IMG/VR virus record: IMGVR_UViG_3300030090_003995
Location: 1-64,000 of that record
Source of the DNA: a virus
Length of the DNA stretch: 64,000 nucleotides
Direction: 5' to 3' (one strand)
Part shown: piece after piece, positions 1 to 64,000 of the stretch
How positions within the stretch are numbered: the stretch's first letter is position 1
Layout of the letters: the number at the start of each line of letters is the position of its first letter
The notes under the pieces: generated by a model
Seen by the model: only the letters and a program-made list of their open reading frames with translations
Database searches by the model: none
Told to the model about the DNA's origin: nothing
Program-made: the position numbers and the translations under genes

Positions 1-445
1 TGTCAATCGCATCAATTACTTCAAGTTGAGTCTTGTTATAATGTGATGGATGATTTACTGATTGTTCATATGAATATTTATGTTTACAATCTTCTTCAAC
101 AACTGCTTCAATATCACTCTTTTGAAACATATTATTTTCATCAAAATGATAGCCTTCTGCTACTTTTTTCTTTTCAGAAAGAGTTTCAGCCTTATTGAAT
201 TCATTTGCAAATTGTTCTCTTGTATCTTCAACAGTATCGCCCAATTCATTCAATTGAATTGGTGTCATATCCTTTACAAGATTAACCATTGATTTCTTAT
301 ACAATAGCGGCTTACGCCCTTTACCTTCATTAACACCTAGTTTAGTAGATACTAGATTCAGTTTTCTCATTAGAGCGATTTTATTGTCACTCAACCCATA
401 CAGTTCCTTTATTTCTTTTTTCGTTATCCAATGTTTTCTTGTCAT
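1..445 (-). CDS. DUF3310 (T7 gp1.7-like nucleotide kinase) domain protein with N-terminal HTH-like segment; runs off the window edge
   Basis: Manual translation from ATG at 445 (RBS GAGGTGA): MTRKHWITKKEIKELYGLS...SVNHPSHYNKTQLEVIDAID; VNHPSHY..EVIDAI is the DUF3310 signature. Absent from the ORF track because it is open-ended. Confidence 0.7.
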   Translation of the reverse strand, partial: MTRKHWITKKEIKELYGLSDNKIALMRKLNLVSTKLGVNEGKGRKPLLYKKSMVNLVKDMTPIQLNELGDTVEDTREQFANEFNKAETLSEKKKVAEGYHFDENNMFQKSDIEAVVEEDCKHKYSYEQSVNHPSHYNKTQLEVIDAID

Positions 446-972
446 TTTCAATCACCTCGGTTTCACTTGTCTATCACCCTTCATTATCACGGTTGATATT
501 ATCAAAATGGATATAAACTACGGGGTGGTTTGGCATGATTATCATTATTACCACTTCCCGATTTTTTATTATTATCATTATCACCCCGTAGGGCAGGGGG
601 GTTTGCATAGATAGTGAGGGGGATAAGAAAGGATAGATATAGATAATAATGATAAATATAATAATAATATAAAATTATATCTAACTACCCTATGGTTTGG
701 GGTCATTTTATGTATCAAAGACTGATAATGATTGATAATAAGTGCAAATAATTTCATTTTGCTACAATAAGAGAGGGTGGGCATCCTTTAAGTAGAAACG
801 CATACCTCGATTTGTTCATTTTAAGATACATAAAATATCATTTTAATGATATGAGTTATACCAATTGATTTTAAAAAAAATAGGACATAACCGGAAGACA
901 GTGGCTTTAACCACTATCCCCCGATTATGCCCATGTTTGTCATCTTGTTTTTTTAACTTAAAAGAGTTTTAT

Positions 973-1473
973 TTACTCTTCTTCGTCGTGACTTGCTTCA
1001 ACCGCAGGTGCGGCTGAAGTCGAAGATAGTCCTTCAACAGTTCCATCCCATGAACCATCTTTATACATCTTCTTTAGACGGGTTCCAATTTTACTTCCCA
1101 ATGCTTCACCATATTCGGCTCCATCATCATAAGCACCACCGCCGGACTTTGCGTGTTTAAGCAAAACTAGCGATAGTAGAGAATTGGCGTTATACCAATC
1201 TGCTGCCAATGAACCGACTTCACTGGTAATTTGAGCAACTGTTACATTAACGCTTGCAGGAAGATTACTCTTCTTTCCACGTCGAACAGGGCTACCATCT
1301 AATCCGCGAATCATACTCTTAATTGAGTCCCAAACTCGCTCTTGTTGTTCAGGGTTCTGATTTCCAAAAGTGATTTGAAAATCTACTACTTGTCTTAATT
1401 GTGCGTCAAATCCGTCTACTGCGATAAATTCCGCTACTTCTTCAGTTCGTGCTTGCCAACCTTCCATTGTCAT
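973..1473 (-). CDS. Early-region paralog family protein 1 (HxKxG motif, acidic C-terminus)
   Basis: ORF 973..1512; likely start ATG 1473 after AAGGTGA; RRGKKSNLP and KHAKSGGGAY match the 2708 gene. Confidence 0.75.
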   Translation of the reverse strand: MTMEGWQARTEEVAEFIAVDGFDAQLRQVVDFQITFGNQNPEQQERVWDSIKSMIRGLDGSPVRRGKKSNLPASVNVTVAQITSEVGSLAADWYNANSLLSLVLLKHAKSGGGAYDDGAEYGEALGSKIGTRLKKMYKDGSWDGTVEGLSSTSAAPAVEASHDEEE

Positions 1474-2407
1474 CTTTTTCACCTTTTTTGTTGGTTGTGA
1501 TTCTTCAATCAATCTAAATCACATTAGCCCTTGAGGGGCATAATGACCTAGAAGCGGGTAGGGTATAAAGCAATTGGTCCGATTTTACTAAAGTGATAAT
1601 GATGATAGAAATGATATTATGTGTATTTTTATACACATTAAGCCTTTAAATCATAGGGTGGTTCGACATCATTTTAATGCGTTTTCTTAAAGTCACGCCT
1701 GACCTGAAATCCATATCACAGTCCAGTACAAGTTTCGCACGTATCATAAATGGTTTAATACAATCTTTTCATCCATTTTAACACATTCCTATGATGGGGC
1801 TGCACCGGAATTTTATTGCTATGCGCGAGGCGTTTATGTAATATCATATATTGGATATTCTATATTTATACTCTATACTATATTCTATACTATATGGTAT
1901 ATTGTCAATTGGAATGTACCTGAAAGAATGACCTCATTTCTTCAGATGAATATTCTTTGGTGGCTTGCAGTACCCCTTTAATATAGGTTAGCGGCGACCC
2001 ACGCAAAAGAGACACCTCTCACGCGAAAGATATAATTAATTAAATACAACCATATGGTTCCTGATTATGCGAATAGCATAATAACAGGAAGAGCGAAGCG
2101 TTAACCCCAAAAAAGAAAAAATGCGGTACTTGCAGTTTTGCATATTATTAAGACGAATCTTGATTCATTCTTAAAAATAGCGTACCATATGGTATTAGGA
2201 ATGTATGATGTGAATTACACATCATGCTCCATAACCCCAAATTTTCTGAGGAACGCTTCGCTTAGAACAAGCACTTGCATAAGCAAGCATCTAAAAGCTT
2301 TTTTGTCGACATATGCGCTATTCGCGCGATGCAACGTTAAATACGTTATTCACGCATTTACGACTCCAAAAAACCTTTTACCTTCTATCCATATGGTTTT
2401 AGAGTAT

Positions 2408-2463
2408 ATGGCGGTGTAACGTAACAAAGGCGTTTAGACTTGTATAATCGGCTTTGTCGCCAT
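2408..2463 (+). repeat. Structured repeat copy 1 (ATGGCG..ACAAAG/CTTTGT-CGCCAT)
   Basis: ATGGCGGTGTAACGTAACAAAG-variable-GCTTTGTCGCCAT; second copy at 4329-4373. Confidence 0.75.
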
Positions 2464-2707
2464 CTCGATTAAAACCCCTTAAGGACAATTTATCGAGTTC
2501 AATTCTTCCTTTATCGAGTTTAATTCTCAATGTGTTATTCACACATTTTCATTTACACCCGTAAAGTCATAATTTCCACCCGTAAATATTGCTTACGCAA
2601 CCATATGGTATCACTTTGGGATAAATGAAGAGTCCTCAATTTCTAATCCCAACAATTTTTATTATTGTTGGAATTAGAAAAAGAGGGTGTAGGCGGGGAA
2701 ATCACGC

Positions 2708-3280
2708 TTACTCTTCTTCCTCCGAGGAATTATCCTCAGTTTCTACTGTTCCGATAATAACCGGAATGTGACCATCCATGTCACCATTCCAAGAAATCAC
2801 TGAACCAGCCGCTTTCTCGCCCGACGCAATTTTTAGTGAATTGCGGTAGTAAGTTGTTAGACGCGATTTCATTGATTTCTCAAGTGATTCCGCGTATTCG
2901 TCTGCATCCGCATAAGTTCCGCCACCAGACTTTCCATGCTTTCGTACAATTTCAGAAAAGAGCGGGTCCGTAGAAAATACCGCACTGAACGCAGATGCGT
3001 ATTGTGCAGCAATTTGGGTGATTGATTGTTGCACCGCCTCCGGTAAATCTGATTCACGACCTCGCCCAATTGGGTTATTTGGTAGCATAGCGAAAAGATT
3101 TGTAATATTAGTCCAAAATCGCTTTCGGTTATCTGGGTCATTTGTGCCTTGTTCAAGGTTCCACTCAATAACCGCGCGCATACCGCCAACGAGTTCTTCG
3201 TTCGCAGGGTCGTTCATATAAACATTAACCCTGTTTTGATTCTTTGACCACTTTGGGTCATCCATACTGTAATCTGCCAT
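2708..3280 (-). CDS. Early-region paralog family protein 2
   Basis: Likely start ATG 3280 after AAGGAG; GRGRESDLP, KHGKSGGGTY; ends EEEE. Confidence 0.75.
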   Translation of the reverse strand: MADYSMDDPKWSKNQNRVNVYMNDPANEELVGGMRAVIEWNLEQGTNDPDNRKRFWTNITNLFAMLPNNPIGRGRESDLPEAVQQSITQIAAQYASAFSAVFSTDPLFSEIVRKHGKSGGGTYADADEYAESLEKSMKSRLTTYYRNSLKIASGEKAAGSVISWNGDMDGHIPVIIGTVETEDNSSEEEE

Positions 3281-3759
3281 TTTTTTCATCTCCTTTGTTT
3301 TTTGTTTTTTTTTGTTCTCCGTGTAGGTAATTTCCCCGCCTACACTAGTAGACGGTGGACAGAGTATAAGTTGAGGAATCATTCCATTTGCCCAAAGTGC
3401 ATCCATATGGGTGGAGAATGTTATGAGTGCTGGATATTAATTAGTAGAACAATCTGCGAATAGTAAATGAAACTTTGTGGAATGTGATTGTTCGTAAGCG
3501 GTCTAATATCCGTCACGAAATAATCAGTCGACAACCCCAGACTTTTTCTTAAAAGAAAAGTTTAAGGTTCTAGGCAATTAATTGCCAAAATGGATGACGT
3601 TGCGTTATTTATAATTCTAATCCACAAAGTTCCTTAGAATAATAAATATACTTACTTACTATCCGCACATCCATTATACAAACCATATGGTAACAAGACA
3701 CTTTGGGGATTGTTACCTTAATAGCAAAACTCGGTCTATTATTGCAGGAGGAACCAAAA

Positions 3760-4206
3760 ATGGTAACAACAAGGCACTTAGGAAGAAAAGCCCTTATGGA
3801 TGCTTTCTTGGCTACCCTTGAAGAAGGTGACAAATTGAAGAAGTCACTTTCTCAAGTGTGGAATTGGGAAGTAACCGACAAGGATGACGAAAAAATGATT
3901 TGGGATTGCACCCGCACAAAATTGAAGGGAGTAAATGACAAATTGTTGGAAGAGATGAAAAACGCAGGTTCAATTGAATTGGCTGTCGGAAATGTCCGAT
4001 TAACGGCACTACGCGCAGCACTTGACCTAATTGAGTCAGAATTCAAGGAATTGCTCAAAACTCGCGGTGATTACGTAAGTTACACCGAAGAGGAAACATG
4101 GGCCATGGAAATGGAAAAGACGATTCTCTCAAGACTGGAAAAAGCAATTTCTGCTGGGTATGAATTGCCCGCAGTTATTGAGGAAATTGGTGAGGAAGAG
4201 GAATAA
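3760..4206 (+). CDS. Hypothetical early protein, possible divergent member of the paralog family
   Basis: ATG 3760 after GGAGG; ends EEEE; followed by a GC hairpin. Confidence 0.65.
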   Translation: MVTTRHLGRKALMDAFLATLEEGDKLKKSLSQVWNWEVTDKDDEKMIWDCTRTKLKGVNDKLLEEMKNAGSIELAVGNVRLTALRAALDLIESEFKELLKTRGDYVSYTEEETWAMEMEKTILSRLEKAISAGYELPAVIEEIGEEEE

Positions 4207-4221
4207 TCAAACATCCTGCAA

Positions 4222-4250
4222 CGGAGGGGGGGAGAAATCCCCCCTTCCCC
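4222..4250 (+). terminator. GC-rich hairpin downstream of the 3760 gene
   Basis: GGAGGGGGGG-AGAAAT-CCCCCCTTCC followed by an AT/T-rich run. Confidence 0.5.
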
Positions 4251-4328
4251 AATTTTGGGGTTATTGTTAATACATCAAAGCATAATTAATTTTGTTCGTT
4301 ACACTACAAAACATTACCATATGGTAGC

Positions 4329-4373
4329 ATGGCGGTGGAACGTAACAAAGTTCCGAAGGTGCTTTGTCGCCAT
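4329..4373 (+). repeat. Structured repeat copy 2
   Basis: ATGGCGGTGGAACGTAACAAAG-TTCCGAAGGT-GCTTTGTCGCCAT. Confidence 0.75.
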
Positions 4374-4525
4374 TTCTTACCTCATCGGGACATATAATAT
4401 TTAAATGTAAAATCAAAAATCTTTGGCTTCTCTAATTTGCTATTCGCAAATTGTCATTCAAACCTTTTCGCCTATTATCATTTAAATTTATTATTTTGTG
4501 CCAGGCACAACCATATGGGCGGAAA

Positions 4526-5030
4526 TAGTTTTAGGTAGAAGATGTAATCTTCTCCTAATACTGTCGATGGTGCGAATCTGCGAATAGCAGATTGCACGGA
4601 CTAATCGTAAGGGAGCCCCCTTCTTATTTTTTTATGTGATAGTTCACACGTAAAGGTTTTATTTCCCTGAAAGCGGATTAAAAGAACTTTTAACCACCAA
4701 TCCTAATGCGGCGGTTAAAAACGCCAGGCGCTTTTAATCCTACTAAAAACCATTAACGGCTCCTATCATATGATAGTGGAACATTAATGTTTTTGAGCGG
4801 AAAATATATATGGAATTGATTGCCGCCGCATTATTGACTGGTGGTAATTAATTCTATTTCCGCGTCTTTTAGCGAAAACTTTAGTTCCTTGCTACTCCTA
4901 AAGAATTTTTTAGGAGTAACCCGTCACTATTCTAATAAAAGCCCATTCTGATTTTGCTCTCTTATATGCTATTCGCATATAACGCAATCTAGCAGTATTA
5001 AGGGAAGATTTCATCTTCCTCTTAAAACTA
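4526..5030. repeat. Diverged ~70-bp inverted repeat pair (4526-4593 and 4962-5030) around a hairpin-rich non-coding core
   Basis: TAGTTTTAGGTAGAAGATGTAATCTTCTCCTAATACTG..TGCGAATAGCA versus reverse complement TAGTTTTAAGAGGAAGATGAAATCTTCCCTTAATACTG..TGCGAATAGCA. Confidence 0.7.
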
Positions 5031-5338
5031 CCATGACCTTTTATTAGCCGTTCCTCTTATCATATGGAACGGTAATTTAAGAATGAGTTCAATGTAGGTA
5101 TAGGGCAAAAGAATGGTGATAACATTCTTTTGAGTTAGACCGGCCACGTTGAACTTATCTTAATTTGTTCTTGAGCGAGGCATTGTGAAGAGAAAGTTCC
5201 CCGCTTTTTTTTATTGGGGGCTTTATCTATGAATTAGCTTACAATTCTGTTATTCACAGAACACGCTAATTCACTAAGTAAATCTTACCATATGGTAATA
5301 GCACTTTGGGCGTATTGGCCCCGAAGGGCGGAAAAAAC

Positions 5339-5509
5339 TCAAAATTTGAGTTTTCTCCAGATATTCGGCCATTTTTGTTTAGCCTCCTTAATCTCTTGTC
5401 GTCGCTTTTCGGCCTTTTTCTTTTTTGCTTCAAGCCACAACTTCTTACGCTTTTGGTCCTTCAGCCGTTTATTCATTTTAATGCCTGATATTCCACCTGC
5501 TCCTCTCAT
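5339..5509 (-). CDS. Small highly basic protein
   Basis: MRGAGGISGIKMNKRLKDQKRKK...; ATGA overlap with the upstream small ORF. Confidence 0.55.
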   Translation of the reverse strand: MRGAGGISGIKMNKRLKDQKRKKLWLEAKKKKAEKRRQEIKEAKQKWPNIWRKLKF

Positions 5510-5622
5510 TCTCTCAACACCTTTCTTTTCCAATCTTCATAGACTTTCGGATGATTTACACTAAGCCATAGCACAATCATTTCATATCTATCTGTTCTAG
5601 TTTTTTCGTACTTTGGTTTCAT
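5506..5622 (-). CDS. 38-aa hypothetical protein
   Basis: MKPKYEKTRTDRYEMIVLWLSVNHPKVYEDWKRKVLRE; ATGA-coupled at both ends; GGAGG RBS. Confidence 0.5.
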   Translation of the reverse strand: MKPKYEKTRTDRYEMIVLWLSVNHPKVYEDWKRKVLRE

Positions 5623-5735
5623 TCTTCTTCCTCCTCCATAGCAATTAGCACTTTCGCATTTAATTCGGGCAATCTGTAGTAATACTTACCTGCACCATAA
5701 TCTCTTATTAACTCCCAAATCTCTTGTTTATTCAT
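5619..5735 (-). CDS. 38-aa hypothetical protein
   Basis: MNKQEIWELIRDYGAGKYYYRLPELNAKVLIAMEEEEE; ATGA-coupled. Confidence 0.5.
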   Translation of the reverse strand: MNKQEIWELIRDYGAGKYYYRLPELNAKVLIAMEEEEE

Positions 5736-6226
5736 TCTTCTTCCCCCTTTTTCAAATATCCATCTTCGTCACAGTCTAAGGCAATCAATTCTAATTTGCC
5801 TGTTTCTGCATCTCTCTCAAACTTGAATAATTCTTCACGAACCACTTTACGGATTTTTGCAGTAGTAGCCTTGTAAACTTGTTCTTGATAATAGTCTAAG
5901 GTCATTTTATTATTTCCTGCCTTTGGATGGCACAATAGGAAATCTCCTAAAATGTCCCACTGTGCTTTAGCCGCCGCATAACACAAATCTTTCAAATCCT
6001 CCAAATCCTCATCTAATTTTGAACGCGGTCTGCGTGGCATAGAGTGTGGGCGCATAAGATTTATCATTGTCGAATAAATATTCTTTTTGCCATAGTAATC
6101 CATTTTGTCCCATGTTTTAATGAATGCCTCGATAACTTGAGCCTCATCATCTAACCCCATTTCTAAGCAATACTTCAAACAGGTGGTTAACCCTTCAAAC
6201 ATTCTTGATTCCTTCATCATTTTCAC
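5732..6226 (-). CDS. Early-region paralog family protein 3 (divergent)
   Basis: 164-aa ORF; RRPRSKLDEDL and CHPKAG echo the 973 and 2708 proteins; ends EEE. Confidence 0.65.
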   Translation of the reverse strand: MKMMKESRMFEGLTTCLKYCLEMGLDDEAQVIEAFIKTWDKMDYYGKKNIYSTMINLMRPHSMPRRPRSKLDEDLEDLKDLCYAAAKAQWDILGDFLLCHPKAGNNKMTLDYYQEQVYKATTAKIRKVVREELFKFERDAETGKLELIALDCDEDGYLKKGEEE

Positions 6227-6336
6227 ACCCTATCCCAACAATTTTGACACGTTTGGTATTCTTGGCCTTTTGGACATTTTAGAATACCCCGAAATGGGTT
6301 CCATTCCATAAATTGTCCACAAAACAAACATCTCAT
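6223..6336 (-). CDS. 37-aa zinc-finger microprotein
   Basis: MRCLFCGQFMEWNPFRGILKCPKGQEYQTCQNCWDRV; overlapping stop/start at both ends. Confidence 0.55.
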   Translation of the reverse strand: MRCLFCGQFMEWNPFRGILKCPKGQEYQTCQNCWDRV

Positions 6337-6473
6337 TCAACATTCCCCCAATTAGTCAATTCCCACATTTTACCGCAGACAATACATAGTTGTTTAATGT
6401 TAAATTCTACAAACTCACCGTTATAGTGTGCTTTTCTGTCTATTTCAATCAAATTATCACAATTACAATTCAT
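6333..6473 (-). CDS. 46-aa zinc-ribbon microprotein
   Basis: MNCNCDNL...KQLCIVCGKMWE...; ATGA-coupled. Confidence 0.55.
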   Translation of the reverse strand: MNCNCDNLIEIDRKAHYNGEFVEFNIKQLCIVCGKMWELTNWGNVE

Positions 6474-6676
6474 TCTTTCATCTCTCCTTTAATTAAATCA
6501 AATTTCATTTGGTTGAATTCACTTAGAGCCTCTTTGGTCTTTTCAATCAATTCATCCACATTATTAGCCTTCACGGACAATTCCTTAATAATCAGAATAC
6601 CGTTTCGGTCATGCCCTATCTTTAGGGTAAATTTCGATTCATCATTCAATGCTACAATTTTATTCCTGAAGAACAT
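6470..6676 (-). CDS. Hypothetical protein, first gene of the small leftward operon
   Basis: Start MFFRNK at 6676, downstream of a CCATATGG-CACTTTGGG box. Confidence 0.6.
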   Translation of the reverse strand: MFFRNKIVALNDESKFTLKIGHDRNGILIIKELSVKANNVDELIEKTKEALSEFNQMKFDLIKGEMKE

Positions 6677-7469
6677 ATTTTTCACTTCCTTCAATAATAG
6701 ACACCGCCCCCAGTATATCTTAGGGTTGCCCAAAGTGCAACCATATGGTTAGGCTAGTATTAGCCTAAATCTGCGAATAGCAGATATATATCCTCAAATT
6801 GCGGTCGCTACTATAACTTTATAGCATAAGTATTATAACGTATATATTTCATTATAACTAATAATACTTACTTATAAAGTTCTGTTTGCGACCATATGAT
6901 AATAAATTAAAAAAAGGTTTTGGGTCGCAGCGAAGCGAGAAAATATGCGAATAGCATATTACCTTATAAACGTTTTTTTAGTGGGTGCAACGAAGTAAAC
7001 CCTTTATATCCCGAGTTTGGGTTTAAAACTTCGTTCTTTACAACCATATGCTTTGCACCAATTTTTTAATTAAATTAAATTAATAGGCTAAATATGTTTA
7101 ATGTTATCTAGAGCGAATGAATCTTTAACCGTAGAAGCGCACACTTAATATGTATAGGCCCACATGAAGATTCAGAGCCAATGACTTCTATTAAACATAT
7201 CTTAATAGTTAAGTGTAATAAATTGCTTTAAACAGCCTTAAACCTAACTATGGCCCTAATCAACCTATACAGGCGTAATGGCGTTAATCGCAAGATGGCA
7301 GAAATGAGTGTTATAAAAGCATTTAATTAAATATCATTTTTTAAAGCATGATAAACATGATAATAAACAAATCAATGCATTCTTATTCTGGAAATAGAAT
7401 CAATTAATTAAAAAAAATTTTGCTAGTGCCTCATAAATTACAGCCCAAAAATGGAGAAAGTGTTTTAAA

Positions 7470-7613
7470 ATGACGAATTGGAACGATATACTTAAACAAG
7501 ATAAATTAGGCATACCTAAAGATGTTGCAAAAGCAATATTAATGCGACTTTTAAAAGAAGAGAATTTTGAAGGTATGAAGCAATTATTAAATGAAAGGGA
7601 AATTGGTCATTAA
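7470..7613 (+). CDS. 47-aa WxxILK-tag protein
   Basis: MTNWNDILKQDKLG...; below the ORF-track size cutoff. Confidence 0.55.
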   Translation: MTNWNDILKQDKLGIPKDVAKAILMRLLKEENFEGMKQLLNEREIGH

Positions 7614-7647
7614 AAAATTTGCCCCAAAAATTTTCGGAGGTTTTTTC

Positions 7648-7971
7648 ATGTGGGAAGTTGTTCTTAAGAAAAAGAGTAAAGTCAATATGAATGTATTACG
7701 AGAATCAGTTGATGAAGTACTAAATAAATATGATAATCCGACTCATATTAGAGTAGCATCCTTTCATGGTAGAGTTTTTCCAATCTATATAGCAAAAATG
7801 AGACAAATGGGTAGTAGAGCCAGAAAAGTAAAATCTTTAAAATCTATTTTGGGTAGAATTTTACAGACTAAAGGATGGGTTAAATCACAATTTATGGAAA
7901 GTAAGAGTGATTTCCTATTAGATACCCCAGTAAAGATTAGTGATTATTGGTATACTAAATACGGTGATTAA
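7648..7971 (+). CDS. WxxILK-tag protein, winged-helix-like; paralog of the 45733 gene
   Basis: MWEVVLKKKSKVNMNVLR..LGRILQTKGW after GGAGG. Confidence 0.65.
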   Translation: MWEVVLKKKSKVNMNVLRESVDEVLNKYDNPTHIRVASFHGRVFPIYIAKMRQMGSRARKVKSLKSILGRILQTKGWVKSQFMESKSDFLLDTPVKISDYWYTKYGD

Positions 7972-7972
7972 T

Positions 7973-8239
7973 ATGTGGAAAGATGTGCTTAAAGGTCAAA
8001 GGATAACAATGGGTGCTATTAGGCAAGTATATAATGCGTTAGATGAGAACCCTAGAACAATAAAGGAAATATCAGAAGATATAGGAGTGCATTTTAATAC
8101 GGTTATGTTTTCTTTAAGAAAAATAATGGCTAGAGACCATATATATCCGGGTGTTAGGAAAAAAGTTTCTAGTATATATAGGGAAGGAAAGCCCGAAGAA
8201 TATACAAGATATGCTTATTATATAGGTGAGTTAAAATGA
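7973..8239 (+). CDS. WxxILK-tag protein with winged HTH
   Basis: MWKDVLK; TIKEISEDIGVHFNTVMFSLRKI HTH pattern. Confidence 0.7.
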   Translation: MWKDVLKGQRITMGAIRQVYNALDENPRTIKEISEDIGVHFNTVMFSLRKIMARDHIYPGVRKKVSSIYREGKPEEYTRYAYYIGELK

Positions 8240-8448
8240 GTTGGAAAAATATTATCAAAAGTAGTGATAAAATTAAAATTGATAAATACTTCAAGGAGAC
8301 AAAACAAGGTTTATATGATATGTTACTTCCAACATGGGAGGAAGACCCGAATTTACTAAAAAAGCATATTGAAACAATGTTTGCAGAATTAATGAAAATG
8401 GTATTAGGTGGAACAGCAGAAGAACAATATCATGATTATAAATATTAA
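8236..8448 (+). CDS. WxxILK-tag hypothetical protein
   Basis: MSWKNIIKS; GGTGA RBS. Confidence 0.7.
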   Translation: MSWKNIIKSSDKIKIDKYFKETKQGLYDMLLPTWEEDPNLLKKHIETMFAELMKMVLGGTAEEQYHDYKY

Positions 8449-8458
8449 GGGGAATAAT

Positions 8459-8821
8459 ATGCGTTGGGAAACTATATTAAAAAATGTTAGCCCTGCTACT
8501 CTACTTGCAAGGACTACACAATTAAATGATTCAAAGGCCACAGGTAGAAGTGAAGTTATAAGAATTATGAAAGATAATCGTGATAGAATTGGTAATGATT
8601 ATCCCACACTTGACCATCTTAAAGAGGCTCTGAAAAATTATTATCAAGAATTATATTTAACTAAGACTGAAGAGTGGTTTAATCAAGCGACTTGGATGCA
8701 GAACACATTAAATGATGCTGGATATACTTATAATGATGTAAATTGGGAAGAGGCGTTAATTCCAGTGCTTAATGTTTATGATGAAATTATTGATTCTATT
8801 GAATATGGTGATTTGCAATGA
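8459..8821 (+). CDS. WxxILK-tag hypothetical protein
   Basis: MRWETILKN; DVNWEE motif shared with the 13963 gene. Confidence 0.7.
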   Translation: MRWETILKNVSPATLLARTTQLNDSKATGRSEVIRIMKDNRDRIGNDYPTLDHLKEALKNYYQELYLTKTEEWFNQATWMQNTLNDAGYTYNDVNWEEALIPVLNVYDEIIDSIEYGDLQ

Positions 8822-10191
8822 CTTGGGAATATGTGTTAAAAGCGCCTTGGGTGCAAAATATTGATTTTAAAGCGCATGATGCGCCAAGAATTGGTAGATA
8901 CATAAAGTATTTAGAAAATTTACTTGATGAAAACAATAGAAATAGTTTTAAACGTTGGTGGTCTATGGGTTCAATTAAAACTGGGCCTAGACCTGAAGGT
9001 AGTTATTTTGATTCTTCTGACATATACGGGAAATTTTCAATTCGTCGTTATCCTCCCCTTAGTGAAAAACATGGACAAACGCCCACTAGTTACGAAGATG
9101 TAGTTAATGAATATAGAATTACTTGGCCTAAATTTTTAAAACGACAAACACCGGAAAAAAAAGCAACATACCCAAAAGAGTGGACACCAGAACAAGACCC
9201 CCGTTGGCAACAATTTGAATATAGAACTTCCGATTTACCCGCAAGTGGCGTATTACATATGAAAGCGTATTATGACAGAAATAAAGACATAGATTCTAAT
9301 ATGGATATAGTGTATGAAAAAGAATTTGAGGATGACCCAGATAGTGCTTTAGAAAAGGCGGATAATGAATTCAAAGAGTTAATTGATGATTTAGAACAAC
9401 TAACTACTGATTTACGTAAGCGATATATTGCATACAGAACTGATTCTTACAAAACAGCCCAAAAGTTTACTTTGGAAGAGATTCTCGGTGAAATGGTAAG
9501 AGATGGGATAGTACCTCCTTCTGGCGTAAAAAATTCTAGAGGTGATTATTATACTGTATCAGAAAGTCATCACGGTGTAACTATAAATTTATATCCACAT
9601 TGGCTACCAAGAACAACAAGGTTTGAAGGTGGTAAAGTAGGAAATGTGACTCATTTAAGAGTAAGGGCAAACCCTTCACAGGGGCCGGGAGATTTTGCAT
9701 TATGTTACATGGATGGTAAAAAACAAATTGCGGAAACTTGTACATATAAGGCCGCATACGGAGATACTAGTTATGCAGATGCATTCTCTATGATAATTAG
9801 TGCAACGATGGAATTAGACGAACGAGGGTTTATGACAGCCACAGCATTACCCAATTGGGGAAATACTAGAGAATCCCAACGCACTCAAACAGGTAATATC
9901 AAAGAATGGCATTATTTACCAGTTGACTCATCATGGTATCAAAAAGGAATTACTTTAATTAAACGAACTTTGGAGAATTTGAAAAAAATAGGCCGTGAAT
10001 GGCATTCAGAACTTAGAGCAGTAGTATATACTCATGGCGGTCAAATGCCAAAAGAAGGGGAAAGGCTCACTGGTGAATGGGAAAGGGAAGATATTCTTGC
10101 ACAAAGAAAACCTAGAGTTAGACCGTGGTTTCAACATTTGAGTAGTGAGGAAATAAAACGACGTCTTATGGAAGAAGCAAAAAGGTTGTGA
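8818..10191 (+). CDS. WxxILK-tag hypothetical protein (457 aa)
   Basis: MTWEYVLKA; long ORF; GGTGA RBS. Confidence 0.8.
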   Translation: MTWEYVLKAPWVQNIDFKAHDAPRIGRYIKYLENLLDENNRNSFKRWWSMGSIKTGPRPEGSYFDSSDIYGKFSIRRYPPLSEKHGQTPTSYEDVVNEYRITWPKFLKRQTPEKKATYPKEWTPEQDPRWQQFEYRTSDLPASGVLHMKAYYDRNKDIDSNMDIVYEKEFEDDPDSALEKADNEFKELIDDLEQLTTDLRKRYIAYRTDSYKTAQKFTLEEILGEMVRDGIVPPSGVKNSRGDYYTVSESHHGVTINLYPHWLPRTTRFEGGKVGNVTHLRVRANPSQGPGDFALCYMDGKKQIAETCTYKAAYGDTSYADAFSMIISATMELDERGFMTATALPNWGNTRESQRTQTGNIKEWHYLPVDSSWYQKGITLIKRTLENLKKIGREWHSELRAVVYTHGGQMPKEGERLTGEWEREDILAQRKPRVRPWFQHLSSEEIKRRLMEEAKRL

Positions 10192-10197
10192 AATTAA

Positions 10198-10827
10198 ATG
10201 GCTTGGCAAGATATATTAAAAAATCAAAGAAAGGTTAGGCAACCTAGAACATCAACAACAACTGTTGATGTTTCTGGTAGAAAAAGAAATTTGTTACCTA
10301 AGTGGGTTCTAAATAATACTACAAGTGAAATTAGTGCAGGAATTAGAGTACAATATAATACTTTACCAGAAATGTTTAGAATGAATAGTGATAAGGATAA
10401 GATGTTGTTGGCTGCTTGGTATTTAAGAAGTTACATTCCTAGAATACATGGTAGGTTTCAACGCAATCTTAGAGAAAAGAACCCATTTGCGAAAAAAGGC
10501 CCATCTATTGCACCAATGCAGGTAGTTCCTATTAAGAGCATGACAGGAAAATTATTAAGTTACGTATTAATAAAATATGAGAAAAAGTTTCCGAGAATTA
10601 ATTTTTTAAGAATTAAGGGTAAGGCTGCTGATTTCCCGAATCTTGAAGTTATGGATTTAGGAAATGGTAGCCCAGAACTTAATTGGGAAAATAATAATGA
10701 AGCAAAGGATTACTTTAGACAAGTCTTTGGTCCAGCAGAAGTAGGAGAAACTCCGCAACAACCAGAAACAAGAACTATTGGTGATACTGTTGATGAAGAA
10801 ACTAGAAGAACTATGGGAGGTAATTAA
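10198..10827 (+). CDS. WxxILK-tag hypothetical protein
   Basis: MAWQDILKN. Confidence 0.75.
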   Translation: MAWQDILKNQRKVRQPRTSTTTVDVSGRKRNLLPKWVLNNTTSEISAGIRVQYNTLPEMFRMNSDKDKMLLAAWYLRSYIPRIHGRFQRNLREKNPFAKKGPSIAPMQVVPIKSMTGKLLSYVLIKYEKKFPRINFLRIKGKAADFPNLEVMDLGNGSPELNWENNNEAKDYFRQVFGPAEVGETPQQPETRTIGDTVDEETRRTMGGN

Positions 10828-10828
10828 A

Positions 10829-11335
10829 ATGAAAATGGCTCCAACTGATGATAATCCTATTGATTACTTGAAGAAGTTAGAAGGTATTCATGCCTTTATT
10901 ACAGAAGTTTTAGATGTAGGTCAATTAGTTGGAAAAACTCCACAACTTATTAGAATGAAAGCACAATTACAAAGTATAAATCGTTCTGCAGAAAAGGCTA
11001 TTAATGCGATTGCAGATAATGATTATATTGCCCCTCCTAATATTAGTGAAAATTTTAATCGTTTTATGAATCATATTTTAGAAATATTCCATGAATATGG
11101 TTTAATAAATAGTTGGAATAATAGTGAATATTCTGGTATGGATAAATTACAAGAGGAATTAAAAAGTGAGAGTTGGTGGAATACCCTTAAGACGGGTGGC
11201 ACTATCACAAGTGGGAAGGCGGGAATCACAAACATGGCTTATGGAAAAGGGGCGCAAAAACCAAAGAAGCCCAAAAAGATAAAAGAAGAAGAGTTTCCTA
11301 TTGTTCCTAAAGATTTAGATTTTTGGAGAGATTAA
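10829..11335 (+). CDS. Hypothetical protein with internal WWNTLK motif
   Basis: Start MKMAP after GGAGG; ELKSESWWNTLKTGG. Confidence 0.7.
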   Translation: MKMAPTDDNPIDYLKKLEGIHAFITEVLDVGQLVGKTPQLIRMKAQLQSINRSAEKAINAIADNDYIAPPNISENFNRFMNHILEIFHEYGLINSWNNSEYSGMDKLQEELKSESWWNTLKTGGTITSGKAGITNMAYGKGAQKPKKPKKIKEEEFPIVPKDLDFWRD

Positions 11336-11336
11336 A

Positions 11337-11723
11337 ATGAGTTGGGAAATCATACTAAAAGAAATGGTTTGCCCTAGAGCAACGCAAGATTTACAATTAA
11401 ACACTAAGAATAGAAATGCAGCAATTAAAGCAGAACATATTAAATATGGCCCACTCAATTTGTCAGACGAACAATATTGGGTAGACGCAGCAAAACATTG
11501 GAAAACAACTACTGAGGTCGCTAAAGATTCAAAATGTTCTAACTGTATTGCGTTTGATATTTCTCCTAGAATGGAAGAATGTATGCCACTCGAAGGAGAT
11601 TTAGGATATTGTTGGATGCACCACTTTAAGTGCCATAAAGATAGAACTTGTTATACTTGGGCCGCTGGTGGACCAATTGATGACGATAAGACTTCAAAAC
11701 AGAATCAAGAAAAGGGTGAGTAA
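11337..11723 (+). CDS. WxxILK-tag cysteine-rich protein (HiPIP-like metal-binding pattern)
   Basis: MSWEIILKE; CSNC...GYCW..FKC...RTCYTW. Confidence 0.65.
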   Translation: MSWEIILKEMVCPRATQDLQLNTKNRNAAIKAEHIKYGPLNLSDEQYWVDAAKHWKTTTEVAKDSKCSNCIAFDISPRMEECMPLEGDLGYCWMHHFKCHKDRTCYTWAAGGPIDDDKTSKQNQEKGE

Positions 11724-13100
11724 ATGTCTTGGCAATCTATTCTTAAATCATATGACCTTGATGATTTTATTATTGTTAAGGAAAAGAAAAAGAAAGTGAC
11801 AGAGAAAAAGAAAAAAACTAAAGATACAATAAAATTACCCAATGGTGATGAAGCCGAGGTTGATTATGTTTCTGAGTTTGAAAATGTTGTGGATGCTTTA
11901 GAAGATTGGAAACAGAAAGTAGAAGACGTTTCAATTGATGATTTACGTATGACTGGTCGCGGGGCAAAACAAAATTTATCTGTTCAAAATTTATTTGAAG
12001 TTATTGATGAACACGTAACACAAAAAGCCAAAAGAGATGGTGTGGGTGATTATGGTCCCGGAGTTAAAGATATAATTGAAGAAATTAAAAAAGCAGTTGA
12101 GTCTAAAAATTTATTAGATGAAAAAAATTTACAAAATTTATCAGATTATACTGCAAACCTTAAAAAGGTAGGTAGACCTAAATCAAAAGTAAACCCTCAA
12201 AATATTGTTTTTACTGTTCCTGATACTGTTGGTAAAGATGGCGCAACAAGTTGGAAAAAAGTGTATGGCCATTATAGAACGCCTGAATATATTAAACATA
12301 GAAAGGCTAAAGGTAAAAAAGAAACTATTACAACTCCAGCAAAGGACTCTTGGTATAATAAAGAAATGGGAGTAGCAAAACCCCCTATGTGGCAAGTTTT
12401 ATTTGGAAAAAATGCTGGAGAAACAGAAGATATTCCGGGTATAAATAAGGGGTTATTGCCGTTATTAGAAGAGTTTGAAGATATTATTGGTGTCCCCGGA
12501 CCAATTGCAGTACTAAAAGATTATGAAATTAAAGGTGCTTTTGAGCGTAAGGCTATTGAGAAATCACCTTCTTTTATGAAAGCCTTAACTGAAGTATTAA
12601 GTGACCAAAGTTCATATAGAGATGCTACTGGTAGTAAACCTTTTGATAGATTATGGATTAATTATGCCGCAGTTAAAAGAGCATTACAAATAAAACCGAT
12701 TGACGTTATTGATGAGAAAGATTCAGATTTCATTTTAGAATTACAAGGGTTAAAAGAATTGAAAGATAATTATGAAATCGACTCATTTAGAATTACTAAT
12801 ATTTCACTTAGATTAATAAGAACTATTTTGAAAAATATTGAAGATAACCCAGTAATCGCTACTGATAATTTCTTAGACACTCATCCACACGGAACAAACC
12901 TTAAAGGTATTTTTCTTGAAAAACCTATTAATAGGTTGAATGATAGAAAGGAATTGTGGGATGATGAAATTAAAAGGTTAAAGGGAGAAAATAAAGAAAT
13001 TCCCCCTTGGGCAAGACCACCAGATATGCCGCCTGAAAGTGGAAGTGATGAAAAGAAAATGCTTAAGTCTCATTGGACAGATTATTTAAGGAGGTATTAA
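11724..13100 (+). CDS. WxxILK-tag hypothetical protein (458 aa)
   Basis: MSWQSILKS; C-terminus KMLKSHWTDYLRRY. Confidence 0.8.
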   Translation: MSWQSILKSYDLDDFIIVKEKKKKVTEKKKKTKDTIKLPNGDEAEVDYVSEFENVVDALEDWKQKVEDVSIDDLRMTGRGAKQNLSVQNLFEVIDEHVTQKAKRDGVGDYGPGVKDIIEEIKKAVESKNLLDEKNLQNLSDYTANLKKVGRPKSKVNPQNIVFTVPDTVGKDGATSWKKVYGHYRTPEYIKHRKAKGKKETITTPAKDSWYNKEMGVAKPPMWQVLFGKNAGETEDIPGINKGLLPLLEEFEDIIGVPGPIAVLKDYEIKGAFERKAIEKSPSFMKALTEVLSDQSSYRDATGSKPFDRLWINYAAVKRALQIKPIDVIDEKDSDFILELQGLKELKDNYEIDSFRITNISLRLIRTILKNIEDNPVIATDNFLDTHPHGTNLKGIFLEKPINRLNDRKELWDDEIKRLKGENKEIPPWARPPDMPPESGSDEKKMLKSHWTDYLRRY

Positions 13101-13101
13101 T

Positions 13102-13764
13102 ATGAGTAAAAAAACACGTAAGCATTGTCGAATGTGTCAATGTGAAGATAGAGAAGAAAAAGAGCGCGCTATTAGTGCTTTATCAATAACGCCCGATGAA
13201 TTAGATGAACAAATGGATTGGCCTTCAGGCACAACAAGTCGGCATATGAGAAATCATGTTGGAGAATATGAAGAAAAATCTAATCCAAGATGTAAATTAT
13301 GTACAGACCCCGGAAGAGAAATGTATGAAAAGGGTTTAGCAGAAGGAAACTTAAAACCTAGTGCATTAGCAGCAGCGTTAGGAACTACAACAGAACAAAT
13401 TAGATTACATATGCAATCTCATTTACAACCATTGGTTCAAAAATCAGCAGCAGCAATTTTGGCTAAGAAAGAAATTGATGAGATTGATTTATTATCAAGA
13501 AATATTCAAAAGGTAGATATGAAATTAGATGAGTTATTCCAAAAGGAAGACTTAGATTTTAAGGAATTAGAAACCTTAACCAAGTTAGCCCGCGAAGTGC
13601 GTGAGAGTTTAAAATATCTTATGGAATTCAAAGGGAAACTTGTTCACAAAAGACAAGATACAATTGTTATTGCGCAGATGCAAATTGTTAAAGAAGTTTT
13701 GGCTCAACAACATCCGACTGTTTGGTTAGATGTTAAGAAAGAAATGGAGAGGAAATTACAATGA
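13102..13764 (+). CDS. Tandem zinc-finger/HTH protein with coiled coil; candidate terminase small subunit
   Basis: Two CxxC...HxxxH repeats (CRMC..HMRNH; CKLC..HMQSH); helical C-terminus; upstream of TerL. Confidence 0.45.
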   Translation: MSKKTRKHCRMCQCEDREEKERAISALSITPDELDEQMDWPSGTTSRHMRNHVGEYEEKSNPRCKLCTDPGREMYEKGLAEGNLKPSALAAALGTTTEQIRLHMQSHLQPLVQKSAAAILAKKEIDEIDLLSRNIQKVDMKLDELFQKEDLDFKELETLTKLAREVRESLKYLMEFKGKLVHKRQDTIVIAQMQIVKEVLAQQHPTVWLDVKKEMERKLQ

Positions 13765-13962
13765 GTTGGTTATTTAAATACGCACAGTATTTACCACGTT
13801 ATACAATATGGGGAAAAGGATTGTAATGTTCAATTGGGATTATTGGAACGCGCAACTTGAAGGATATAAAAATATAAATAAAAAGAAAATTTGGCGCGAC
13901 CATAAGAACGAACATAAAGATATAATAGATAAAATTTATGAGTGGTATTGGGGTGATGAACA

Positions 13963-14280
13963 ATGAGTTGGAAAAATACACTTCAAAAGGGAACAGCAAC
14001 CGCTACTCGTAGTGCAGAACTATGGTCTTTAAACGATAATGACTTTTATGACCATATAAATAATTGGATTAAAGAACGTGTTTTTGAACATAAGGACCAT
14101 ATTGAAATTTTTCAAGAGTTAGTTCAATATTTACCAGAGGCTATGGCACATTTAGATGGTTTTATGGAAGAGTTAGTAGAAGGAAACCCATCAGACAGTA
14201 TTTCAGATGTTGATTGGGAAGAAGTAGCAGAAGGTTATAGACCGGAAATTGAGCAAATGTTAGAAGATTTTGGAGGGTGA
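13963..14280 (+). CDS. WxxILK-tag acidic protein
   Basis: MSWKNTLQK; ELWSLND..DVDWEEVAE. Confidence 0.7.
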   Translation: MSWKNTLQKGTATATRSAELWSLNDNDFYDHINNWIKERVFEHKDHIEIFQELVQYLPEAMAHLDGFMEELVEGNPSDSISDVDWEEVAEGYRPEIEQMLEDFGG

Positions 14281-14285
14281 CTAAT

Positions 14286-15323
14286 ATGAGTTGGAAAGAT
14301 ATTGTAAAGGCAAAAACTGGTTCTAAACGTGGTGGGTCTAAACCCGATAGAAAAAAGGTACTAACTAAACCTAAAGGTTCTGGAACTCTACATGAAGATA
14401 TTAAGGCATTTAAGGAAGGTAAACTTGAAGGTACTGGCCCGTTTGATGAGAAATTATCACCTGAAGAAATTGAAGAAATGAAAGAATTCTATGCACTTTA
14501 TCCCGAATTAGACGAATATGGATTCACAAATGTTCTTGAAAATCCACAATGGGTTAAAGATTTAAAAAAGCCTGATAAACCATATACTGTGGCACATCAT
14601 CTTAATCCAGAACATGATTTCCTTATTAGGGACTTACAGCAAAAAATGGTCAATCACCTTGAAACGCTTTTTTTAGAATTTAATTTGTTTTTAGGAAGTA
14701 GTGGTTTTGAGACCTCAAGACGTGACCCTGAAAATGACCCACACTTTCCGAAAATACCAATAAAACGCGAAGGTAGATTTCAACAGCTTAAATCTTTTAG
14801 TAATTTATTTCCATTATATTCTAAATTAATTAAGCAGTTAACTTGGGATGATAATTGGGAGAAAGAAGCAAATTCAGAAGGGTTTGATGTTTCAAAAAAT
14901 ATTTTGTGGGGCGTTAAAACTATACATTATGATGTAAAAGAAAGAACGGGTGCTAATGTTCGTCATCGGACTAGAGAAAGGTCAAGTGCGTTTGAATATG
15001 AAAGTGAACCAGCAGGGCAACCAAGTATGGTTCATGTATTAGTATTTATGCGAGGCACAATAGATTTTGAAAATTTAAATTATAAATTCTATACTTTAAA
15101 GTATACTACTGGTATGGAAAGAGATATAATACCATCAGGTAAAGTTGCACAAGGCCGTAGGGAATCGGATTACCGAGAAATTAGTGATGAAAATTATAGG
15201 GCATATTATAGGCATATGTTAAATGCTGCCGAAACTGATGTGTTAACAATAAGTGGTGAGGAACCTGATTCTACTATTATTAATAAATTACGGAGTTTCT
15301 TTGGTTATTATTTGAGGTTGTGA
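14286..15323 (+). CDS. WxxILK-tag hypothetical protein
   Basis: MSWKDIVKA. Confidence 0.75.
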   Translation: MSWKDIVKAKTGSKRGGSKPDRKKVLTKPKGSGTLHEDIKAFKEGKLEGTGPFDEKLSPEEIEEMKEFYALYPELDEYGFTNVLENPQWVKDLKKPDKPYTVAHHLNPEHDFLIRDLQQKMVNHLETLFLEFNLFLGSSGFETSRRDPENDPHFPKIPIKREGRFQQLKSFSNLFPLYSKLIKQLTWDDNWEKEANSEGFDVSKNILWGVKTIHYDVKERTGANVRHRTRERSSAFEYESEPAGQPSMVHVLVFMRGTIDFENLNYKFYTLKYTTGMERDIIPSGKVAQGRRESDYREISDENYRAYYRHMLNAAETDVLTISGEEPDSTIINKLRSFFGYYLRL

Positions 15324-15327
15324 TATT

Positions 15328-17340
15328 ATTAGTTGGGGTCTCATTCTTAAAAGTGTTAGTTTTCCCGGAAAAGGAAAAACGCCGGCTTGGTTAACATTAT
15401 TGGGATATGAAGGTGGTGTTCTTGAAGTATGGATGGATAAGGCAAAAAAGGTTTTAGAGAAAGATGATAGCCCACCTAATTTTTCAACATTTATTAGATT
15501 ACTTAGAGATACTGAGCCTGAATATGCTGCTCAACAGTTACTTCAGTTACAAGACTTTTCAATAGCCGAAAGAAATAGACTCGACGATTTGGCTGAAGAA
15601 AATTTGGCAAAACTTCAGGAAGGGTTTAAAGAATATACTGAACAAAAAGAGGTTAAAGGTATTGCTGAGACTTCACAAAATAGAAGACAAGCAACAATTG
15701 AATTATTTCAACAGGCATCTAAATATATTGAAGCAGAAAGGGAAGTGGATTGGGAAGAAATAGATAAGGAAATTAGCCAAATTACTGATAAAAGAACTTT
15801 AGTTTCTATACTTGAGGCTTTAGGTGATGATGTTAATTTTAATATTGCTACTAACATTCCAGATAAAGGGTTTGAGAATTTAAAGGCGTTTTATAACAAG
15901 TATAGTTTTGGTGAAGGTTATCAAAAAAATTATAACGTTAATAATATCACTAATGAATTAGCATTAGTATATCTTACTGAAATTCAAGAACCAATTGTTC
16001 TTTCTGGAAAACGGCAGTTTGGAGATTTTGCTCAAAGAGGGTTCCTTGCAAATCCTGATAAACCTAATGTTGCTCGAAATCGGCCACCTGCTAAACCATT
16101 TAAAGTGAAGGGTCTACCTAAAATCCAAACAACAAAAGGTCGAAAGAAAAGATTTACTGATTTATTTTTATCGCTTTTTAAGGGTGATTTATCAGAACAA
16201 GAAAATATCACTAATCAATTAGCACAGAATTTAAAAAGTAGAGCGGTCAATAGACAGGCAGTATTAGATGTTGTTTCAGATATTGCGTTTAAAATTAACC
16301 AAGAAATGGTAACTATTGATGAGGCTAATAGAATGTCCGGTTTAAATTTTAATGTTATAGCAGACTTAATTCCTAGTACTAGGGTTGGAGATAAGGAAGA
16401 GTTTATTAAGGATTTTAAAAATACATTATTTTCTAATGGTGCTAAAGGGCAAAGAGATATGACTAGACAGTTTGAAAATAAAATGACACAGTATAGGGCT
16501 GGTGTTCCTAAACTATTTAAAGATTTTATTACTGATTTAATTAGTAAACCCAATGTTTATGAAGATGTTTTTAATTCAATTTATACTAATTCTTATTTAA
16601 AATTTAGACAAGATAGCGATTTAGGTGGGTTTATACAAATGGGAACTATGCCCGGAAAAAGTGGTAAAAGAGTTGCCAGTTGGAAAATACAACCTAATGT
16701 TCCAAACTCAAGAAAGTTAACAAAATTATATGAGTGGCTTGTCAATAGAAATCAATCAATATTAAACGATGCTAATGATAAAGAAAAATCTGGGTTAAGA
16801 GCATTAAGAAAACTTTATCGTAATTTTAGAAGAGATAATGTTGAGGACACTGAAGAAGAATTATTTGGTAATTTATTGAATATAAGTGTTAAAGATGAGT
16901 CTGACTTTTTACGTACTTTTACTGACCCCTTTGAAAAATCCATCGCTAGTTTATTTATAGAAGTTAAAGATGGCACAGTTAATTTAGAAGATTTAACCTC
17001 TACATATAATGTTAGTTTAGATAAGACTATTAATACTGTAGATTTGATTCAAGAACTTCATGAAACTGAACGGGTTGTGGGTGGTTCTAATATAACAAAT
17101 TTATTGACAAAAAAATATCCAGAGCAAATTACTCCTGAAATTACTGATGAACAATTAGCAGGTGTGGTTAGAAGTTTTATTTTAGATTTGAATAAAGTAG
17201 TCAAGAAAATCGTGGTCACAGTTAGGAAATTAATTGAAGAAAAACTTCAATTAATGGCTAATAATCAAGGTAAATATTTACCATTAAATAATGCTATATT
17301 TATTATTTTAGAAGGTAAGGGTTTAATTACGGAAGTGTAA
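15328..17340 (+). CDS. Large hypothetical protein with probable ATT start and WxxILK tag
   Basis: ORF-track start 15400; in-frame upstream ATT-AGT-TGG-GGT-CTC-ATT-CTT-AAA (xSWGLILK) at 15328 after GAGGTTGTGA. Confidence 0.7.
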   Translation: MSWGLILKSVSFPGKGKTPAWLTLLGYEGGVLEVWMDKAKKVLEKDDSPPNFSTFIRLLRDTEPEYAAQQLLQLQDFSIAERNRLDDLAEENLAKLQEGFKEYTEQKEVKGIAETSQNRRQATIELFQQASKYIEAEREVDWEEIDKEISQITDKRTLVSILEALGDDVNFNIATNIPDKGFENLKAFYNKYSFGEGYQKNYNVNNITNELALVYLTEIQEPIVLSGKRQFGDFAQRGFLANPDKPNVARNRPPAKPFKVKGLPKIQTTKGRKKRFTDLFLSLFKGDLSEQENITNQLAQNLKSRAVNRQAVLDVVSDIAFKINQEMVTIDEANRMSGLNFNVIADLIPSTRVGDKEEFIKDFKNTLFSNGAKGQRDMTRQFENKMTQYRAGVPKLFKDFITDLISKPNVYEDVFNSIYTNSYLKFRQDSDLGGFIQMGTMPGKSGKRVASWKIQPNVPNSRKLTKLYEWLVNRNQSILNDANDKEKSGLRALRKLYRNFRRDNVEDTEEELFGNLLNISVKDESDFLRTFTDPFEKSIASLFIEVKDGTVNLEDLTSTYNVSLDKTINTVDLIQELHETERVVGGSNITNLLTKKYPEQITPEITDEQLAGVVRSFILDLNKVVKKIVVTVRKLIEEKLQLMANNQGKYLPLNNAIFIILEGKGLITEV

Positions 17341-17342
17341 AG

Positions 17343-19721
17343 ATGACTGAAGAAGCGAAAAATAGAATCTTAGAAGCATTACGTTCCGGCGTAGATGTTG
17401 AAGGTAAATTAGATGATATTGAAGACTATTATGTTGGTGAAAAGGAAGTTATGGAACAAGATGATTGGGACAAACTTCTCGAAGAAACTAAAGAAGAATT
17501 TAGTTCTGACCCTGATGCCCAACTTAAGGCTAATTTTAAAACTGCTTATAAGGAAGTTATTTTTGATAAAGTGCGTTATAATGGTAAACCCCTAAATTAT
17601 GAGGATTTTACTAATCCAAATTTAGACATTGAAGATATTACTATTCTTTCAACCGTGTTAAAAAACCCACCTCAATATGAAAAGTGGTTAAAGAGTGTAG
17701 AAGGTTTTAGACTTGCTCATTCTGAATTTTTAACAGAAAATGATAAAGATTCGTTAGATGCGATTGTTAATAGAATTGCTGAGTTTGTTGAACGTGGAGC
17801 AAGTATTACACAAATAGATAGGGCGGAATTATTACCTGAACAATTAGTGAGGGGCTTTTTGAATTTTGAACTTCAAGAAGATAGGGATGATATTTATGCG
17901 TATTGGAGAAAAATTAGCGTAAGATATTATTCAGTAGTATATGCACTTGCTCGATTCCAAATAGCAGCAGATAATTCTAATTTAGATGAAGGTATGATTG
18001 AAGATATTAACAATTTAAAAATACCTCCTAATTATATTGGGAGTGTTCCTCCTATTAAACGTGATATAAAAAACATTTATGTGAGAATTGGTGAATGGGT
18101 TGCATTTACTGGTCAGGCTATTGCTCAAGCAAAGGAACACGCTTTGAGTGGAGAATTTTTTAGTCGCGGCGAACCTAGAGACTTTAAAGATATGAAACTT
18201 GAAGATAGACTAAAACGGGGTAAAATTGTTCCAGAATGGAGAAGGGAGGATATTGCAGAACGTAGTCAAAGAGAACCTACGCATGAATTAGATGAGCAGG
18301 AATTTGATGAACAAGCGGCAGATTTTGAAGAGTTGGACCCTTATTATGCTTATGAATTAGAAAACCAGTTTAATTTCCCGATTCGAACTCTTGAGGTTGA
18401 AAAGGCTAAAAGAATTTTGAATAAGTGGTTGGAGACAACTAAACGGCGTGGCGATATGAAAGAAATTGAGAAAGTTTTACATAAAAAAATTCTTGAAATC
18501 CAATTACAGGCTCATAAAAGTACTGGCAATAAAACGTACCATCTACCATATACCGATTGGGTATTATCAAGATACACTATTTCTGAATTAGGTGAAGACG
18601 CTGCAAAAATTTCTGAATTGACTGGTAAATTTTTCGATGACCTTTCTAATATTTTATTCGAATTAAAAGGTCAAGAACAAGTTGATTCGCCAAAAGAGGG
18701 TAGTAAATTTACAGGGGTACAGGTTGGTGATAAAGTAAAGGATATTGATATATCAACATATCAACAAGGCATAGAACCGGTTCCCAGAAAGTTTGATGAT
18801 GAAAATTTAAAAGATAGTTTAAAGAGTTTTTTGGAAAAATTAGATGAGTATTATTTTACACCTATTATTGGTAAAGATGATTTATTTGTTGGTGGTATTC
18901 CGCCTAGATTTGCAACTGATTTAGAGGGTGCGCGGTCATTTAATTTAATTGGTATAGAATTTAGTAATCACCCTCCTCTACAACAAACTAAGAATATTCA
19001 TGCGACATTAGAAGATAATATTGATTTGGGTGCTTTAAAGAAGGTTAGGGATTATTTAAAACAGGAAACTACTTCTGAAATACAACAAAATACCCAAAAA
19101 TACATTGATGATTTGGTAGAATTAGTTGCTGCCCTTACTGCTTTATTTGAAGATGAAGATTGGGCTTTGGAGTATGCGGCTTATCAATTAAATTTATATT
19201 TAAGAGGTAAAGGTTCAGTTAATAAATTATCCAATTTAAAAATAAAGGATAAGAATGCCCAAAAATTATTTGATGCCTTTAATAAACGTGGCGGTCGTGG
19301 TAAGTCTATTGTTTATTCTTTAAGGGCTTATCTTACACTCCCTAGGTTTAAGAAATTAATTGCTGAACAGGAAAAAATGGGCATTAGTGTTACCCAATAT
19401 AATACTGTAACTAATGAAATTTTAAATTTGACAGAGCCTGAAAAACAGAACAAAATTCCTGACGTTGCTAAGGCTTTACTTGAAACTCATGATGTTGTTA
19501 GAACAATGAACGGTAAAGAGACTGTTTATGGTAGATTATCTTTATACAATGTTGATGCTATGGATTATATTATTACAAAAATGGATAGTAAATATAACGT
19601 TGATATTACTGCTATGGATGTAATGACTATCGTTAAATCTTGTGATTCTTTCCAATCATTGTCAAATAACCACGGGTTGTCTCAAGAAGTTATTTATGAA
19701 ATTAAGGGGCTGTGTAGATAA
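17343..19721 (+). CDS. Large hypothetical protein (792 aa), possibly virion-associated
   Basis: Long acidic helical ORF; no recognisable motif. Confidence 0.75.
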   Translation: MTEEAKNRILEALRSGVDVEGKLDDIEDYYVGEKEVMEQDDWDKLLEETKEEFSSDPDAQLKANFKTAYKEVIFDKVRYNGKPLNYEDFTNPNLDIEDITILSTVLKNPPQYEKWLKSVEGFRLAHSEFLTENDKDSLDAIVNRIAEFVERGASITQIDRAELLPEQLVRGFLNFELQEDRDDIYAYWRKISVRYYSVVYALARFQIAADNSNLDEGMIEDINNLKIPPNYIGSVPPIKRDIKNIYVRIGEWVAFTGQAIAQAKEHALSGEFFSRGEPRDFKDMKLEDRLKRGKIVPEWRREDIAERSQREPTHELDEQEFDEQAADFEELDPYYAYELENQFNFPIRTLEVEKAKRILNKWLETTKRRGDMKEIEKVLHKKILEIQLQAHKSTGNKTYHLPYTDWVLSRYTISELGEDAAKISELTGKFFDDLSNILFELKGQEQVDSPKEGSKFTGVQVGDKVKDIDISTYQQGIEPVPRKFDDENLKDSLKSFLEKLDEYYFTPIIGKDDLFVGGIPPRFATDLEGARSFNLIGIEFSNHPPLQQTKNIHATLEDNIDLGALKKVRDYLKQETTSEIQQNTQKYIDDLVELVAALTALFEDEDWALEYAAYQLNLYLRGKGSVNKLSNLKIKDKNAQKLFDAFNKRGGRGKSIVYSLRAYLTLPRFKKLIAEQEKMGISVTQYNTVTNEILNLTEPEKQNKIPDVAKALLETHDVVRTMNGKETVYGRLSLYNVDAMDYIITKMDSKYNVDITAMDVMTIVKSCDSFQSLSNNHGLSQEVIYEIKGLCR

Positions 19722-20596
19722 TGACAGAAGAAGCCGCTGAAGATAGACCACCTAGAATTAAACCCGAAGAGGTTACATTTAAAAAAATGTCTGAAAGTAA
19801 AGCGGTAAAAACGTTTGTTAAAGATGGGTATACTGGTTATCGAAAAAGAAGAATGCGGTTTAAAACTTTATCTAGAGATTCTATTTTTGCTACTGCACCT
19901 GCAACTATGTTTGTTGCCTTTTTAGGTGATACTCCTGTTGGGGTTATAGGTTATTCCAAATATAAAAATTTGTTATTGGATGCTGGGGTTCATGTTAGAG
20001 AAGAGTATAGGGGAAGAGGGCTTACCGGCATATTGATAGATAAAATTATAGAAGAGAAAGGAAACAAAACTTACTTAGTAAATATATCTAATGAACTTAT
20101 AATTCCTTCTTATAGAAATAGAGGGTTTGTTGATATAGATAGAACTAATTTACCTGAAGAAATTTTAGAAGAATTAGATATTGCTAGTGATTTAGAACAA
20201 GTCCAAAAATATATGCAACATTTACCTGAAAGGTGGATGGGAATTTTAAAATTTTCTGCTGCTATGAGGCCTAGCCAAAAAAATAAACCTGAAGAAGTAG
20301 AGGTAGAATTAGATAAAGATACTTTAGCAGAATCTTGTTGTGAACAAGCAAGATTAACATTTATAGAAGGATTCACTAAAATTAATGAGGCTGATAATAA
20401 AAGACATTCAGGCAAGCCGGGACTCAAAAGACTTAATGCGATATATGATAATGTAATTTCTAGTCTTGATGGGGTTCCTTGTGACATGTTTAGGATAATG
20501 TTAAGAAATATGTTAGAAATGCCTAATTTTCAATTAGTACATCCTTTAGCGAAAGATATATTAAAAGATTGGGAGGAATGTGAAAGTGGAAATTGA
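19721..20596 (+). CDS. GNAT acetyltransferase fused to a Cys-containing C-terminal domain
   Basis: VHVREEYRGRGL acetyl-CoA motif A; internal WMGILK between the domains. Confidence 0.75.
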   Translation: MTEEAAEDRPPRIKPEEVTFKKMSESKAVKTFVKDGYTGYRKRRMRFKTLSRDSIFATAPATMFVAFLGDTPVGVIGYSKYKNLLLDAGVHVREEYRGRGLTGILIDKIIEEKGNKTYLVNISNELIIPSYRNRGFVDIDRTNLPEEILEELDIASDLEQVQKYMQHLPERWMGILKFSAAMRPSQKNKPEEVEVELDKDTLAESCCEQARLTFIEGFTKINEADNKRHSGKPGLKRLNAIYDNVISSLDGVPCDMFRIMLRNMLEMPNFQLVHPLAKDILKDWEECESGN

Positions 20597-22031
20597 TGCT
20601 TTAGATTTTGCATCTGAAATGGATATGGAGATTTCTAAATCTTCATTTCCATATTTTTTCCAACATATTCTTGGATTTGACTTTACGTCTTTTCATCAAG
20701 AGTGGTTAGATTTAATGCACAGTTCAAAACGTGCAGTTATTATTTGTAGTCGTGACCACGGAAAGTCCGTATTTATGCACTCATGGGCAGTATGGAATTT
20801 AGTTTTTCAACCACCACCATTTCAAATGCTATATATTTCTTCTAACCATAAGCAGACTATGGTTCACATGAGAGATATTGATAAGTTATTTAACAAACCT
20901 GCCCTTAAAAGGTTTAGACCAAGTAGAGGATGGGCGGTAGGAAACATTACACTTACTAATGGTAATTCTATTCTTGAGCGTTCAGTTGGTTCACAGATTC
21001 GTGGTTTACACCCACAAGAAATTATTATTGACGACCCTCTAAAGGAATTTAGTCTTAATGGTATTAAGCGTGTAACTGATTGGTTCTTTGGTGATATGAT
21101 TCCGACTCTTCACCATACTGCCTCATTAAGAATGATTGGCACACCATTTACATATACTGATATTTTCACAGAACTTGAAGAAAATGAAGCGTACACCGTT
21201 AGAAAATACCCTTGCCTCAATCAATTAAATGAACCGCTTTGGCCTGAAAGATGGGATTATGATGCGCTAATGCAGCGTAAGTCTGAGGTGGGTTCTTTAA
21301 AGTTTACAAGAGAATATATGTGTATTCCAGTATCAACAGGAACTTCTTTATTTAACCCTGAACATTTAGATGAATGTAAAAAATTGGGTAAGGATAGAAT
21401 CTTGCTTATGCGGCAAAGAAAGAGTCAAGGTTATAAATACTTTGTTGGTGTAGACCCTGCTATTTCTACCGATGGGGATTACAATGTTATTTTAGTTTTA
21501 GAGGTAGATGAGAATAAAAATAAAACTGTGGTGTTTGTAGACCGTTCAAAAAATGTAGAGTTTAGAGAAAATATTAATAAGTTAAAATTGATTGGGCAAT
21601 TATTTCAACCTGAGTCTATATTCTTAGAAACTAACACTTTCGCTAAATCCTTTACACAGGAACTTAGAAATGAAACCGACCTCAATGTTCACGATTTTAC
21701 AACTACTAGAAAGAAGAAAGAAGAAATCATTCTTAATTTACAAATGAATATAGAAAACCACAAAATAATATTTCCAAGAGGAAGCGAAGAAAGCAGAAGG
21801 GTCACAGATAGCATTTTAGAGGAATTATCAATGTTTGCCATCACCGACACCGGAAGGTTTGAAGGCGTAGGGGCGCATGACGATTTGGTTATGGGGCTTG
21901 CCCTTGCTAATGCCGCAACTCATCAATTGATGGATAATTTTATATTATTGGATGATATAGATATTTTTGGCACTAAAGAACAAAAACCTATTAATTCTAT
22001 AGGAGGTGGAGTACTTGGTCTTAATTTCTAA
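20580..22031 (+). CDS. terL: Terminase large subunit
   Basis: Walker A SRDHGKS, Walker B IIIDD, GTP coupling motif, nuclease VGVDPA and HDDLVM. Confidence 0.95.
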   Translation: MKVEIDALDFASEMDMEISKSSFPYFFQHILGFDFTSFHQEWLDLMHSSKRAVIICSRDHGKSVFMHSWAVWNLVFQPPPFQMLYISSNHKQTMVHMRDIDKLFNKPALKRFRPSRGWAVGNITLTNGNSILERSVGSQIRGLHPQEIIIDDPLKEFSLNGIKRVTDWFFGDMIPTLHHTASLRMIGTPFTYTDIFTELEENEAYTVRKYPCLNQLNEPLWPERWDYDALMQRKSEVGSLKFTREYMCIPVSTGTSLFNPEHLDECKKLGKDRILLMRQRKSQGYKYFVGVDPAISTDGDYNVILVLEVDENKNKTVVFVDRSKNVEFRENINKLKLIGQLFQPESIFLETNTFAKSFTQELRNETDLNVHDFTTTRKKKEEIILNLQMNIENHKIIFPRGSEESRRVTDSILEELSMFAITDTGRFEGVGAHDDLVMGLALANAATHQLMDNFILLDDIDIFGTKEQKPINSIGGGVLGLNF

Positions 22032-23352
22032 GAGTGAGAAGGGAGATAAACTTCGTGAACTTGCGGAGTTAGAAGATGATAAAGAAAGAATCGAGTCTGA
22101 AATTAAATTAGCCTCTTGGTTAAGAGAGCAACCTGTTTCGGATGAATATGAAGTTGCTACTAATATGGCTAAAGCATTTAATATGAATCTTTCTCAGGTT
22201 AAAAAAGAACTTGAGGCGTTTCCTGAAGATTGTGCTTGTGAAGAACAAGATATTCCTAAATTAGTTAAGCAATTAAGAAAACATCGTCGCACTATTAAAG
22301 GTTATGATAAATTTAAATTTACTAAAGGTATTGAGAATTTAATTAATTCCTATAGTTCACATTTAGACAATTGTATTAAATCTATTTATTGGGTATCTAA
22401 ATATGAATACCCTTTAAAACAAATGACGTTTACTGAGATTGATTTAAAAAAGATTCACTCCATCAAGGACTATGATACTAGAAGTCAAGTTATAGATTCT
22501 TTGTGTAAATTTTGGGAGGCAGATTTAGAAATTAAAAATGTCGCATACTCTAAGGATTATTCTAGATTATTTAAACAAAAAAAGGCAGCAAAGAAAGAAT
22601 TTAGACGAGTACTAAAAAACATTTCACATCAGTCAGTTAGAAATAATTTATCAAATCAGGTAGATGATTTTATCAAAAAATCTGTTTGTGATTATCCTGG
22701 AATTTCCTCTAGAGAAATACATGATAGAATGCCAAGTAAACTTTACAAAGTGTCTTCTCCACAAATTATTTCTAAATCTATAAAAAAGATTGGGATAACA
22801 AATATTAACGGGGCTAACTACAAATTACCTGATGAAATTAAAAAAGATTTATATGCGTATACTGCATCATTTATTGACTCTGATGGTTATATTACAATGG
22901 ATAAAAGTTATAATCCGAGAGTGGGATTAGTGGCAACAGGTGATAGAGGAAAAGCATTTATGATTCAAATTCAAAAGGAGTTGGGCATTGGTAAATTACA
23001 TCTTGACCAAAAATCTCCTCAAGGGACTCGACCTGTTAATAGATTAAATTTTTATTCACAATCTGATGTTCATGAATTACTTACAAAGTGTAGGCCACAT
23101 TTTAGAATGAAAGGTAAAAATGCTGATTTATTATTAGAACTGATTAAGATGAAACAAGGTTTTAAGAAAGAAGAATGGTATAAGGGTCGTTGTGAAGAAA
23201 TTTTTAAGTTAATGAAGTGGGAGAATCATAAAGACCATGTTGGTTATAACTTTGCTCAATATGGTATTGACCCAACTATTGTTGCCAAATTACATGACAA
23301 TTGTAAGATGGATATTATGAACGATTTAGAATCTATTAAGAAGGATGAGTAA
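22006..23352 (+). CDS. LAGLIDADG homing-endonuclease-domain protein with long N-terminal extension
   Basis: YTASFIDSDGYI motif and a typical downstream beta/alpha pattern in the C-terminal 170 aa. Confidence 0.8.
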   Translation: MEYLVLISKSEKGDKLRELAELEDDKERIESEIKLASWLREQPVSDEYEVATNMAKAFNMNLSQVKKELEAFPEDCACEEQDIPKLVKQLRKHRRTIKGYDKFKFTKGIENLINSYSSHLDNCIKSIYWVSKYEYPLKQMTFTEIDLKKIHSIKDYDTRSQVIDSLCKFWEADLEIKNVAYSKDYSRLFKQKKAAKKEFRRVLKNISHQSVRNNLSNQVDDFIKKSVCDYPGISSREIHDRMPSKLYKVSSPQIISKSIKKIGITNINGANYKLPDEIKKDLYAYTASFIDSDGYITMDKSYNPRVGLVATGDRGKAFMIQIQKELGIGKLHLDQKSPQGTRPVNRLNFYSQSDVHELLTKCRPHFRMKGKNADLLLELIKMKQGFKKEEWYKGRCEEIFKLMKWENHKDHVGYNFAQYGIDPTIVAKLHDNCKMDIMNDLESIKKDE

Positions 23353-23354
23353 TT

Positions 23355-23780
23355 ATGTGGTTCGACCTTCTTAAAAAAGATGATGCGTGTACTCGTAAAG
23401 TAAAAGCGAGTTATGATAAATGGCCTTCTGCGTATGCTTCAGGTGCATTAGTTCAATGTAGAAAAGTTGGAGCCGCTAATTGGGGTAAATCAAAAAAGAA
23501 AAAGAAAAAGGTTAAAAAGTGTAGTGTTTGTGAAGAACATAAACATGATGAAGTTTCTAAGGATTGGGTAAGTTGCGCTTCATGTACTGATGATAAAAAG
23601 GGAACAGAACCTTGTGGTAGAAAAGACGCATCAAAGGGTACAAAGCGTAGATGTAGACCAACTTGTTCAGCCTGTAAAGATTACAAAAGAAGAGGTGGAA
23701 AACCTAAGAGAAGAAAAGCGGGAACTTTTTCAAAAGAAAAAGATGAAGGATTACATGGATGGTTTAAAAGGAGAGGTTAA
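23355..23780 (+). CDS. WxxILK-tag basic Cys-rich protein (WPSAYASGALV domain)
   Basis: MWFDLLKK; DACTRKVKASYDKWPSAYASGALVQCRKVGAANWG recalls hypothetical proteins of T4-like cyanophages. Confidence 0.7.
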   Translation: MWFDLLKKDDACTRKVKASYDKWPSAYASGALVQCRKVGAANWGKSKKKKKKVKKCSVCEEHKHDEVSKDWVSCASCTDDKKGTEPCGRKDASKGTKRRCRPTCSACKDYKRRGGKPKRRKAGTFSKEKDEGLHGWFKRRG

Positions 23781-23782
23781 TT

Positions 23783-24052
23783 ATGGAAGAATGGTTTAAT
23801 ACTTTAAAGGCTGCTTGTACAAAGCGTACTAAAAAAACAAGTTCAGACCGTAAAGGGAAAAAATGGATGGCTTGTGTACCATCAGGTAAAAAAGGTAAAT
23901 ACAAAAAAGTTCATTGGGGTCAAGCAGGAGTTAAGGTTACAGGAGGAAGTGGGAACACTAAAAGAAAAAAATCGTTTAATGCGAGACATAAATGTAAAAC
24001 TTGTAAAAGAGGCGATTATTCAGCAAGATGTATGGCTTGTAGGGATTGGTAA
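23783..24052 (+). CDS. WxxILK-tag basic Cys-rich protein (KSFxARHxC domain)
   Basis: MEEWFNTLKA; KKVHWG..RKKSFNARHKC..CRDW. Confidence 0.7.
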   Translation: MEEWFNTLKAACTKRTKKTSSDRKGKKWMACVPSGKKGKYKKVHWGQAGVKVTGGSGNTKRKKSFNARHKCKTCKRGDYSARCMACRDW

Positions 24053-24054
24053 TT

Positions 24055-24222
24055 ATGTTAGGAATTGTGTTAGCATCATTAATTATTTTGGTTGCCATTT
24101 TTTGGTATAATTTTTGGGTTTCATTAAATGACCTTGTTGATGGTGTTATTGAAGTTGAGGCTGAGGAAATAACAGAAGAGTTATGGAAAAGTCATAAATT
24201 ATTAAGGAGGATTCATAAATGA
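24055..24222 (+). CDS. 55-aa membrane protein
   Basis: MLGIVLASLIILVAIFWYNFW...; overlaps the portal ATG. Confidence 0.5.
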   Translation: MLGIVLASLIILVAIFWYNFWVSLNDLVDGVIEVEAEEITEELWKSHKLLRRIHK

Positions 24223-25862
24223 GTGAGAAAAGAAGATGGAGGATTGGGAACTTTTTGCGAAGAAAAACTCCTAAACCTGGAGACCGTAAAGTATTTAATT
24301 TAGGAATACAGGAAAGAGAAGCAAATTATTTAATGACAACACCTCTATTATATAACGTTGCATATAATTCAGTTATTACTCGAACCTGTATTACGCAATT
24401 GAAAAATGAAGTGTTTAGACGTGGTTATGAATGGAGAAAGAACTTTGCTCATAAATGTCAAGATTGTGGAAAACAACATGAGAAGCCAGTTGAAGAGTGT
24501 TCAGAATGTGGTTCTAGAAATTTAAAGAAACCTGACCAAAAACAATTAAAGTATGCCAAAAATATGTTTGAGGGTTATGTCAATAAGTCTAATCAAATGT
24601 TGATTGATGTTCTTAAAGAACTTGAAGACGATTTAAATATTGTCGATGATGCTTACCTTGTTCTTGTTAAAGAGTATTATTTAGATGGTAACGGTGAAAT
24701 TAAATTGCACCGTGTTAAAGAAATCTATCGTGCTGACCCAGTTACTATGGCTATTTATTCCGATGAAGTTGGAGAAAGAGGAACCAAAGGGTTTACTGCT
24801 TTGAATGATAGAAATTATATTTCAGAAAATCAATTTGAGTGTCACCCTGAAACACAAGAAATTCTTTATCCTATACATTATGTAAATAGAGTGCATGGTG
24901 AAGACCAGTTCTTTATTGAAGGTGAAGTTTTACACTTTAGTAAATATTCTCCAACAAGGATGTATGGGCAATCTCCTGTTATTACATTGTTTAATCATAT
25001 TACTACTCTTATTGCTATGGAGAACTATGTTAATCAGTCTTATACTAAAAGCCGTATGCCTAAAGGATTGCTCGCTGTTCAAACTAGAAACATTGAATCA
25101 ATGAGAACTTTTTGGCGAGCGGTTAAAGAAAAGATGGAAGAAGACCCACACTTCATTCCTGTTATGGGTATTGAAGCAGAAAATGGAAAGGGTTCAGTTG
25201 AGTGGATTAAATTTATGGATTCATTGAAAGAGATGGATTATGTTGCAGTTAAGGAAGATTTGCGAGATAGGATTGCTGCTTTCTATGGGGTTAGTAAAAT
25301 CTTTATGGCAGACAATTCATCAAGTGGTGGATTGAATAATGAAGGTATGCAAATTCTTGTTACAAATCGTGCGGTAGAAATGGCACAGAACGTTTACAAT
25401 CATTATGTCTTCCCTTGGTTTGTTGGAGAATTTGGAATTACAGATTGGAAGTTAGTATTGCCACCATCAGAAGAAGAAGATGAAATTGCAGTAATGCGAA
25501 AGCGAGAAATTGAAGTTAATATTGCCGCTTCAATTAAAAATCTTGGATTTATTGTTGATATGAATGAAGATGGTGAATTTACATTCAAGAAAGAACCACC
25601 TGCACCACCGGCAGGACAACCACAACAAGGTGATAAAGGTGATAAAGGCGGTAAAATAGAAACCGACCCTTATGCGGGAACAAATATTGATGCAAGTCAA
25701 TTAGGGCAAATGCAAGAACAAATGATGGCGGGTGGAAAAGATTCATCCGGTGGAGGCACAAGGAATAAACCCTCTATGAGCGTTGGACCTGATAAGAGAG
25801 CCACAGGCTTACCAAAAGAAGCCGGAAACCAAAATGTCGATAAAAGAACAGAAAGAAGGTGA
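24219..25862 (+). CDS. Portal protein with zinc-ribbon insertion
   Basis: Position after TerL; YGQSP, PKGLL, IAAFYGVSKIFM portal-like motifs; CQDC..CSEC insert. Confidence 0.9.
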   Translation: MSEKRRWRIGNFLRRKTPKPGDRKVFNLGIQEREANYLMTTPLLYNVAYNSVITRTCITQLKNEVFRRGYEWRKNFAHKCQDCGKQHEKPVEECSECGSRNLKKPDQKQLKYAKNMFEGYVNKSNQMLIDVLKELEDDLNIVDDAYLVLVKEYYLDGNGEIKLHRVKEIYRADPVTMAIYSDEVGERGTKGFTALNDRNYISENQFECHPETQEILYPIHYVNRVHGEDQFFIEGEVLHFSKYSPTRMYGQSPVITLFNHITTLIAMENYVNQSYTKSRMPKGLLAVQTRNIESMRTFWRAVKEKMEEDPHFIPVMGIEAENGKGSVEWIKFMDSLKEMDYVAVKEDLRDRIAAFYGVSKIFMADNSSSGGLNNEGMQILVTNRAVEMAQNVYNHYVFPWFVGEFGITDWKLVLPPSEEEDEIAVMRKREIEVNIAASIKNLGFIVDMNEDGEFTFKKEPPAPPAGQPQQGDKGDKGGKIETDPYAGTNIDASQLGQMQEQMMAGGKDSSGGGTRNKPSMSVGPDKRATGLPKEAGNQNVDKRTERR

Positions 25863-25866
25863 TTAA

Positions 25867-26310
25867 ATGAGTTGGTTTGATATATTAAAAGCCCAACAAA
25901 GGTTATTTAGCGAACCCCCTTTAACAGAAGAAGAGGAAGCAGTTTTAGATGAAGGATTGGAGGAAAATCCATTCTTGAGACCAAGGGAAGGTAAAGTCTT
26001 AGCAGCGACCGAAGACCATAAAAAGCCTAAAAAATCAAAACAATTAAAACTTCCGGGTGCGCCTATTAGAACAAAAGTTCCTATATCTGAATTTAGAGAT
26101 GGTTCTAGTCCAACAGGTGATGATACAAAATTAACCGTTCAACAACAAACAAGACTGGCTCAAAAAGAACCTAGAGGGCATTTTAAAGAATTAGCCAATG
26201 AAATGACAAGATTGGCATTACGTTCTCAAAATTCTGATGGTCAAAAACAAAAGAAATTATTAGGGCGTATGAGAATGCGATTAGAAGAAGAAAATATACC
26301 GAGGGCTTAA
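25867..26310 (+). CDS. WxxILK-tag hypothetical protein
   Basis: MSWFDILKA. Confidence 0.7.
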   Translation: MSWFDILKAQQRLFSEPPLTEEEEAVLDEGLEENPFLRPREGKVLAATEDHKKPKKSKQLKLPGAPIRTKVPISEFRDGSSPTGDDTKLTVQQQTRLAQKEPRGHFKELANEMTRLALRSQNSDGQKQKKLLGRMRMRLEEENIPRA

Positions 26311-26311
26311 T

Positions 26312-26530
26312 ATGACAAGTAGAGAAGATGTAGCAAAAATTCGTAGGGAACTACAAGAAACTGAGAGAGTGCTAACTTTAGCAGAACAGAAAAAAACTAT
26401 CAATAAAAATCATGCACCTGTGCAATTACCTGATAAAAAGACTCATTATAATGAGAGGACTTCATCCAATCAAATTGATTATGTTGTTCATTTGCCTAAG
26501 AAGCAAAAGCGTAGCGAAAATAAGTGGTGA
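26312..26530 (+). CDS. Hypothetical protein
   Basis: 72-aa ORF within the operon. Confidence 0.6.
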   Translation: MTSREDVAKIRRELQETERVLTLAEQKKTINKNHAPVQLPDKKTHYNERTSSNQIDYVVHLPKKQKRSENKW

Positions 26531-26535
26531 GTAAA

Positions 26536-29500
26536 ATGACATTACTAAAAGCCTATCTAATGAATAAGCGTGACCCGTTTACATTAGCGAAGGCTTTCCT
26601 TGATGTGCTTAAAGATGAACAAGCATGGAGAGAAGAACAATTAGGTGAGTTAGGTGCAAAATATTTCAGTGATGCGATGGAGTTTTATGAAGATGAACTT
26701 GCTGAAATCAATGGTAAGATTGTAGAAAATAATTCTAAAATTAAAGAGATTAGAACAAGACTTGCCCCTAATTATACTTTTGAAGATAAAATTGAGTATG
26801 AGGGTCCAGATGGTGAAACCTTTATTCGTAGAGAAACTAGAGGTCTTACTGATGAAGAATCTAATTTGGAGCGTTTAGAACTAGAAAGTGCTGAATCTCT
26901 TAATAATGATTATGCTGAAATAAGGGAGTCTGTCAACGGTCACTTATCTGATTTAACTACACACTATACTAATTTAACAGGTGAGGAATACGATAGAAGT
27001 GATGAAAATAAAATACGTTTGACCTTAAAGGGGTTAAAAATATTAGCAGATAGAATAGATGATTTAGGTGAAATTAAGCCACCCGATTCTATAAAACAAT
27101 TGGATGCTAATTTAGAAAATGCTAAGAAACTTTACGAAAGGTCATTAGAAGAATTAAAATCAGATTTACAGGAAAAAAATGCTCCCCAAGATATTATTAC
27201 TAATGCAACTGCTAAATTAAAACGCAAGTTTGATACAAAAATGTCTACATTAGAATCATCAAGAAGTGGTATGTCTAAGAGTTATGAATCTTTACTATCT
27301 CAAAAATATAAACTTGAACAAAGAATTATTAGAGGAAAAAAAGATTTAGAAAGAATGGGTATTGATGTAAAGGAATACGGCCCGAAATATTCAAAAGAAT
27401 CAGACTTTAAAAAACCACAGTCTAAACCTGAAACAGCGGAAGAGAAGAAGGCTAGAGAAGAAAAAGAAGAACAGGAAAATCTTGAAAGAAGAATAGATTT
27501 GAAAAAACAAGCGTTAGTCCGTTTAGCAAAAAGAGCCCTTGAATGGGAAAAACAAGGTTTTATTCCTGGCCCTAAATACAAAGCGGGAAGAAGAAAAACT
27601 ACGGGAAAATTAGATAGAGATTATGCTCGCCCAATTAAAAGTGGAAAATACAAAGGCATTACCCTTAAAGGCGATGAGGTAGAATTAGATGCAAAAATGA
27701 CTAAACTGGTAAATGATAGCAATATTGGTGTCAATGAACTTATTAGTCAGGTTAATAAACTTAATCCAAATTTAACTATTTCTCTTCCTGAAACACAAAA
27801 AACTGTTGACGTAAAGAGGGATATTAGAGGGCTTCCAATAAGAGATAAGGATGGGAATGAAATACCAGTTAAATTTGGTGAAAATAAACCATACACTCAA
27901 GAAGAAATATCTCGCGCTAAGAGTCAAGAACAGAAAGAATATATGGTGCGTATGAATAATTTAGGTATCGGTAAGGGAAAAAGAAAAGTTAAACAAACCG
28001 CTGGTAATTTAAAAAATTGGAAAGAGTGGAGAGAAGAGTTTTCAAGAGTAGTAAGTGATGAAAATCTTCAATTAATGCGCAACCAATTAAATGATTTCTT
28101 TAAAGATTTAGACCCTGAAGTTATGCGTTTATTTGATAAAGATGCACATTCCACTGACACTACTAGATTTGGTTTGGCATCAAGCAAAGAAGGTTCAGAT
28201 GGTAACATTAAATGGACTAAACATGTTAGCAGAAGAAAAACATTACAAATATTAGGTAAGATTTTTTCTGAGGCACTAAGGACTGATATTTTATCTGATA
28301 TACAAAAAGTTAATGCAGAGAAAATTCTGAATGCTATTGACGAGGAGTTAGGGATTTCTGGCGGAAAACAAATTAGAGAACAACCGGTTGCTGACCAGCA
28401 AGTTACTAATATGATGGAATTACTACAAGATTTTTATGATGAGACTCAAATTCTTTTAGAATCTGATACTGATGATGAATGGAATGAAGAACCAGTTGAA
28501 AGGTTAGAAGATTTAACTGAAGAAGTTGCACAATTATTACAGGATATGGATGAAGAAAATCCTTCACAAGAAGATTATGTTAATTTATTAATTAGATACC
28601 ATTTAATAAATGTCACAATTAGGGAATTGGGTAGAGAATTACCAAATCAAGCCTTACAAGCAAAACGTTCTTTAAGAGAATATTTAGATTCATTAGAGAA
28701 TAGATATGAAGATATGTATGGTAATATTGCTGATGATAAGTTACAATCTTTGCAACGTCTTGCTCAAGATTCAACTGATTCCGAAGAAGATAAAAGAAAA
28801 TTAGAACAAGAAATTAGAAGAACATCTACTAAAACTTCTTGGAAACCACCTAAAGGTTATCATGATAAAGATGATACTGTTAGAAGAAGAGAAAGGGTAA
28901 AATTACATAAAGCAGAATTACAGATGCATATTGATATATTTAAACGGTTATCTGAAGGTGGAGAGGTAAAGATAACTAAACCTATTAGACACCCTGACCA
29001 AACTGATAAAGAATATGCAGAAGCAAAACGTAGGTTTGAACCTAAAGTAATTTCAGGTAAAAAAATTCCTAAAAGGCAAGGTAATCAAAGACCTCTAAAA
29101 CAGTTAGCAGAAATGGTAATTCCTAAATTTAAAGTGGATATGGAAAAATCTAGACAAAAGCGATTGTATGGTAAAATTTTAACTCAAGAACGTATTGATG
29201 GTATTAGAAATAATTTGGTTGCAGAATTAGGAAGAGGTGAAGAAGTTGATATTGAGAATTTTGATAGTTTATATTCTTCAGCGGTAGATATTATAGGGCC
29301 AAAATCTTATACTGATAGATATAAACAGGTTAAGACTCTAACAGGTAAAGAATTAGAACAACTTGGTTTAGAGGATGTTAAAGAAGAGTTTTTAGCAAGA
29401 AGAGTTAGAGGTGAAGGTACTGATGACGAAGAATTTATTCCTGATTCTGAAATTAGTGATGCCGATGAATTTGATGCCGCTAATACATTAATGGACCAAG

Positions 29501-29916
29501 CAACTGCTATGGTTATGAATTACAAAGATGACGATGGTAAGATTGTTGAAATACCTGAAGATGCAGCGCCTTATTTAGAAATAGTAGAACAACGATTTAA
29601 ACAGGCTAGAGATGAGGCTTTAAAGGTTCAAGCAGAAAGTGAAGATGATGAACTTCCTAAAGAGTTCCGTTCTAAATCTGGCACAACAATTAATTTTGAT
29701 GAGTGGTTACAAAATATAGAATCGGCAAAGGCTGAAGCGCAATCTAAGAAGTTAGATGAAAGAAAATATGGTGAAGATAAAAAGGTTAAGAGAAAACCTA
29801 AGAGACCTGTTGTTAAATTACCAGAAACAAGAACAATTGATGAAGAGAGAGAAAGAGGAGAAAATTTGTTAGACCCTTCAATTCTAAGAAGACCTGAACA
29901 GGAGGAAGAAGAATGA
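26536..29916 (+). CDS. Large charged coiled-coil protein (~1126 aa), candidate internal head protein
   Basis: Long ORF between portal and protease; MTLLKA..FLDVLKD N-terminus. Confidence 0.7.
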   Translation: MTLLKAYLMNKRDPFTLAKAFLDVLKDEQAWREEQLGELGAKYFSDAMEFYEDELAEINGKIVENNSKIKEIRTRLAPNYTFEDKIEYEGPDGETFIRRETRGLTDEESNLERLELESAESLNNDYAEIRESVNGHLSDLTTHYTNLTGEEYDRSDENKIRLTLKGLKILADRIDDLGEIKPPDSIKQLDANLENAKKLYERSLEELKSDLQEKNAPQDIITNATAKLKRKFDTKMSTLESSRSGMSKSYESLLSQKYKLEQRIIRGKKDLERMGIDVKEYGPKYSKESDFKKPQSKPETAEEKKAREEKEEQENLERRIDLKKQALVRLAKRALEWEKQGFIPGPKYKAGRRKTTGKLDRDYARPIKSGKYKGITLKGDEVELDAKMTKLVNDSNIGVNELISQVNKLNPNLTISLPETQKTVDVKRDIRGLPIRDKDGNEIPVKFGENKPYTQEEISRAKSQEQKEYMVRMNNLGIGKGKRKVKQTAGNLKNWKEWREEFSRVVSDENLQLMRNQLNDFFKDLDPEVMRLFDKDAHSTDTTRFGLASSKEGSDGNIKWTKHVSRRKTLQILGKIFSEALRTDILSDIQKVNAEKILNAIDEELGISGGKQIREQPVADQQVTNMMELLQDFYDETQILLESDTDDEWNEEPVERLEDLTEEVAQLLQDMDEENPSQEDYVNLLIRYHLINVTIRELGRELPNQALQAKRSLREYLDSLENRYEDMYGNIADDKLQSLQRLAQDSTDSEEDKRKLEQEIRRTSTKTSWKPPKGYHDKDDTVRRRERVKLHKAELQMHIDIFKRLSEGGEVKITKPIRHPDQTDKEYAEAKRRFEPKVISGKKIPKRQGNQRPLKQLAEMVIPKFKVDMEKSRQKRLYGKILTQERIDGIRNNLVAELGRGEEVDIENFDSLYSSAVDIIGPKSYTDRYKQVKTLTGKELEQLGLEDVKEEFLARRVRGEGTDDEEFIPDSEISDADEFDAANTLMDQATAMVMNYKDDDGKIVEIPEDAAPYLEIVEQRFKQARDEALKVQAESEDDELPKEFRSKSGTTINFDEWLQNIESAKAEAQSKKLDERKYGEDKKVKRKPKRPVVKLPETRTIDEERERGENLLDPSILRRPEQEEEE

Positions 29917-30266
29917 GTTGGAAAAAGATATTAAAATTTCAATCTGACGGTTTAGATGAACATAATGTGGATGAACTTCTTGTTCATCCAATTGAGCGAT
30001 TAGGTTTCCGATTACAAACGAATGAGTCATATATAGTTGGTGATAATCCAGAATCAGGAGAAGCCGGATGGAATACCGGACAGTATTCTTTGGATTTTGC
30101 CCACACAACAGGAACGCGATATACTGTAAAAAGGACACATATACGTGCTACCCCCACATCTCCCCAATATTATATTTTTAGGGGTAATGAGGGAATTGTT
30201 GGTAAACCTTTCAATTATATAGAAGTAGTAGATTGGTTTGAACACGAAGCGGAGAGTTTATCATGA
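29913..30266 (+). CDS. WxxILK-tag hypothetical protein
   Basis: MSWKKILKF. Confidence 0.7.
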   Translation: MSWKKILKFQSDGLDEHNVDELLVHPIERLGFRLQTNESYIVGDNPESGEAGWNTGQYSLDFAHTTGTRYTVKRTHIRATPTSPQYYIFRGNEGIVGKPFNYIEVVDWFEHEAESLS

Positions 30267-30595
30267 CGTGGTTTGAAGTAATTAAAGAAGATAGTCCGGC
30301 TTTGGCTAGTCTATCACAAAAAGAAAAAAAGAAACTCAAAAAGGTTTTGCAAGCAGCCGAACCTTCAGAATACTTTGGTCAAGACTTTACAAGAATGGGA
30401 GAATTGATTGAATTAATGAGAGAATTAGATTTGGTTAAGGGAGATAAAAAAATGCAAAAGAAAATGAAATCTATTTCTGAGCAAAATGTAGATGTTGTCG
30501 CTATGGCTGCTAAATTGCGAAAAGAATATGAAGAAATGTATAGACAACTTCGACAAATTGTATATCCTAAAAGCAAGGGGTTGAGAAAGAAATGA
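30263..30595 (+). CDS. WxxILK-tag helical protein
   Basis: MTWFEVIKE. Confidence 0.7.
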   Translation: MTWFEVIKEDSPALASLSQKEKKKLKKVLQAAEPSEYFGQDFTRMGELIELMRELDLVKGDKKMQKKMKSISEQNVDVVAMAAKLRKEYEEMYRQLRQIVYPKSKGLRKK

Positions 30596-30855
30596 GTTGG
30601 GAAAATATAATTAAAATGAGAAGAATTATTCCTGAAGTAGAGGAAGTCATGCCCTATTATAATGGGTTAGATGAATTACTCACTATGGTTAAAAAAGATA
30701 TGGAAGAAGTTGTAAGTTTTATTATGAATGATGATTTAGAAAGGGCCGAAATTAAGTGGGATAAAATGAAAGGAGGCATTCTCGATTTAGAAGGAACCTT
30801 TACTGGAATTAAAGACGTTAATGCGTTTATTACTAGATTATTAGGTGATGCTTAA
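30592..30855 (+). CDS. WxxILK-tag hypothetical protein
   Basis: MSWENIIKM. Confidence 0.7.
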   Translation: MSWENIIKMRRIIPEVEEVMPYYNGLDELLTMVKKDMEEVVSFIMNDDLERAEIKWDKMKGGILDLEGTFTGIKDVNAFITRLLGDA

Positions 30856-30997
30856 TGAGTAAAATGGATTTCGCTAAAGCGAATAAAGAACTTAGACATC
30901 ATATTATTTTAATGCTTGACCATTTTGATAATCAAGATGAAGAAGGTTGGAACAAACTACTTAAAATTGCAAGATTTGTGGTGGAGGTAGATTATAA

Positions 30998-31243
30998 ATG
31001 AGCGAAAATAAAGATGAAACGCTAGAAGTTCTGAAATTATTAGTGGATAAAATCCAAAAATTAGAAGAAACTGTCTATAACAATGACAACGTATTAATGA
31101 AAGCGGGTCTTGTAAAGGTTGATAGTCCAACACCAAGTATGGGCGGTGGAGATGGGGTTATTCCTGATTCTAAGGCTATTGCTAAGATGAGTTGGGATGA
31201 AATCAATACATTGGTTACTCGATTAGGAGGCGGAACAATATGA
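30998..31243 (+). CDS. Small protein with scaffold-like C-terminus
   Basis: IPDSKAIAKMSWDEINTLVTRL matches the protease/scaffold C-terminus IPSGDDLAKMDWNEVHLAMARL. Confidence 0.7.
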   Translation: MSENKDETLEVLKLLVDKIQKLEETVYNNDNVLMKAGLVKVDSPTPSMGGGDGVIPDSKAIAKMSWDEINTLVTRLGGGTI

Positions 31244-31758
31244 ATACTGAAGAAATCTTGAAAAAGTTAAAAGAGATTCAAGTCGAGGCGATTAATAATC
31301 TACATAGTGATGATAAAGAAAGTCAACTTCAAGTCGCTGATAAAGAAAAATTACCGAATGAAGAACTTGTTGGTGGAGAAGAAGTTAAGATTAAAAGACC
31401 AAAGGCTGAAAATGTTAAAGTTCCTGATAGTTTAAGTCGAACAACACCAATGGCCGGCCCAACAAAATTCAATACGCCTGAAGAGGTTTATACAAGTGGT
31501 GAAAAGAAAAGCATTACAATTGAATCAATCCAAGCACAATTAGACGATTTAAAAAAGGATATGAATGCTGATAGATGGGGCGGAGAATTAGGTAATTTAT
31601 TAATGGAGGCTGAATCATATTTAACTGAGCATGAGCAAAACAGGCGAGAAGGTAAAATTAAATATGACCAACAGGATATTGATGAATTAAGGATTGAAAT
31701 TAATAGAAATCCTCCTAGCCCTGGCAATATTAGAAATGTCTTAGCCCGATTTCCGTGA
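31240..31758 (+). CDS. Hypothetical protein
   Basis: MNTEEILKK; 172 aa. Confidence 0.65.
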   Translation: MNTEEILKKLKEIQVEAINNLHSDDKESQLQVADKEKLPNEELVGGEEVKIKRPKAENVKVPDSLSRTTPMAGPTKFNTPEEVYTSGEKKSITIESIQAQLDDLKKDMNADRWGGELGNLLMEAESYLTEHEQNRREGKIKYDQQDIDELRIEINRNPPSPGNIRNVLARFP

Positions 31759-31763
31759 TTAGT

Positions 31764-34319
31764 ATGCCATTAAGCGGTCTTAGTTTTAGAAAAGAGAAAA
31801 ACCCTCTTTCTAGGCGTATTCAACGCCTATTTGAACAGATTAGGGCCGACTATCTATCTGCTAAACAACAACCTAAAGAATTCGCTAAAGATTGGGAAAA
31901 GGCAGTTGATAAACTAATAAACATTTATTCAGATATTGACGACCTTTCTTCTCAATTAAAAACTGTATTAGAAGAGAAAGATTTGAATTCTTCTGAAGCG
32001 AAGGATGCTACCTCTTCAACTGCCCAAAAAGTGTATAATGCTGTTAAAACTTTAAGATACGACAGTGACTACGTTAGAGACCCCTTTGTTAAAAAGTTTG
32101 GTAAAGAGGTTCTTGAGAAATTATTAGAGAGTAAAGCCCATCTTGCTCTATTTATCCATTGGTGTCTTAGAAATGACCGAAATGCACTTCCTAGAGAGTT
32201 TTGGGAGGAATACCTGCCCGAAGGTGACAAAATAACTGACGGGTATGAGGGTCTTGACCTACATGAGAAGGCGATAGTACCCTTCATTACTGAACATTAT
32301 GGGGATGGAAAAAATAGTCAAGGTGTTAAAGCAAAAGTTAAGGGGTCTATGGCCTTATTTAAGGATTTATACACACGTTTCTATTCCAAATCCGAGTGGG
32401 CCGAGTTACTTGGCCTCGATATTGAGAAGTCTGAAAAAGATAAAAGCGATATTAACTTCATGGTTCCAAATAAACCAATGTATAGGATTTTTGAGATTGA
32501 TGATATTAAAGAGTTACGCGGTTTTACTGGAGATTGGGTTGTTCAAGAAAAATATGATGGTATGCGAATACAATTACATAAAATTGATAATAAGGTGAAA
32601 ATCTTCTCATTTAATGGTAATGATATTACAGATAAATGTCCAGAACAAGTTAAAATTCTCAAAGAAAAGAAGTTTGGGGAATGTATCTTAGATGGGGAGT
32701 TAATGTTATCAACGAAAGAAAAGCCTCTTCCCCGCGCTCAAGTTATTGCTCATGTATTTAAGAATAAAGAAGTTGATGGGGAGTTAAAGGTTCATGTTTT
32801 TGATATTATGCGCCATAATGACCGTGATTTAGCAGATTCTCCTTTACAAGATAGAATTAACATTTTATTTCAAAATTATTCCATCCATTCGGATGAAAAA
32901 TTAGCGTTCCCATCTAAGAAAGACACGCGAATTGCAGATAGTTTAGAAGATATTCAACGTTATGGTAAAGAAATTATGAAAATTCCAACATCTGAGGGTG
33001 TTGTCATTAAAGATTTAACTTCTACTTACATTAAAGGTGCGAAAAAGAATCCTAAGTGGATAAAATGGAAAAAATTTGTTGATTTGGACCTTATTGTTTT
33101 AGATAAGAAAACAACTAAGTCTAATCTAAATTCTTATACTCTTGGGGCTGGCCCATTAACTATGGAACAGGCTCGCAGTTTACAATCTGAGAAGATAAAT
33201 GATAGATATTACTTAAATGTTGGGAAGGCTCTTAATACTAAGATAAATGTTGAAGTTGGTAAAATTGTTCGTGTGACTGTTGATGAAGTTAAGAAGAATA
33301 GAAAGGGCCAATATCGAGTATTTACTGCAAAAGTCATTGAGATTCCTGAAGTCGAACATCCTGATAAATTAATCACTTTAGAGTTGTTAGCCGGTGAAGG
33401 TGAAGTTAAAAATTATAAGGCTAAAGCATTAGAAAAGGGATATTCTATTACCGACGATATACATGGTGAAACAGAAGTTATTCTTAAGCATGATTTAGAC
33501 GGCTTTACAATTTATGGATTTAAAGATAATAACTTAATGTCAAAGAACGCGTTAGTAGATTTAGACCTTGTTAAAGAGCAAATTTCTGAATTAATAACAA
33601 AATATTCTAATCAAATGAAATCATTAATTATGACCATAATTAGAAGAAATGGTAATAAAATGACTTTAGAAGATATTATAGAAGAAGGGTTAAGAGATAA
33701 GAATTTTAAGAAGATTTATGAAAAACACTATGGTAGTCCTAAAGAATTAGGAAAGGCTATGAAAGATGACAAAATGGATGGTATAATTTTATTAGACAAT
33801 ATTCATTTTTCTACAGCAAATGAGAAGGAAGCCGAAAAAGTAGAAGTTGAGACTAACCCTGATGTTATTGTTAAGGAGTATAAAACTCCTGAAAAGTATA
33901 GAAAAGGTAATTTTAAATTGTATCTTAGAAAAGATGAAAACTTAAATTTAACCTTTCAATTAGGGGAAGAAGTTATTGGTTGGGAAATTCAAATTGACTC
34001 AATTGATAATGTATTTGATTTATTTGGTAAAGCAGGTAAGTACCCTGCTAGGATTCAAGAAACAGTTTCAAAGGAAAAACTAATTGATAAAGGTTCTGTT
34101 GAGTTAGGCGTACAAAGACATGGTTATCACGAATACATCTTAAAAGGCGAAAAGTTTGATACTAAACTTCATTTAAGAGTTGTCCCATTAAAGGACCAAA
34201 AACAATGGATAGCGTTTTCTAGTTTTGTAAAGGAACCTGTTGAACCCTCCACAGATGATGGTATATGGGATATTAGAGAGGATGAGAACAAGGATTTGTC
34301 CTTTGAAAGTCTTGAATAG
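31764..34319 (+). CDS. lig: ATP-dependent DNA ligase with N-terminal extension and C-terminal LigD phosphoesterase-like domain
   Basis: Motifs EKYDG (I), LDGEL (III), VFDIM (IIIa), EGVVIKD (IV), WIKWKK (V). Confidence 0.92.
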   Translation: MPLSGLSFRKEKNPLSRRIQRLFEQIRADYLSAKQQPKEFAKDWEKAVDKLINIYSDIDDLSSQLKTVLEEKDLNSSEAKDATSSTAQKVYNAVKTLRYDSDYVRDPFVKKFGKEVLEKLLESKAHLALFIHWCLRNDRNALPREFWEEYLPEGDKITDGYEGLDLHEKAIVPFITEHYGDGKNSQGVKAKVKGSMALFKDLYTRFYSKSEWAELLGLDIEKSEKDKSDINFMVPNKPMYRIFEIDDIKELRGFTGDWVVQEKYDGMRIQLHKIDNKVKIFSFNGNDITDKCPEQVKILKEKKFGECILDGELMLSTKEKPLPRAQVIAHVFKNKEVDGELKVHVFDIMRHNDRDLADSPLQDRINILFQNYSIHSDEKLAFPSKKDTRIADSLEDIQRYGKEIMKIPTSEGVVIKDLTSTYIKGAKKNPKWIKWKKFVDLDLIVLDKKTTKSNLNSYTLGAGPLTMEQARSLQSEKINDRYYLNVGKALNTKINVEVGKIVRVTVDEVKKNRKGQYRVFTAKVIEIPEVEHPDKLITLELLAGEGEVKNYKAKALEKGYSITDDIHGETEVILKHDLDGFTIYGFKDNNLMSKNALVDLDLVKEQISELITKYSNQMKSLIMTIIRRNGNKMTLEDIIEEGLRDKNFKKIYEKHYGSPKELGKAMKDDKMDGIILLDNIHFSTANEKEAEKVEVETNPDVIVKEYKTPEKYRKGNFKLYLRKDENLNLTFQLGEEVIGWEIQIDSIDNVFDLFGKAGKYPARIQETVSKEKLIDKGSVELGVQRHGYHEYILKGEKFDTKLHLRVVPLKDQKQWIAFSSFVKEPVEPSTDDGIWDIREDENKDLSFESLE

Positions 34320-34355
34320 GTTTCGCTTTAAGTAGTCAATCGGAGATGGTGATTC

Positions 34356-35693
34356 ATGGCGAGCGCAACGCTTCAACAAAGTGCGACAATTAGAACAAAT
34401 AATCCTTCTGATTTTCAAATAATTAAATCTGATGATTTATACATTGGTGGATATGCTTCTATTGAATTAGTAGATAAGCAAAACGATTTAATTACATTAG
34501 AAGCATTAAATGATGCTGTTAAAAAATTCATGCAAGCACCAAGATACAGAAACGTTATGAATAATCATTCAAATGTTCAAGTTGGTGAAGTAGTCAAAGA
34601 ATATCGAGATAAGACAGGAAAATTATGGAAAACTGATGTTGATGATGTTGGTTTTTTTGTTGTAATAAAATTAAGAGATGATATTGAGAAGGCTAAAGAA
34701 GTTAGTCGGGACATTAGAAAAGGTACTCTTCGTTCTTTCAGCATTGGGGGTCAAGCACTCGAAAAGCGTAAACGAGAGAATGATGAATTAGGAAAGTTTA
34801 ATGAAATTAGTAAATTGGAATTGCATGAAGTAACTATTTGTGAAAAAGGCATTAATCCAGAAGCAAAATTTGATATTCTAAAACAAGACAGTGGTGATAA
34901 CATGACCGAAGTTACAAAAGCGTTAGAAGAACTAAACTCTCTCTTAAAAGAAATTAGAGGAGAAAGTGTATCAAAAGCCCCTAATCCAAAATCGGAAGAG
35001 GGATTTGAAATGCAAGAATTACCGGAAGGTGAAGAAAAAATGACAAGTGAATATTTAGACACTGAAGAAGAAACTGAAGAATCACCTGAAATGCTAGAAA
35101 TGGCAGAAGGTGAAGAAGAGGAAATGATGGAATTAGCCTCAAGCGAAGAAGATGACCCTGAAAAGGAATTAAAGAGCAAAACAAGCCATACCCATGAAAC
35201 ACAATTAGTGGATGAGGCTGGTCTAGAAGTTGTAGTGGGTGGACAACCTTCAACAAAACATGGACAGCGTAAAGATATGGGGATTCCTGCCGGAACTGAA
35301 ACCAAAAAGTCCATTTATGGTGGAGATACACCAACACTCGATTTGAGTCCTGAGAATCTTGAAAAGGCTTATGCTGAATTTAAGGCTGAGCAAATGGAAA
35401 AAATGGCTTACAATGATATTAAGTCGTCTTTCCAAGCACGATTCGATGCTGAAGTTGCAGCAAAAGCAGATTCAATCGAGAAGGCAAACTATGACCCACG
35501 AAGTGAGGTCAACGAACTTAAAAAGCAGTTTAGTGAGTTAATTGACACACTAAAGGGTGAGAAGGAAAATGTTATCCGAAAGCAACAAGAGGCTGTTGAT
35601 AACCTAAACATTCCTTCAGGTGATGATTTGGCTAAGATGGATTGGAATGAAGTCCATTTGGCTATGGCTCGACTAGAGCGCAATTTCCGCTGA
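34356..35693 (+). CDS. Prohead protease (HK97-type) fused to scaffold
   Basis: GYAS, DKQND, SFSIGG, LHEVTIC..GINPEA motifs; acidic coiled-coil C-terminal half; precedes the capsid gene. Confidence 0.9.
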   Translation: MASATLQQSATIRTNNPSDFQIIKSDDLYIGGYASIELVDKQNDLITLEALNDAVKKFMQAPRYRNVMNNHSNVQVGEVVKEYRDKTGKLWKTDVDDVGFFVVIKLRDDIEKAKEVSRDIRKGTLRSFSIGGQALEKRKRENDELGKFNEISKLELHEVTICEKGINPEAKFDILKQDSGDNMTEVTKALEELNSLLKEIRGESVSKAPNPKSEEGFEMQELPEGEEKMTSEYLDTEEETEESPEMLEMAEGEEEEMMELASSEEDDPEKELKSKTSHTHETQLVDEAGLEVVVGGQPSTKHGQRKDMGIPAGTETKKSIYGGDTPTLDLSPENLEKAYAEFKAEQMEKMAYNDIKSSFQARFDAEVAAKADSIEKANYDPRSEVNELKKQFSELIDTLKGEKENVIRKQQEAVDNLNIPSGDDLAKMDWNEVHLAMARLERNFR

Positions 35694-35721
35694 ATACGGA
35701 TTAAAAAAAAGGTGATTAAAA

Positions 35722-37086
35722 ATGGTAAAATATATTAACACTATCGCTGACCTTGAACAAGCCACTTACGGTACGTTTGGTGGAAATAGCGACATTCTGA
35801 AAAGTGGTGGGTCTTTACTCGGACTTCACACAGCACACGATACAAACGCAACAAACGCATTTGTTGGAACTGCGGCTTCAAACCTCAGTAACTTGTATAA
35901 CGTAATTTATGGACAGAAAGTTTGGTCAATGCTCAATCAAGAGATTAACCCACTTTCTATTCTTCCTAAGCGACCATACACTTCAAGCGGTTGGCGCGTA
36001 TTAATTGACCGACCTGCTGGTGGAAGTGCTGCGGCTTTTGCGATTGGAACGCAAGATATTACTGCAACTCCAACTGCTGATATGAGCGCACCTTCAGCCG
36101 ATAGTATCGGTGGTGTGAAAGAAAACCACGCTTTGAATAGTGTTGGACTTTCTGAACTATCTCCAGAATATGCGACCTTATTTATGAGTCCTAAGACTGT
36201 TGCGCATATGTTCGGTTATTCCGAAGTTGCAGCAGAAATGGCGAAAATTGATGATGGTATCGGTGATATTCGTAACATTGTTCGTGAAGATATGGGTAAA
36301 TTCCACGCTGAGGTTCAGTCCAAAATGCTTGTAATGCCTCTTGAAAATTACGACCACTCAAGTTATGCAGATATTGAATTAAACTACACTTCATTATTGA
36401 AGATTGTAGCAAGTAGTCAAGAAATGGAGGCTATGATTGATGCAGGTATGCACGGTTCAATGGGTGGTTCTTCATCAACAGGCGGTTTAGTAGACCAAAT
36501 GAGTTATTTGTATGGAAACAATTCTCGTGATTTGGTTGCAAATGCTTACAATGAATCATATATGGATGCTTATGTCAATTATGGTAGTGGATATGCTGCT
36601 GGCGATGTTCGAGCATTAACTCTAACTTTGCTTAATACTACTTTGCAGAACCTCCGAACAAACGGTGGTACGCCAAAGTGTATCTTAACTGGATATGATA
36701 CAATTCAAGCAATTGCTGATTTGTTACAGTCCCAAGAACGATTTATGGAGCGAAAAGAAATTGTTCCTACACATAATGGTGTTCGTGGTGTAAAGGGCCG
36801 AGAAGTCGGTTTCCGAGTAGCGACATATTTCGATATTCCGCTAATTCCATGTAAAGATATGGCAAGCACAGGTGAAGCAACAGGTAAACTAAGCGATTTA
36901 TTGTTCTTAGACACTGACCATCTTTGGATGGCTGTAATGAAACCAACTCAATACTTTGAGGATGGTATTAATTCTGGAAACCCATTCGGTGTTGGCGCAC
37001 TTGGAAACAAGGCCATGTTCCGAACAATGGGCGAAACTGGCTGTACTTTCTTTAAGGGACAAGGCAAGATTACTAACGTGAACTGA
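35722..37086 (+). CDS. Major capsid protein (HK97 fold)
   Basis: Follows the protease/scaffold; 454 aa; strong RBS; C-terminal ATYFDIPLIP..LLFLDTDHL capsid-like pattern. Confidence 0.88.
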   Translation: MVKYINTIADLEQATYGTFGGNSDILKSGGSLLGLHTAHDTNATNAFVGTAASNLSNLYNVIYGQKVWSMLNQEINPLSILPKRPYTSSGWRVLIDRPAGGSAAAFAIGTQDITATPTADMSAPSADSIGGVKENHALNSVGLSELSPEYATLFMSPKTVAHMFGYSEVAAEMAKIDDGIGDIRNIVREDMGKFHAEVQSKMLVMPLENYDHSSYADIELNYTSLLKIVASSQEMEAMIDAGMHGSMGGSSSTGGLVDQMSYLYGNNSRDLVANAYNESYMDAYVNYGSGYAAGDVRALTLTLLNTTLQNLRTNGGTPKCILTGYDTIQAIADLLQSQERFMERKEIVPTHNGVRGVKGREVGFRVATYFDIPLIPCKDMASTGEATGKLSDLLFLDTDHLWMAVMKPTQYFEDGINSGNPFGVGALGNKAMFRTMGETGCTFFKGQGKITNVN

Positions 37087-37121
37087 GGCTTTTTAGTCAT
37101 TAAAATAAAAGGTGATTAAAA

Positions 37122-37472
37122 ATGACAACACATACGGTAACTATTTTAACAGACCATAAAGGTGTAGCAAAGCCAAAAGTTAGTGGAGATGAATACGTCG
37201 TTGATGTTTGTGTAGATAGCACAAATATGCCATCAGGTGGAGTGACAGTTTCAGCATCAGAATGTGGATTAGCAACAATTCACTGTGTAACAGTAACAGG
37301 GGCAGAGAACGGTAATCATTACAAAATTGTTCCAGAAATTGCGGCAGAAACAGGGGCTTATGCTTCATCATCATCATTTAAACTACATTATGCTGATGAT
37401 TTAAGTAGCGGTTCAACAACAAGCGATACTAACGTAGGTTCAGTAAGGGTTCGTGTTTGGGGCTTAATTTGA
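37122..37472 (+). CDS. Putative capsid decoration/minor virion protein
   Basis: Small beta-rich protein directly after the capsid gene, with the same AAGGTGATTAAAAATG start context. Confidence 0.5.
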   Translation: MTTHTVTILTDHKGVAKPKVSGDEYVVDVCVDSTNMPSGGVTVSASECGLATIHCVTVTGAENGNHYKIVPEIAAETGAYASSSSFKLHYADDLSSGSTTSDTNVGSVRVRVWGLI

Positions 37473-37483
37473 GGTGATTTGGT

Positions 37484-37864
37484 TTGGCTAGACTATTGCT
37501 AAAAGACAGTAATCCAGAAAAATACGTGACAACACGTAAAACTGGAAGATTGAAAAGAGGTGAGTCTGCTGAATTATCTGCTGATAACATTGTAGCGTTC
37601 TTAGGAACGGAACATTGGGAAGTAACATTGAGTGAAGAAGAAGTTAATGGGTTAAGTGATAAGAAATTAGCATTAGCACAAAGACTACTTAATTTGAAAT
37701 CGAAAGAAGCGGTGTTAAACGCACTACTTCCTGAAAAGACAATCGTTCAAACGGTTACTTCAGCAGTTACTTCAACGGTAAAATCAGTAACGCCCACTTT
37801 GAATAAAAAGGTGACTAAGGAAGAAACTTCGGATGAGGCTATTTTAGCCGATGATTCCGAATGA
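37484..37864 (+). CDS. Hypothetical protein
   Basis: TTG start after GAGGTGA. Confidence 0.6.
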   Translation: MARLLLKDSNPEKYVTTRKTGRLKRGESAELSADNIVAFLGTEHWEVTLSEEEVNGLSDKKLALAQRLLNLKSKEAVLNALLPEKTIVQTVTSAVTSTVKSVTPTLNKKVTKEETSDEAILADDSE

Positions 37865-37939
37865 TTCCGAATGGTTAATATGGTGGTCTGCCTCTCCCCA
37901 ATACGGGGAGGGGTGGCCCCAATTAAATAGGTGATAAAA

Positions 37940-38284
37940 ATGAGTCATGCAGGATGTAGAAGTAGTGGTTTAATTACCGCAGATACGTTAGTTAATACAG
38001 GTCAATGTAAGTTAATTAGTTTTCATGGTTATAATAATCATGCGACCGATGCTTGCACAATTAAAATTTATGATAATACTGCCGCAAGCAATCCACAAAT
38101 AGCAGAAATTTATTTGCCCGGAAAATTGTCATCTGTTATGGATGATACATCAGGTGGCGACCAAGAGGCTAGGACCGCAACGGCGGTTAATTTTGAATGT
38201 GATTTTCATGCTATTCTTTGTAGAAATGGAATTTATGTTGATGTAACAGGTGGAACACCTCGAATATTTATTGAGTTTGCATAA
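37940..38284 (+). CDS. Putative small virion protein (beta-sandwich)
   Basis: IKIYDNTAAS..GIYVDVTGG pattern common in virion proteins. Confidence 0.55.
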   Translation: MSHAGCRSSGLITADTLVNTGQCKLISFHGYNNHATDACTIKIYDNTAASNPQIAEIYLPGKLSSVMDDTSGGDQEARTATAVNFECDFHAILCRNGIYVDVTGGTPRIFIEFA

Positions 38285-38293
38285 GGTGGTTAA

Positions 38294-38668
38294 ATGGCAG
38301 CAATTAATAAAGATACTAGACTAGTTATGACGATTTTATTCGTCGGTGCAGTAAGTGGAATGAATGTGTATTTCTATGCCAATTATGGCGCAGAATTACC
38401 TTGGACACCATTAAGTCATGCTGTGTTATTTTCTCTAATTACGATTGGGTTTGTAATGGGAATTAAAGCAGTATTTGACTTAATTATGAACGACAGGATG
38501 GAATTATGGTTACTTGATAGAAAAATTAATATGTATTGGGAAAAGCGCAAGAGAGAAGAAACTCAACGAAATAAAATTGTTGATTCTATGCGCCAATATA
38601 ATATGAACCCGTATATGCAAAATAACCAAGAAGTGCCAGCAGTTTTTCTTGAAGGTATTGAGCCTTGA
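38294..38668 (+). CDS. Two-TM membrane protein with coiled-coil tail
   Basis: Hydrophobic LVMTILFVGAVSG and AVLFSLITIGFVMGI. Confidence 0.7.
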   Translation: MAAINKDTRLVMTILFVGAVSGMNVYFYANYGAELPWTPLSHAVLFSLITIGFVMGIKAVFDLIMNDRMELWLLDRKINMYWEKRKREETQRNKIVDSMRQYNMNPYMQNNQEVPAVFLEGIEP

Positions 38669-38680
38669 TGGGGAATAGAT

Positions 38681-38893
38681 GTGCTTTTAGACTTATTTGG
38701 TTTAGATGAAACGTCTGTTGCTTATGATATGACAAGAGCGCATTCTGCTGATATATTATTTCTAAAAATGAGAGCAATTATGTGGTGTATAACAACAGGT
38801 GTTGGGGCATTATTAATTGGTAATATATGTGGAGTATTTGGAATTAATTTCTTTGGTATGACTTGGGAATGGTTAACAGGGTTGTGGCATTAA
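38681..38893 (+). CDS. Small membrane protein
   Basis: Hydrophobic C-terminal half. Confidence 0.6.
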   Translation: MLLDLFGLDETSVAYDMTRAHSADILFLKMRAIMWCITTGVGALLIGNICGVFGINFFGMTWEWLTGLWH

Positions 38894-39249
38894 TGAGTTG
38901 GCAAGATATTTTAAAGAATGATGAAAGAAACCCTAAATTTAGGGAAGGAGATGAATTGGAGGGCTATTGGATTAGTGATTATATTAGTGATTATATTTTT
39001 GAGGGAAATAAATTACGCTCGGGTAATAGTTGGTGGGAAGAAGCCGCTGGTGAAGATTACTTGGATAAGTTATTAAAAGAATTCATAGAAAGTGGTGAAG
39101 AATATACTAAAGAAGCAGTAGATAAATGGTTGGAGAAAAATATAAGTCAAGAAGAATTTAATAGAATGGCTAAAGAAATTAGAGATGATGATTACGGCCC
39201 AGACTATGAAGATTTTGGACCGGTTGAAGGATATAAAGATTATTATTAG
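38893..39249 (+). CDS. WxxILK-tag acidic protein
   Basis: MSWQDILKN. Confidence 0.7.
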   Translation: MSWQDILKNDERNPKFREGDELEGYWISDYISDYIFEGNKLRSGNSWWEEAAGEDYLDKLLKEFIESGEEYTKEAVDKWLEKNISQEEFNRMAKEIRDDDYGPDYEDFGPVEGYKDYY

Positions 39250-39258
39250 GTGATTAAA

Positions 39259-39432
39259 ATGAGTTGGTTTGATACATTAAAAATGCACTGTGGAACTAAA
39301 CAGAAAGTAGATGATGATTTTGAAAAAACAAAAGGAATTGCTAGACAGTTACGGCCTGATTTCAAACCTGATTTTAAAGAAAAAGATACCAAAAAGTACG
39401 GAATTAAACATCAAATACGTAGAGGTCAATAG
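39259..39432 (+). CDS. WxxILK-tag small protein
   Basis: MSWFDTLKM after GGTGA. Confidence 0.65.
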   Translation: MSWFDTLKMHCGTKQKVDDDFEKTKGIARQLRPDFKPDFKEKDTKKYGIKHQIRRGQ

Positions 39433-39442
39433 GTGATTTCAT

Positions 39443-40111
39443 GTGTCAGTTGTTGCAGGTTTCGCAATTGTTTGTTTAGAAGCGGCAGGTTCATTTTGGA
39501 AAAAATTTCACGCAATTAATTTTGGAGTCTATGGTGCATCAAGAGTTGGAAAAACTACTTTACATAGACAATTACGAACAAGAGGAGAAGTACCTGAAAT
39601 CAAAAAAAGAACGGTCGGTTTAGAAAGAGCAACAAGAAAACTGGTTAAAATTGATAAAGATATGCACACAATCAAAGCCGCAGATATTGGAGGAGAATCA
39701 GCATATTGGAATCTTTGGAAAAAAGATATGAGAAAAAGAAAACCAAAACACGTTATATTCATGATAGACCATCGGCATTTAGAAAGTAATGTAAATATGG
39801 ATAACCAATTAGCATGGCAGTATTTTGTTGATTTAATTTGTGACCCATATTGGAGAGATGGAAAGAAAAAGAAAAGAAAAAAGGATAAAGATTATCCAAA
39901 GTCTATTGGTATATGGGCAAATAAATACGATTTATGGGGGAAAGAAAATGGATTCAACGACATTTCAAAACACCCTATTTTTGAACCATTCGCGTATGGA
40001 ATGCAACGACTTAATGAAATTGGAATACCTTGTTTCAAATATGTCGTTAGTGCAAAATCCGACCCTGAAATGGTATATCGCGGAGTAATGACAATGTGTG
40101 ATGATTATTAA
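39443..40111 (+). CDS. Small Ras/Arf-like GTPase
   Basis: G1 GASRVGKT, G2 RTVG, G3 DIGG, G4 NKYD, G5 SAK; hydrophobic N-terminal helix. Confidence 0.85.
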   Translation: MSVVAGFAIVCLEAAGSFWKKFHAINFGVYGASRVGKTTLHRQLRTRGEVPEIKKRTVGLERATRKLVKIDKDMHTIKAADIGGESAYWNLWKKDMRKRKPKHVIFMIDHRHLESNVNMDNQLAWQYFVDLICDPYWRDGKKKKRKKDKDYPKSIGIWANKYDLWGKENGFNDISKHPIFEPFAYGMQRLNEIGIPCFKYVVSAKSDPEMVYRGVMTMCDDY

Positions 40112-40121
40112 GGTGATTAAA

Positions 40122-40385
40122 ATGAGTTGGCAAGATATATTAAAGGATGATGCAAAATGGGGCAGAATCCATCAACATCTAAAAGATAAATTAGAAGAAT
40201 ATAAACGTGACTACCCGTCTGCAAACACTTTAAGTTTTAATAAATTTGACGAAATTTATGAAGATATTATACAGGCGGCTATTGAGGATGAACAACGTCT
40301 ACAAAAATTGGCTAAATATGCAGGATTTAGTCATTTTAATCCTCAACATCAAGGAAAAAGTGATGTGGTGGCGTTTTACTATTAG
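40122..40385 (+). CDS. WxxILK-tag hypothetical protein
   Basis: MSWQDILKD. Confidence 0.7.
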   Translation: MSWQDILKDDAKWGRIHQHLKDKLEEYKRDYPSANTLSFNKFDEIYEDIIQAAIEDEQRLQKLAKYAGFSHFNPQHQGKSDVVAFYY

Positions 40386-40394
40386 GTGATTAAT

Positions 40395-40586
40395 ATGAGT
40401 TGGGATGATATATTAAAATTAGAAACTCCCCTACAAAAACCATTGAATGAAGCGTTAAGATTGTTAGAACCAACCACGCGCTATGAGATGGATGAAAGCA
40501 AGCAACAATACCAAGATTTAAGGAATGCTATTACTAAATTTTTAGAATGGGAACAAACGTTTCTACTGAGCCAAAGAAATAGGTGA
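40395..40586 (+). CDS. WxxILK-tag small protein
   Basis: MSWDDILKL. Confidence 0.65.
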   Translation: MSWDDILKLETPLQKPLNEALRLLEPTTRYEMDESKQQYQDLRNAITKFLEWEQTFLLSQRNR

Positions 40587-40591
40587 TTAAA

Positions 40592-41149
40592 ATGGGTTGG
40601 GAAGATATTCTAAAATTAAGATACAAGCCACCGAAAAAATTTGGATACGAAAGTGATGCAGATTTCAAGAGAAGATTGGCAGCATACGACCGAAAATATC
40701 AAAGTGACAAAAGTAGAGGTGTTTTAGGAACAAGAGAAGAAATTGAAGCCGATGAGCAACGTAAGAAAGATAAATTTGCTCAAAATCAAAAAGAATTAGA
40801 GGAATCATCAATTGATTGGAATAAAGCACTAAACACTATGGTTTTGCTAGAAAAAGAAGTAAAACGTAGATTTGAACCGAGAGGTAATGACCCCGGAGAA
40901 AGGATGTTACAAAATGTATTTATAAATGCGGCTAATAAACCAATGCGAGAATTAGCAGATATTTACCTCGCTCAACCTAAAGGTTCAGAAGGCGGAATAA
41001 AAGAATGGAATAGAGCAAGAAGGTATCTTGCTCAAGTTTTACTTGACCCTCGATATGTTGGTCTGTTAAATAATTTAAGATTAGCGCGTGATGATGAGTC
41101 ATTAGAAAGGTTTCTTGAAAATAATGGGTTTGGAGATGGTTCTGAATGA
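40592..41149 (+). CDS. WxxILK-tag hypothetical protein
   Basis: MGWEDILKL. Confidence 0.7.
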   Translation: MGWEDILKLRYKPPKKFGYESDADFKRRLAAYDRKYQSDKSRGVLGTREEIEADEQRKKDKFAQNQKELEESSIDWNKALNTMVLLEKEVKRRFEPRGNDPGERMLQNVFINAANKPMRELADIYLAQPKGSEGGIKEWNRARRYLAQVLLDPRYVGLLNNLRLARDDESLERFLENNGFGDGSE

Positions 41150-41802
41150 GTGTTAGTTATTCACCTTCAAATTTAATTGGGATGGGCCAAGGTCAAAATT
41201 CAACAATGGGATTCACACCATTACAAATTGCTAGAATGCCCGGCCCTATTTCACCATACGAATATAAAAATATCAAAGAAAAAAAACAATTAAAGGAGAT
41301 TCGTAAAGTACTCAGTCCCGAGAAAAAGAAATTTTTATTTTTAAAATACGGTTTTAAATTCAATGTTAAACATAGATGTGTTGTTTGTGGTTCATATCAC
41401 GAATGGGAAGCATCAGATACAATGAGGCCACCAATTCCATTATCAGAGGTTCATAAAGGTAGACCATTAAAAGGTACATTATGTCCTAAACACGCGTCAA
41501 TGTACATTCAAATGGAGACTTTAGAACAACAAATTCTCGCAAACAATCACGGTTTAGAATTTAAAAAATACATTCCAAAGGCGAAAGTCCCTAAAATGAT
41601 GCAAAGGGGTCCATTAACAGATTTATCGCCAGCAGACGTTACAACTCTAGTATCAGCAGGTTGGGTTGTTGAACCACCAAAAGGAACAAAAGAAACACCA
41701 CATATGCAATATACTAGAATTATGTTGGAAGTTCAAGGGAAACTTTCACAGATACAAAAAATTATTCCTTTAATTGAGGTTGAAGAAAATGGTGAGAAGT
41801 AG
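41146..41802 (+). CDS. Zinc-finger protein
   Basis: CVVC...CPKH. Confidence 0.65.
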   Translation: MSVSYSPSNLIGMGQGQNSTMGFTPLQIARMPGPISPYEYKNIKEKKQLKEIRKVLSPEKKKFLFLKYGFKFNVKHRCVVCGSYHEWEASDTMRPPIPLSEVHKGRPLKGTLCPKHASMYIQMETLEQQILANNHGLEFKKYIPKAKVPKMMQRGPLTDLSPADVTTLVSAGWVVEPPKGTKETPHMQYTRIMLEVQGKLSQIQKIIPLIEVEENGEK

Positions 41803-42442
41803 TACATTAAACTCGGCACTGGCGGATTCTCAGAATCAAAGTTTTAAGAGCATGAACAATCTCTTAACTTTGCAAGAGAACCATGTAGAAGAATTTTTCC
41901 AATATCACGGGCCTGAATTTATGAATGCCCTTGAAAAGTTAATGGAAGATGTTGTTCAAAGAGTAGTATCAAATATGTTAGCAAGTTTGGAATTTGTTTT
42001 AAACCCAGCATCAAACCATATTACATTACAAGAAAAATGTCTTTCAGAATATCAAAAAATTACTCAAGAAAACATTGACTTAGATATTCAAACTATTCTT
42101 GCTACGGCAGTAAATAGTGAAGTTATTCATCAACGTAAGATGGCTAAACAACAATATCTTGAAAGTCAAGGATTTAGCCCGCAAACAACTGGACAACAAT
42201 ATACAGTTGCTCAAGGTGTTGGAATGGGCGCAACATCCGGTGGAATGGCCGGAGGTGTAATGGGTATAAATCAAGGAATGCAGAGTGGTTATCCAATTCC
42301 GCCTAATGGTTACGACCAAATGAATAATCCTTATTGGATTGACCCACAAACAGGCCAAATGTCATATACCCCGCCTAGTGGTGGAATTGGCTTAGGCCAA
42401 AAAATGGCTAAAGCAGCAGCATGGGCAAAGTGGCTAGTGTGA
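41789..42442 (+). CDS. Hypothetical protein with Gly/Gln/Pro-rich C-terminus
   Basis: GYPIPPNGYDQMNNPYWIDPQTGQ; amphipathic end KAAAWAKWLV. Confidence 0.7.
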   Translation: MVRSSTLNSALADSQNQSFKSMNNLLTLQENHVEEFFQYHGPEFMNALEKLMEDVVQRVVSNMLASLEFVLNPASNHITLQEKCLSEYQKITQENIDLDIQTILATAVNSEVIHQRKMAKQQYLESQGFSPQTTGQQYTVAQGVGMGATSGGMAGGVMGINQGMQSGYPIPPNGYDQMNNPYWIDPQTGQMSYTPPSGGIGLGQKMAKAAAWAKWLV

Positions 42443-42456
42443 GGGGGTAAAATTGG

Positions 42457-44226
42457 ATGGCTCTCAAATATTCTTGGTTTAAACTTGACAAAGATGAAAA
42501 GTTTGAAAGCCATAATTTTGAGCAACAAGAGATTACTGAACCCAAATTAAAATATATTTTTGGTTTGTACTTGTTTGATTTAAAAAATAAAGCGGAGTTA
42601 GATATTGTTCCTGCTAGATTAAAAGATATTAAATCTAGAACTATTGGCGACTATACAGATATTGACGTTAATAATCCGCCTGATTCTGTTTGGTCTGATG
42701 ACCATACCACAGAATTGTTGAGCAAAATTGATAATGCTAGGCGAAGCCTTCTTCAAATGGATTTAGATGATGCGATTAAAAATTATACCGGTGCAAAACA
42801 TAAAGTAAATGTTGGTGGAAAAGAAGAAGAAATATTAGAAGCGTTATATTTAGATGTAGATGAAAAAAGTTGGGATGTTGAGGATGTTGTCAACGAGGAA
42901 TTACATGAAATGTTTTATAGACCAGTTTTTACTACTAAAGATGAAAAATTAAAGAAAAAGCAATTGATGTTATTAAATCCTATAGAGGTTGAAAATAAAC
43001 AAGATTATAAGAGATTAGTTAAATTAGATTTAGATGATTGGCAGAAGATAATTGATTCTAATATTAATATGCCTAAATTTATAAATATTGTTAAAGGTAA
43101 AAAGGGAAATAAAATAACCCTCACATTAAATATAGATTTCTCAAGTTCAGATGCACAAATTAATGCTGTTAAAAAAATCTTTCCCGGCCAAAAAGTAAAA
43201 TTTATGCCTTCTAGAGAAGAACTTAAATCTACTTCAACTGTTGCACAAATTAGAATGCCAGCGCAAAATGCTGAAGGGGCTAAAGGAGAGTATAAACGTG
43301 AATTGGCAAGTCCTGACGAAATTAGAGATTACAATTATCACGCCTTGGAAGATGCTGTAGATTTAAATGAAGATGAAGAAGGGTTAAAAAATGTATTGAT
43401 GGCACTAAATGAATTTTCAAAAGAATCACAGATACAAGAGTCTCTACCGCCCCTAAAAACAACAAGAGTCAAAACTACTTACGGAGATATATTAGTCCAA
43501 GGTGTTCCATTTGATGCTGAAGATTACATAGATGGTTTAGAAGTTGAAATTTCTGATAAAGATAGTGGTGAAATACTCGAAACAGTTTTTGGTACTTTAG
43601 AAGAATTGAAGAAAGACCCTAGATTTGAGAAAGTTTTGGCTAAATATGAAACTTCTAAAAGAAAAGCAGATAGATATATTGATAAACTAAAAAAGGATGC
43701 TAAAAAAATAAGAGATAATTTAGCAAAAACTAAGAAAAAAAGACAAGAGATTAACTTCACTGGCACTTCAAATGTAGCACTAAAAGAAATGTTTCAGAGC
43801 GAAAGTCAAGAGTCTTTAAAGGATATAACATTAAATTGGATAAGAAATATAAATTCTGATGGTAGTTTGTATAGATTATTTCAACAAATACTTTTACCAA
43901 TGAGTGTAACTTCTCAAGGTGATTACAAAATAGTTATTCAATTGAATAAGAAAGGTTTAAATTATTCCGGACAAGTTAAAAGGTGGCAATATATTCAAAC
44001 TGCAGAATTAGATACTAAATTTTTAAGTATGCCTTCAGGCCGCCAATCAAGGGTTAAATTAGATATTGGTAGAAAAACCGATAAAGGAAAAACTGAAAGT
44101 ATGCGGGGTGATTATCGTACAGATATGGGTTTAGGGTATAATCCAGTAAGACAGTTTTTAACTAAATTTGTAACAAATAGGCTATCAAAACTAGATAAAG
44201 CAATCGAATCTTTAAGGAGGAATTAA
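42457..44226 (+). CDS. Hypothetical protein (589 aa)
   Basis: Long ORF; no recognisable motif. Confidence 0.7.
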   Translation: MALKYSWFKLDKDEKFESHNFEQQEITEPKLKYIFGLYLFDLKNKAELDIVPARLKDIKSRTIGDYTDIDVNNPPDSVWSDDHTTELLSKIDNARRSLLQMDLDDAIKNYTGAKHKVNVGGKEEEILEALYLDVDEKSWDVEDVVNEELHEMFYRPVFTTKDEKLKKKQLMLLNPIEVENKQDYKRLVKLDLDDWQKIIDSNINMPKFINIVKGKKGNKITLTLNIDFSSSDAQINAVKKIFPGQKVKFMPSREELKSTSTVAQIRMPAQNAEGAKGEYKRELASPDEIRDYNYHALEDAVDLNEDEEGLKNVLMALNEFSKESQIQESLPPLKTTRVKTTYGDILVQGVPFDAEDYIDGLEVEISDKDSGEILETVFGTLEELKKDPRFEKVLAKYETSKRKADRYIDKLKKDAKKIRDNLAKTKKKRQEINFTGTSNVALKEMFQSESQESLKDITLNWIRNINSDGSLYRLFQQILLPMSVTSQGDYKIVIQLNKKGLNYSGQVKRWQYIQTAELDTKFLSMPSGRQSRVKLDIGRKTDKGKTESMRGDYRTDMGLGYNPVRQFLTKFVTNRLSKLDKAIESLRRN

Positions 44227-44228
44227 TA

Positions 44229-45323
44229 ATGGTTAAGTTATCATCACCATCTGACTATACGGCAGTAAATCCTAACTATGCTATTGGGCAAGGGTATTAC
44301 ACTAACGAAGATAAAATAGCAGATTTACTACAAATACCATCTTTCTCCGCCACGACCAATCCATCTTACGACCAAGTGGGCGACATTATTAAGGATGTAG
44401 AAGACGAAATAGATGAAAAAACCGGAATGTCGTTTAGACCAATCATTTACGCGAATGAGATGCACAATTTTCGTAGTCCAACGGGCGGGTCTTTGCGAAA
44501 GTGGCCCTCATGGTGGTCAGACTACGTTGGTTTTTGCCAACTAAACCACAGACATATCCGCAAAATGATTAGAATAGAAGTTTGGCAGGGAAATAGGTGG
44601 ACAGACCTTTGTTCGGCAACTGCAAAGGTTAGCGTGTCTAATGACCAAGTTGGTTCTAGCGGTTCTATTACACTAACATTACCTAATAACGTAACATTCG
44701 TTTTAAATAAAGGAACGACAAATAGCCAATACAATAATGCCTATGGTGCTAAAACTATTGCTCAAGAAATTTGTCATTTAATAAATGAAACCTTTCCTTC
44801 AATAACTGCTAGATTTACAGGTGCTACTGCTTCTAAATCTTTAGTGGGTTCAGATGGAACTAATGTTTCTGATTTCTTTTATGCTACTGTAAATACAGAA
44901 GATGAAACTGAAGTTATAATTTCTTCATTATTACCCGGCGATGATGGGTCACAATGTTCTATTGCAGTAACAGGTTCGGGTTTAACTAAAAGCGATTTTA
45001 CAGATAATGAAGAAATGAAACGTCTTGGTACATGGTGGAAAGTAGATGAAGAAGGCCGTATTTTCTTTAGAACCAAATTTCCTTATATGGAAAAAAATTC
45101 AATTCGTATGACTTATATTGCAGGTAATCCTAGAGTTCCCGGAATTATTTCTCAAGCAGCAACAAAAATGTCAGCGATGGAAATTTTACGGCATGATGAC
45201 CAAACAGTGTTAATTGCAGAATCAGGTTCACAAATTGATATTAAAACTAAATACGACTTGTTAAAACAAGAAGCCGCAGAATTATTGAAACTTACAAGAG
45301 AAACTATCTTTTTGATTGAGTGA
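44229..45323 (+). CDS. Putative head-tail adaptor/neck protein with insertion
   Basis: Position; EDEIDEKTG and YIAG..VPGIISQAATKM resemble gp6/gp15-type adaptors. Confidence 0.6.
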   Translation: MVKLSSPSDYTAVNPNYAIGQGYYTNEDKIADLLQIPSFSATTNPSYDQVGDIIKDVEDEIDEKTGMSFRPIIYANEMHNFRSPTGGSLRKWPSWWSDYVGFCQLNHRHIRKMIRIEVWQGNRWTDLCSATAKVSVSNDQVGSSGSITLTLPNNVTFVLNKGTTNSQYNNAYGAKTIAQEICHLINETFPSITARFTGATASKSLVGSDGTNVSDFFYATVNTEDETEVIISSLLPGDDGSQCSIAVTGSGLTKSDFTDNEEMKRLGTWWKVDEEGRIFFRTKFPYMEKNSIRMTYIAGNPRVPGIISQAATKMSAMEILRHDDQTVLIAESGSQIDIKTKYDLLKQEAAELLKLTRETIFLIE

Positions 45324-45328
45324 TTAAT

Positions 45329-45733
45329 ATGTCATGGACTAATATTCTAAAAAATGAGTCTCATTTTATTTGGAATGCAGATATATTTTCTTGGTCTGAT
45401 AAGCACAAAGAGTGGCTTGAAAGTTTAGATTGGGGTCAAATTAGACAATACAAAACAGGATTTCCAATTTGGCAGATAGAAAAACACTTCAATTCTCAAA
45501 TTACTGACTTAAAGGGAATTATGGATAAGGCATGGGAAGCCCTTTCAGAAAATCTTGAAGATAAAAAAGAGTTACAGCAATTAAGTGATAGTTTAGGTAA
45601 TCAATATCAAGAGATGATAACAGGGATTCTTAATCATGCTAATGATGCATTTAGACAAATAGCAGGAATTCAATATGATTTGGCAAGTCAAGATGAAGCA
45701 ACAGGAGCAGTTAAACTAAAGTGGGTGGAATAA
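45329..45733 (+). CDS. WxxILK-tag hypothetical protein
   Basis: MSWTNILKN. Confidence 0.7.
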   Translation: MSWTNILKNESHFIWNADIFSWSDKHKEWLESLDWGQIRQYKTGFPIWQIEKHFNSQITDLKGIMDKAWEALSENLEDKKELQQLSDSLGNQYQEMITGILNHANDAFRQIAGIQYDLASQDEATGAVKLKWVE

Positions 45734-46011
45734 TGACGTGGGATACTGTTCTTAAAGTTAGAAGAAAAATAAATATGCCTCATTTAAAAAGAATTGTAGA
45801 CCATATTTTACCAAACATGGTTGAAGATGAATTTGCGTTATCAGATTTAGCAAAAATGGTTACAACGACTTATTTAGAATATAATCCTAATACTAAACGG
45901 GCGTTAAATATATCCTCTATTTTAAGTCAAATGTTACAAAATAGAGGATATGAGCAGTTTTATAAATATTCTAAGGGTCAACGTTTAACTTATTATAGGA
46001 AAGTGCAATAA
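45733..46011 (+). CDS. WxxILK-tag winged-helix-like protein; paralog of the 7648 gene
   Basis: MTWDTVLKVRRKINMPHLK..LSQMLQNRGY. Confidence 0.65.
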   Translation: MTWDTVLKVRRKINMPHLKRIVDHILPNMVEDEFALSDLAKMVTTTYLEYNPNTKRALNISSILSQMLQNRGYEQFYKYSKGQRLTYYRKVQ

Positions 46012-46220
46012 TGGTTACAATTAAAGATATAGAAATTAGACTTAGAAATGGTCAAACTTTAATTGATGATTTAATTAAAAAGGAGAGAGACTTGGAAACT
46101 CTTTATCAAGAAACTATGGGCGTTTCATTTGAAATAGATGAAGATAAAATAGCACAAAAGTTTTATGATGAAATATTAAAAGATTTACAAAAATTCGCAA
46201 AAGAGCGGGGGATTTATTAA
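46011..46220 (+). CDS. Hypothetical protein
   Basis: 69-aa translationally coupled ORF. Confidence 0.6.
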   Translation: MVTIKDIEIRLRNGQTLIDDLIKKERDLETLYQETMGVSFEIDEDKIAQKFYDEILKDLQKFAKERGIY

Positions 46221-46801
46221 TGGATGAAACTACATATTTAGTGGCATTAATTGACCCATCAGGTTATTCAGATGATGGCGCAACAGTATCTTCAATAAAT
46301 GGTGCTGCTTTCTCTTCGACAAATACTTGGGCTAAATCAGCAGAAGCAGTATTAGGTGGTTCTTGGGCTACTTTAGTAGGAACACCAACAGTGGTTGATA
46401 TTAGAAATATGACTAAAAATAAAGCCATGCGATATGATTTATCAGCAGGTGATATTATTATTGTATATGAAAGTGGTCAAACGATTGAATATCCTACTAT
46501 TTCTTGGGATGTTCGTAATGAATTTTATAACATGACAATAGATATTAGAACCCTTCAAGACGAAAGAGGTGCTTCCGACGCAAACTTTGCCCGCAGCAGA
46601 TTGGAAAACCTTTACAAAGTCTTACGACATAGATTGGAACAGAACCGCAAGGGTGCGACAATTACATTATCCGATGGCGAATCTTTAAAGATGAATCAAT
46701 TATTTGTAGGAAATAGAACTGAATCAAATAATAGAAACAAAAGATTATTCGGATATAAATTAACCGCTGATATGAAAAAGTACGCGGTGGCTTTACCTTA
46801 G
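46220..46801 (+). CDS. Putative tail completion/terminator protein
   Basis: Immediately upstream of the tail tube gene; size and alpha/beta pattern fit. Confidence 0.5.
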   Translation: MDETTYLVALIDPSGYSDDGATVSSINGAAFSSTNTWAKSAEAVLGGSWATLVGTPTVVDIRNMTKNKAMRYDLSAGDIIIVYESGQTIEYPTISWDVRNEFYNMTIDIRTLQDERGASDANFARSRLENLYKVLRHRLEQNRKGATITLSDGESLKMNQLFVGNRTESNNRNKRLFGYKLTADMKKYAVALP

Positions 46802-46829
46802 TAAGTAAGTAAAAAAAAGGTGATTAAAA

Positions 46830-48368
46830 ATGGCAATTAATAGCGAAGTATTTCTGGGTAGTGGCGCAAGTTTAATGTTTGTGCCAGAATTAGATTTTTA
46901 TGTGAAACCAAGCGCAAATCCGGCAACAGATGATACATCAGTTGCTTTCCATAGTGATATAACTTGGGCTAAATTAGTAACTAATTTATACACTGGTTGT
47001 ACATTAGAACTGCGTAATGCTTCAAATAATTTTATTTCCTCACATAAAGTAACTAGTAATACATATAATACTCTACATTTTACACCAAAAGTTACTGCAA
47101 CAGGAACATTAACTAATTATTACTATATTTTAAAAGGTTTTGCTGCTCCATTACCCGCACCTGATGGTTCAGGACACGCAAGACTATGTGCAGACAATTG
47201 GTTAGGTTTAGTAGAAAGTGCTACTTTTCCTAACATTGATATTGAAATGAGACAAATGAATAATCAATTAGGTGGGACTAGAAATTTTAGTCATCAATTT
47301 AAAGGGATTGAAACTACTTCAGGAGGAAATCTTGGACTTGTTCTTACTCACCCATGTTGGCTATATTATTTCTTAGGCAAAGCCGGGACTGTAACACCTC
47401 ATACTGATTTAATTACTGCTAACACAGGTCTTAATTCTGATGTTAGGGCATCATCTACAAATGGTTTATTTATTGATAATGGGGCGCATTTAGCACAAGG
47501 TCCGATTTTCTACCGTTCTATTGGTGATAAAGTAGTTCCACCACTTATGAAAGGGGCAGATGCTTATGGAAGTATGGATTTAGTGGCTTTACCAACATTG
47601 GCTAATAAATTAATTACATACGCTTTTACAGAAGCAAATGGTGTAAGTTTACCTTCCTTTTCACTTGAACAAAATTTAAGTAAATTGGAAGATAGTGATG
47701 CGTATGTTGATTCTACTGAAACTAATGAATCTCATAACTTTGTTCGAATCGCAAGAGGAAATAGAGTTAATACATTGACATTAACTGCTAATGAAAATGA
47801 AGAAGTTAAAATGACTTTAGATTTAAATAGTAGCACTATTGATACACCAACAACTGATTATACATATCAAGGGAGAAGAGGTGTAACTGCTGATTCTAGT
47901 TTATTTAACAATAATGCTAGCCAAGATTCATATAATGAACCATATTTCTTTACTGACGGTGTTATTTCTATTTATGGTCAAACCTTTTTAAAGATTCAAT
48001 CTTTCTCATTAACAATGAATAATAACTTAATGGATAAGAGATATGTTGGTATGGCAAATAAAAAAGTCAAAGATTCTATCCCAGCACAAAGAACATATGA
48101 AATATCATTCAGTGCTTTAGTTACAGATTCAAAATTATTTAATGAATTAAGACAAGCCGGTGAAAATACTAGTAATGATATGACATTGACCTTTACTAAG
48201 GCAAATAATACTAATGAAACATTTAATATTACTTTCCAAAATTATATCACAAATTCTGCAAATTGGACTATTCCGGAAGATAGAGGCCCAGTTACTGTTG
48301 ATATGACAGTAAATCCTAGAACGATGAGTAGTTGCACAGCAACAACAAATTGGGTTTTACAGGGGTGA
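46830..48368 (+). CDS. Major tail tube protein
   Basis: LPSFSLEQ, VNTLTLTA, SFSLTMNNNL, RTYEISF tube-like motifs; precedes the chaperone and tape measure genes. Confidence 0.75.
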   Translation: MAINSEVFLGSGASLMFVPELDFYVKPSANPATDDTSVAFHSDITWAKLVTNLYTGCTLELRNASNNFISSHKVTSNTYNTLHFTPKVTATGTLTNYYYILKGFAAPLPAPDGSGHARLCADNWLGLVESATFPNIDIEMRQMNNQLGGTRNFSHQFKGIETTSGGNLGLVLTHPCWLYYFLGKAGTVTPHTDLITANTGLNSDVRASSTNGLFIDNGAHLAQGPIFYRSIGDKVVPPLMKGADAYGSMDLVALPTLANKLITYAFTEANGVSLPSFSLEQNLSKLEDSDAYVDSTETNESHNFVRIARGNRVNTLTLTANENEEVKMTLDLNSSTIDTPTTDYTYQGRRGVTADSSLFNNNASQDSYNEPYFFTDGVISIYGQTFLKIQSFSLTMNNNLMDKRYVGMANKKVKDSIPAQRTYEISFSALVTDSKLFNELRQAGENTSNDMTLTFTKANNTNETFNITFQNYITNSANWTIPEDRGPVTVDMTVNPRTMSSCTATTNWVLQG

Positions 48369-48558
48369 TTAAATGGGTAAAGGATATTCATATGATGAAA
48401 TTGTTAAACGTAATTTGGCTGAAAAAAGTAAGCCAAAAAAGAAATCAATTAATAAAAAAACTGAAACTAAAAAGGAGACTGAAGAGAAACCTGAAGAGTA
48501 AACATAATTTTCCACCACAGTATGTGTGTATGTAAAAGTGGTAGGTGGAAGTGATGAA

Positions 48559-48930
48559 ATGTTTGATGAAAAGAAAATTGTAACGAACAAAGAGACCTTA
48601 TTTGTGTTGAATGAGAGTGAACTACATTATATTAAAGTAGCACCTGATTCAGAAGAATATTTAAAAATATGGATTAAACAACCAACTTGGCTACAAGTAG
48701 AACAAGCAGTTAATTCTGTTCTAAAACTTAATGCTAGGACTCAAGACATGGATTTAGATTTAAACGCCATGTATAAATATATGGTTGATAATTTTATTGA
48801 CAAGACTGAGCCTCATCTCAGTTCTGTCGATTTACTACGACTCACGCCCTTTGTGGGCAATCAGATTAAAGAGATTCTCCCAAATCCTTTCAAGGATTTA
48901 CAGGGGGATGAAGTAAAAAACGAAGATTGA
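48559..48930 (+). CDS. Tail assembly chaperone (gpG-like)
   Basis: Between tube and tape measure genes; slippery A AAA AAC just before the stop. Confidence 0.75.
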   Translation: MFDEKKIVTNKETLFVLNESELHYIKVAPDSEEYLKIWIKQPTWLQVEQAVNSVLKLNARTQDMDLDLNAMYKYMVDNFIDKTEPHLSSVDLLRLTPFVGNQIKEILPNPFKDLQGDEVKNED

Positions 48931-49133
48931 AGGCGGCGATTAAAGGTGGAAAATCCACACCTCAAGACGCTTCCCTAATTATCGTTTATACCTTAGCGAA
49001 AGCATTAGCAATTAGCCCATTAGAAGTTTATAAGATGCCGGCACCATTAGTGCAAGATTTATTATCAGTTCATTTTGTTATGGAAGAAATTAAATCTGAT
49101 GAAATGCAAAAATCTTTAAAAAGTGTGAAGTGA
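48915..49133 (+). CDS. Tail assembly chaperone -1 frameshift extension (gpT-like)
   Basis: ORF 48927..49133 lies in the -1 frame, reachable via the heptamer at 48915-48921. Confidence 0.7.
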   Translation, partial: KKRRLKAAIKGGKSTPQDASLIIVYTLAKALAISPLEVYKMPAPLVQDLLSVHFVMEEIKSDEMQKSLKSVK

Positions 49134-49138
49134 TTTAT

Positions 49139-51190
49139 ATGGCAGCGGAGCAAAAAGAAATGCTAGAAGCGTTAAACACTTTAATTGGCTTGCATAAAGA
49201 CGCAGCGAAAAAAACAGAACAACATAGAATAGAACAAGAAAAAGCAGAATTGGGATTAGTCGCATACAAAGATAGTATGAGAGGTCTGTCTGCTGAAATT
49301 CAAAATGTTAATAATTATTCAAAAGAAATGGGCCGAACAATGGCTCAAGCCGCTCAAGAAAGTAAAGTTTGGACCGCTGCTTCTCGGCTGCTATCGGGAA
49401 CAGGGCTATGGTCTATTCAAAATGGTATTCGTGGTATTATTGACGTGTTTGCTATTTATGACACTTCACAACAAAAAGCAATGAATAGACAAAATCAGGC
49501 TGCTAAAGTAATGGAAAACTACGCTGATGTTCTTGAAAAATATAAAGAAGAACAAATCAAATTAAACGACGCTATTGAAGCGGGTGCTGATGCAACATAT
49601 TGGGAAACAAATGCTGCATATAAATTAATGAAAGCAAAGGGTATTTCTCATGAAACCTCCATTAAACTTCTTAAAGAAGAAATGGATGTTATGGATGATA
49701 TGATTAAAAAACAAAAACGTTTAATAGAAGGAAGTTGGTTTTCCAAAAAAACAGCGGATTTGAGGGCAAGAATTGGATTAAAAATTAGAGGAAGACTAAA
49801 AAAGGATTTTCAAGATAGGGAAAAATATATTGAACAAGTCAATAAAGGTAGATTTTTAGTAAATCAGGGTTCTGTCAATACCGGCGCAAGGGTAACAGCA
49901 TATCATGGTCAGGATGCTAAAGCACTACATCATTTTACGGAAATGATTAAACCATTTGAAATGGGTTTATCGGCAATAGGAAAAACTGCGGAAATGTTAG
50001 GTAAAGGTGCTACAAAGGGGGTTTCACAAGCATTTGGTGTAGGTAAAGCGATTTGGGATATGGGGCCGGATAGTTCAGAACAAAGACGAGCAAAAAGACT
50101 AGAAAAACAAAAAATGGCTGAATTTAAAGAGGGGCAAGGAATAGGGTTTAGTGGTCAACAATTCGCTAACTTGTTTGATATTCCTGATGTTAAAGCAAAA
50201 AAACCCGGAGGATGGGATAGTTGGGCTAATTTCAAAAAGCGTGTGGCATTTGAAAGAGGACAATTTAATAGAAGTAAATTTGGTAAAAAAATGTTGGAGT
50301 TTCAAGAATTTATAAAAAAGAAAGTTATTCCCAATATAATGTTCGTGTTTAGTAAATTAAAAATGGCTATGCTTTATTTCGTAGCAGCATTAGTAGTTGT
50401 TATGGCACTAATGCCATTAATTAAAAGTTTATGGGAAGGTGTAAAAGAAACGGCTGGGTTATTATCAGCAATAGGAATTGGAGTATGGGACCAAGTAAAG
50501 AGTATTTGGGGAGATGCTGTTAAATTACTTGAAGTAACATGGGGTATGATTTATTCAGCATTTACTGGAGATGCGGAAGCACTTGTAGGTTATACTTTAG
50601 ACTTTTTATGGGTAAGTGCTAAATTGATTTTTAAACTTGCCGCATTAACATTTACTGTGGCAATTGGCGCGGCAGTAGCATTAGGATTAGGTATTTGGAA
50701 TTGGATTGTAACTAACGGTCCCGGCAAATTAATAAAAATCTTACTATATGCAGGACTCATTTTAATTGTTTATCATATAGCAGCACAAGCAATAGCGATG
50801 ATTGCTTCAATAATAGCAGGTATTATTGGTGTAATTCCTGTTGGTATTGCTTTGCTTGTTATTGCACTTGGCGTTGTATTGCATCAATTTGGTCGATGGA
50901 TTGGGAAAAATTTATTTGGATTTTCAGAAGGTGGTGTGGTCAATCATACCGGAATGTCTTTAGTTGGTGAAAAGGGTCCAGAATTTGTAAACTTACCAAG
51001 GGGTTCTAGAGTCTTCAGTAATAAAGATAGTAAAAAAATGGTTGGTGGTAATGTAACTAATAATATTTCAGTAAATGTTCAAGGAAGAGTGGGCGCATCA
51101 GATTCAGAAATTAGAGATATTGCTAGAAAGGTTGGTGTTCAGATTAATAGAGAAATAAATAGGACAACATCTTCAGCAACAAGGTCGTGA
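49139..51190 (+). CDS. Tape measure protein
   Basis: Helical, Ala/Gly-rich, hydrophobic segments; GFSEGG..VGEKGPE C-terminal motif. Confidence 0.85.
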   Translation: MAAEQKEMLEALNTLIGLHKDAAKKTEQHRIEQEKAELGLVAYKDSMRGLSAEIQNVNNYSKEMGRTMAQAAQESKVWTAASRLLSGTGLWSIQNGIRGIIDVFAIYDTSQQKAMNRQNQAAKVMENYADVLEKYKEEQIKLNDAIEAGADATYWETNAAYKLMKAKGISHETSIKLLKEEMDVMDDMIKKQKRLIEGSWFSKKTADLRARIGLKIRGRLKKDFQDREKYIEQVNKGRFLVNQGSVNTGARVTAYHGQDAKALHHFTEMIKPFEMGLSAIGKTAEMLGKGATKGVSQAFGVGKAIWDMGPDSSEQRRAKRLEKQKMAEFKEGQGIGFSGQQFANLFDIPDVKAKKPGGWDSWANFKKRVAFERGQFNRSKFGKKMLEFQEFIKKKVIPNIMFVFSKLKMAMLYFVAALVVVMALMPLIKSLWEGVKETAGLLSAIGIGVWDQVKSIWGDAVKLLEVTWGMIYSAFTGDAEALVGYTLDFLWVSAKLIFKLAALTFTVAIGAAVALGLGIWNWIVTNGPGKLIKILLYAGLILIVYHIAAQAIAMIASIIAGIIGVIPVGIALLVIALGVVLHQFGRWIGKNLFGFSEGGVVNHTGMSLVGEKGPEFVNLPRGSRVFSNKDSKKMVGGNVTNNISVNVQGRVGASDSEIRDIARKVGVQINREINRTTSSATRS

Positions 51191-51194
51191 TTAA

Positions 51195-51944
51195 ATGGTT
51201 AGTAATAGTTCAATAGGTGATGTTGGCGGGCATTCTGTGTTGTTAAATTTGGCATCGAGGTCAGGTTTAAGTTCTGGAGAAAATTGGACTCAAAATAGAA
51301 TTTCGTTAAAGGCGGATAATATCACCTTTAACACTTCAAAAGATGTTCTCGCTTTACCATTACCTTTGAGCGGTTGGGCAACAGGTGAATCAACAAAAGT
51401 AGCATTAGATTTTGGCGTTGCCACTAAAAATATTTCACTTAGCGGGATTATTACCGAACAAAATATTCTTAAGAAGTTTAAAGATGACGATACTTCTTAT
51501 AATAGATTCATGACAGCACATGAAGTTTCTCAACTGATTCATTCTTATGTTGATTCATCTTTTCTACAACAGCAGCAAAATCTAAATTCAATTATTATTT
51601 TGATGCCTTCTAGAGTAAATAAAAATTGGGATTATTATACTACATCTGTTGATGGTGTCTCAGCAAATGTAGATGCAAACACCGCAACTGAAGATGCACC
51701 ATTAATTCCTTTTTCATATAAAGTCCGTGGTGGCGGTTCTTCAGGTTCAGGTATTACTTCTCGTAGCACTACCTTTGATGCCGCACCTTTACAATTAGGA
51801 AATTTTCCTGTTCCAGTTACAACCACTGATGAATCAGAAAATTTAGAAGGATTTATTAGAAACTTTAGCACAACTATGGTGGGTGGACAACCATATCTTG
51901 ATTTTACTATGGATTTTGAAATAGCAAAGAGTCCTTTGGGGTGA
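51195..51944 (+). CDS. Putative distal tail protein
   Basis: Directly follows the tape measure gene; ISLSGIIT beta pattern. Confidence 0.55.
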   Translation: MVSNSSIGDVGGHSVLLNLASRSGLSSGENWTQNRISLKADNITFNTSKDVLALPLPLSGWATGESTKVALDFGVATKNISLSGIITEQNILKKFKDDDTSYNRFMTAHEVSQLIHSYVDSSFLQQQQNLNSIIILMPSRVNKNWDYYTTSVDGVSANVDANTATEDAPLIPFSYKVRGGGSSGSGITSRSTTFDAAPLQLGNFPVPVTTTDESENLEGFIRNFSTTMVGGQPYLDFTMDFEIAKSPLG

Positions 51945-51948
51945 TTAA

Positions 51949-53142
51949 ATGTCTTATCAGGTGTTAATTGGTGAAAGGAAATCATTAGTATTTCCTGTCA
52001 TGTGTTATGGTTATTTAACTGTTGATTATGATGATGAGATTGCCGGACAAAATTATGGTTTATTTGGTCACGACGATTCGATAACTTTACAGGCTATTAT
52101 TACACCTTATGATATAAATGGTTTCGGGCATGAATATACAGGATTAGACAATGCGATTGGTGAACATGGAATTGTTGATTCTGTTAAAACTTTGCCCGCT
52201 AGACAGGCCCGCGATGATGCTTCATCAGCATTATATTACAAAAAAAATGGTACGGGTTCGACAGAAGTTATAGAGACCAAGACTCAAAGATATAATTATT
52301 TAACACCGGCTGCTGCTTTAACACATGAAATGACTATTTTTTACAATGAAGTTTTTCATTTATCACTATTAAACGCTACAAGTGTTCATACTAACCAGCC
52401 AGCAGAATATAAATTAAGACTAAGAGTTGCCGCTGATGGTGTAGTCGATACTTTAACAAGTGATATTGCAATATCAGCAGATTTTGAATTATTGAAAAGT
52501 GCAGATATTGGCGTTGAAACATACCATAGTAGTAGCCTAGTTAGCAAATATAAAGGTTTAGCAACAATTGAATCTAGCGGAAATAGCGGTGTTAGTGGGA
52601 ATACAATTAAAATTACTGGCGGAACTAATACTGATGAGTTATTTTATGTGGACCAAAAACTCTATACTTTAAGTGGACAAACTTTTACACACGCGGCAAC
52701 GGTAGCAAGTGTTGGTACAAATGTAAAAACCTTTACAGTAGATTCTTCTCCAACTCACTCATTGACAAATGACGCAATAATTTATACTGAAATTCCAAAA
52801 GAAGCATTATATTTAGAATCAGCAATTCATATTGCCGCGTCTTTTAATCCAGCAACAGGAAGAATGGCAGTATTTAGAGGTGGTAATATGATAGCGAATA
52901 AAGTCCATAGTGCCGCACCAATTTCCCAATTTCAACTTGCTGGGCAAGATTCATACATAGGTGCAAAAATTACTGGGGAATCTGCTGATGCAAATGCTAG
53001 TGATAGACAACAATTTATGGGAGAATTGCATGAATTATCTATTAGTGGAAATGATATTCAAAGTTTTCTTAGTACAGAAACTTTAACACCACAATACTCA
53101 GACTTGTTATTATATTTTAGATTTGAAGAGGTGGATTTATAA
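51949..53142 (+). CDS. Tail protein with LamG/ConA-like domain
   Basis: HIAASFN..YIGA..FMGELHELSI..LLLYFRFEE. Confidence 0.65.
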   Translation: MSYQVLIGERKSLVFPVMCYGYLTVDYDDEIAGQNYGLFGHDDSITLQAIITPYDINGFGHEYTGLDNAIGEHGIVDSVKTLPARQARDDASSALYYKKNGTGSTEVIETKTQRYNYLTPAAALTHEMTIFYNEVFHLSLLNATSVHTNQPAEYKLRLRVAADGVVDTLTSDIAISADFELLKSADIGVETYHSSSLVSKYKGLATIESSGNSGVSGNTIKITGGTNTDELFYVDQKLYTLSGQTFTHAATVASVGTNVKTFTVDSSPTHSLTNDAIIYTEIPKEALYLESAIHIAASFNPATGRMAVFRGGNMIANKVHSAAPISQFQLAGQDSYIGAKITGESADANASDRQQFMGELHELSISGNDIQSFLSTETLTPQYSDLLLYFRFEEVDL

Positions 53143-56100
53143 TGACTAATGATAAGTTATTTATTATGAAAAAAGGGTCAAAACCCGGTGACACACCAAC
53201 ATTAGGAACAAACGTGTACTACGATACTGCAACAAATCCATTAGTTATTTGTGATGATGACACAATTGATGATGCTGCTACTATCGCTTGTTATGAAGTT
53301 AGAAATGATTGGGTTTTACCGCTTAAAGGAATAAGAACTCATACTTCAGGTGTTGCAGTTGATAATGGAAGTGGTTATGCTACAAGTGTTGATACGATTA
53401 ATGTTGATGGTGGCGACCCAAGAGATTTACTTGAAGTAGGTTGGCATACATACAAAAGTGATGGAACATTTATTGGGACTATCAAAAGTATGGCTTATGA
53501 TGGAACACATGGAACAATCGTTTTTACAACAAATATACAAACTGCTTTAGCAAATAATGATGTTATTCATAGAGCATGGGGTGTATCTAATTCTAAAACT
53601 TACAATGTATTAAATAGAATATACCCAAATGATTCAACAAGTGTTGATTTATATTTAGAAAATTTAAACAATACACCTGGATATAGAATTGATTGCGCAT
53701 CATACAAAAGTGATGGTTCTACATTAAGTGTGGGTGTATCATTGGCATCATTAGATATAGCAACAAATGATTATTTTGTTATGATTAACAATTTAGACCC
53801 ATTGAAACATCACATCGCTAAAATAACAGAAATTACAACTAATGATGTTGCTGGGGATTCTTTTGAGTTTAGCCCTAAATACGGTTCAGAAATTCCTAAA
53901 GGGACTAAATTTGCTATTTATAAGGGTCCACTTGTAACTGATACAGGCGTTGTTGCTGTTGGTTACGGGTTATATGGAAATACTCAAAATTATGGAACTG
54001 ATTCTGATGAAACCGATGGAACAGGAACGGCTACTGATGCAAGACACGCAGGATTAACACAAATTTCTGCACCTAATTTTTACTTCTATAATGATAGGCT
54101 AAACAAAAAAAATGAATTAAATCATAATACAAAATATATGCTTCATTATTCTAGGACTACAAGTGCGGCTACTCATTATTTTAGAGCATTTTTAACTTGT
54201 CAAGATTACGGACTGAAAGTTGTTGATTATGGGCCATACACAATGAACGCAACACTAACAGATAAATCTAGAGAATTTGATTCTATTAGTTCTACTCCAC
54301 AATCTACTGACCATTACTCGGCTTCAGTAAGTGAAACATACACTGTTGATGTTGAGGATTGGGATAGATGTTTTACAAATAATAAAAGGAATACAAAAAA
54401 TTTAATTAGACAGTGGTCTAATAATAGAGTTTTTACTGCCACTTCACAAGATGCAAATGCTTATCCTGAAGGAACCTTTACAGGCCCAACGAGATATTTA
54501 CATTATACTACTTCACCAAATGCTTGTAGTTCTATTCCTGATGTATTAGAAATGGAAGTTTTTGATTCTATTAATGAAAGTGGAAGTTATGTAGATATGG
54601 TTATTGCTGATGCGAAAAGAATATATGGTAGAAAATTAAAACAGCATGATAAAATTACAATTAAAAAAATAATTGGTAGAGACAATTTAGATGAAAATTT
54701 TAAAGCACTTCCCGGAAAATGGAGTGGAAATTCTGGCGGAACTGATTTTACTGTCGAATTAGATACAGGTCAAGATTTAAGAATTTTATTACAAAAAACG
54801 ACAGCATCAGGAACAAAATATGAAACGTTTTTAATTGGTAATTATTACTATTTTATCACCGGCATAGACGCCCCTGTTAATGCTAATATTAGAACACAAT
54901 CAATTACAATAGGTGGATATAAAGGTAAAACTGATGCAGAATTTGTTGGTGGGGGAACCATTCAGGAAACATTTACAGATAGTACAGGATATAGGAGAGC
55001 ATGGTCAGTTTTAACTGAATCATTACTAACAGATGTATCAATTGATACAGATGTTACATATAGTAATATTGGAACCGCCACACAATCTTCAACAATCACT
55101 TATGCAAATCAGACTATTAGTTCTAATAATTCTAGACTATATAATTCAGAATTACTTTTACAAGGAGGTTACCTTTTTAATTATTCTATACCAATAGAGT
55201 ATGGGGATAAAACTCATAAAATTTTAAAATTACAATCGCCTAGAAAACAAATGTACCAAGATGAAACTTTAGGTAATGAAAGTTTACTAGAATATTTTAT
55301 TGGTGATTATGCTATAATGAAGACAATATTTGTTGGTAGAATTGAAAGTTTAGAGGATTATATTGAACAAGGAATGTTTAAATATAAATTATCGGGAAGA
55401 GGAAATATAAATAAATTATTGGGCCCAATTGTAAATAAAGATTATAAGCATACGGAAGATATTATATATTCTACTTATGGTCCTATTTTCAATATGAAAG
55501 ATAGTGGTTATGATGTTAATTTATCTACTGGAGCATACGCTTGGTCGCCTACTCCAGTTATTTTTGATGGAAGTGGTTCTTGGGGCTCAACAGTAAAAAG
55601 GTTATTATTTAAACAAGATGGAAATTTACTCGGTAATGTTTCTAGCACATCATCTAACCAATTAAACTTTGTTGGTGCTAGTGGGGCGTTACAAACATCA
55701 GTTGATAATAACGATTCTATTTATGAAGGTTTAACAGATAGAAATATTATTAGTCTATCAAAGTCTTTAGAAGCCAATCCAACATTGAATATTTCCCCCT
55801 TGTCTTTACGAGGAACTGCTGGAAAGGGGTTAATTTTTACATCTGGCCAAAAATTAGATGTTAATGATTATGGGGTTCCAACAACGGAATTATCTACTTT
55901 AGTTGGGACTTCCGCCCATTCTCATTCTAGGGCTTTAGGTTATAATATTCATAATCCACAGTCGGTAAATGAAGGTGTTGATTTACCATTTATGTTTAAT
56001 GTTAAAGATGAAGTAACTACTGGTGGAACATTTTCTAAAATAAATACAGTTAATAGTTTAACAGAATATGAAGTCGTTAGTATAGATTCTGGCGTAGGCT

Positions 56101-59100
56101 CATCAATTATAGAAATAGCACCTAATTGCCCAGTAATTATGGGTAGAGTAGATGATAACCCTAATGATGTTAGGTTTGAAACGTTAACCGCCACAACTAT
56201 AAACCCTGACGATAATTATGCTATTGGTCATAATTATGCTATTGAGGTGAATGATAATTATTCCAATACAAACTCAGCCATTAATGGTAAGTATATTTAC
56301 AATTCTGCTGGAATTTTATTAGGAAAGGTGTTAAATGTTATTGATGATGGGGATTCTGGTTATGGGTGTTTAATAATATTAGATAGACCATTAACAGTTG
56401 CCATCACCACTTCTACTTTATTTTACACTTCAACTAGTAAAACTCATGGTTTGTATTTAATTAATACTCAAGGATTAAGAAATGGCGGAATATTACAATT
56501 AACTAATTCTATATTAAACACTTTATATCAACCAACAATTTTTAACCTTTCGCAAACACCTGATGGTACACACACATTAGATGCTCTTAACCGTCATTAT
56601 TGTGCAGTAGATAGATATGGTTCATATTTTTGGAGATATTTGGATTTACAAAAAGGAAAAAAGGGTTCAATTTCCTACGCTAAAAGGCAAAATATTAGTG
56701 GAGATTTAACTGATATTTATTCTGCGCAATTAGGTGAATTTAATGCTTACGCACCAGCATTTAGATTTAATCCCGGAAGCGACGTATCTCTTAATTTAAC
56801 AGATTTTAATTATGATTCAGATTATAGTAATGATTACCAAAAAATGGGTTCCCATGAAACTAGAAATGTATTTCCGGTATTGGGTAGTAATTTTGCTGAT
56901 TATGATAAATATAGTTCTAATTCTGCAACACACCCAACAGGTTATAATTTAATACCTAAAAAGTATAGTACAACATTAGGTGGGCCTTGGAATATTGATT
57001 GGGATGGCGCAGTATGGGATTCAACGGCTATTAGAAAGGTTGCTTCAGGAATAAAGGCTAATGCTGTTAAAGCAACTAGGGATAGGCTAGAACTTATTGA
57101 CCCTAAAGTAATAACACCATTTTTATTTACAACCGCTGATTTATTTCCCGATAGCCTAACAAGAACAAATCATATTGGGAATGTTGAGAGAGATTTTAGT
57201 AATTATAGTATTATGTTAAAATCAAAACCGACTCAAATTAAAAGTTCCACAGAACATGATAAATATGTTGGTAAATTAAATCAATTAGAATTAAGTGATG
57301 ATTCTTACGAAACGTTATTAATTAATTCCGCATCAATTAAAACTAATCAAATGAGAAGATTAGGTTTAATGCGATTAACAGAAATTACATTTGATTGGCA
57401 TTTTAATATGATTGACCCTGAAAATATTAAAGAAAAGGATAAAAACAATGTACCTTTTTTCAAATACGCTAGATATCAAAAAGTAACTGATAGTTCAGAA
57501 ACAATTAGTAGTATTTCAGGGGCAGTAATTACTTGTACAAATTCCGTTACTGCTAGTAAATTCCCTGACGGTTCTTATGTTTTTGATTCTAATGGTAATT
57601 ACTTGGGTACAGTTAATTCTAGCGGTGTAAGCGGAAGTAATATTACACTTACCGCTGATGTTAAATTAGTTAATGGTGCGGCAGCAACTGGTAATTTATA
57701 TTATATAGAAAAGGGCCACACTAATAATCAGTCATACTATGAGTATTTTATTGGCGGAAAGGATGGAGATGACTCATTTACAAACTTTACTGAAGAATCA
57801 GCAAACAGTACTAATGATGCTGATGATTCATGGGGTAATACTCCAAGACCATTAAATATGTTACAGATGGCTATTTTTAATGGTTATGGTTCTTGTACTG
57901 AAACTCTTAATGAATCTACATCTTCTGCTGAAGAGGCTAATAATGAAGGATATGGAGCATCAGATTCTAGTGCATTTAAAAAATATTTTATTAGAAAAAT
58001 GGATATGGCTGCAAATGGTAATCATGAAATAGGTTATTTAAATCATATTACTTTACCACCTGTTTTTGAAGGATTTGTTTTAGAAAAATTATATCAAGCA
58101 GGTTCTTCAGGAACAAGATTAAGACCATCAGGTTCAGGAAGTTATATTAGCGGAACGACTATCGCTACAAATGGTGCATCACAAGGAGATATTCAAAATC
58201 AACTTAAGTATGGTGATAAAATTTATACTGATAATGGAGAATTCGTTGGAACATTCGCTTCAGTCGATGCAAGCGCAGTAATTACTATCGTTGAAAATTT
58301 AAATACAACAACCACTTTAAATCGTGGTGGAGATGATGCTACTTTCTTATGTAAGGGTGGTACACAAATAACAGATTACCATTCATCAGGTAATCATATT
58401 GATATTGCAACAGGTAAAGGTGGTAATGAAAGTGGTGGACACGCATTATCATCTAAAGAACACGTTGCTAAATATTCTTATGCTGCTACTGCTTCTACAA
58501 TTCCTGATGCAGAATATGTTCATCCTTCAAGAGTTTTAGAAGGAATTTTTAACTTTTTCCAAGATACTAGAATACAAAACCCATATGCTAACTTAAGAGC
58601 AGTAGCACTAACTAGACATAAAGTAGAAAATAGTGGAGGAAAATTGGGTTGGAATGTAACAGAAGATATTAAACCGAAAATAGGCGCGGGAATGTCTGCA
58701 TTATTAGGTTCAGTTGGAAATGGTGGAGGACTAGATGGTGAGGACAAGCAACAACAATTAAAAATAAAAGTTGGGTCTGATTTAGACTATGTTCAACAGG
58801 ATTATCCACCAATGTTTATTGCTGCTAGATTATTTGATAGTCATACTTTTCCAGATGGTTTTTCTACTCACGATGACTTTAGGGGAGAATTTGCTAAATT
58901 TACTAGAACTAAATCTGCAACAGGACAAGTTTTCAAAAATAGGGGTGAACAGGGTGGAAAACAAACCCTTTGCGATGGTGGAGAATTTGTATTTAAGCCT
59001 ATATTTAACACTCAAGGAACAAATACTAGTATTACTTATGATACTACAACGCCAAATGGAAGTAGTATGGCTAGAATTAGAATTCGCCCAGATACAGATG

Positions 59101-60791
59101 GTAAGATGGCTTGGCTCGCTTATTCACCAAATTTAACTGGTTGTTATTTAGTTTCTACTGATGCAAAGGAATGGGACAGTACAGATGTTAGTTCCGATAA
59201 TCTTTTCTCAGATTCTACACATAATAGAATACCTAAATACATTTCATACATTATTTCACATGAAATAAGTAGAACTGATAGTATAATATATCATGACTTT
59301 ATTGTTGATAATATGGGCTCAGCGACTAAACAAAATAATTATAAGATAATGCGCCCTAATCACGTCTGCTTTTATCCTGAAAGTCCGAATGAAATTGATT
59401 TATACAAATTAGATTATTCTTACACAAAACGTGCAGATAGTAATGAAATGTATTCTAGAATCCCACATTTAAGATATTGGGAAGATGGTTGGAAACATGA
59501 TGATGTTGGAGAACCTGATTATGGAGAAGGAATACAATCTATGTATGTAGTAATTAATCCGGACCATACTTCAACTGAGAAATTTTTGATACCAAGAGTT
59601 CACACAGGAGGTTATACACATGATGATTTATTATTCGGTTCAGGAAAAACTTTTGAAGAAGGTTCATATGATATGTTAGCAAGTGACGGTGTTAATAAAG
59701 AAAGAAAGACTCTAAACATTTCAAAATCAAGCGGTTGGGGTTCACAGAATGGAACAACAATTAGATTCAATGAAAAATTTGATAAAAAAATGTCAGGAGT
59801 TGTTTCTTTAGGAGAAATCTTTTCAATAGAAACAGCGACACCGGTTTCATTACAAAATGTAGAATCCGCAACAATAGGAACTGGAGTCACTATCGGAGAA
59901 GAAGTAGAAGATATAGTAAATGATATTTTAGAAACTAATAGTATTGTTTATACAAAAACTGATAGAGAATTCCCATATGTTACAGCACCGAATATTCAAG
60001 GTGCAGATGTGTATAATTCAGTTAAATATTTAGGAACTTTAAAGGACAAAGAGTTATCTTTTAACAAAGATAAGATTGAATTTATACCAAAAGATTATAC
60101 ATATAGACAGTCTAATATAGAACTTTCTGAAACAAATAGTGACATACAAGTTGTGGAGTTATCTAGAAATAAATCAGGGTTTGATATTTATAATGAAATA
60201 ATTGTTTATGGTCATGGTGTGAAATCTACCAAAAGAGATAGTAAAAGTATCAAAGAAATAGGAAAGAAAACTCTAGAAGAGTTTGATGATAAACTAATGA
60301 CACAACCCGAAGTTGATGAAAGAGCAAGAGGATTATTACAATTACATTCAGCAGACTCACAAAGAATTACTTTTAGAGTTTCAGAAAAGAATTTAGAATT
60401 ATTACAATCCGGAGACATAATTACAGTTGAATGGCCCAGTCAACATATTCCAAGAAGCAACTTTATAGTTTTAGAAATAAGACATTCTATCAATGGATTA
60501 TTAGAAATTGAAGCAGGTTCATTTAAGAAAGGATTAGAAGGCACTCTCGCCCAAATGATAGTTCAACAGAAAAAAGTAGATTCCTTTTTAAGAAGTGATA
60601 GGTTTAAAGCACCTGTTGTAGATGAAGGACATTTTGAATCCTTTAGGGTTAAACCAATTAAACTAGTGATTAAAAAGACTTCAACATCAGGTTCAACGCA
60701 GATAGGTTTAACTACTGCGCTAGGGTTCACAACAACGCTTGACATAGGGACTACAACAGTTACAGAAGAATTAAATGAGGATTATACATGA
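53142..60791 (+). CDS. Giant tail tip/baseplate hub-adhesin protein (2549 aa)
   Basis: Ser/Thr/Gly/Asn-rich; C-terminal YNEIIVYG..SIKEIG..LLQSGDIITV hub-like region. Confidence 0.75.
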   Translation: MTNDKLFIMKKGSKPGDTPTLGTNVYYDTATNPLVICDDDTIDDAATIACYEVRNDWVLPLKGIRTHTSGVAVDNGSGYATSVDTINVDGGDPRDLLEVGWHTYKSDGTFIGTIKSMAYDGTHGTIVFTTNIQTALANNDVIHRAWGVSNSKTYNVLNRIYPNDSTSVDLYLENLNNTPGYRIDCASYKSDGSTLSVGVSLASLDIATNDYFVMINNLDPLKHHIAKITEITTNDVAGDSFEFSPKYGSEIPKGTKFAIYKGPLVTDTGVVAVGYGLYGNTQNYGTDSDETDGTGTATDARHAGLTQISAPNFYFYNDRLNKKNELNHNTKYMLHYSRTTSAATHYFRAFLTCQDYGLKVVDYGPYTMNATLTDKSREFDSISSTPQSTDHYSASVSETYTVDVEDWDRCFTNNKRNTKNLIRQWSNNRVFTATSQDANAYPEGTFTGPTRYLHYTTSPNACSSIPDVLEMEVFDSINESGSYVDMVIADAKRIYGRKLKQHDKITIKKIIGRDNLDENFKALPGKWSGNSGGTDFTVELDTGQDLRILLQKTTASGTKYETFLIGNYYYFITGIDAPVNANIRTQSITIGGYKGKTDAEFVGGGTIQETFTDSTGYRRAWSVLTESLLTDVSIDTDVTYSNIGTATQSSTITYANQTISSNNSRLYNSELLLQGGYLFNYSIPIEYGDKTHKILKLQSPRKQMYQDETLGNESLLEYFIGDYAIMKTIFVGRIESLEDYIEQGMFKYKLSGRGNINKLLGPIVNKDYKHTEDIIYSTYGPIFNMKDSGYDVNLSTGAYAWSPTPVIFDGSGSWGSTVKRLLFKQDGNLLGNVSSTSSNQLNFVGASGALQTSVDNNDSIYEGLTDRNIISLSKSLEANPTLNISPLSLRGTAGKGLIFTSGQKLDVNDYGVPTTELSTLVGTSAHSHSRALGYNIHNPQSVNEGVDLPFMFNVKDEVTTGGTFSKINTVNSLTEYEVVSIDSGVGSSIIEIAPNCPVIMGRVDDNPNDVRFETLTATTINPDDNYAIGHNYAIEVNDNYSNTNSAINGKYIYNSAGILLGKVLNVIDDGDSGYGCLIILDRPLTVAITTSTLFYTSTSKTHGLYLINTQGLRNGGILQLTNSILNTLYQPTIFNLSQTPDGTHTLDALNRHYCAVDRYGSYFWRYLDLQKGKKGSISYAKRQNISGDLTDIYSAQLGEFNAYAPAFRFNPGSDVSLNLTDFNYDSDYSNDYQKMGSHETRNVFPVLGSNFADYDKYSSNSATHPTGYNLIPKKYSTTLGGPWNIDWDGAVWDSTAIRKVASGIKANAVKATRDRLELIDPKVITPFLFTTADLFPDSLTRTNHIGNVERDFSNYSIMLKSKPTQIKSSTEHDKYVGKLNQLELSDDSYETLLINSASIKTNQMRRLGLMRLTEITFDWHFNMIDPENIKEKDKNNVPFFKYARYQKVTDSSETISSISGAVITCTNSVTASKFPDGSYVFDSNGNYLGTVNSSGVSGSNITLTADVKLVNGAAATGNLYYIEKGHTNNQSYYEYFIGGKDGDDSFTNFTEESANSTNDADDSWGNTPRPLNMLQMAIFNGYGSCTETLNESTSSAEEANNEGYGASDSSAFKKYFIRKMDMAANGNHEIGYLNHITLPPVFEGFVLEKLYQAGSSGTRLRPSGSGSYISGTTIATNGASQGDIQNQLKYGDKIYTDNGEFVGTFASVDASAVITIVENLNTTTTLNRGGDDATFLCKGGTQITDYHSSGNHIDIATGKGGNESGGHALSSKEHVAKYSYAATASTIPDAEYVHPSRVLEGIFNFFQDTRIQNPYANLRAVALTRHKVENSGGKLGWNVTEDIKPKIGAGMSALLGSVGNGGGLDGEDKQQQLKIKVGSDLDYVQQDYPPMFIAARLFDSHTFPDGFSTHDDFRGEFAKFTRTKSATGQVFKNRGEQGGKQTLCDGGEFVFKPIFNTQGTNTSITYDTTTPNGSSMARIRIRPDTDGKMAWLAYSPNLTGCYLVSTDAKEWDSTDVSSDNLFSDSTHNRIPKYISYIISHEISRTDSIIYHDFIVDNMGSATKQNNYKIMRPNHVCFYPESPNEIDLYKLDYSYTKRADSNEMYSRIPHLRYWEDGWKHDDVGEPDYGEGIQSMYVVINPDHTSTEKFLIPRVHTGGYTHDDLLFGSGKTFEEGSYDMLASDGVNKERKTLNISKSSGWGSQNGTTIRFNEKFDKKMSGVVSLGEIFSIETATPVSLQNVESATIGTGVTIGEEVEDIVNDILETNSIVYTKTDREFPYVTAPNIQGADVYNSVKYLGTLKDKELSFNKDKIEFIPKDYTYRQSNIELSETNSDIQVVELSRNKSGFDIYNEIIVYGHGVKSTKRDSKSIKEIGKKTLEEFDDKLMTQPEVDERARGLLQLHSADSQRITFRVSEKNLELLQSGDIITVEWPSQHIPRSNFIVLEIRHSINGLLEIEAGSFKKGLEGTLAQMIVQQKKVDSFLRSDRFKAPVVDEGHFESFRVKPIKLVIKKTSTSGSTQIGLTTALGFTTTLDIGTTTVTEELNEDYT

Positions 60792-61189
60792 TAACCGATA
60801 AAATGAAAAGAAAAATAGCATTGTTCTTGAAAGACCAAGTAACTAAAGCCAATATGGGAACAGGCGGAAACGCAAGTTTTCCAACAACAGAACAATTAGA
60901 TGTTCCAATTTTAACCACATTAGTAACTACTGTAAACTCAGAATCAAATGATAACACTATTGACTTTAAAGCAACATTTACAGGTAGTAGTTTGTTAGGA
61001 AATACTATTAGAGAAATTGGGTTATTTAGTGATACTATGCCAGCAGATGACAAATTTGATGAATTACGTGGAGGTTCCAGTATCGGGACAACAGACACAA
61101 CAATGCTAACTCGTATAAATTTTGACCCAATTGGGCCTTTTTCGGCATCAGATGAAATCGAATTTATATTTACAATAGAGGTGGAATAA
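60788..61189 (+). CDS. Putative baseplate/tail-fibre attachment protein
   Basis: MGTGG..TIREIGLF motif typical of fibre N-terminal or baseplate domains. Confidence 0.55.
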   Translation: MITDKMKRKIALFLKDQVTKANMGTGGNASFPTTEQLDVPILTTLVTTVNSESNDNTIDFKATFTGSSLLGNTIREIGLFSDTMPADDKFDELRGGSSIGTTDTTMLTRINFDPIGPFSASDEIEFIFTIEVE

Positions 61190-61190
61190 T

Positions 61191-62858
61191 ATGGTAACAA
61201 GTGTAAACGAAGGAATGTATACAGAAATGGATTCTGCTGGAACACCAATTCAGGGAATTAGAGATACTAATGACTTTATTCATTCAGGAATAATTAAAGG
61301 TCTGAGCGCAGGAATTAGAGGGCATTATGCTATAAAAAATGGTGCTTACAACGGAAGTGTTGGATTTGAAATAGTTCAAGGTAATTCTGGAGGAAAAACT
61401 ACATTAGCAGTTGCGGCTGGAAAAGTATTCAGAGATGGTGCGTATAATTCCGTGGCTACTGTAACATTTACTGCTAATTCCAGTCCATCTACTTTTGATG
61501 AACCAAGTTCAGGCACATCATATTTTATGATAGTAGCCGACGCTTCAAACGTTTTAAAAATTAGAGGGGATAAAGCCAATACAAATTCTCTTCCCGTCAA
61601 TAAACATACAAGTTCATCAGCAACAGATATTCTTACAGGTGACGTTCCAATTGCTATTGTTAAAATGGCTAATGGTGGAACGGTTGATGCAAGACCAATT
61701 CAATTTTTAACAACAGACCAAGATGAAAAAACTGTTACTATTGGTCATACTACGACTAATGCCTTTGTTGAGGCTATGTCAATTTCAAGCACCGCTTCTG
61801 TTACTACTTTTGAGAATAAAGTAAGTGATGCTGATATTGTTTTTCAAGTAAAAGATGGAAGTTCGGCTAGTCAAGAAGTATTAAGAATAGATGCTGCTGC
61901 CCAAAGAATTGGAATTAACGCTTCTTCACCTTCATCCGATTTACATATTGATAGTTCAGGTGTTACTGAATTAAGAGTAAGTTCAACACAAGATACTAAT
62001 TATAGTGTAGCAAATATTATTTGCCACACAATTAATGATTATAGAGGTAGCGGTTTATACATATCTGCTGATGATGATAGCGGTGATGCTCAAGACCAAA
62101 CTTGGGCTATTGGAACAGCATATTCTAAAGATGATTTACAAATCGGTTTTTATCAAGATAAATATGATGATGTAGTAAATAGTGCTAATGACCCCTTAGA
62201 CCCAACTCAAGGTGTAGTTAGAATTACTACTGGCGGTAATGTTGGAATTGGTTTATTTGATGGTGGAGATACCCCAAGCGCACCTGAATATATGTTACAT
62301 CTAGTTTCAATGACAGACCAAAGACCTCAATTAATGTTAGAAAATAGAAACACAGATGAAAACGCAGGAAATGAACCTGAAATTATTTTTAAAAGACAGG
62401 CTACACCTTCCGCAGAAGGCGACCACGATTCTTTTGATATAGGAAACATTAAATGGAATGCAAGGGACCATAATGGTAATTATCTTACTTTTTGTCAAGT
62501 AATGGGTGATATTGTCGATGATTCTGATGGTTCTGAAGATGGTAGATTAGTTTTCTATATGCAAGCAGGTGGCACTAATTCAGAACATTTTAGAGTAGGC
62601 GGTGGTGCTGTTACAGTTAATAGTCAAGGACTTAGTAATATTGATTTTATTGTTGAGTCTGATACTTATAATGTTATTAATGTTGATGCTAGTAATGATT
62701 CAATTTCTATCGGTGGAAACGATTCTGCTAAAATCGGATTTTATGGCGCAACACCAATTGTCTGTGCAACAGTATCCGCTGGTGATATTGCTAGTAGTCC
62801 TGAAGCGGTAGTATTGGCTACTGCTTTATCAAATCTAGGATTAATTAATGTAGCATGA
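61191..62858 (+). CDS. Tail fibre/spike protein
   Basis: RIGIN..P, GNVGIG..P..LHL fibre repeats. Confidence 0.7.
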   Translation: MVTSVNEGMYTEMDSAGTPIQGIRDTNDFIHSGIIKGLSAGIRGHYAIKNGAYNGSVGFEIVQGNSGGKTTLAVAAGKVFRDGAYNSVATVTFTANSSPSTFDEPSSGTSYFMIVADASNVLKIRGDKANTNSLPVNKHTSSSATDILTGDVPIAIVKMANGGTVDARPIQFLTTDQDEKTVTIGHTTTNAFVEAMSISSTASVTTFENKVSDADIVFQVKDGSSASQEVLRIDAAAQRIGINASSPSSDLHIDSSGVTELRVSSTQDTNYSVANIICHTINDYRGSGLYISADDDSGDAQDQTWAIGTAYSKDDLQIGFYQDKYDDVVNSANDPLDPTQGVVRITTGGNVGIGLFDGGDTPSAPEYMLHLVSMTDQRPQLMLENRNTDENAGNEPEIIFKRQATPSAEGDHDSFDIGNIKWNARDHNGNYLTFCQVMGDIVDDSDGSEDGRLVFYMQAGGTNSEHFRVGGGAVTVNSQGLSNIDFIVESDTYNVINVDASNDSISIGGNDSAKIGFYGATPIVCATVSAGDIASSPEAVVLATALSNLGLINVA

Positions 62859-63081
62859 TTAATAGATTTAATTTCAAAATGGATTTAATTACTATGCCCC
62901 CTCACGGCCCTTCTAACGCGATTGAGCATGGCGGTGGTGGTGATACCTACCCGACCTATTGGATGCGCTTAGAGGCCATCTTACGGGCCTTTAGAGGGCA
63001 TTCCAATTGAAGATTCGGGATAACTGATAGTGTTAGATTTTAGCAACAAAAAATAACATGGTAAATTTGACCAAAAAAAAT

Positions 63082-63258
63082 TTAGGCCGAGGGAACCGAA
63101 ATTCCCCCGACCTTTATTTTTGTCTTATTAGACCACAAAGCAAAACATTCCCTGCATTCCCAGACTTTAATCGAATCTGCCGACCCAACATATACCCCAA
63201 TAATTCTCTTGGGTATTGTCTGCATATTGCATACAGGACACTTTTGCTTTAAACTCAT
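63082..63258 (-). CDS. 58-aa zinc-ribbon protein
   Basis: MSLKQKCPVC...VWECRECFALW. Confidence 0.6.
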   Translation of the reverse strand: MSLKQKCPVCNMQTIPKRIIGVYVGSADSIKVWECRECFALWSNKTKIKVGGISVPSA

Positions 63259-63410
63259 TATTTTTCACCGCGTTTAATTTTTTGCATGATGTTTTCCATA
63301 TATTCTTCAATTGTATCTTCAGTGATGCTTGTTTGACCAAACGCCGCAAAAAATAAAATCGAAATGATACATAGGAAAACTAACCATGCGAATACTTCAC
63401 CTGTTTCCAT
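63258..63410 (-). CDS. 50-aa membrane protein
   Basis: METGEVFAWLVFLCIISILFFAAFG...; GGTGA RBS. Confidence 0.55.
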   Translation of the reverse strand: METGEVFAWLVFLCIISILFFAAFGQTSITEDTIEEYMENIMQKIKRGEK

Positions 63411-63414
63411 TTTA

Positions 63415-64000
63415 TCACCACTCCATTTTCATTTCTACAAATTCTTCTTTTTCTATACTAAAGCCCTTAATCATGTTATCTAATCCATGCATATACAAAT
63501 CATACACCAATTTACAATCTTTAAGGCAATAGTCTACTACTTCTTGATATTCACCCGCTTTCCAAAGAGCAGGGGCCATAACACTCTCTAATGATTTAGT
63601 TTCTCCCAATGTATTATCCACTAAATTTTGTAGAGAAAATCTTTCACCATATTGTTTAGTCAATTCTCTACTAGTGTCAATATATTGCTCATCATTTAAA
63701 AACTTTCTAACACAATAAATATCCATTGAGTCTCTTAATACTGGCAAATCAAATGTAGCAATATTGTGACCCAATAGTTTAGTGCCACTTTTATACATAT
63801 CATCTAAATCGTATTTCAATTGGCTCAGCGGTAGCACTTTAGTATTACCCTTTTCTATAACTTTATCAACTAATTCTTTTTCTACATATGTTTTTCCAAT
63901 TGTTCCATCCCACGTTGCCACCGTCGAGACAAGAAACATATGAGTATTTCCCCAACCACCAATTTCCGTAGAAAGGTTTTTAGTTTCAATATCAAATGCA
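63415..64000 (-). CDS. DEDD/RNase H-like 3'-5' exonuclease, 5' end outside the window
   Basis: AFDIET (read at the window edge), GHNIATFDL, YCLKD motifs. Confidence 0.85.
   Translation of the reverse strand, partial: AFDIETKNLSTEIGGWGNTHMFLVSTVATWDGTIGKTYVEKELVDKVIEKGNTKVLPLSQLKYDLDDMYKSGTKLLGHNIATFDLPVLRDSMDIYCVRKFLNDEQYIDTSRELTKQYGERFSLQNLVDNTLGETKSLESVMAPALWKAGEYQEVVDYCLKDCKLVYDLYMHGLDNMIKGFSIEKEEFVEMKMEW

Follow-up and report, generated by a model that had tools for sequence, protein, structure and literature searches.

Introduction

The scaffolds of phages P22 and 80alpha have coat-binding C-termini, and Duda, Oh and Hendrix reportedly described, in 2013, a C-terminal capsid-targeting tail on the HK97 maturation protease. 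The herpesvirus assemblin has release (R) and maturation (M) sites; its parts are arranged as protease, site, scaffold, site and C-terminal capsid anchor, with one consensus reused each time. In phage T4, a 10-residue capsid-targeting sequence (CTS), found on IPI-III and Alt, is removed by the prohead protease gp21 and is enough on its own for foreign cargo to be loaded (PMC9026906). In HK97, the type system for S78, the capsid protein is cut at K103/S104 (PMC10275583).

Here we describe a peptide tag encoded in a window of 64,000 nucleotides (positions 1 to 64,000 of the 87,979-bp IMG/VR record IMGVR_UViG_3300030090_003995), whose source is a marine archaeal tailed virus related to the magroviruses. 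Magroviruses belong to the most abundant surface-ocean viruses. A first-pass annotation had seen a shared N-terminal tag on 25 proteins and had read it as an archaeal-virus counterpart of the T4 system. The literature on magroviruses and archaeal tailed viruses that we consulted makes no mention of such an N-terminal motif or leader (PMC5434244, PMC11706807, PMC10160649, PMC8651126).

Results

The pattern M-x(0-2)-W-x-x-[ILVT]-[LIV]-K opens 25 genes, 24 with ATG and one with ATT, which is roughly one in four of the virus's genes (Table 1). All 25 starts listed in the annotation translate to this pattern, the one at 13963 as ..TLQK. In a six-frame scan, 25 of the 39 matches to the W-core were the N-termini of these genes, and 24 ORFs of at least 40 aa open with the motif in the real genome, whereas the reversed sequence has none and 50 shuffles average 0.04, with at most 1. 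The tag Lys is conserved at 97% and nothing is conserved beyond it. The gene at 15328 has no in-frame ATG, GTG or TTG after the upstream stop and reads ..TGA GGT TGT GAT ATT ATT AGT TGG; because its ortholog in the nearest relative has an ordinary ATG start and begins MSWQILLK, the tag is taken as genuine and the start codon alone as unusual. An MNWAILLK on the minus strand at ~246 opens an ORF of only 29 aa and was treated as a chance match.

All tags are on the + strand from 7470 to 46011, in a block that also encodes the terminase, the portal, the S78 protease-scaffold and the capsid protein. Their absence from the early region and the tail genes, noted in the annotation, held, with no tags in 1-7.4 kb or after 46220, and a motif scan of the record's 64-88 kb found none. 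Tags thus open 25 of the 52 head-block genes and none of the ~54 tail, replication and other genes (Fisher p = 4e-10).

Table 1. Tagged genes, further motif copies and head-assembly features in the window; a slash within a motif marks a putative cleavage position
Feature	Coordinates	Strand	Length (aa)	Motif	Remark
Tagged gene	7470..7613	+	47	MTNWNDILK	
Tagged gene	7648..7971	+	107	MWEVVLK	
Tagged gene	7973..8239	+	88	MWKDVLK	
Tagged gene	8236..8448	+	70	MSWKNIIK	
Tagged gene	8459..8821	+	120	MRWETILK	
Tagged gene	8818..10191	+	457	MTWEYVLK	Weak homolog in nearest relative
Tagged gene	10198..10827	+	209	MAWQDILK	
Internal tag	11174..11191	+		..SESWWNTLK/TGG	Met-less; near residue 128 in the 180-aa product of 10793-11335
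Tagged gene	11337..11723	+	128	MSWEIILK	Cys-rich
Tagged gene	11724..13100	+	458	MSWQSILK	Family includes members with variant tags and others without a recognisable tag
Tagged gene	13963..14280	+	105	MSWKNTLQK	Variant tag
Tagged gene	14286..15323	+	345	MSWKDIVK	
Tagged gene	15328..17340	+	670	ISWGLILK	ATT instead of canonical start
Tagged gene	23355..23780	+	141	MWFDLLK	Cys-rich domain from residue 8, directly behind tag
Tagged gene	23783..24052	+	89	MEEWFNTLK	Basic; CxxC pairs
Tagged gene	25867..26310	+	147	MSWFDILK	3' of portal
Tagged gene	29913..30266	+	117	MSWKKILK	
Tagged gene	30263..30595	+	110	MTWFEVIK	Core family conserved across the clade; variable tag-core linker
Tagged gene	30592..30855	+	87	MSWENIIK	
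Mini-scaffold motif	31187..31207	+		M-S-W-D-E-I-N	Near C-terminus of 81-aa protein 30998-31243, 18 residues before stop
S78 prohead protease-scaffold	34356..35693	+	445		Protease fused to acidic/coiled-coil scaffold
Candidate N-terminal processing site or fold part	34413..34427	+		F-Q-I-I-K/S	Protease residues 20-24
Candidate release site	34869..34883	+		F-D-I-L-K/Q	Residues 172-176, protease/scaffold junction; invariant
Candidate site freeing scaffold from anchor	35571..35582	+		V-I-R-K/Q	36 residues before scaffold end
Scaffold C-terminal motif	35637..35657	+		M-D-W-N-E-V-H	Invariant M428 and W430; core shared with tag
Major capsid protein	35722..37086	+			HK97-type, SU10_MCP
Candidate maturation site	35791..35802	+		D-I-L-K/S	Capsid protein residues 24-27
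Tagged gene	38893..39249	+	118	MSWQDILK	Cassette absent from nearest relative
Tagged gene	39259..39432	+	57	MSWFDTLK	Cassette absent from nearest relative
Tagged gene	40122..40385	+	87	MSWQDILK	Cassette absent from nearest relative
Tagged gene	40395..40586	+	63	MSWDDILK	Cassette absent from nearest relative
Tagged gene	40592..41149	+	185	MGWEDILK	Cassette absent from nearest relative
Tagged gene	45329..45733	+	134	MSWTNILK	Missing from nearest relative
Tagged gene	45733..46011	+	92	MTWDTVLK	Last tag ahead of tail module

The tag is a clade-wide feature: W-x-[DEN]-[IVT]-[LI]-K, usually as an N-terminal M-S-W-x-D-I-L-K, is a short linear motif found in archaeal tailed viruses of the magrovirus type. 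Strict tags number 5-12 or more in each complete relative and 19 in the nearest one, and in ten related records all strict tags but one (in G008) are on the strand of the capsid gene, with no match in the reversed-pattern control. The short leader is thus common to otherwise unrelated proteins, namely 25 genes of the window and, across the clade, 606 distinct ORFs that fall into at least 112 families. A search of cellular genomes (596 Gb) gave 36 scattered single matches, none of them in Poseidoniales, against ~26 expected by a hand estimate from the degeneracy of the pattern; the matches are at chance level and the tag is not a host trait. A GC-rich codon version of the tag gave ten scattered single matches in IMG/VR and no second virus group. 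A 185-kb IMG/VR record with 18 tags was rejected as a larger virus, since its two capsid genes lie ~91 kb apart and it is probably two joined genomes.

The leader is kept on genes that are themselves hypervariable. Only 6 of the 25 tagged genes have a homolog in the nearest relative, whose capsid protein is 90% identical and whose 19 tags are its own, versus 31 of the 36 untagged late genes (p = 2e-6). The tagged proteins range from 47 to 670 aa and from pI 4.1 to 10.5, with Cys-rich, acidic and basic members, as the annotation had it, while the helix-turn-helix that it also named had no Pfam or PHROG match. Pfam and PHROGs searches with all 25 proteins returned almost no matches, ESM Atlas gave no usable match for the proteins from 8818 and 11724, and a homolog search with the latter found only unnamed metagenomic proteins.

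A TM-like segment is predicted in 1 of the 606 tagged ORFs versus 111 of 1334 untagged ORFs on the same strand (p = 2e-17); the tagged proteins are soluble, almost without exception. A signal peptide or membrane leader was rejected on this count and on the tag being 8 residues long and amphipathic. The tag is a separable add-on: the domain of the 23355 protein starts directly behind it, and in the 30263 family the linker varies, some tags are split and a few members have none. Where a family includes members lacking a recognisable tag, the tag is therefore not obligatory for that family.

Nor is the motif strictly N-terminal, as the annotation had described it, although all 25 of its examples are. 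Met-less copies inside or at the C-terminus of proteins number 36 in the relatives, versus 3.6 ± 1.8 in shuffles, and the internal copy in the window is also present in homologs from two relatives. These copies are often at junctions where a protein fused in one genome is two genes in another; some C-terminal copies are followed by just 1-3 residues.

The same core recurs in the scaffold. A conserved short peptide, M-[SD]-W-x-[DE]-[IVL]-[HND], lies ~18 residues from the scaffold stop in every relative examined, and in the scaffold of the window a helix is predicted at residues 430-444; the motif has His or Asn where the tag has φ-K (φ = hydrophobic), and the Lys is absent. The mini-scaffold, a conserved protein of 65-90 aa in relatives, ends in the same motif, and these two are the only non-cargo proteins that bear it, both near the C-terminus.

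The second half of the tag recurs as well, in that [DEN]-φ-φ-K is found at the N-terminal border of the capsid protein, at the protease/scaffold junction and ~36 residues before the scaffold end. In the capsid protein, every relative keeps φ-L-K/[SGA][GA]G, preceded by a Gly/Asn linker whose length varies; F20, I22 and K24 of the protease are invariant in 12 relatives, and I407 and K409 of V-I-R-K/Q are nearly so. The two protease sites (20-24 and 172-176) may be conserved as parts of the S78 fold instead of as cut sites. The structure model of the protease-scaffold was poor, with a pLDDT of 49, and the AlphaFold2 model of the capsid protein (12-sequence alignment) reached only 32. In the haloarchaeal relative HVTV-1, inspection by eye of the protease-scaffold, the capsid protein and ten neighbouring N-termini revealed no comparable motif.

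Discussion

On balance, we favour the reading that the tag is a signal for docking to the procapsid, probably trimmed off by the protease, and an analogue but no homologue of the T4 CTS. The motif would most likely dock proteins onto the inner side of the assembling procapsid: since its first half, M-S/D-W-x-D/E-I/V, equals the scaffold's C-terminal peptide, at the position of the capsid anchors of scaffolds and proteases in other HK97-fold systems, tagged proteins would occupy the scaffold's binding site on the capsid protein or on another procapsid component, and would so be built into the head. The S78 prohead protease would probably cut after the Lys of the second half, because φ-φ-K matches the conserved sites in the capsid N-terminus, between protease and scaffold and before the scaffold anchor; cutting would remove the tag, free the cargo within the head and split multi-domain cargo at its internal tags. 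The cargo would be a large, soluble and rapidly exchanged accessory set, of 25 proteins here and hundreds of families across the clade, that would leave the head together with the DNA.

The capsid-cargo proposal of the first-pass annotation gains from the scaffold motif, the φ-φ-K sites, the restriction to one strand, the solubility and the hypervariability; it needs amending in that the system is not a T4 homologue and the putative cut falls after Lys, and injection of an effector payload is its least supported step. Some observations count against cargo and cleavage: a small residue follows the Lys of the capsid site and the residue after the tag Lys is not conserved, the tagged genes in 7470-17340 lie upstream of the terminase, some families have untagged members, and the codon bias described below shows a DNA-level component. 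So does the number of cargo proteins count against it: 25, with several as long as 345-670 aa, is to our knowledge far above any characterised system of this capsid class.

Like the T4 CTS (PMC9026906), the tag is a leader of ~8-10 residues on otherwise unrelated, non-essential-looking proteins whose genes are hypervariable between relatives; its front half would target and its end would be the protease site, and the putative protease motif is also found in the capsid and scaffold proteins. Homology was rejected, given that the protease matches Peptidase_S78 and is not gp21-type and that the motif ends in Lys and not in L/I-x-E. The two systems have no sequence or family relationship, and the one described here, known from sequence alone, has an archaeal host, a putative cut after Lys instead of Glu, 25 tagged genes (a quarter or so of the genome) versus about 4-6, and a motif that is also internal or C-terminal and equals the scaffold's own C-terminal peptide.

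The protease-scaffold shares its Pfam family (S78) with the HK97 protease and has a conserved short C-terminal peptide at the anchor position; unlike the anchors of HK97, P22 and 80alpha, this peptide is copied to many unrelated proteins, mostly at the N-terminus, and joined to a putative cleavage site. The order of protease, sites, scaffold and anchor and the reuse of one consensus resemble the herpesvirus assemblin, which differs in protease fold family and consensus and lacks a comparable set of tagged cargo proteins. Encapsulin cargo-loading peptides (PMC8346489, PMC8802124) are likewise short, modular, transferable terminal peptides that address diverse cargo into an HK97-fold shell, but they are unrelated in sequence, and proteolysis would release the cargo here, which would then exit along with the DNA. 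A shell lacking packaging and tail genes, as in encapsulins, was rejected, for the genome has a terminase, a portal, a tail tube, a tail chaperone and a tape measure, and this is a true virus. With the ejection-protein propeptides of the giant phages phiKZ and SPN3US and the polyvalent or MuF-fused effectors (PMC7411985, PMC10052503) the tag would share the trimming of many head-internal proteins at one short motif and the cutting of multi-domain cargo at junctions; there, however, long propeptides that are not a common leader are cut after Glu, in bacterial viruses whose genomes are 3 times larger.

The tag might dock proteins to another late hub, such as the chaperonin-like protein that the virus encodes, a host factor or, outside the shell, the terminase/portal complex, and so concentrate them at the assembly site without encapsidation. 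The motif does behave as a position-independent short linear motif on soluble proteins, but we consider this unlikely, because its non-cargo bearers, the scaffold and the scaffold-like mini-protein, carry it where scaffolds of other systems contact the capsid protein with their C-terminal region (PMC12749128). Similarly unlikely is a signal for processing without capsid targeting, in which S78 or another viral or host endopeptidase would cut a propeptide or between domains, and late accessory proteins would stay inactive or fused until maturation. The φ-φ-K half shared with capsid protein and protease junctions and the internal copies at domain junctions fit such a signal; however, a prohead protease is normally active only within the procapsid, so its substrates would have to be there anyway, the W half is shared with a scaffold motif that has no Lys, and C-terminal copies with 1-3 residues behind them would gain nothing from cutting. 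Highly improbable is a modification site, whether the Lys were the acceptor for viral ubiquitin-like conjugation (E1/ThiF-like plus JAB) or the N-terminus the substrate of a viral GNAT. An E1-like gene co-occurs with the tag in 5/5 complete relatives and the tag Lys is nearly invariant, yet that gene sits in the opposite-strand replication block with nothing to tie it to the head genes, no Ubl with a terminal GG was seen, and the scaffold's copy has His or Asn for φ-K. GNAT-dependent N-terminal modification was rejected, as GNAT is missing from three tag-bearing relatives.

Codon usage bears on a DNA- or mRNA-level origin, and on the annotation's argument that synonymous variation points to protein-level selection. 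That argument holds for Leu, encoded in the tags by 3 codons in the window and by 5-6 in those of relatives, drawn from CTN as well as TTR, and not for Ser (AGT in 85-98% of tags versus a background of 25%) or Ile (ATA in 60-70% versus 23%). The Ser and Ile biases indicate common ancestry at the DNA level, or a preference in the start region, in addition to selection on the protein. It is nonetheless quite improbable that the junction of stop, Shine-Dalgarno and ATG-AGT-TGG...ATA-TTA-AAA is itself the selected element, as a recombination site for cassette swapping or a translation-initiation enhancer, and the peptide a by-product. Near-identical junctions are indeed common to neighbouring cassettes, and tagged genes come and go as cassettes. 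Against this, the tag Lys and Asp codons match the background, tag substitutions stay hydrophobic (I/V/T, L/I/V), Met-less copies far from any ribosome-binding site are ten times above shuffles, and the GGTGAT ribosome-binding site also precedes untagged genes such as that of the capsid protein; moreover, the Ser of the scaffold motif is mostly encoded by TCN, so the same peptide is kept via different codons. Cassette exchange may well be promoted by the shared sequence, as a side effect.

If the procapsid-docking reading is true, roughly a quarter of the 'dark matter' genes in a globally abundant group of archaeal viruses would be head cargo, and a one-line sequence rule would find cargo genes in any metagenome. 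Cargo addressing of the T4 style would extend to archaeal viruses with HK97-type proteases, and its route of origin would be the reuse of the scaffold's own capsid anchor. The hypervariable proteins would be candidates for host takeover and anti-defence in uncultured Poseidoniales, and the tag would offer an 8-residue handle by which foreign proteins could be loaded into these capsids. A further-reaching reading, possible but to us a little short of probable, is that scaffold anchor and protease site have been copied onto hundreds of unrelated soluble families, and that each virion brings a strain-specific arsenal into the archaeal cell along with its DNA; no archaeal virus would have been known before to address cargo to its capsid, and for its genome size the system would be the largest on record.

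Among the families that would belong to such an arsenal are PAP2-type phosphatases of a soluble kind, a pentapeptide-repeat protein and, possibly, the DNA ligase of the head module.

Distribution of the tag in the window

The first-pass annotation had listed 25 genes, named here by start coordinate, that begin with a common tag, and all 25/25 carry M-x(0-2)-W-x-x-[ILVT]-[LIV]-K. The genome holds 24 ORFs (≥40 aa) that start with ATG and carry the motif, against none in the reversed sequence and a mean of 0.04 in shuffles. The 25th tagged gene, 15328, has its tag preceded by ATT, and its ortholog in the nearest relative, an incomplete related record, begins with a normal ATG and MSWQILLK. This 670-aa gene has no in-frame ATG, GTG or TTG past the upstream stop, the tag coming after ATT ATT (15328-15333); translation may begin at ATT, or the start codon may have been mutated recently or misread in sequencing. 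The proposed confinement of the tags also held: they occur only within 7470-46011 and are missing from the tail genes and from both 1-7.4 kb and 64-88 kb, and the tagged share is 25/52 in that block versus 0/~54 elsewhere (p = 4e-10). A logo built from 132 non-redundant tags of the window and its relatives reads M, S (55%; else T/N/A/E), W (100%), [EKQF], [DEN], [IVT], [LIV], K (97%), with no conservation beyond the Lys.

The source record is a single contig of 87,979 bp, the window being its first 64 kb; since a 95.8-kb contig carries a tagged protein identical to one from the window, the complete genome is probably ~96 kb. All genes across 7.4-63 kb lie on the + strand. The capsid protein shares ~30% identity with those of the haloarchaeal siphoviruses HVTV-1 and HCTV-5 and 60-95% with hundreds of marine IMG/VR contigs (~90-100 kb), and this profile fits that of the Marine Group II magroviruses (PMC5434244). 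A GNAT acetyltransferase gene lies upstream of the terminase; only 3/5 complete relatives have it and the nearest relative lacks it, making it an accessory gene despite its core position. The 448-aa protein adjoining the large terminase has its HNH endonuclease domain at residues 283-411 (phrog_5046). Among the neck genes, between tagged cassettes, a 222-aa protein (80% identity in the nearest relative) gave weak small-GTPase matches (Roc, Ras, MMR_HSR1; E 2e-4 to 2e-3, below Pfam cut-offs).

Features of the window and of related records
Feature	Position	Strand	Basis
180-aa protein with near-tag	10793-11335	+	
GNAT	19721-20596	+	Pfam/PHROGs
Large terminase	20580	+	Pfam/PHROGs
HNH-containing protein	22006-23352	+	Pfam/PHROGs
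Portal	24219	+	Pfam/PHROGs
81-aa "mini-scaffold"	30998-31243	+	
ATP-dependent DNA ligase	31755-34319	+	Pfam/PHROGs
S78 prohead protease fused to scaffold	34356-35693	+	Pfam/PHROGs
HK97-type major capsid protein	35722-37086	+	Pfam/PHROGs
222-aa protein among neck genes	39443-40111	+	
Tail tube	46830	+	Pfam/PHROGs
Tail chaperone	48526	+	Pfam/PHROGs
Tape measure	49130	+	Pfam/PHROGs
ORFs with N-termini that by eye are chaperonin-like and co-chaperonin-like (G000, past the window)	80666-82464	-	
Tagged PAP2-type phosphatase protein	L141:9369-10379		
Tagged PAP2-type phosphatase protein	L096:4274-5110		
Tagged PAP2-type phosphatase protein	L126:10737-11309		
Tagged PAP2-type phosphatase protein	L189:4356-4925		
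Tagged PAP2-type phosphatase protein	L075:594-1118		

The tag across related viruses and cellular genomes

Related records were scanned with a strict DNA pattern encoding M-x-W-x-x-[IVT]-φ-K, where φ is a hydrophobic residue. It matched 5-12 times in every one of five records with a completeness rating of 92-100%, 19 times in the nearest relative, 10 times in a second incomplete record, once in a third (G007) and 18 times in a record with two capsid genes; all matches but one, in G008, lie on the capsid-gene strand, and the reversed-pattern control gave none. Overall, 2 Mb of related loci yielded 606 distinct tagged ORFs, which fall into no fewer than 112 similarity groups. The commonest codon version, run against 596 Gb of bacterial and archaeal genomes, gave 36 scattered singletons, versus ~26 expected by chance as estimated from the degeneracy of the pattern; no contig there had two matches and none came from Poseidoniales. 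A GC-rich codon version searched in IMG/VR returned nothing coherent. The scan of magroviruses against cellular genomes that had been suggested earlier finds the motif in every related record scanned and at about chance level in cells. The tag is a real feature, highly non-random and conserved in the clade, and by these searches it is specific to the viruses. No mention of it was found in magrovirus and archaeal tailed virus papers (PMC5434244, PMC11706807, PMC10160649, PMC8651126) or by a full-text search.

The record with two capsid genes (G005, behind locus L103; 184,733 bp, rated 100% complete) has them ~91 kb apart, with 62% and 60% identity to the window capsid protein, and probably represents two related genomes that were fused by the assembly.

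Tagged proteins are diverse, soluble and rapidly replaced

As had been claimed, the 25 products are very different from one another (47-670 aa, pI 4.1-10.5, some Cys-rich), and almost all of them gave no database match. The domain of the 23355 product, which starts at residue 8, has matches in the interior of larger phage proteins. Members of the conserved 30263 family have linkers of 0 to ~40 residues after the tag, which is sometimes split (M-T-W-D...F-I-L-K) and in a few members lost, while the 11724 family includes members without a recognisable tag and others with variants; by these comparisons the tag is modular. Tagged proteins are soluble, membrane proteins accounting for 1/606 of them versus 111/1334 untagged same-strand ORFs (p = 2e-17), a comparison in which some short ORFs of the untagged set may not be real genes.

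A domain survey of 140 longer tagged proteins of relatives identified five with a PAP2 phosphatase domain and no membrane segments, and pentapeptide repeats, a GNAT-family match and a DUF5754 match in one each. The five PAP2-type domains carry the K-R-x-R-P, P-S-G-H and S-R..H..D signatures, and in two of these proteins tag-like internal motifs connect the domain to the Cys-rich modules that also occur in window gene 23355. Directly upstream of the prohead protease, an 854-aa DNA ligase has homologs in three relatives with a tag-like K-K-W-K-[DN]-[IT]-V-K at residue ~44, the corresponding window site being a degenerate K-D-W-E-K-A-V-D-K; it may be a packaged ligase.

The capsid, terminase and portal proteins of the nearest relative are 88-90% identical to those of the window, yet a homolog is detectable there for only 6/25 tagged versus 31/36 untagged late genes (p = 2e-6), although 19 tags occur in that relative itself. 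Tagged runs at 38893-39432, 40122-41149 and 45329-46011 interrupt conserved neck genes that are nearly adjacent in the nearest relative (gaps of 64, 14 and 244 nt), and where the window has two tagged genes the relative has a run of seven. T4-type internal-protein loci behave in the same way.

The motif recurs in the scaffold and inside proteins

An M-[SD]-W-x-[DE]-[IVL] core lies ~18 residues before the C-terminus of the protease-scaffold and is invariant in every relative; a conserved protein of 65-90 aa has the same motif at its end. The window copy of the latter, a "mini-scaffold" kept in at least eight related loci, has a C-terminal ..A-K-M-S-W-D-E-I-N.. that mirrors the scaffold anchor, and may serve as an additional scaffold, as a competitor or as a size factor. 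The full motif without Met occurs internally or C-terminally in proteins of relatives 36 times versus 3.6 ± 1.8 in shuffles, and is thus independent of position. Several copies sit precisely at junctions where a fusion in one genome corresponds to two genes in another, as in ..IIKSWFDFLK/AKSK.. and ..KKSWENIIK/RKK.. (the slash marks a putative cut); a variant with Gln for Lys outside this count, ..SKSWEDILQ/SG.., separates PAP2 and Cys-rich domains. The window has one Met-less internal copy, ..SESWWNTLK/TGG at 11174. This copy is at residue 128 of the 180-aa protein beginning M-K-K-L-E-E-L-W-E-V-I-K, a near-tag one residue short, and that protein may be a two-part cargo precursor. The scaffold core, the end of the 65-90-aa protein and the internal and C-terminal copies together show that it is the peptide itself that counts.

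Sites of a φ-φ-K type that look like protease targets are present in both head proteins. The capsid protein N-terminus has a conserved helix-like segment, a variable-length Gly/Asn linker and an invariant φ-L-K followed by [SGA][GA]G (D-I-L-K27/S28 in the window); in HK97, the reference S78 system, the capsid protein is cut at K103/S104 (PMC10275583). In the protease-scaffold, F20-x-I22-x-K24 near the N-terminus and F-D-I-L-K176 at the end of the protease domain are invariant, and I407-x-K409, 36 residues from the scaffold end and directly upstream of the W motif, is nearly so. Both sites flanking the protease may belong to its fold rather than being cut. A structure model too weak to discriminate between these readings (pLDDT 49) puts F-D-I-L-K past the last core strand, where confidence is low, and predicts a helix at residues 430-444. 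Herpesvirus release and maturation sites follow a layout of protease, site, scaffold, site and anchor, which the order in the window protease-scaffold parallels.

Proposed role of the tag and alternative explanations

We infer that the tag combines a docking peptide derived from the capsid anchor of the scaffold with the preferred site of the prohead protease. Proteins bearing the tag would be taken into the procapsid, lose it by a cut after its Lys and stay in the head until the DNA exits, internal tags being the points where fused cargo would be split. The analysis shows the motif statistics, the presence of the motif in the scaffold, its independence of position, its specificity to the viruses, and the solubility and turnover of its bearers, whereas the binding partner, cleavage, packaging and injection are inferred. 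The sequence comparisons give good support to an addressing motif that acts at the protein level and is linked to head assembly, and the packaging and injection system is putative. That the tag is a capsid-targeting signal we hold to be slightly better than an even chance; we are somewhat less confident of cleavage after the Lys, and less again of an effector role after injection.

It is unlikely that the tag docks to a different late hub instead of the procapsid; two ORFs past the window (520 and 77 aa), with N-termini that by eye are chaperonin-like and co-chaperonin-like, bear on whether the tag binds a viral chaperone. Only a little more doubtful is a processing signal without targeting. 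The motif might also act at the DNA or mRNA level, as an element of cassettes or of initiation, its peptide being a by-product. The synonymous variation claimed earlier stands for Leu, for which both CTN and TTR families are used, but not for Ser and Ile: AGT encodes the Ser in 85-98% of tags (25% background) and ATA the Ile in 60-70% (23%), with Lys, Asp and Glu at background usage. By this bias the tag DNA was probably spread by copying, or the second codon is under constraint; in addition, W, both hydrophobic positions and K are maintained at the protein level. A nucleic acid element is nevertheless improbable: the internal and C-terminal copies count against it, as do the differing Ser codons of the long scaffolds (TCT, TCG or TCA). 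Most improbable is that the tag Lys is a modification site; an E1-like gene is present in 5/5 relatives, so the phyletic pattern is compatible with such a role. A GNAT role in modification is ruled out by three tag-bearing relatives without GNAT.

The proposed capsid-targeting system recalls encapsulin cargo-loading peptides, giant-phage ejection proteins trimmed by protease and the C-terminal targeting tail that the HK97 protease reportedly carries. Functionally nearest is the T4 capsid targeting sequence (PMC9026906); however, its protease family and cut residue differ, and with no homology either, membership in that system is ruled out. The tag system would be a new variation on a known principle of capsid-cargo addressing, not a T4 homolog.

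Follow-up and report, generated by a model that had tools for sequence, protein, structure and literature searches.

In phage λ and in herpesviruses, the head protease (gpC, UL26) and a shorter scaffold (gpNu3, UL26.5) end in a common C-terminal tail that binds the capsid, and the scaffold is later cut free by the protease. The shorter scaffold is read from a nested in-frame start in the protease gene, and a long identical stretch is therefore common to both proteins. To our knowledge, every characterised C-terminal tail common to a protease and a scaffold, those of λ and the herpesviruses included, binds the capsid protein or the delta domain. Encapsulins use short terminal peptides to dock cargo inside an HK97-fold shell. 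Among the viruses that infect archaea of the ocean surface, magroviruses rank with the most abundant; we know of none in culture.

The scaffold of phage 80α and the 72-aa CpmB protein of SaPI1 have a common C-terminal helix-and-hook on the N-arm of the capsid protein (PMC5644958). In HK97, the gp4 protease is targeted to the capsid by a tail at its C terminus (Duda, Oh and Hendrix 2013, as cited in PMC7411985), and the SPN3US gp245 protease has a C-terminal targeting propeptide (PMC7411985). In T4, the CTS of IPI-III and Alt is an N-terminal leader with the cleavage motif of the prohead protease at its end (PMC7411985, PMC9026906).

We compared these systems with a magrovirus head module in the window, a stretch of 64,000 nucleotides (positions 1 to 64,000 of IMG/VR virus record IMGVR_UViG_3300030090_003995). 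The features that bear on the comparison are the following.

30998 to 31243, plus strand: 81-aa gene, the "mini-scaffold" of the sequence-only reading (open reading frame, 35-sequence alignment A1)
31160 to 31240, plus strand: residues 55-81 of the small protein, its tail module, IPDSKAIAKMSWDEINTLVTRLGGGTI (hhalign, E = 2.8e-9)
31240 to 31758, plus strand: conserved 172-aa neighbour, translationally coupled to the small gene (open reading frame, tag profile)
31755 to 34319, plus strand: protein of 854 aa that includes an ATP-dependent DNA ligase domain, within the head module (PF01068, E = 1.1e-31)
34356 to 35693, plus strand: prohead protease (S78) with a scaffold-like C-terminal domain (PF04586, PHROG)
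35610 to 35690, plus strand: residues 419-445 of the protease-scaffold, its tail module, IPSGDDLAKMDWNEVHLAMARLERNFR (conservation, AlphaFold2)
35722 to 37086, plus strand: HK97-type major capsid protein (Pfam SU10_MCP, PHROG major head protein)

Magrovirus groups A and B characteristically have a DNA ligase gene inside the head module (Philosof 2017, PMC5434244).

The S78 protease-scaffold and the 81-aa protein have a 25-residue C-terminal module in common, with the consensus P-x4-[IL]-[AS]-x-M-x-W-x-[DE]-[IV]-[HN]. The two C-terminal ends, IPSGDDLAKMDWNEVHLAMARLERNFR and IPDSKAIAKMSWDEINTLVTRLGGGTI, are present in the window as the sequence-only reading had quoted them. BLASTP of one protein against the other gave 9 identities in 22 positions (E = 2e-4), and profile-profile alignment of the ortholog alignments (hhalign) matched residues 55-79 of the small protein to residues 419-443 of the protease-scaffold with a probability of 96% (E = 2.8e-9). 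Both proteins carry the tail in 46 related viral contigs, in which the genes are syntenic and the small gene lies 2.6-3.6 kb upstream of the protease gene. Both copies (MSWEEIHDMA and MSWDEVHALA) are likewise present in a sister magrovirus lineage, although its protease has no more than 38-40% identity. The proposal that the scaffold tail is duplicated on a small gene was thus borne out, for the tail. Aligning the global profiles of the two proteins added no score beyond the tail, and the N-terminal helix of the small protein gave a local match to scaffold residues 343-354 with an E value of only 0.07; hence, duplication can be claimed for the 25-residue tail only. When all loci were scanned, the tail turned up on no protein outside these two families, and a search for short proteins with the protease tail returned only three fragments of the protease gene itself.

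The core of the tail is strongly conserved. All 28 protease-scaffolds aligned from the two lineages (alignment A2) have M428 and W430, with P420 and H434 at 90% or more, and all 35 aligned small proteins have M64 and W66. In one of 24 diverse library representatives of the small protein a Phe replaces the Trp, and two others are truncated or without the tail. The Trp lies 10-15 residues from either C-terminal end in the 46 related loci, and 10-17 residues from it when all relatives are counted. The sequence-only reading had suggested checking KMxW in related scaffolds and had named loss of the Trp from orthologous scaffolds as evidence against it; the Trp is conserved. Tail pairs from the same genome are also more similar than shuffled pairs (0.402 versus 0.364 ± 0.011, a value reached in 1 of 5000 shuffles), a comparison in which the ancestry of the genomes is uncontrolled and which reflects few independent changes.

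The larger of the two proteins, of 445 aa, matches Pfam PF04586 (E = 2e-9; 38.2 bits against a cut-off of 21) and the PHROG head maturation protease (E = 2e-18). The S78 domain is followed by a long acidic and helical C-terminal extension, and the capsid gene begins 29 nt downstream of the protease-scaffold gene. AlphaFold2 predicted an acidic disordered region at approximately residues 205-325 and long helices at 332-377 and 381-416 (pLDDT, 70-90); mean pLDDT was low for the whole fusion (49.3), in which only the C-terminal 115 residues reach 70-90, and for the small protein (67.8). The tail of the protease-scaffold is predicted to form a helix at 422-427, a break, and a second helix at 430-444. 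The halovirus HVTV-1, the closest named relative, has a protease that is 33% identical over the protease domain and has neither the tail nor the tags described below.

The small protein consists of a coiled-coil-like helix (residues 3-26), the conserved segment L33-M-K35-[SA]-G37-x-V39 with SPTP, a disordered linker, and the tail; 12 columns are invariant in alignment A1. AlphaFold2 placed helices at 3-26 (block pLDDT, 69-87), 32-35, 58-62, and 66-76, and the predicted tail shape is alike in both proteins: a short helix, a break, and a Trp-led helix. The small protein had no match in Pfam or PHROGs, only weak coiled-coil matches among PDB sequence profiles (GCN4; E = 0.16-0.5), and only unnamed viral clusters in the ESM Atlas. 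A profile search of 1.8 billion representatives recovered 49 members of this small-protein family, none of them a fused form. The gene has a ribosome-binding site upstream (GGTGGAGGT), and its start and stop overlap with both adjacent genes. We propose that this small coiled-coil protein is an auxiliary scaffold.

By analogy, the nearest parallels to the shared tail are λ C/Nu3, herpesvirus UL26/UL26.5, and 80α scaffold/SaPI1 CpmB, and the position and predicted helical shape of the tail fit the coat-binding tails of known scaffolds. As in 80α/SaPI1, a small helical protein (72 aa in CpmB, 81 aa here) bears the C-terminal tail of the main scaffold; CpmB has an oligomerising helix at its N terminus, where the magrovirus protein has a predicted coiled-coil-like helix. 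The CpmB gene, however, belongs to a parasitic island, and its product competes with the phage scaffold and shrinks the capsid, whereas the magrovirus gene belongs to the conserved core of the virus itself, in synteny at each of the 46+28 loci examined, unlike a gene of satellite-element origin. The tail motifs are unrelated (RIIK in 80α/CpmB, M-x-W-x-[DE]-I-H here), and capsid binding by the magrovirus tail is putative. Unlike the nested scaffold genes of λ and herpesviruses, the magrovirus small gene is separate, lies ~3.1 kb upstream, and has only 25 homologous residues. Like HK97 gp4 and SPN3US gp245, the magrovirus protein is an S78-type protease with a short C-terminal segment, for which procapsid targeting would be the corresponding role. 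HK97 has a capsid-protein delta domain instead of a separate scaffold and, unlike the magrovirus, no second tail-bearing protein. A capsid-binding tail common to protease and scaffold is a classic principle (λ, herpesviruses, 80α/SaPI1); here it would take the new form of a separate, tiny, conserved gene.

A second motif, [IL]-L-K, recurs in this module, at the following places among others.

34419 to 34427, plus strand: I22-I23-K24, an [IL]-[IL]-K at the protease N terminus, predicted cleavage site (conservation)
34869 to 34883, plus strand: predicted self-cleavage site F172-D-I-L-K176, where the protease domain ends (conservation)
35794 to 35802, plus strand: ILK of the capsid protein, residues 25-27

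In alignment A2, K24 is invariant and I22 is present in at least 90% of sequences; the sister lineage has GLLK at the same place. F172, I174, L175, and K176 are invariant in 28 sequences of two lineages (FRILK in the sister), and a cut there is predicted to part the protease from the scaffold. The N terminus of the capsid protein has a conserved YINTIxDLE...[IL]LK in an alignment of 50 relatives, with ELLK in the sister lineage. Altogether, four processing-type positions have a conserved [IL]-L-K in the two lineages alike. Since these include the capsid N terminus and both borders of the protease domain, the motif is probably the cleavage site of the prohead protease.

The motif also ends a set of N-terminal leaders, or tags. 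Short leaders of this kind stand on otherwise unrelated proteins, the products of 23 genes out of 117 called, which all lie on the structural strand from position 7470 to position 46011. Three of the genes lie just upstream of the small gene.

29913 to 30855, plus strand: three tagged genes, with MSWKKILK, MTWFEVIK, and MSWENIIK

Of the two tags named in the sequence-only reading, MSWDDI occurs in the window (MSWDDILK, beside MGWEDILK), whereas MSWEDI is absent from it and common in relatives. The Met of the tags is the initiator, and the spacing of the Trp varies (MW, MxW, MxxW). Leaders of the sister lineage have another form, M-N-P-F-[DE]-x-A-W-x-L-L-K, which is unlike the tail; W-x(1-2)-[ILV]-L-K is common to both. 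There are thus two leader forms as against one tail, and the common ground of the leaders is the predicted cleavage motif and the Trp. Like the T4 CTS, the tags are short leaders on unrelated proteins, ending at a predicted cleavage motif. The binding partner of the T4 CTS, however, is the scaffold core and not the shell, and four T4 genes have it as against ~23 tagged genes in the magrovirus, whose leaders come in two lineage-specific forms. We infer that the tagged proteins are packaged in the head, where the leaders would be cut off. The leaders are more likely removable T4-CTS-like propeptides than copies of the tail.

On balance, we favour a reading in which the shared module is a procapsid-docking tail on two head-assembly proteins and the leaders are a separate, cleavable device. 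In each protein, a flexible or helical spacer would hold out the tail, and both proteins would be drawn into the assembling shell via one site, for which the likeliest candidates are the conserved N-terminal arm of the capsid protein and its inner face. The HK97-type capsid protein is the presumed docking partner. After assembly, the protease would probably cut at [IL]-L-K in the capsid N terminus and at both borders of its own domain, and perhaps also at L-M-K35 of the small protein, which would release the shell from its scaffolds. The leaders on ~23 other proteins would be a separate, lineage-variable device made of a Trp and the same cleavage motif. The shared tail offers a concrete handle on magrovirus capsid assembly, and the cross-lineage comparison tells experimenters which peptides to compare.

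The sequence-only reading had instead taken the tags to load cargo by mimicking the tail, in the manner of encapsulin peptides. Such tags would dock in the pocket of the scaffold tail via two residues, the Trp and an aliphatic one three positions further on, which we regard as unlikely; it is just as doubtful that the tagged proteins are loaded as cargo by a peptide that differs from the tail mainly in its cleavability (Leu-Lys for the His-x of the tail). The likeness itself is real in this genome. Tags fill 14 of the first 20 places among the non-self matches of the tail profile, and the tag consensus is the best proteome match of a tail-profile search within this lineage. Conversely, the small-protein tail (MSWDEINT) is the top internal match of the tag profile, at rank 19 of 27,042 positions behind 18 tags; the protease tail falls outside the top 45. 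The tail MDWSDIHK of the majority sub-clade and the tag MSWEDILK coincide at M, W, D, I, and K, and the tail is older and wider spread than this tag, consistent with the tag being a copy. However, the 14 tag matches are all of one tag family and hence count once. The Met of the tags is the initiator, with the Trp at variable spacing from it, and the tags lack the residues that precede the tail Met. The near-invariant His at +4 of the tail is Leu in the tags, and D-I-L-K is accounted for by the cleavage-site consensus, since it matches the conserved [IL]-L-K sites of the capsid protein and the protease and nothing specific to the tail. Moreover, the sister lineage retains the tail, yet its F-x-x-A-W-x-L-L-K leaders show no match to it, and the sister tag profile ranks the tails of its own lineage 338th and 2081st of 31,466 positions. 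Mimicry is therefore only partly supported: the likeness held within this lineage and failed across lineages. The scaffold-like C-terminal domain and the duplicated tail of the sequence-only reading stood, and the claim that cargo tags act by mimicking the tail was not supported.

Within this lineage, chance and the cleavage motif account only roughly for the match between tag and tail, and a minimal W-x-x-aliphatic anchor common to both is possible. It is improbable, though conceivable, that in group-B-like magroviruses the W-x-[DE]-I-L-K leaders were copied, in cleavable form, from the W-x-[DE]-I-H-x docking helix of the scaffold. If they were, one shell pocket would serve both as scaffold anchor and as address for more than 20 changeable cargo proteins, the His in place of Leu would guard the scaffold anchor against premature cutting, and an archaeal virus would encode an encapsulin-like cargo-loading code. 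Encapsulins have neither scaffold nor protease, their peptide motifs are unrelated to the magrovirus tags, and contact between tag and shell is hypothetical here.

Instead of the capsid protein, the tail might bind the portal, a further scaffold molecule in self-assembly of the core, or the substrate groove of the protease, as a non-cleavable, regulating pseudo-substrate. In favour, portals are also recruited by the scaffolds of other phages, and the small protein has the coiled-coil-like helix with its weak GCN4 matches. The tail of the majority sub-clade contains D-I-H-K, one residue off the D-I-L-K site; however, the tail Lys is not conserved in the sub-clade of the window or in the sister lineage, so that a substrate-like reading does not generalise. 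The characterised tails common to proteases and scaffolds, as far as these sources describe them, all bind the capsid protein or the delta domain (PMC5644958; Duda 2013 via PMC7411985). We consider a non-capsid partner quite unlikely, somewhat more so than mimicry, and infer that the tail binds the capsid protein.

Chance, composition, or a DNA-level constraint such as ribosome-binding sites, with no shared protein function, is ruled out for practical purposes by the conservation data as the source of the tail likeness, because, although the Gly-Gly codons that end many tails overlap the Shine-Dalgarno sequence of the next gene, the core M-x-W-x-[DE]-[IV]-H lies upstream of these codons and is invariant across two lineages and two unrelated genes, with the profile E value given above.

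In the tags, the codons for Ile, Leu, and Lys vary synonymously, which points to selection on the peptide and excludes a nucleotide-level cause as the sole cause of the tags. The 172-aa neighbour of the small gene begins with MNTEEILKK, which is tag-like without the Trp and ranks 24th in the tag profile; its counterpart in the sister lineage (177-206 aa) begins with ...EVTEMLKK. Codon usage in the tags is skewed, with AGT for Ser and ATA for Ile over-used.

The protease-scaffold, a 445-amino-acid S78 prohead protease with a scaffold-like C-terminal domain, and an 81-amino-acid protein encoded upstream of it end in the same tail. The sequence-only reading had quoted both C-termini, which are present exactly as it gave them, and had described the scaffold C-terminus as duplicated in the small gene. 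Pairwise BLASTP of the two proteins gave 9/22 identities (E 2e-4), and hhalign of the ortholog alignments equated residues 55-79 of the small protein with residues 419-443 of the protease (probability 96%, E 2.8e-9). Outside the tail, profile comparison found no demonstrable homology between the two proteins; hence, the duplication holds for a 25-residue module and not for the entire scaffold domain. Both genes lie in the window, which corresponds to the structural arm of a magrovirus-type tailed archaeal virus with a genome of 88 kb.

Genes of the structural arm
20580-22031, large terminase
24219-25862, portal
30998-31243, plus strand, 81-amino-acid small protein
31755-34319, ATP-dependent DNA ligase, within the head module
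34356-35693, plus strand, S78 prohead protease carrying a long extension at its C-terminus
35722-37086, HK97-type capsid protein

On the opposite strand, beyond the window, lie genes for a thermosome, replication factor C, a family-B DNA polymerase in split form and a second ligase, this one of the archaeal type. Magroviruses have two ligases, one of them in the structural module, and group B1 has a split polymerase (Philosof et al. 2017, PMC5434244), with which the gene content of this virus agrees. A GNAT-family acetyltransferase gene (19721-20596) also lies within the structural arm, between a 792-amino-acid open reading frame (ORF) and the large terminase.

The 81-amino-acid ORF is a genuine, conserved gene: a ribosome-binding site precedes it, its start and stop overlap the adjoining genes on either side, and its alignment contains twelve invariant columns. 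Its family, which is exclusively viral, numbers 49 representatives in a set of 1.8 billion clustered proteins. No relatives were found in Pfam, PHROG or the PDB, and the nearest ESM Atlas clusters are unnamed and viral. AlphaFold2 predicted a long N-terminal helix (3-26), a disordered linker, a short helix (58-62) and a helix (66-76) starting at Trp; a conserved L-M-K-[SA]-G-x-V/SPTP segment lies between the N-terminal helix and the linker. The prediction for the protease-scaffold was poor overall, with pLDDT of 70-90 over residues 330-445, where two long helices are followed by helix 422-427, a break and helix 430-444, which starts from Trp. Thus, both proteins are predicted to end alike, in a short helix and then a Trp-led helix.

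In 80 related viral contigs, the tail was recovered from 77 proteases and 49 small proteins, and 46 loci had both; the distance from the small gene to the protease downstream was always 2.6-3.6 kb. The tail consensus is P-x4-[IL]-[AS]-x-M-x-W-x-[DE]-[IV]-[HN]-x-[ML]-[VA], with the Trp 10-15 residues before the C-terminal end in both proteins. M64 and W66 were invariant in 35/35 small proteins, as were M428 and W430 in 28/28 protease-scaffolds, in which P420 and H434 were conserved in at least 90%. The Trp is therefore kept in these orthologues, and of the KMxW motif singled out earlier, the Met and Trp are invariant but the Lys is not conserved. The tail occurred on these two protein families and on nothing else in the genomes examined. 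Same-genome tail pairs were slightly more alike than shuffled pairs (0.402 versus 0.364 ± 0.011; 1 of 5000 shuffles reached the observed value), a comparison in which shared ancestry is uncontrolled. The terminal Gly-Gly(-Gly) of the small protein (TTA GGA GGC GGA, 31213-31243) also serves as the Shine-Dalgarno sequence for the overlapping gene that follows, so the recurrent "GG" ending both tails in relatives may be a DNA-level constraint and not part of the putative docking motif.

Lambda C/Nu3 and herpesvirus UL26/UL26.5 are protease/scaffold pairs with one common capsid-binding tail, and the HK97 protease tail, reported by Duda in 2013 (a work cited in PMC7411985), is a further parallel. 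Given these precedents and the position of the tail at the extreme C-terminal end of a protease-scaffold and of a small helical protein, we read it as a docking tail: it would be a procapsid-docking module shared by both proteins, and the 81-amino-acid protein would act as an auxiliary scaffold. The best-resolved parallel is phage 80alpha, whose scaffold binds the N-arm of the capsid protein through a C-terminal helix-and-hook, and the 72-residue SaPI1 protein CpmB, which has the same tail and the same binding site (PMC5644958); binding is established there, whereas for the magrovirus pair we infer contact with the capsid protein. Placing the common tail on a mini-scaffold gene of its own is a new form of a known assembly principle, found here in an uncultured yet abundant virus group.

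The sequence-only reading had further proposed that cargo proteins dock through N-terminal tags that imitate this tail, in analogy to encapsulin cargo-loading peptides. About 23 of 117 called genes start M-(x)-W-x-x-[IV]-[LI]-K, all on the structural strand (7470-46011), and their codons for Ile, Leu and Lys vary synonymously, which argues for selection on the tag peptide. The likeness to the tail is real in this genome. Of all internal sites, MSWDEINT of the small protein matched the tag profile best (rank 19 of 27,042, behind 18 tags), and tags made up 14 of the 20 best non-self matches of the tail profile; since all tags are one family, these 14 count as one observation. The protease tail fell outside the top 45 of the tag profile. 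Three differences count against mimicry: the tag Met is the initiator and its spacing to Trp varies (MW, MxW, MxxW), the near-invariant tail His at +4 is Leu in tags, and the tail residues preceding Met have no counterpart in tags.

The likeness fails in a sister lineage, found via the most distant small-protein homologue, whose protease is 38-40% identical and whose structural module has no detectable ligase domain. Its tails are almost unchanged (small protein, ...EMSWEEIHDMA; protease, ...MSWDEVHALA). The MxWxx[IV]xK DNA pattern gave 0 and 0 matches in near-complete sister-lineage genomes, whereas two genomes from the lineage of the window had 16 and 11 (control patterns, 0). Instead, about 10 genes in the corresponding position, the left end of the structural arm, start M-N-P-F-[DE]-x-A-W-x-[LV]-L-K (genome G001, L112-L117, 1731-7356 and 34112; genome G003, 41369-48892). 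This form was present in 5/5 sister-lineage genomes searched (7, 1, 9, 4 and 1 matches; controls, 0). Its profile ranked the two tails of that lineage 338th and 2081st of 31,466 positions, and no sister-lineage leader was among the 20 best non-self matches of the tail profile. The tail thus stays constant while the leader changes, which weakens the mimicry idea; that tags copy the tail now seems unlikely. They may still share with it a minimal W-x-x-aliphatic anchor. Neither leaders nor scaffold tails are mentioned in the magrovirus literature searched, and the haloviruses examined have neither; the closest named relatives of the protease are found in haloarchaeal tailed viruses (32-34% identity across the protease domain).

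Common to both leader forms is W-x(1-2)-[ILV]-L-K, and alignments of both lineages show [IL]-L-K conserved at three processing-type positions.

Conserved [IL]-L-K positions
Just before the capsid protein body: SDILK27 (this virus), NxLLK (relatives), SELLK (sister lineage)
Protease N-terminus: QIIK24 (this virus), GLLK (sister lineage)
Directly after the protease domain: FDILK176 (this virus), FRILK (sister lineage); F, I, L and K are invariant

On the most economical reading of these alignments, the prohead protease would recognise [IL]-L-K as its cleavage motif, and the leaders would be removable propeptides. So read, they resemble the T4 capsid targeting sequence, whose binding partner is the scaffold core and which gp21 removes (PMC7411985). 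The acidic residue and Ile following the Trp in the tags of this lineage would belong to the cleavage consensus, which would explain their match to the [DE]-[IV] of the tail without mimicry.

Residues 400-404 of the protease-scaffold (35553-35567) read NVIRK here and ETILK/SIIK in most relatives. They belong to a conserved [IV]-[ILAR]-K-[AKS]-Q-[EQ]-E that precedes the tail Trp by about 25 residues. The motif is a full I-L-K site in the majority sub-clade; conservation of its P2 residue does not extend to all clades. By analogy with the herpesvirus M-site, it could be a release cut freeing the scaffold from the docked tail. The 172-amino-acid gene coupled to the small protein (31240-31758) begins MNTEEILKK, a leader-like E-E-I-L-K without Trp (…EVTEMLKK in its sister-lineage counterpart), and may encode another processed core protein. 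ESWWNTLK, at residue 131 of a 185-amino-acid ORF (10778-11335), ranked second among the internal matches to the tag profile; this ORF may derive from a tagged gene by fusion or decay.

Tag Ser is AGT in 11/13 cases (27% genome-wide) and tag Ile is ATA in 8/14 (21% genome-wide), for example at 8236, 25867, 38893, 40122 and 40395. This excess is a nucleotide-level bias on top of peptide conservation, and could stem from cassette-like spread or mRNA 5′-end constraints. A run of 3-4 Glu forms the C-terminal end of many proteins that are otherwise unrelated (…DEEE, …SEEEE, …GEEEE, …QEEEE).

Genes with Glu-run C-termini
973-1512, minus strand, window
2708-3406, minus strand, window
3703-4206, plus strand, window
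5732-6226, minus strand, window
26524-29916, plus strand, window
82461-83207, longer genome of the same virus (G000)
86842-87183, longer genome of the same virus (G000)

Glu-run C-termini likewise occur in sister-lineage genome G001 (…GGEEE, …GDEEE, …ILEEEE), and the run could be a second shared signal.
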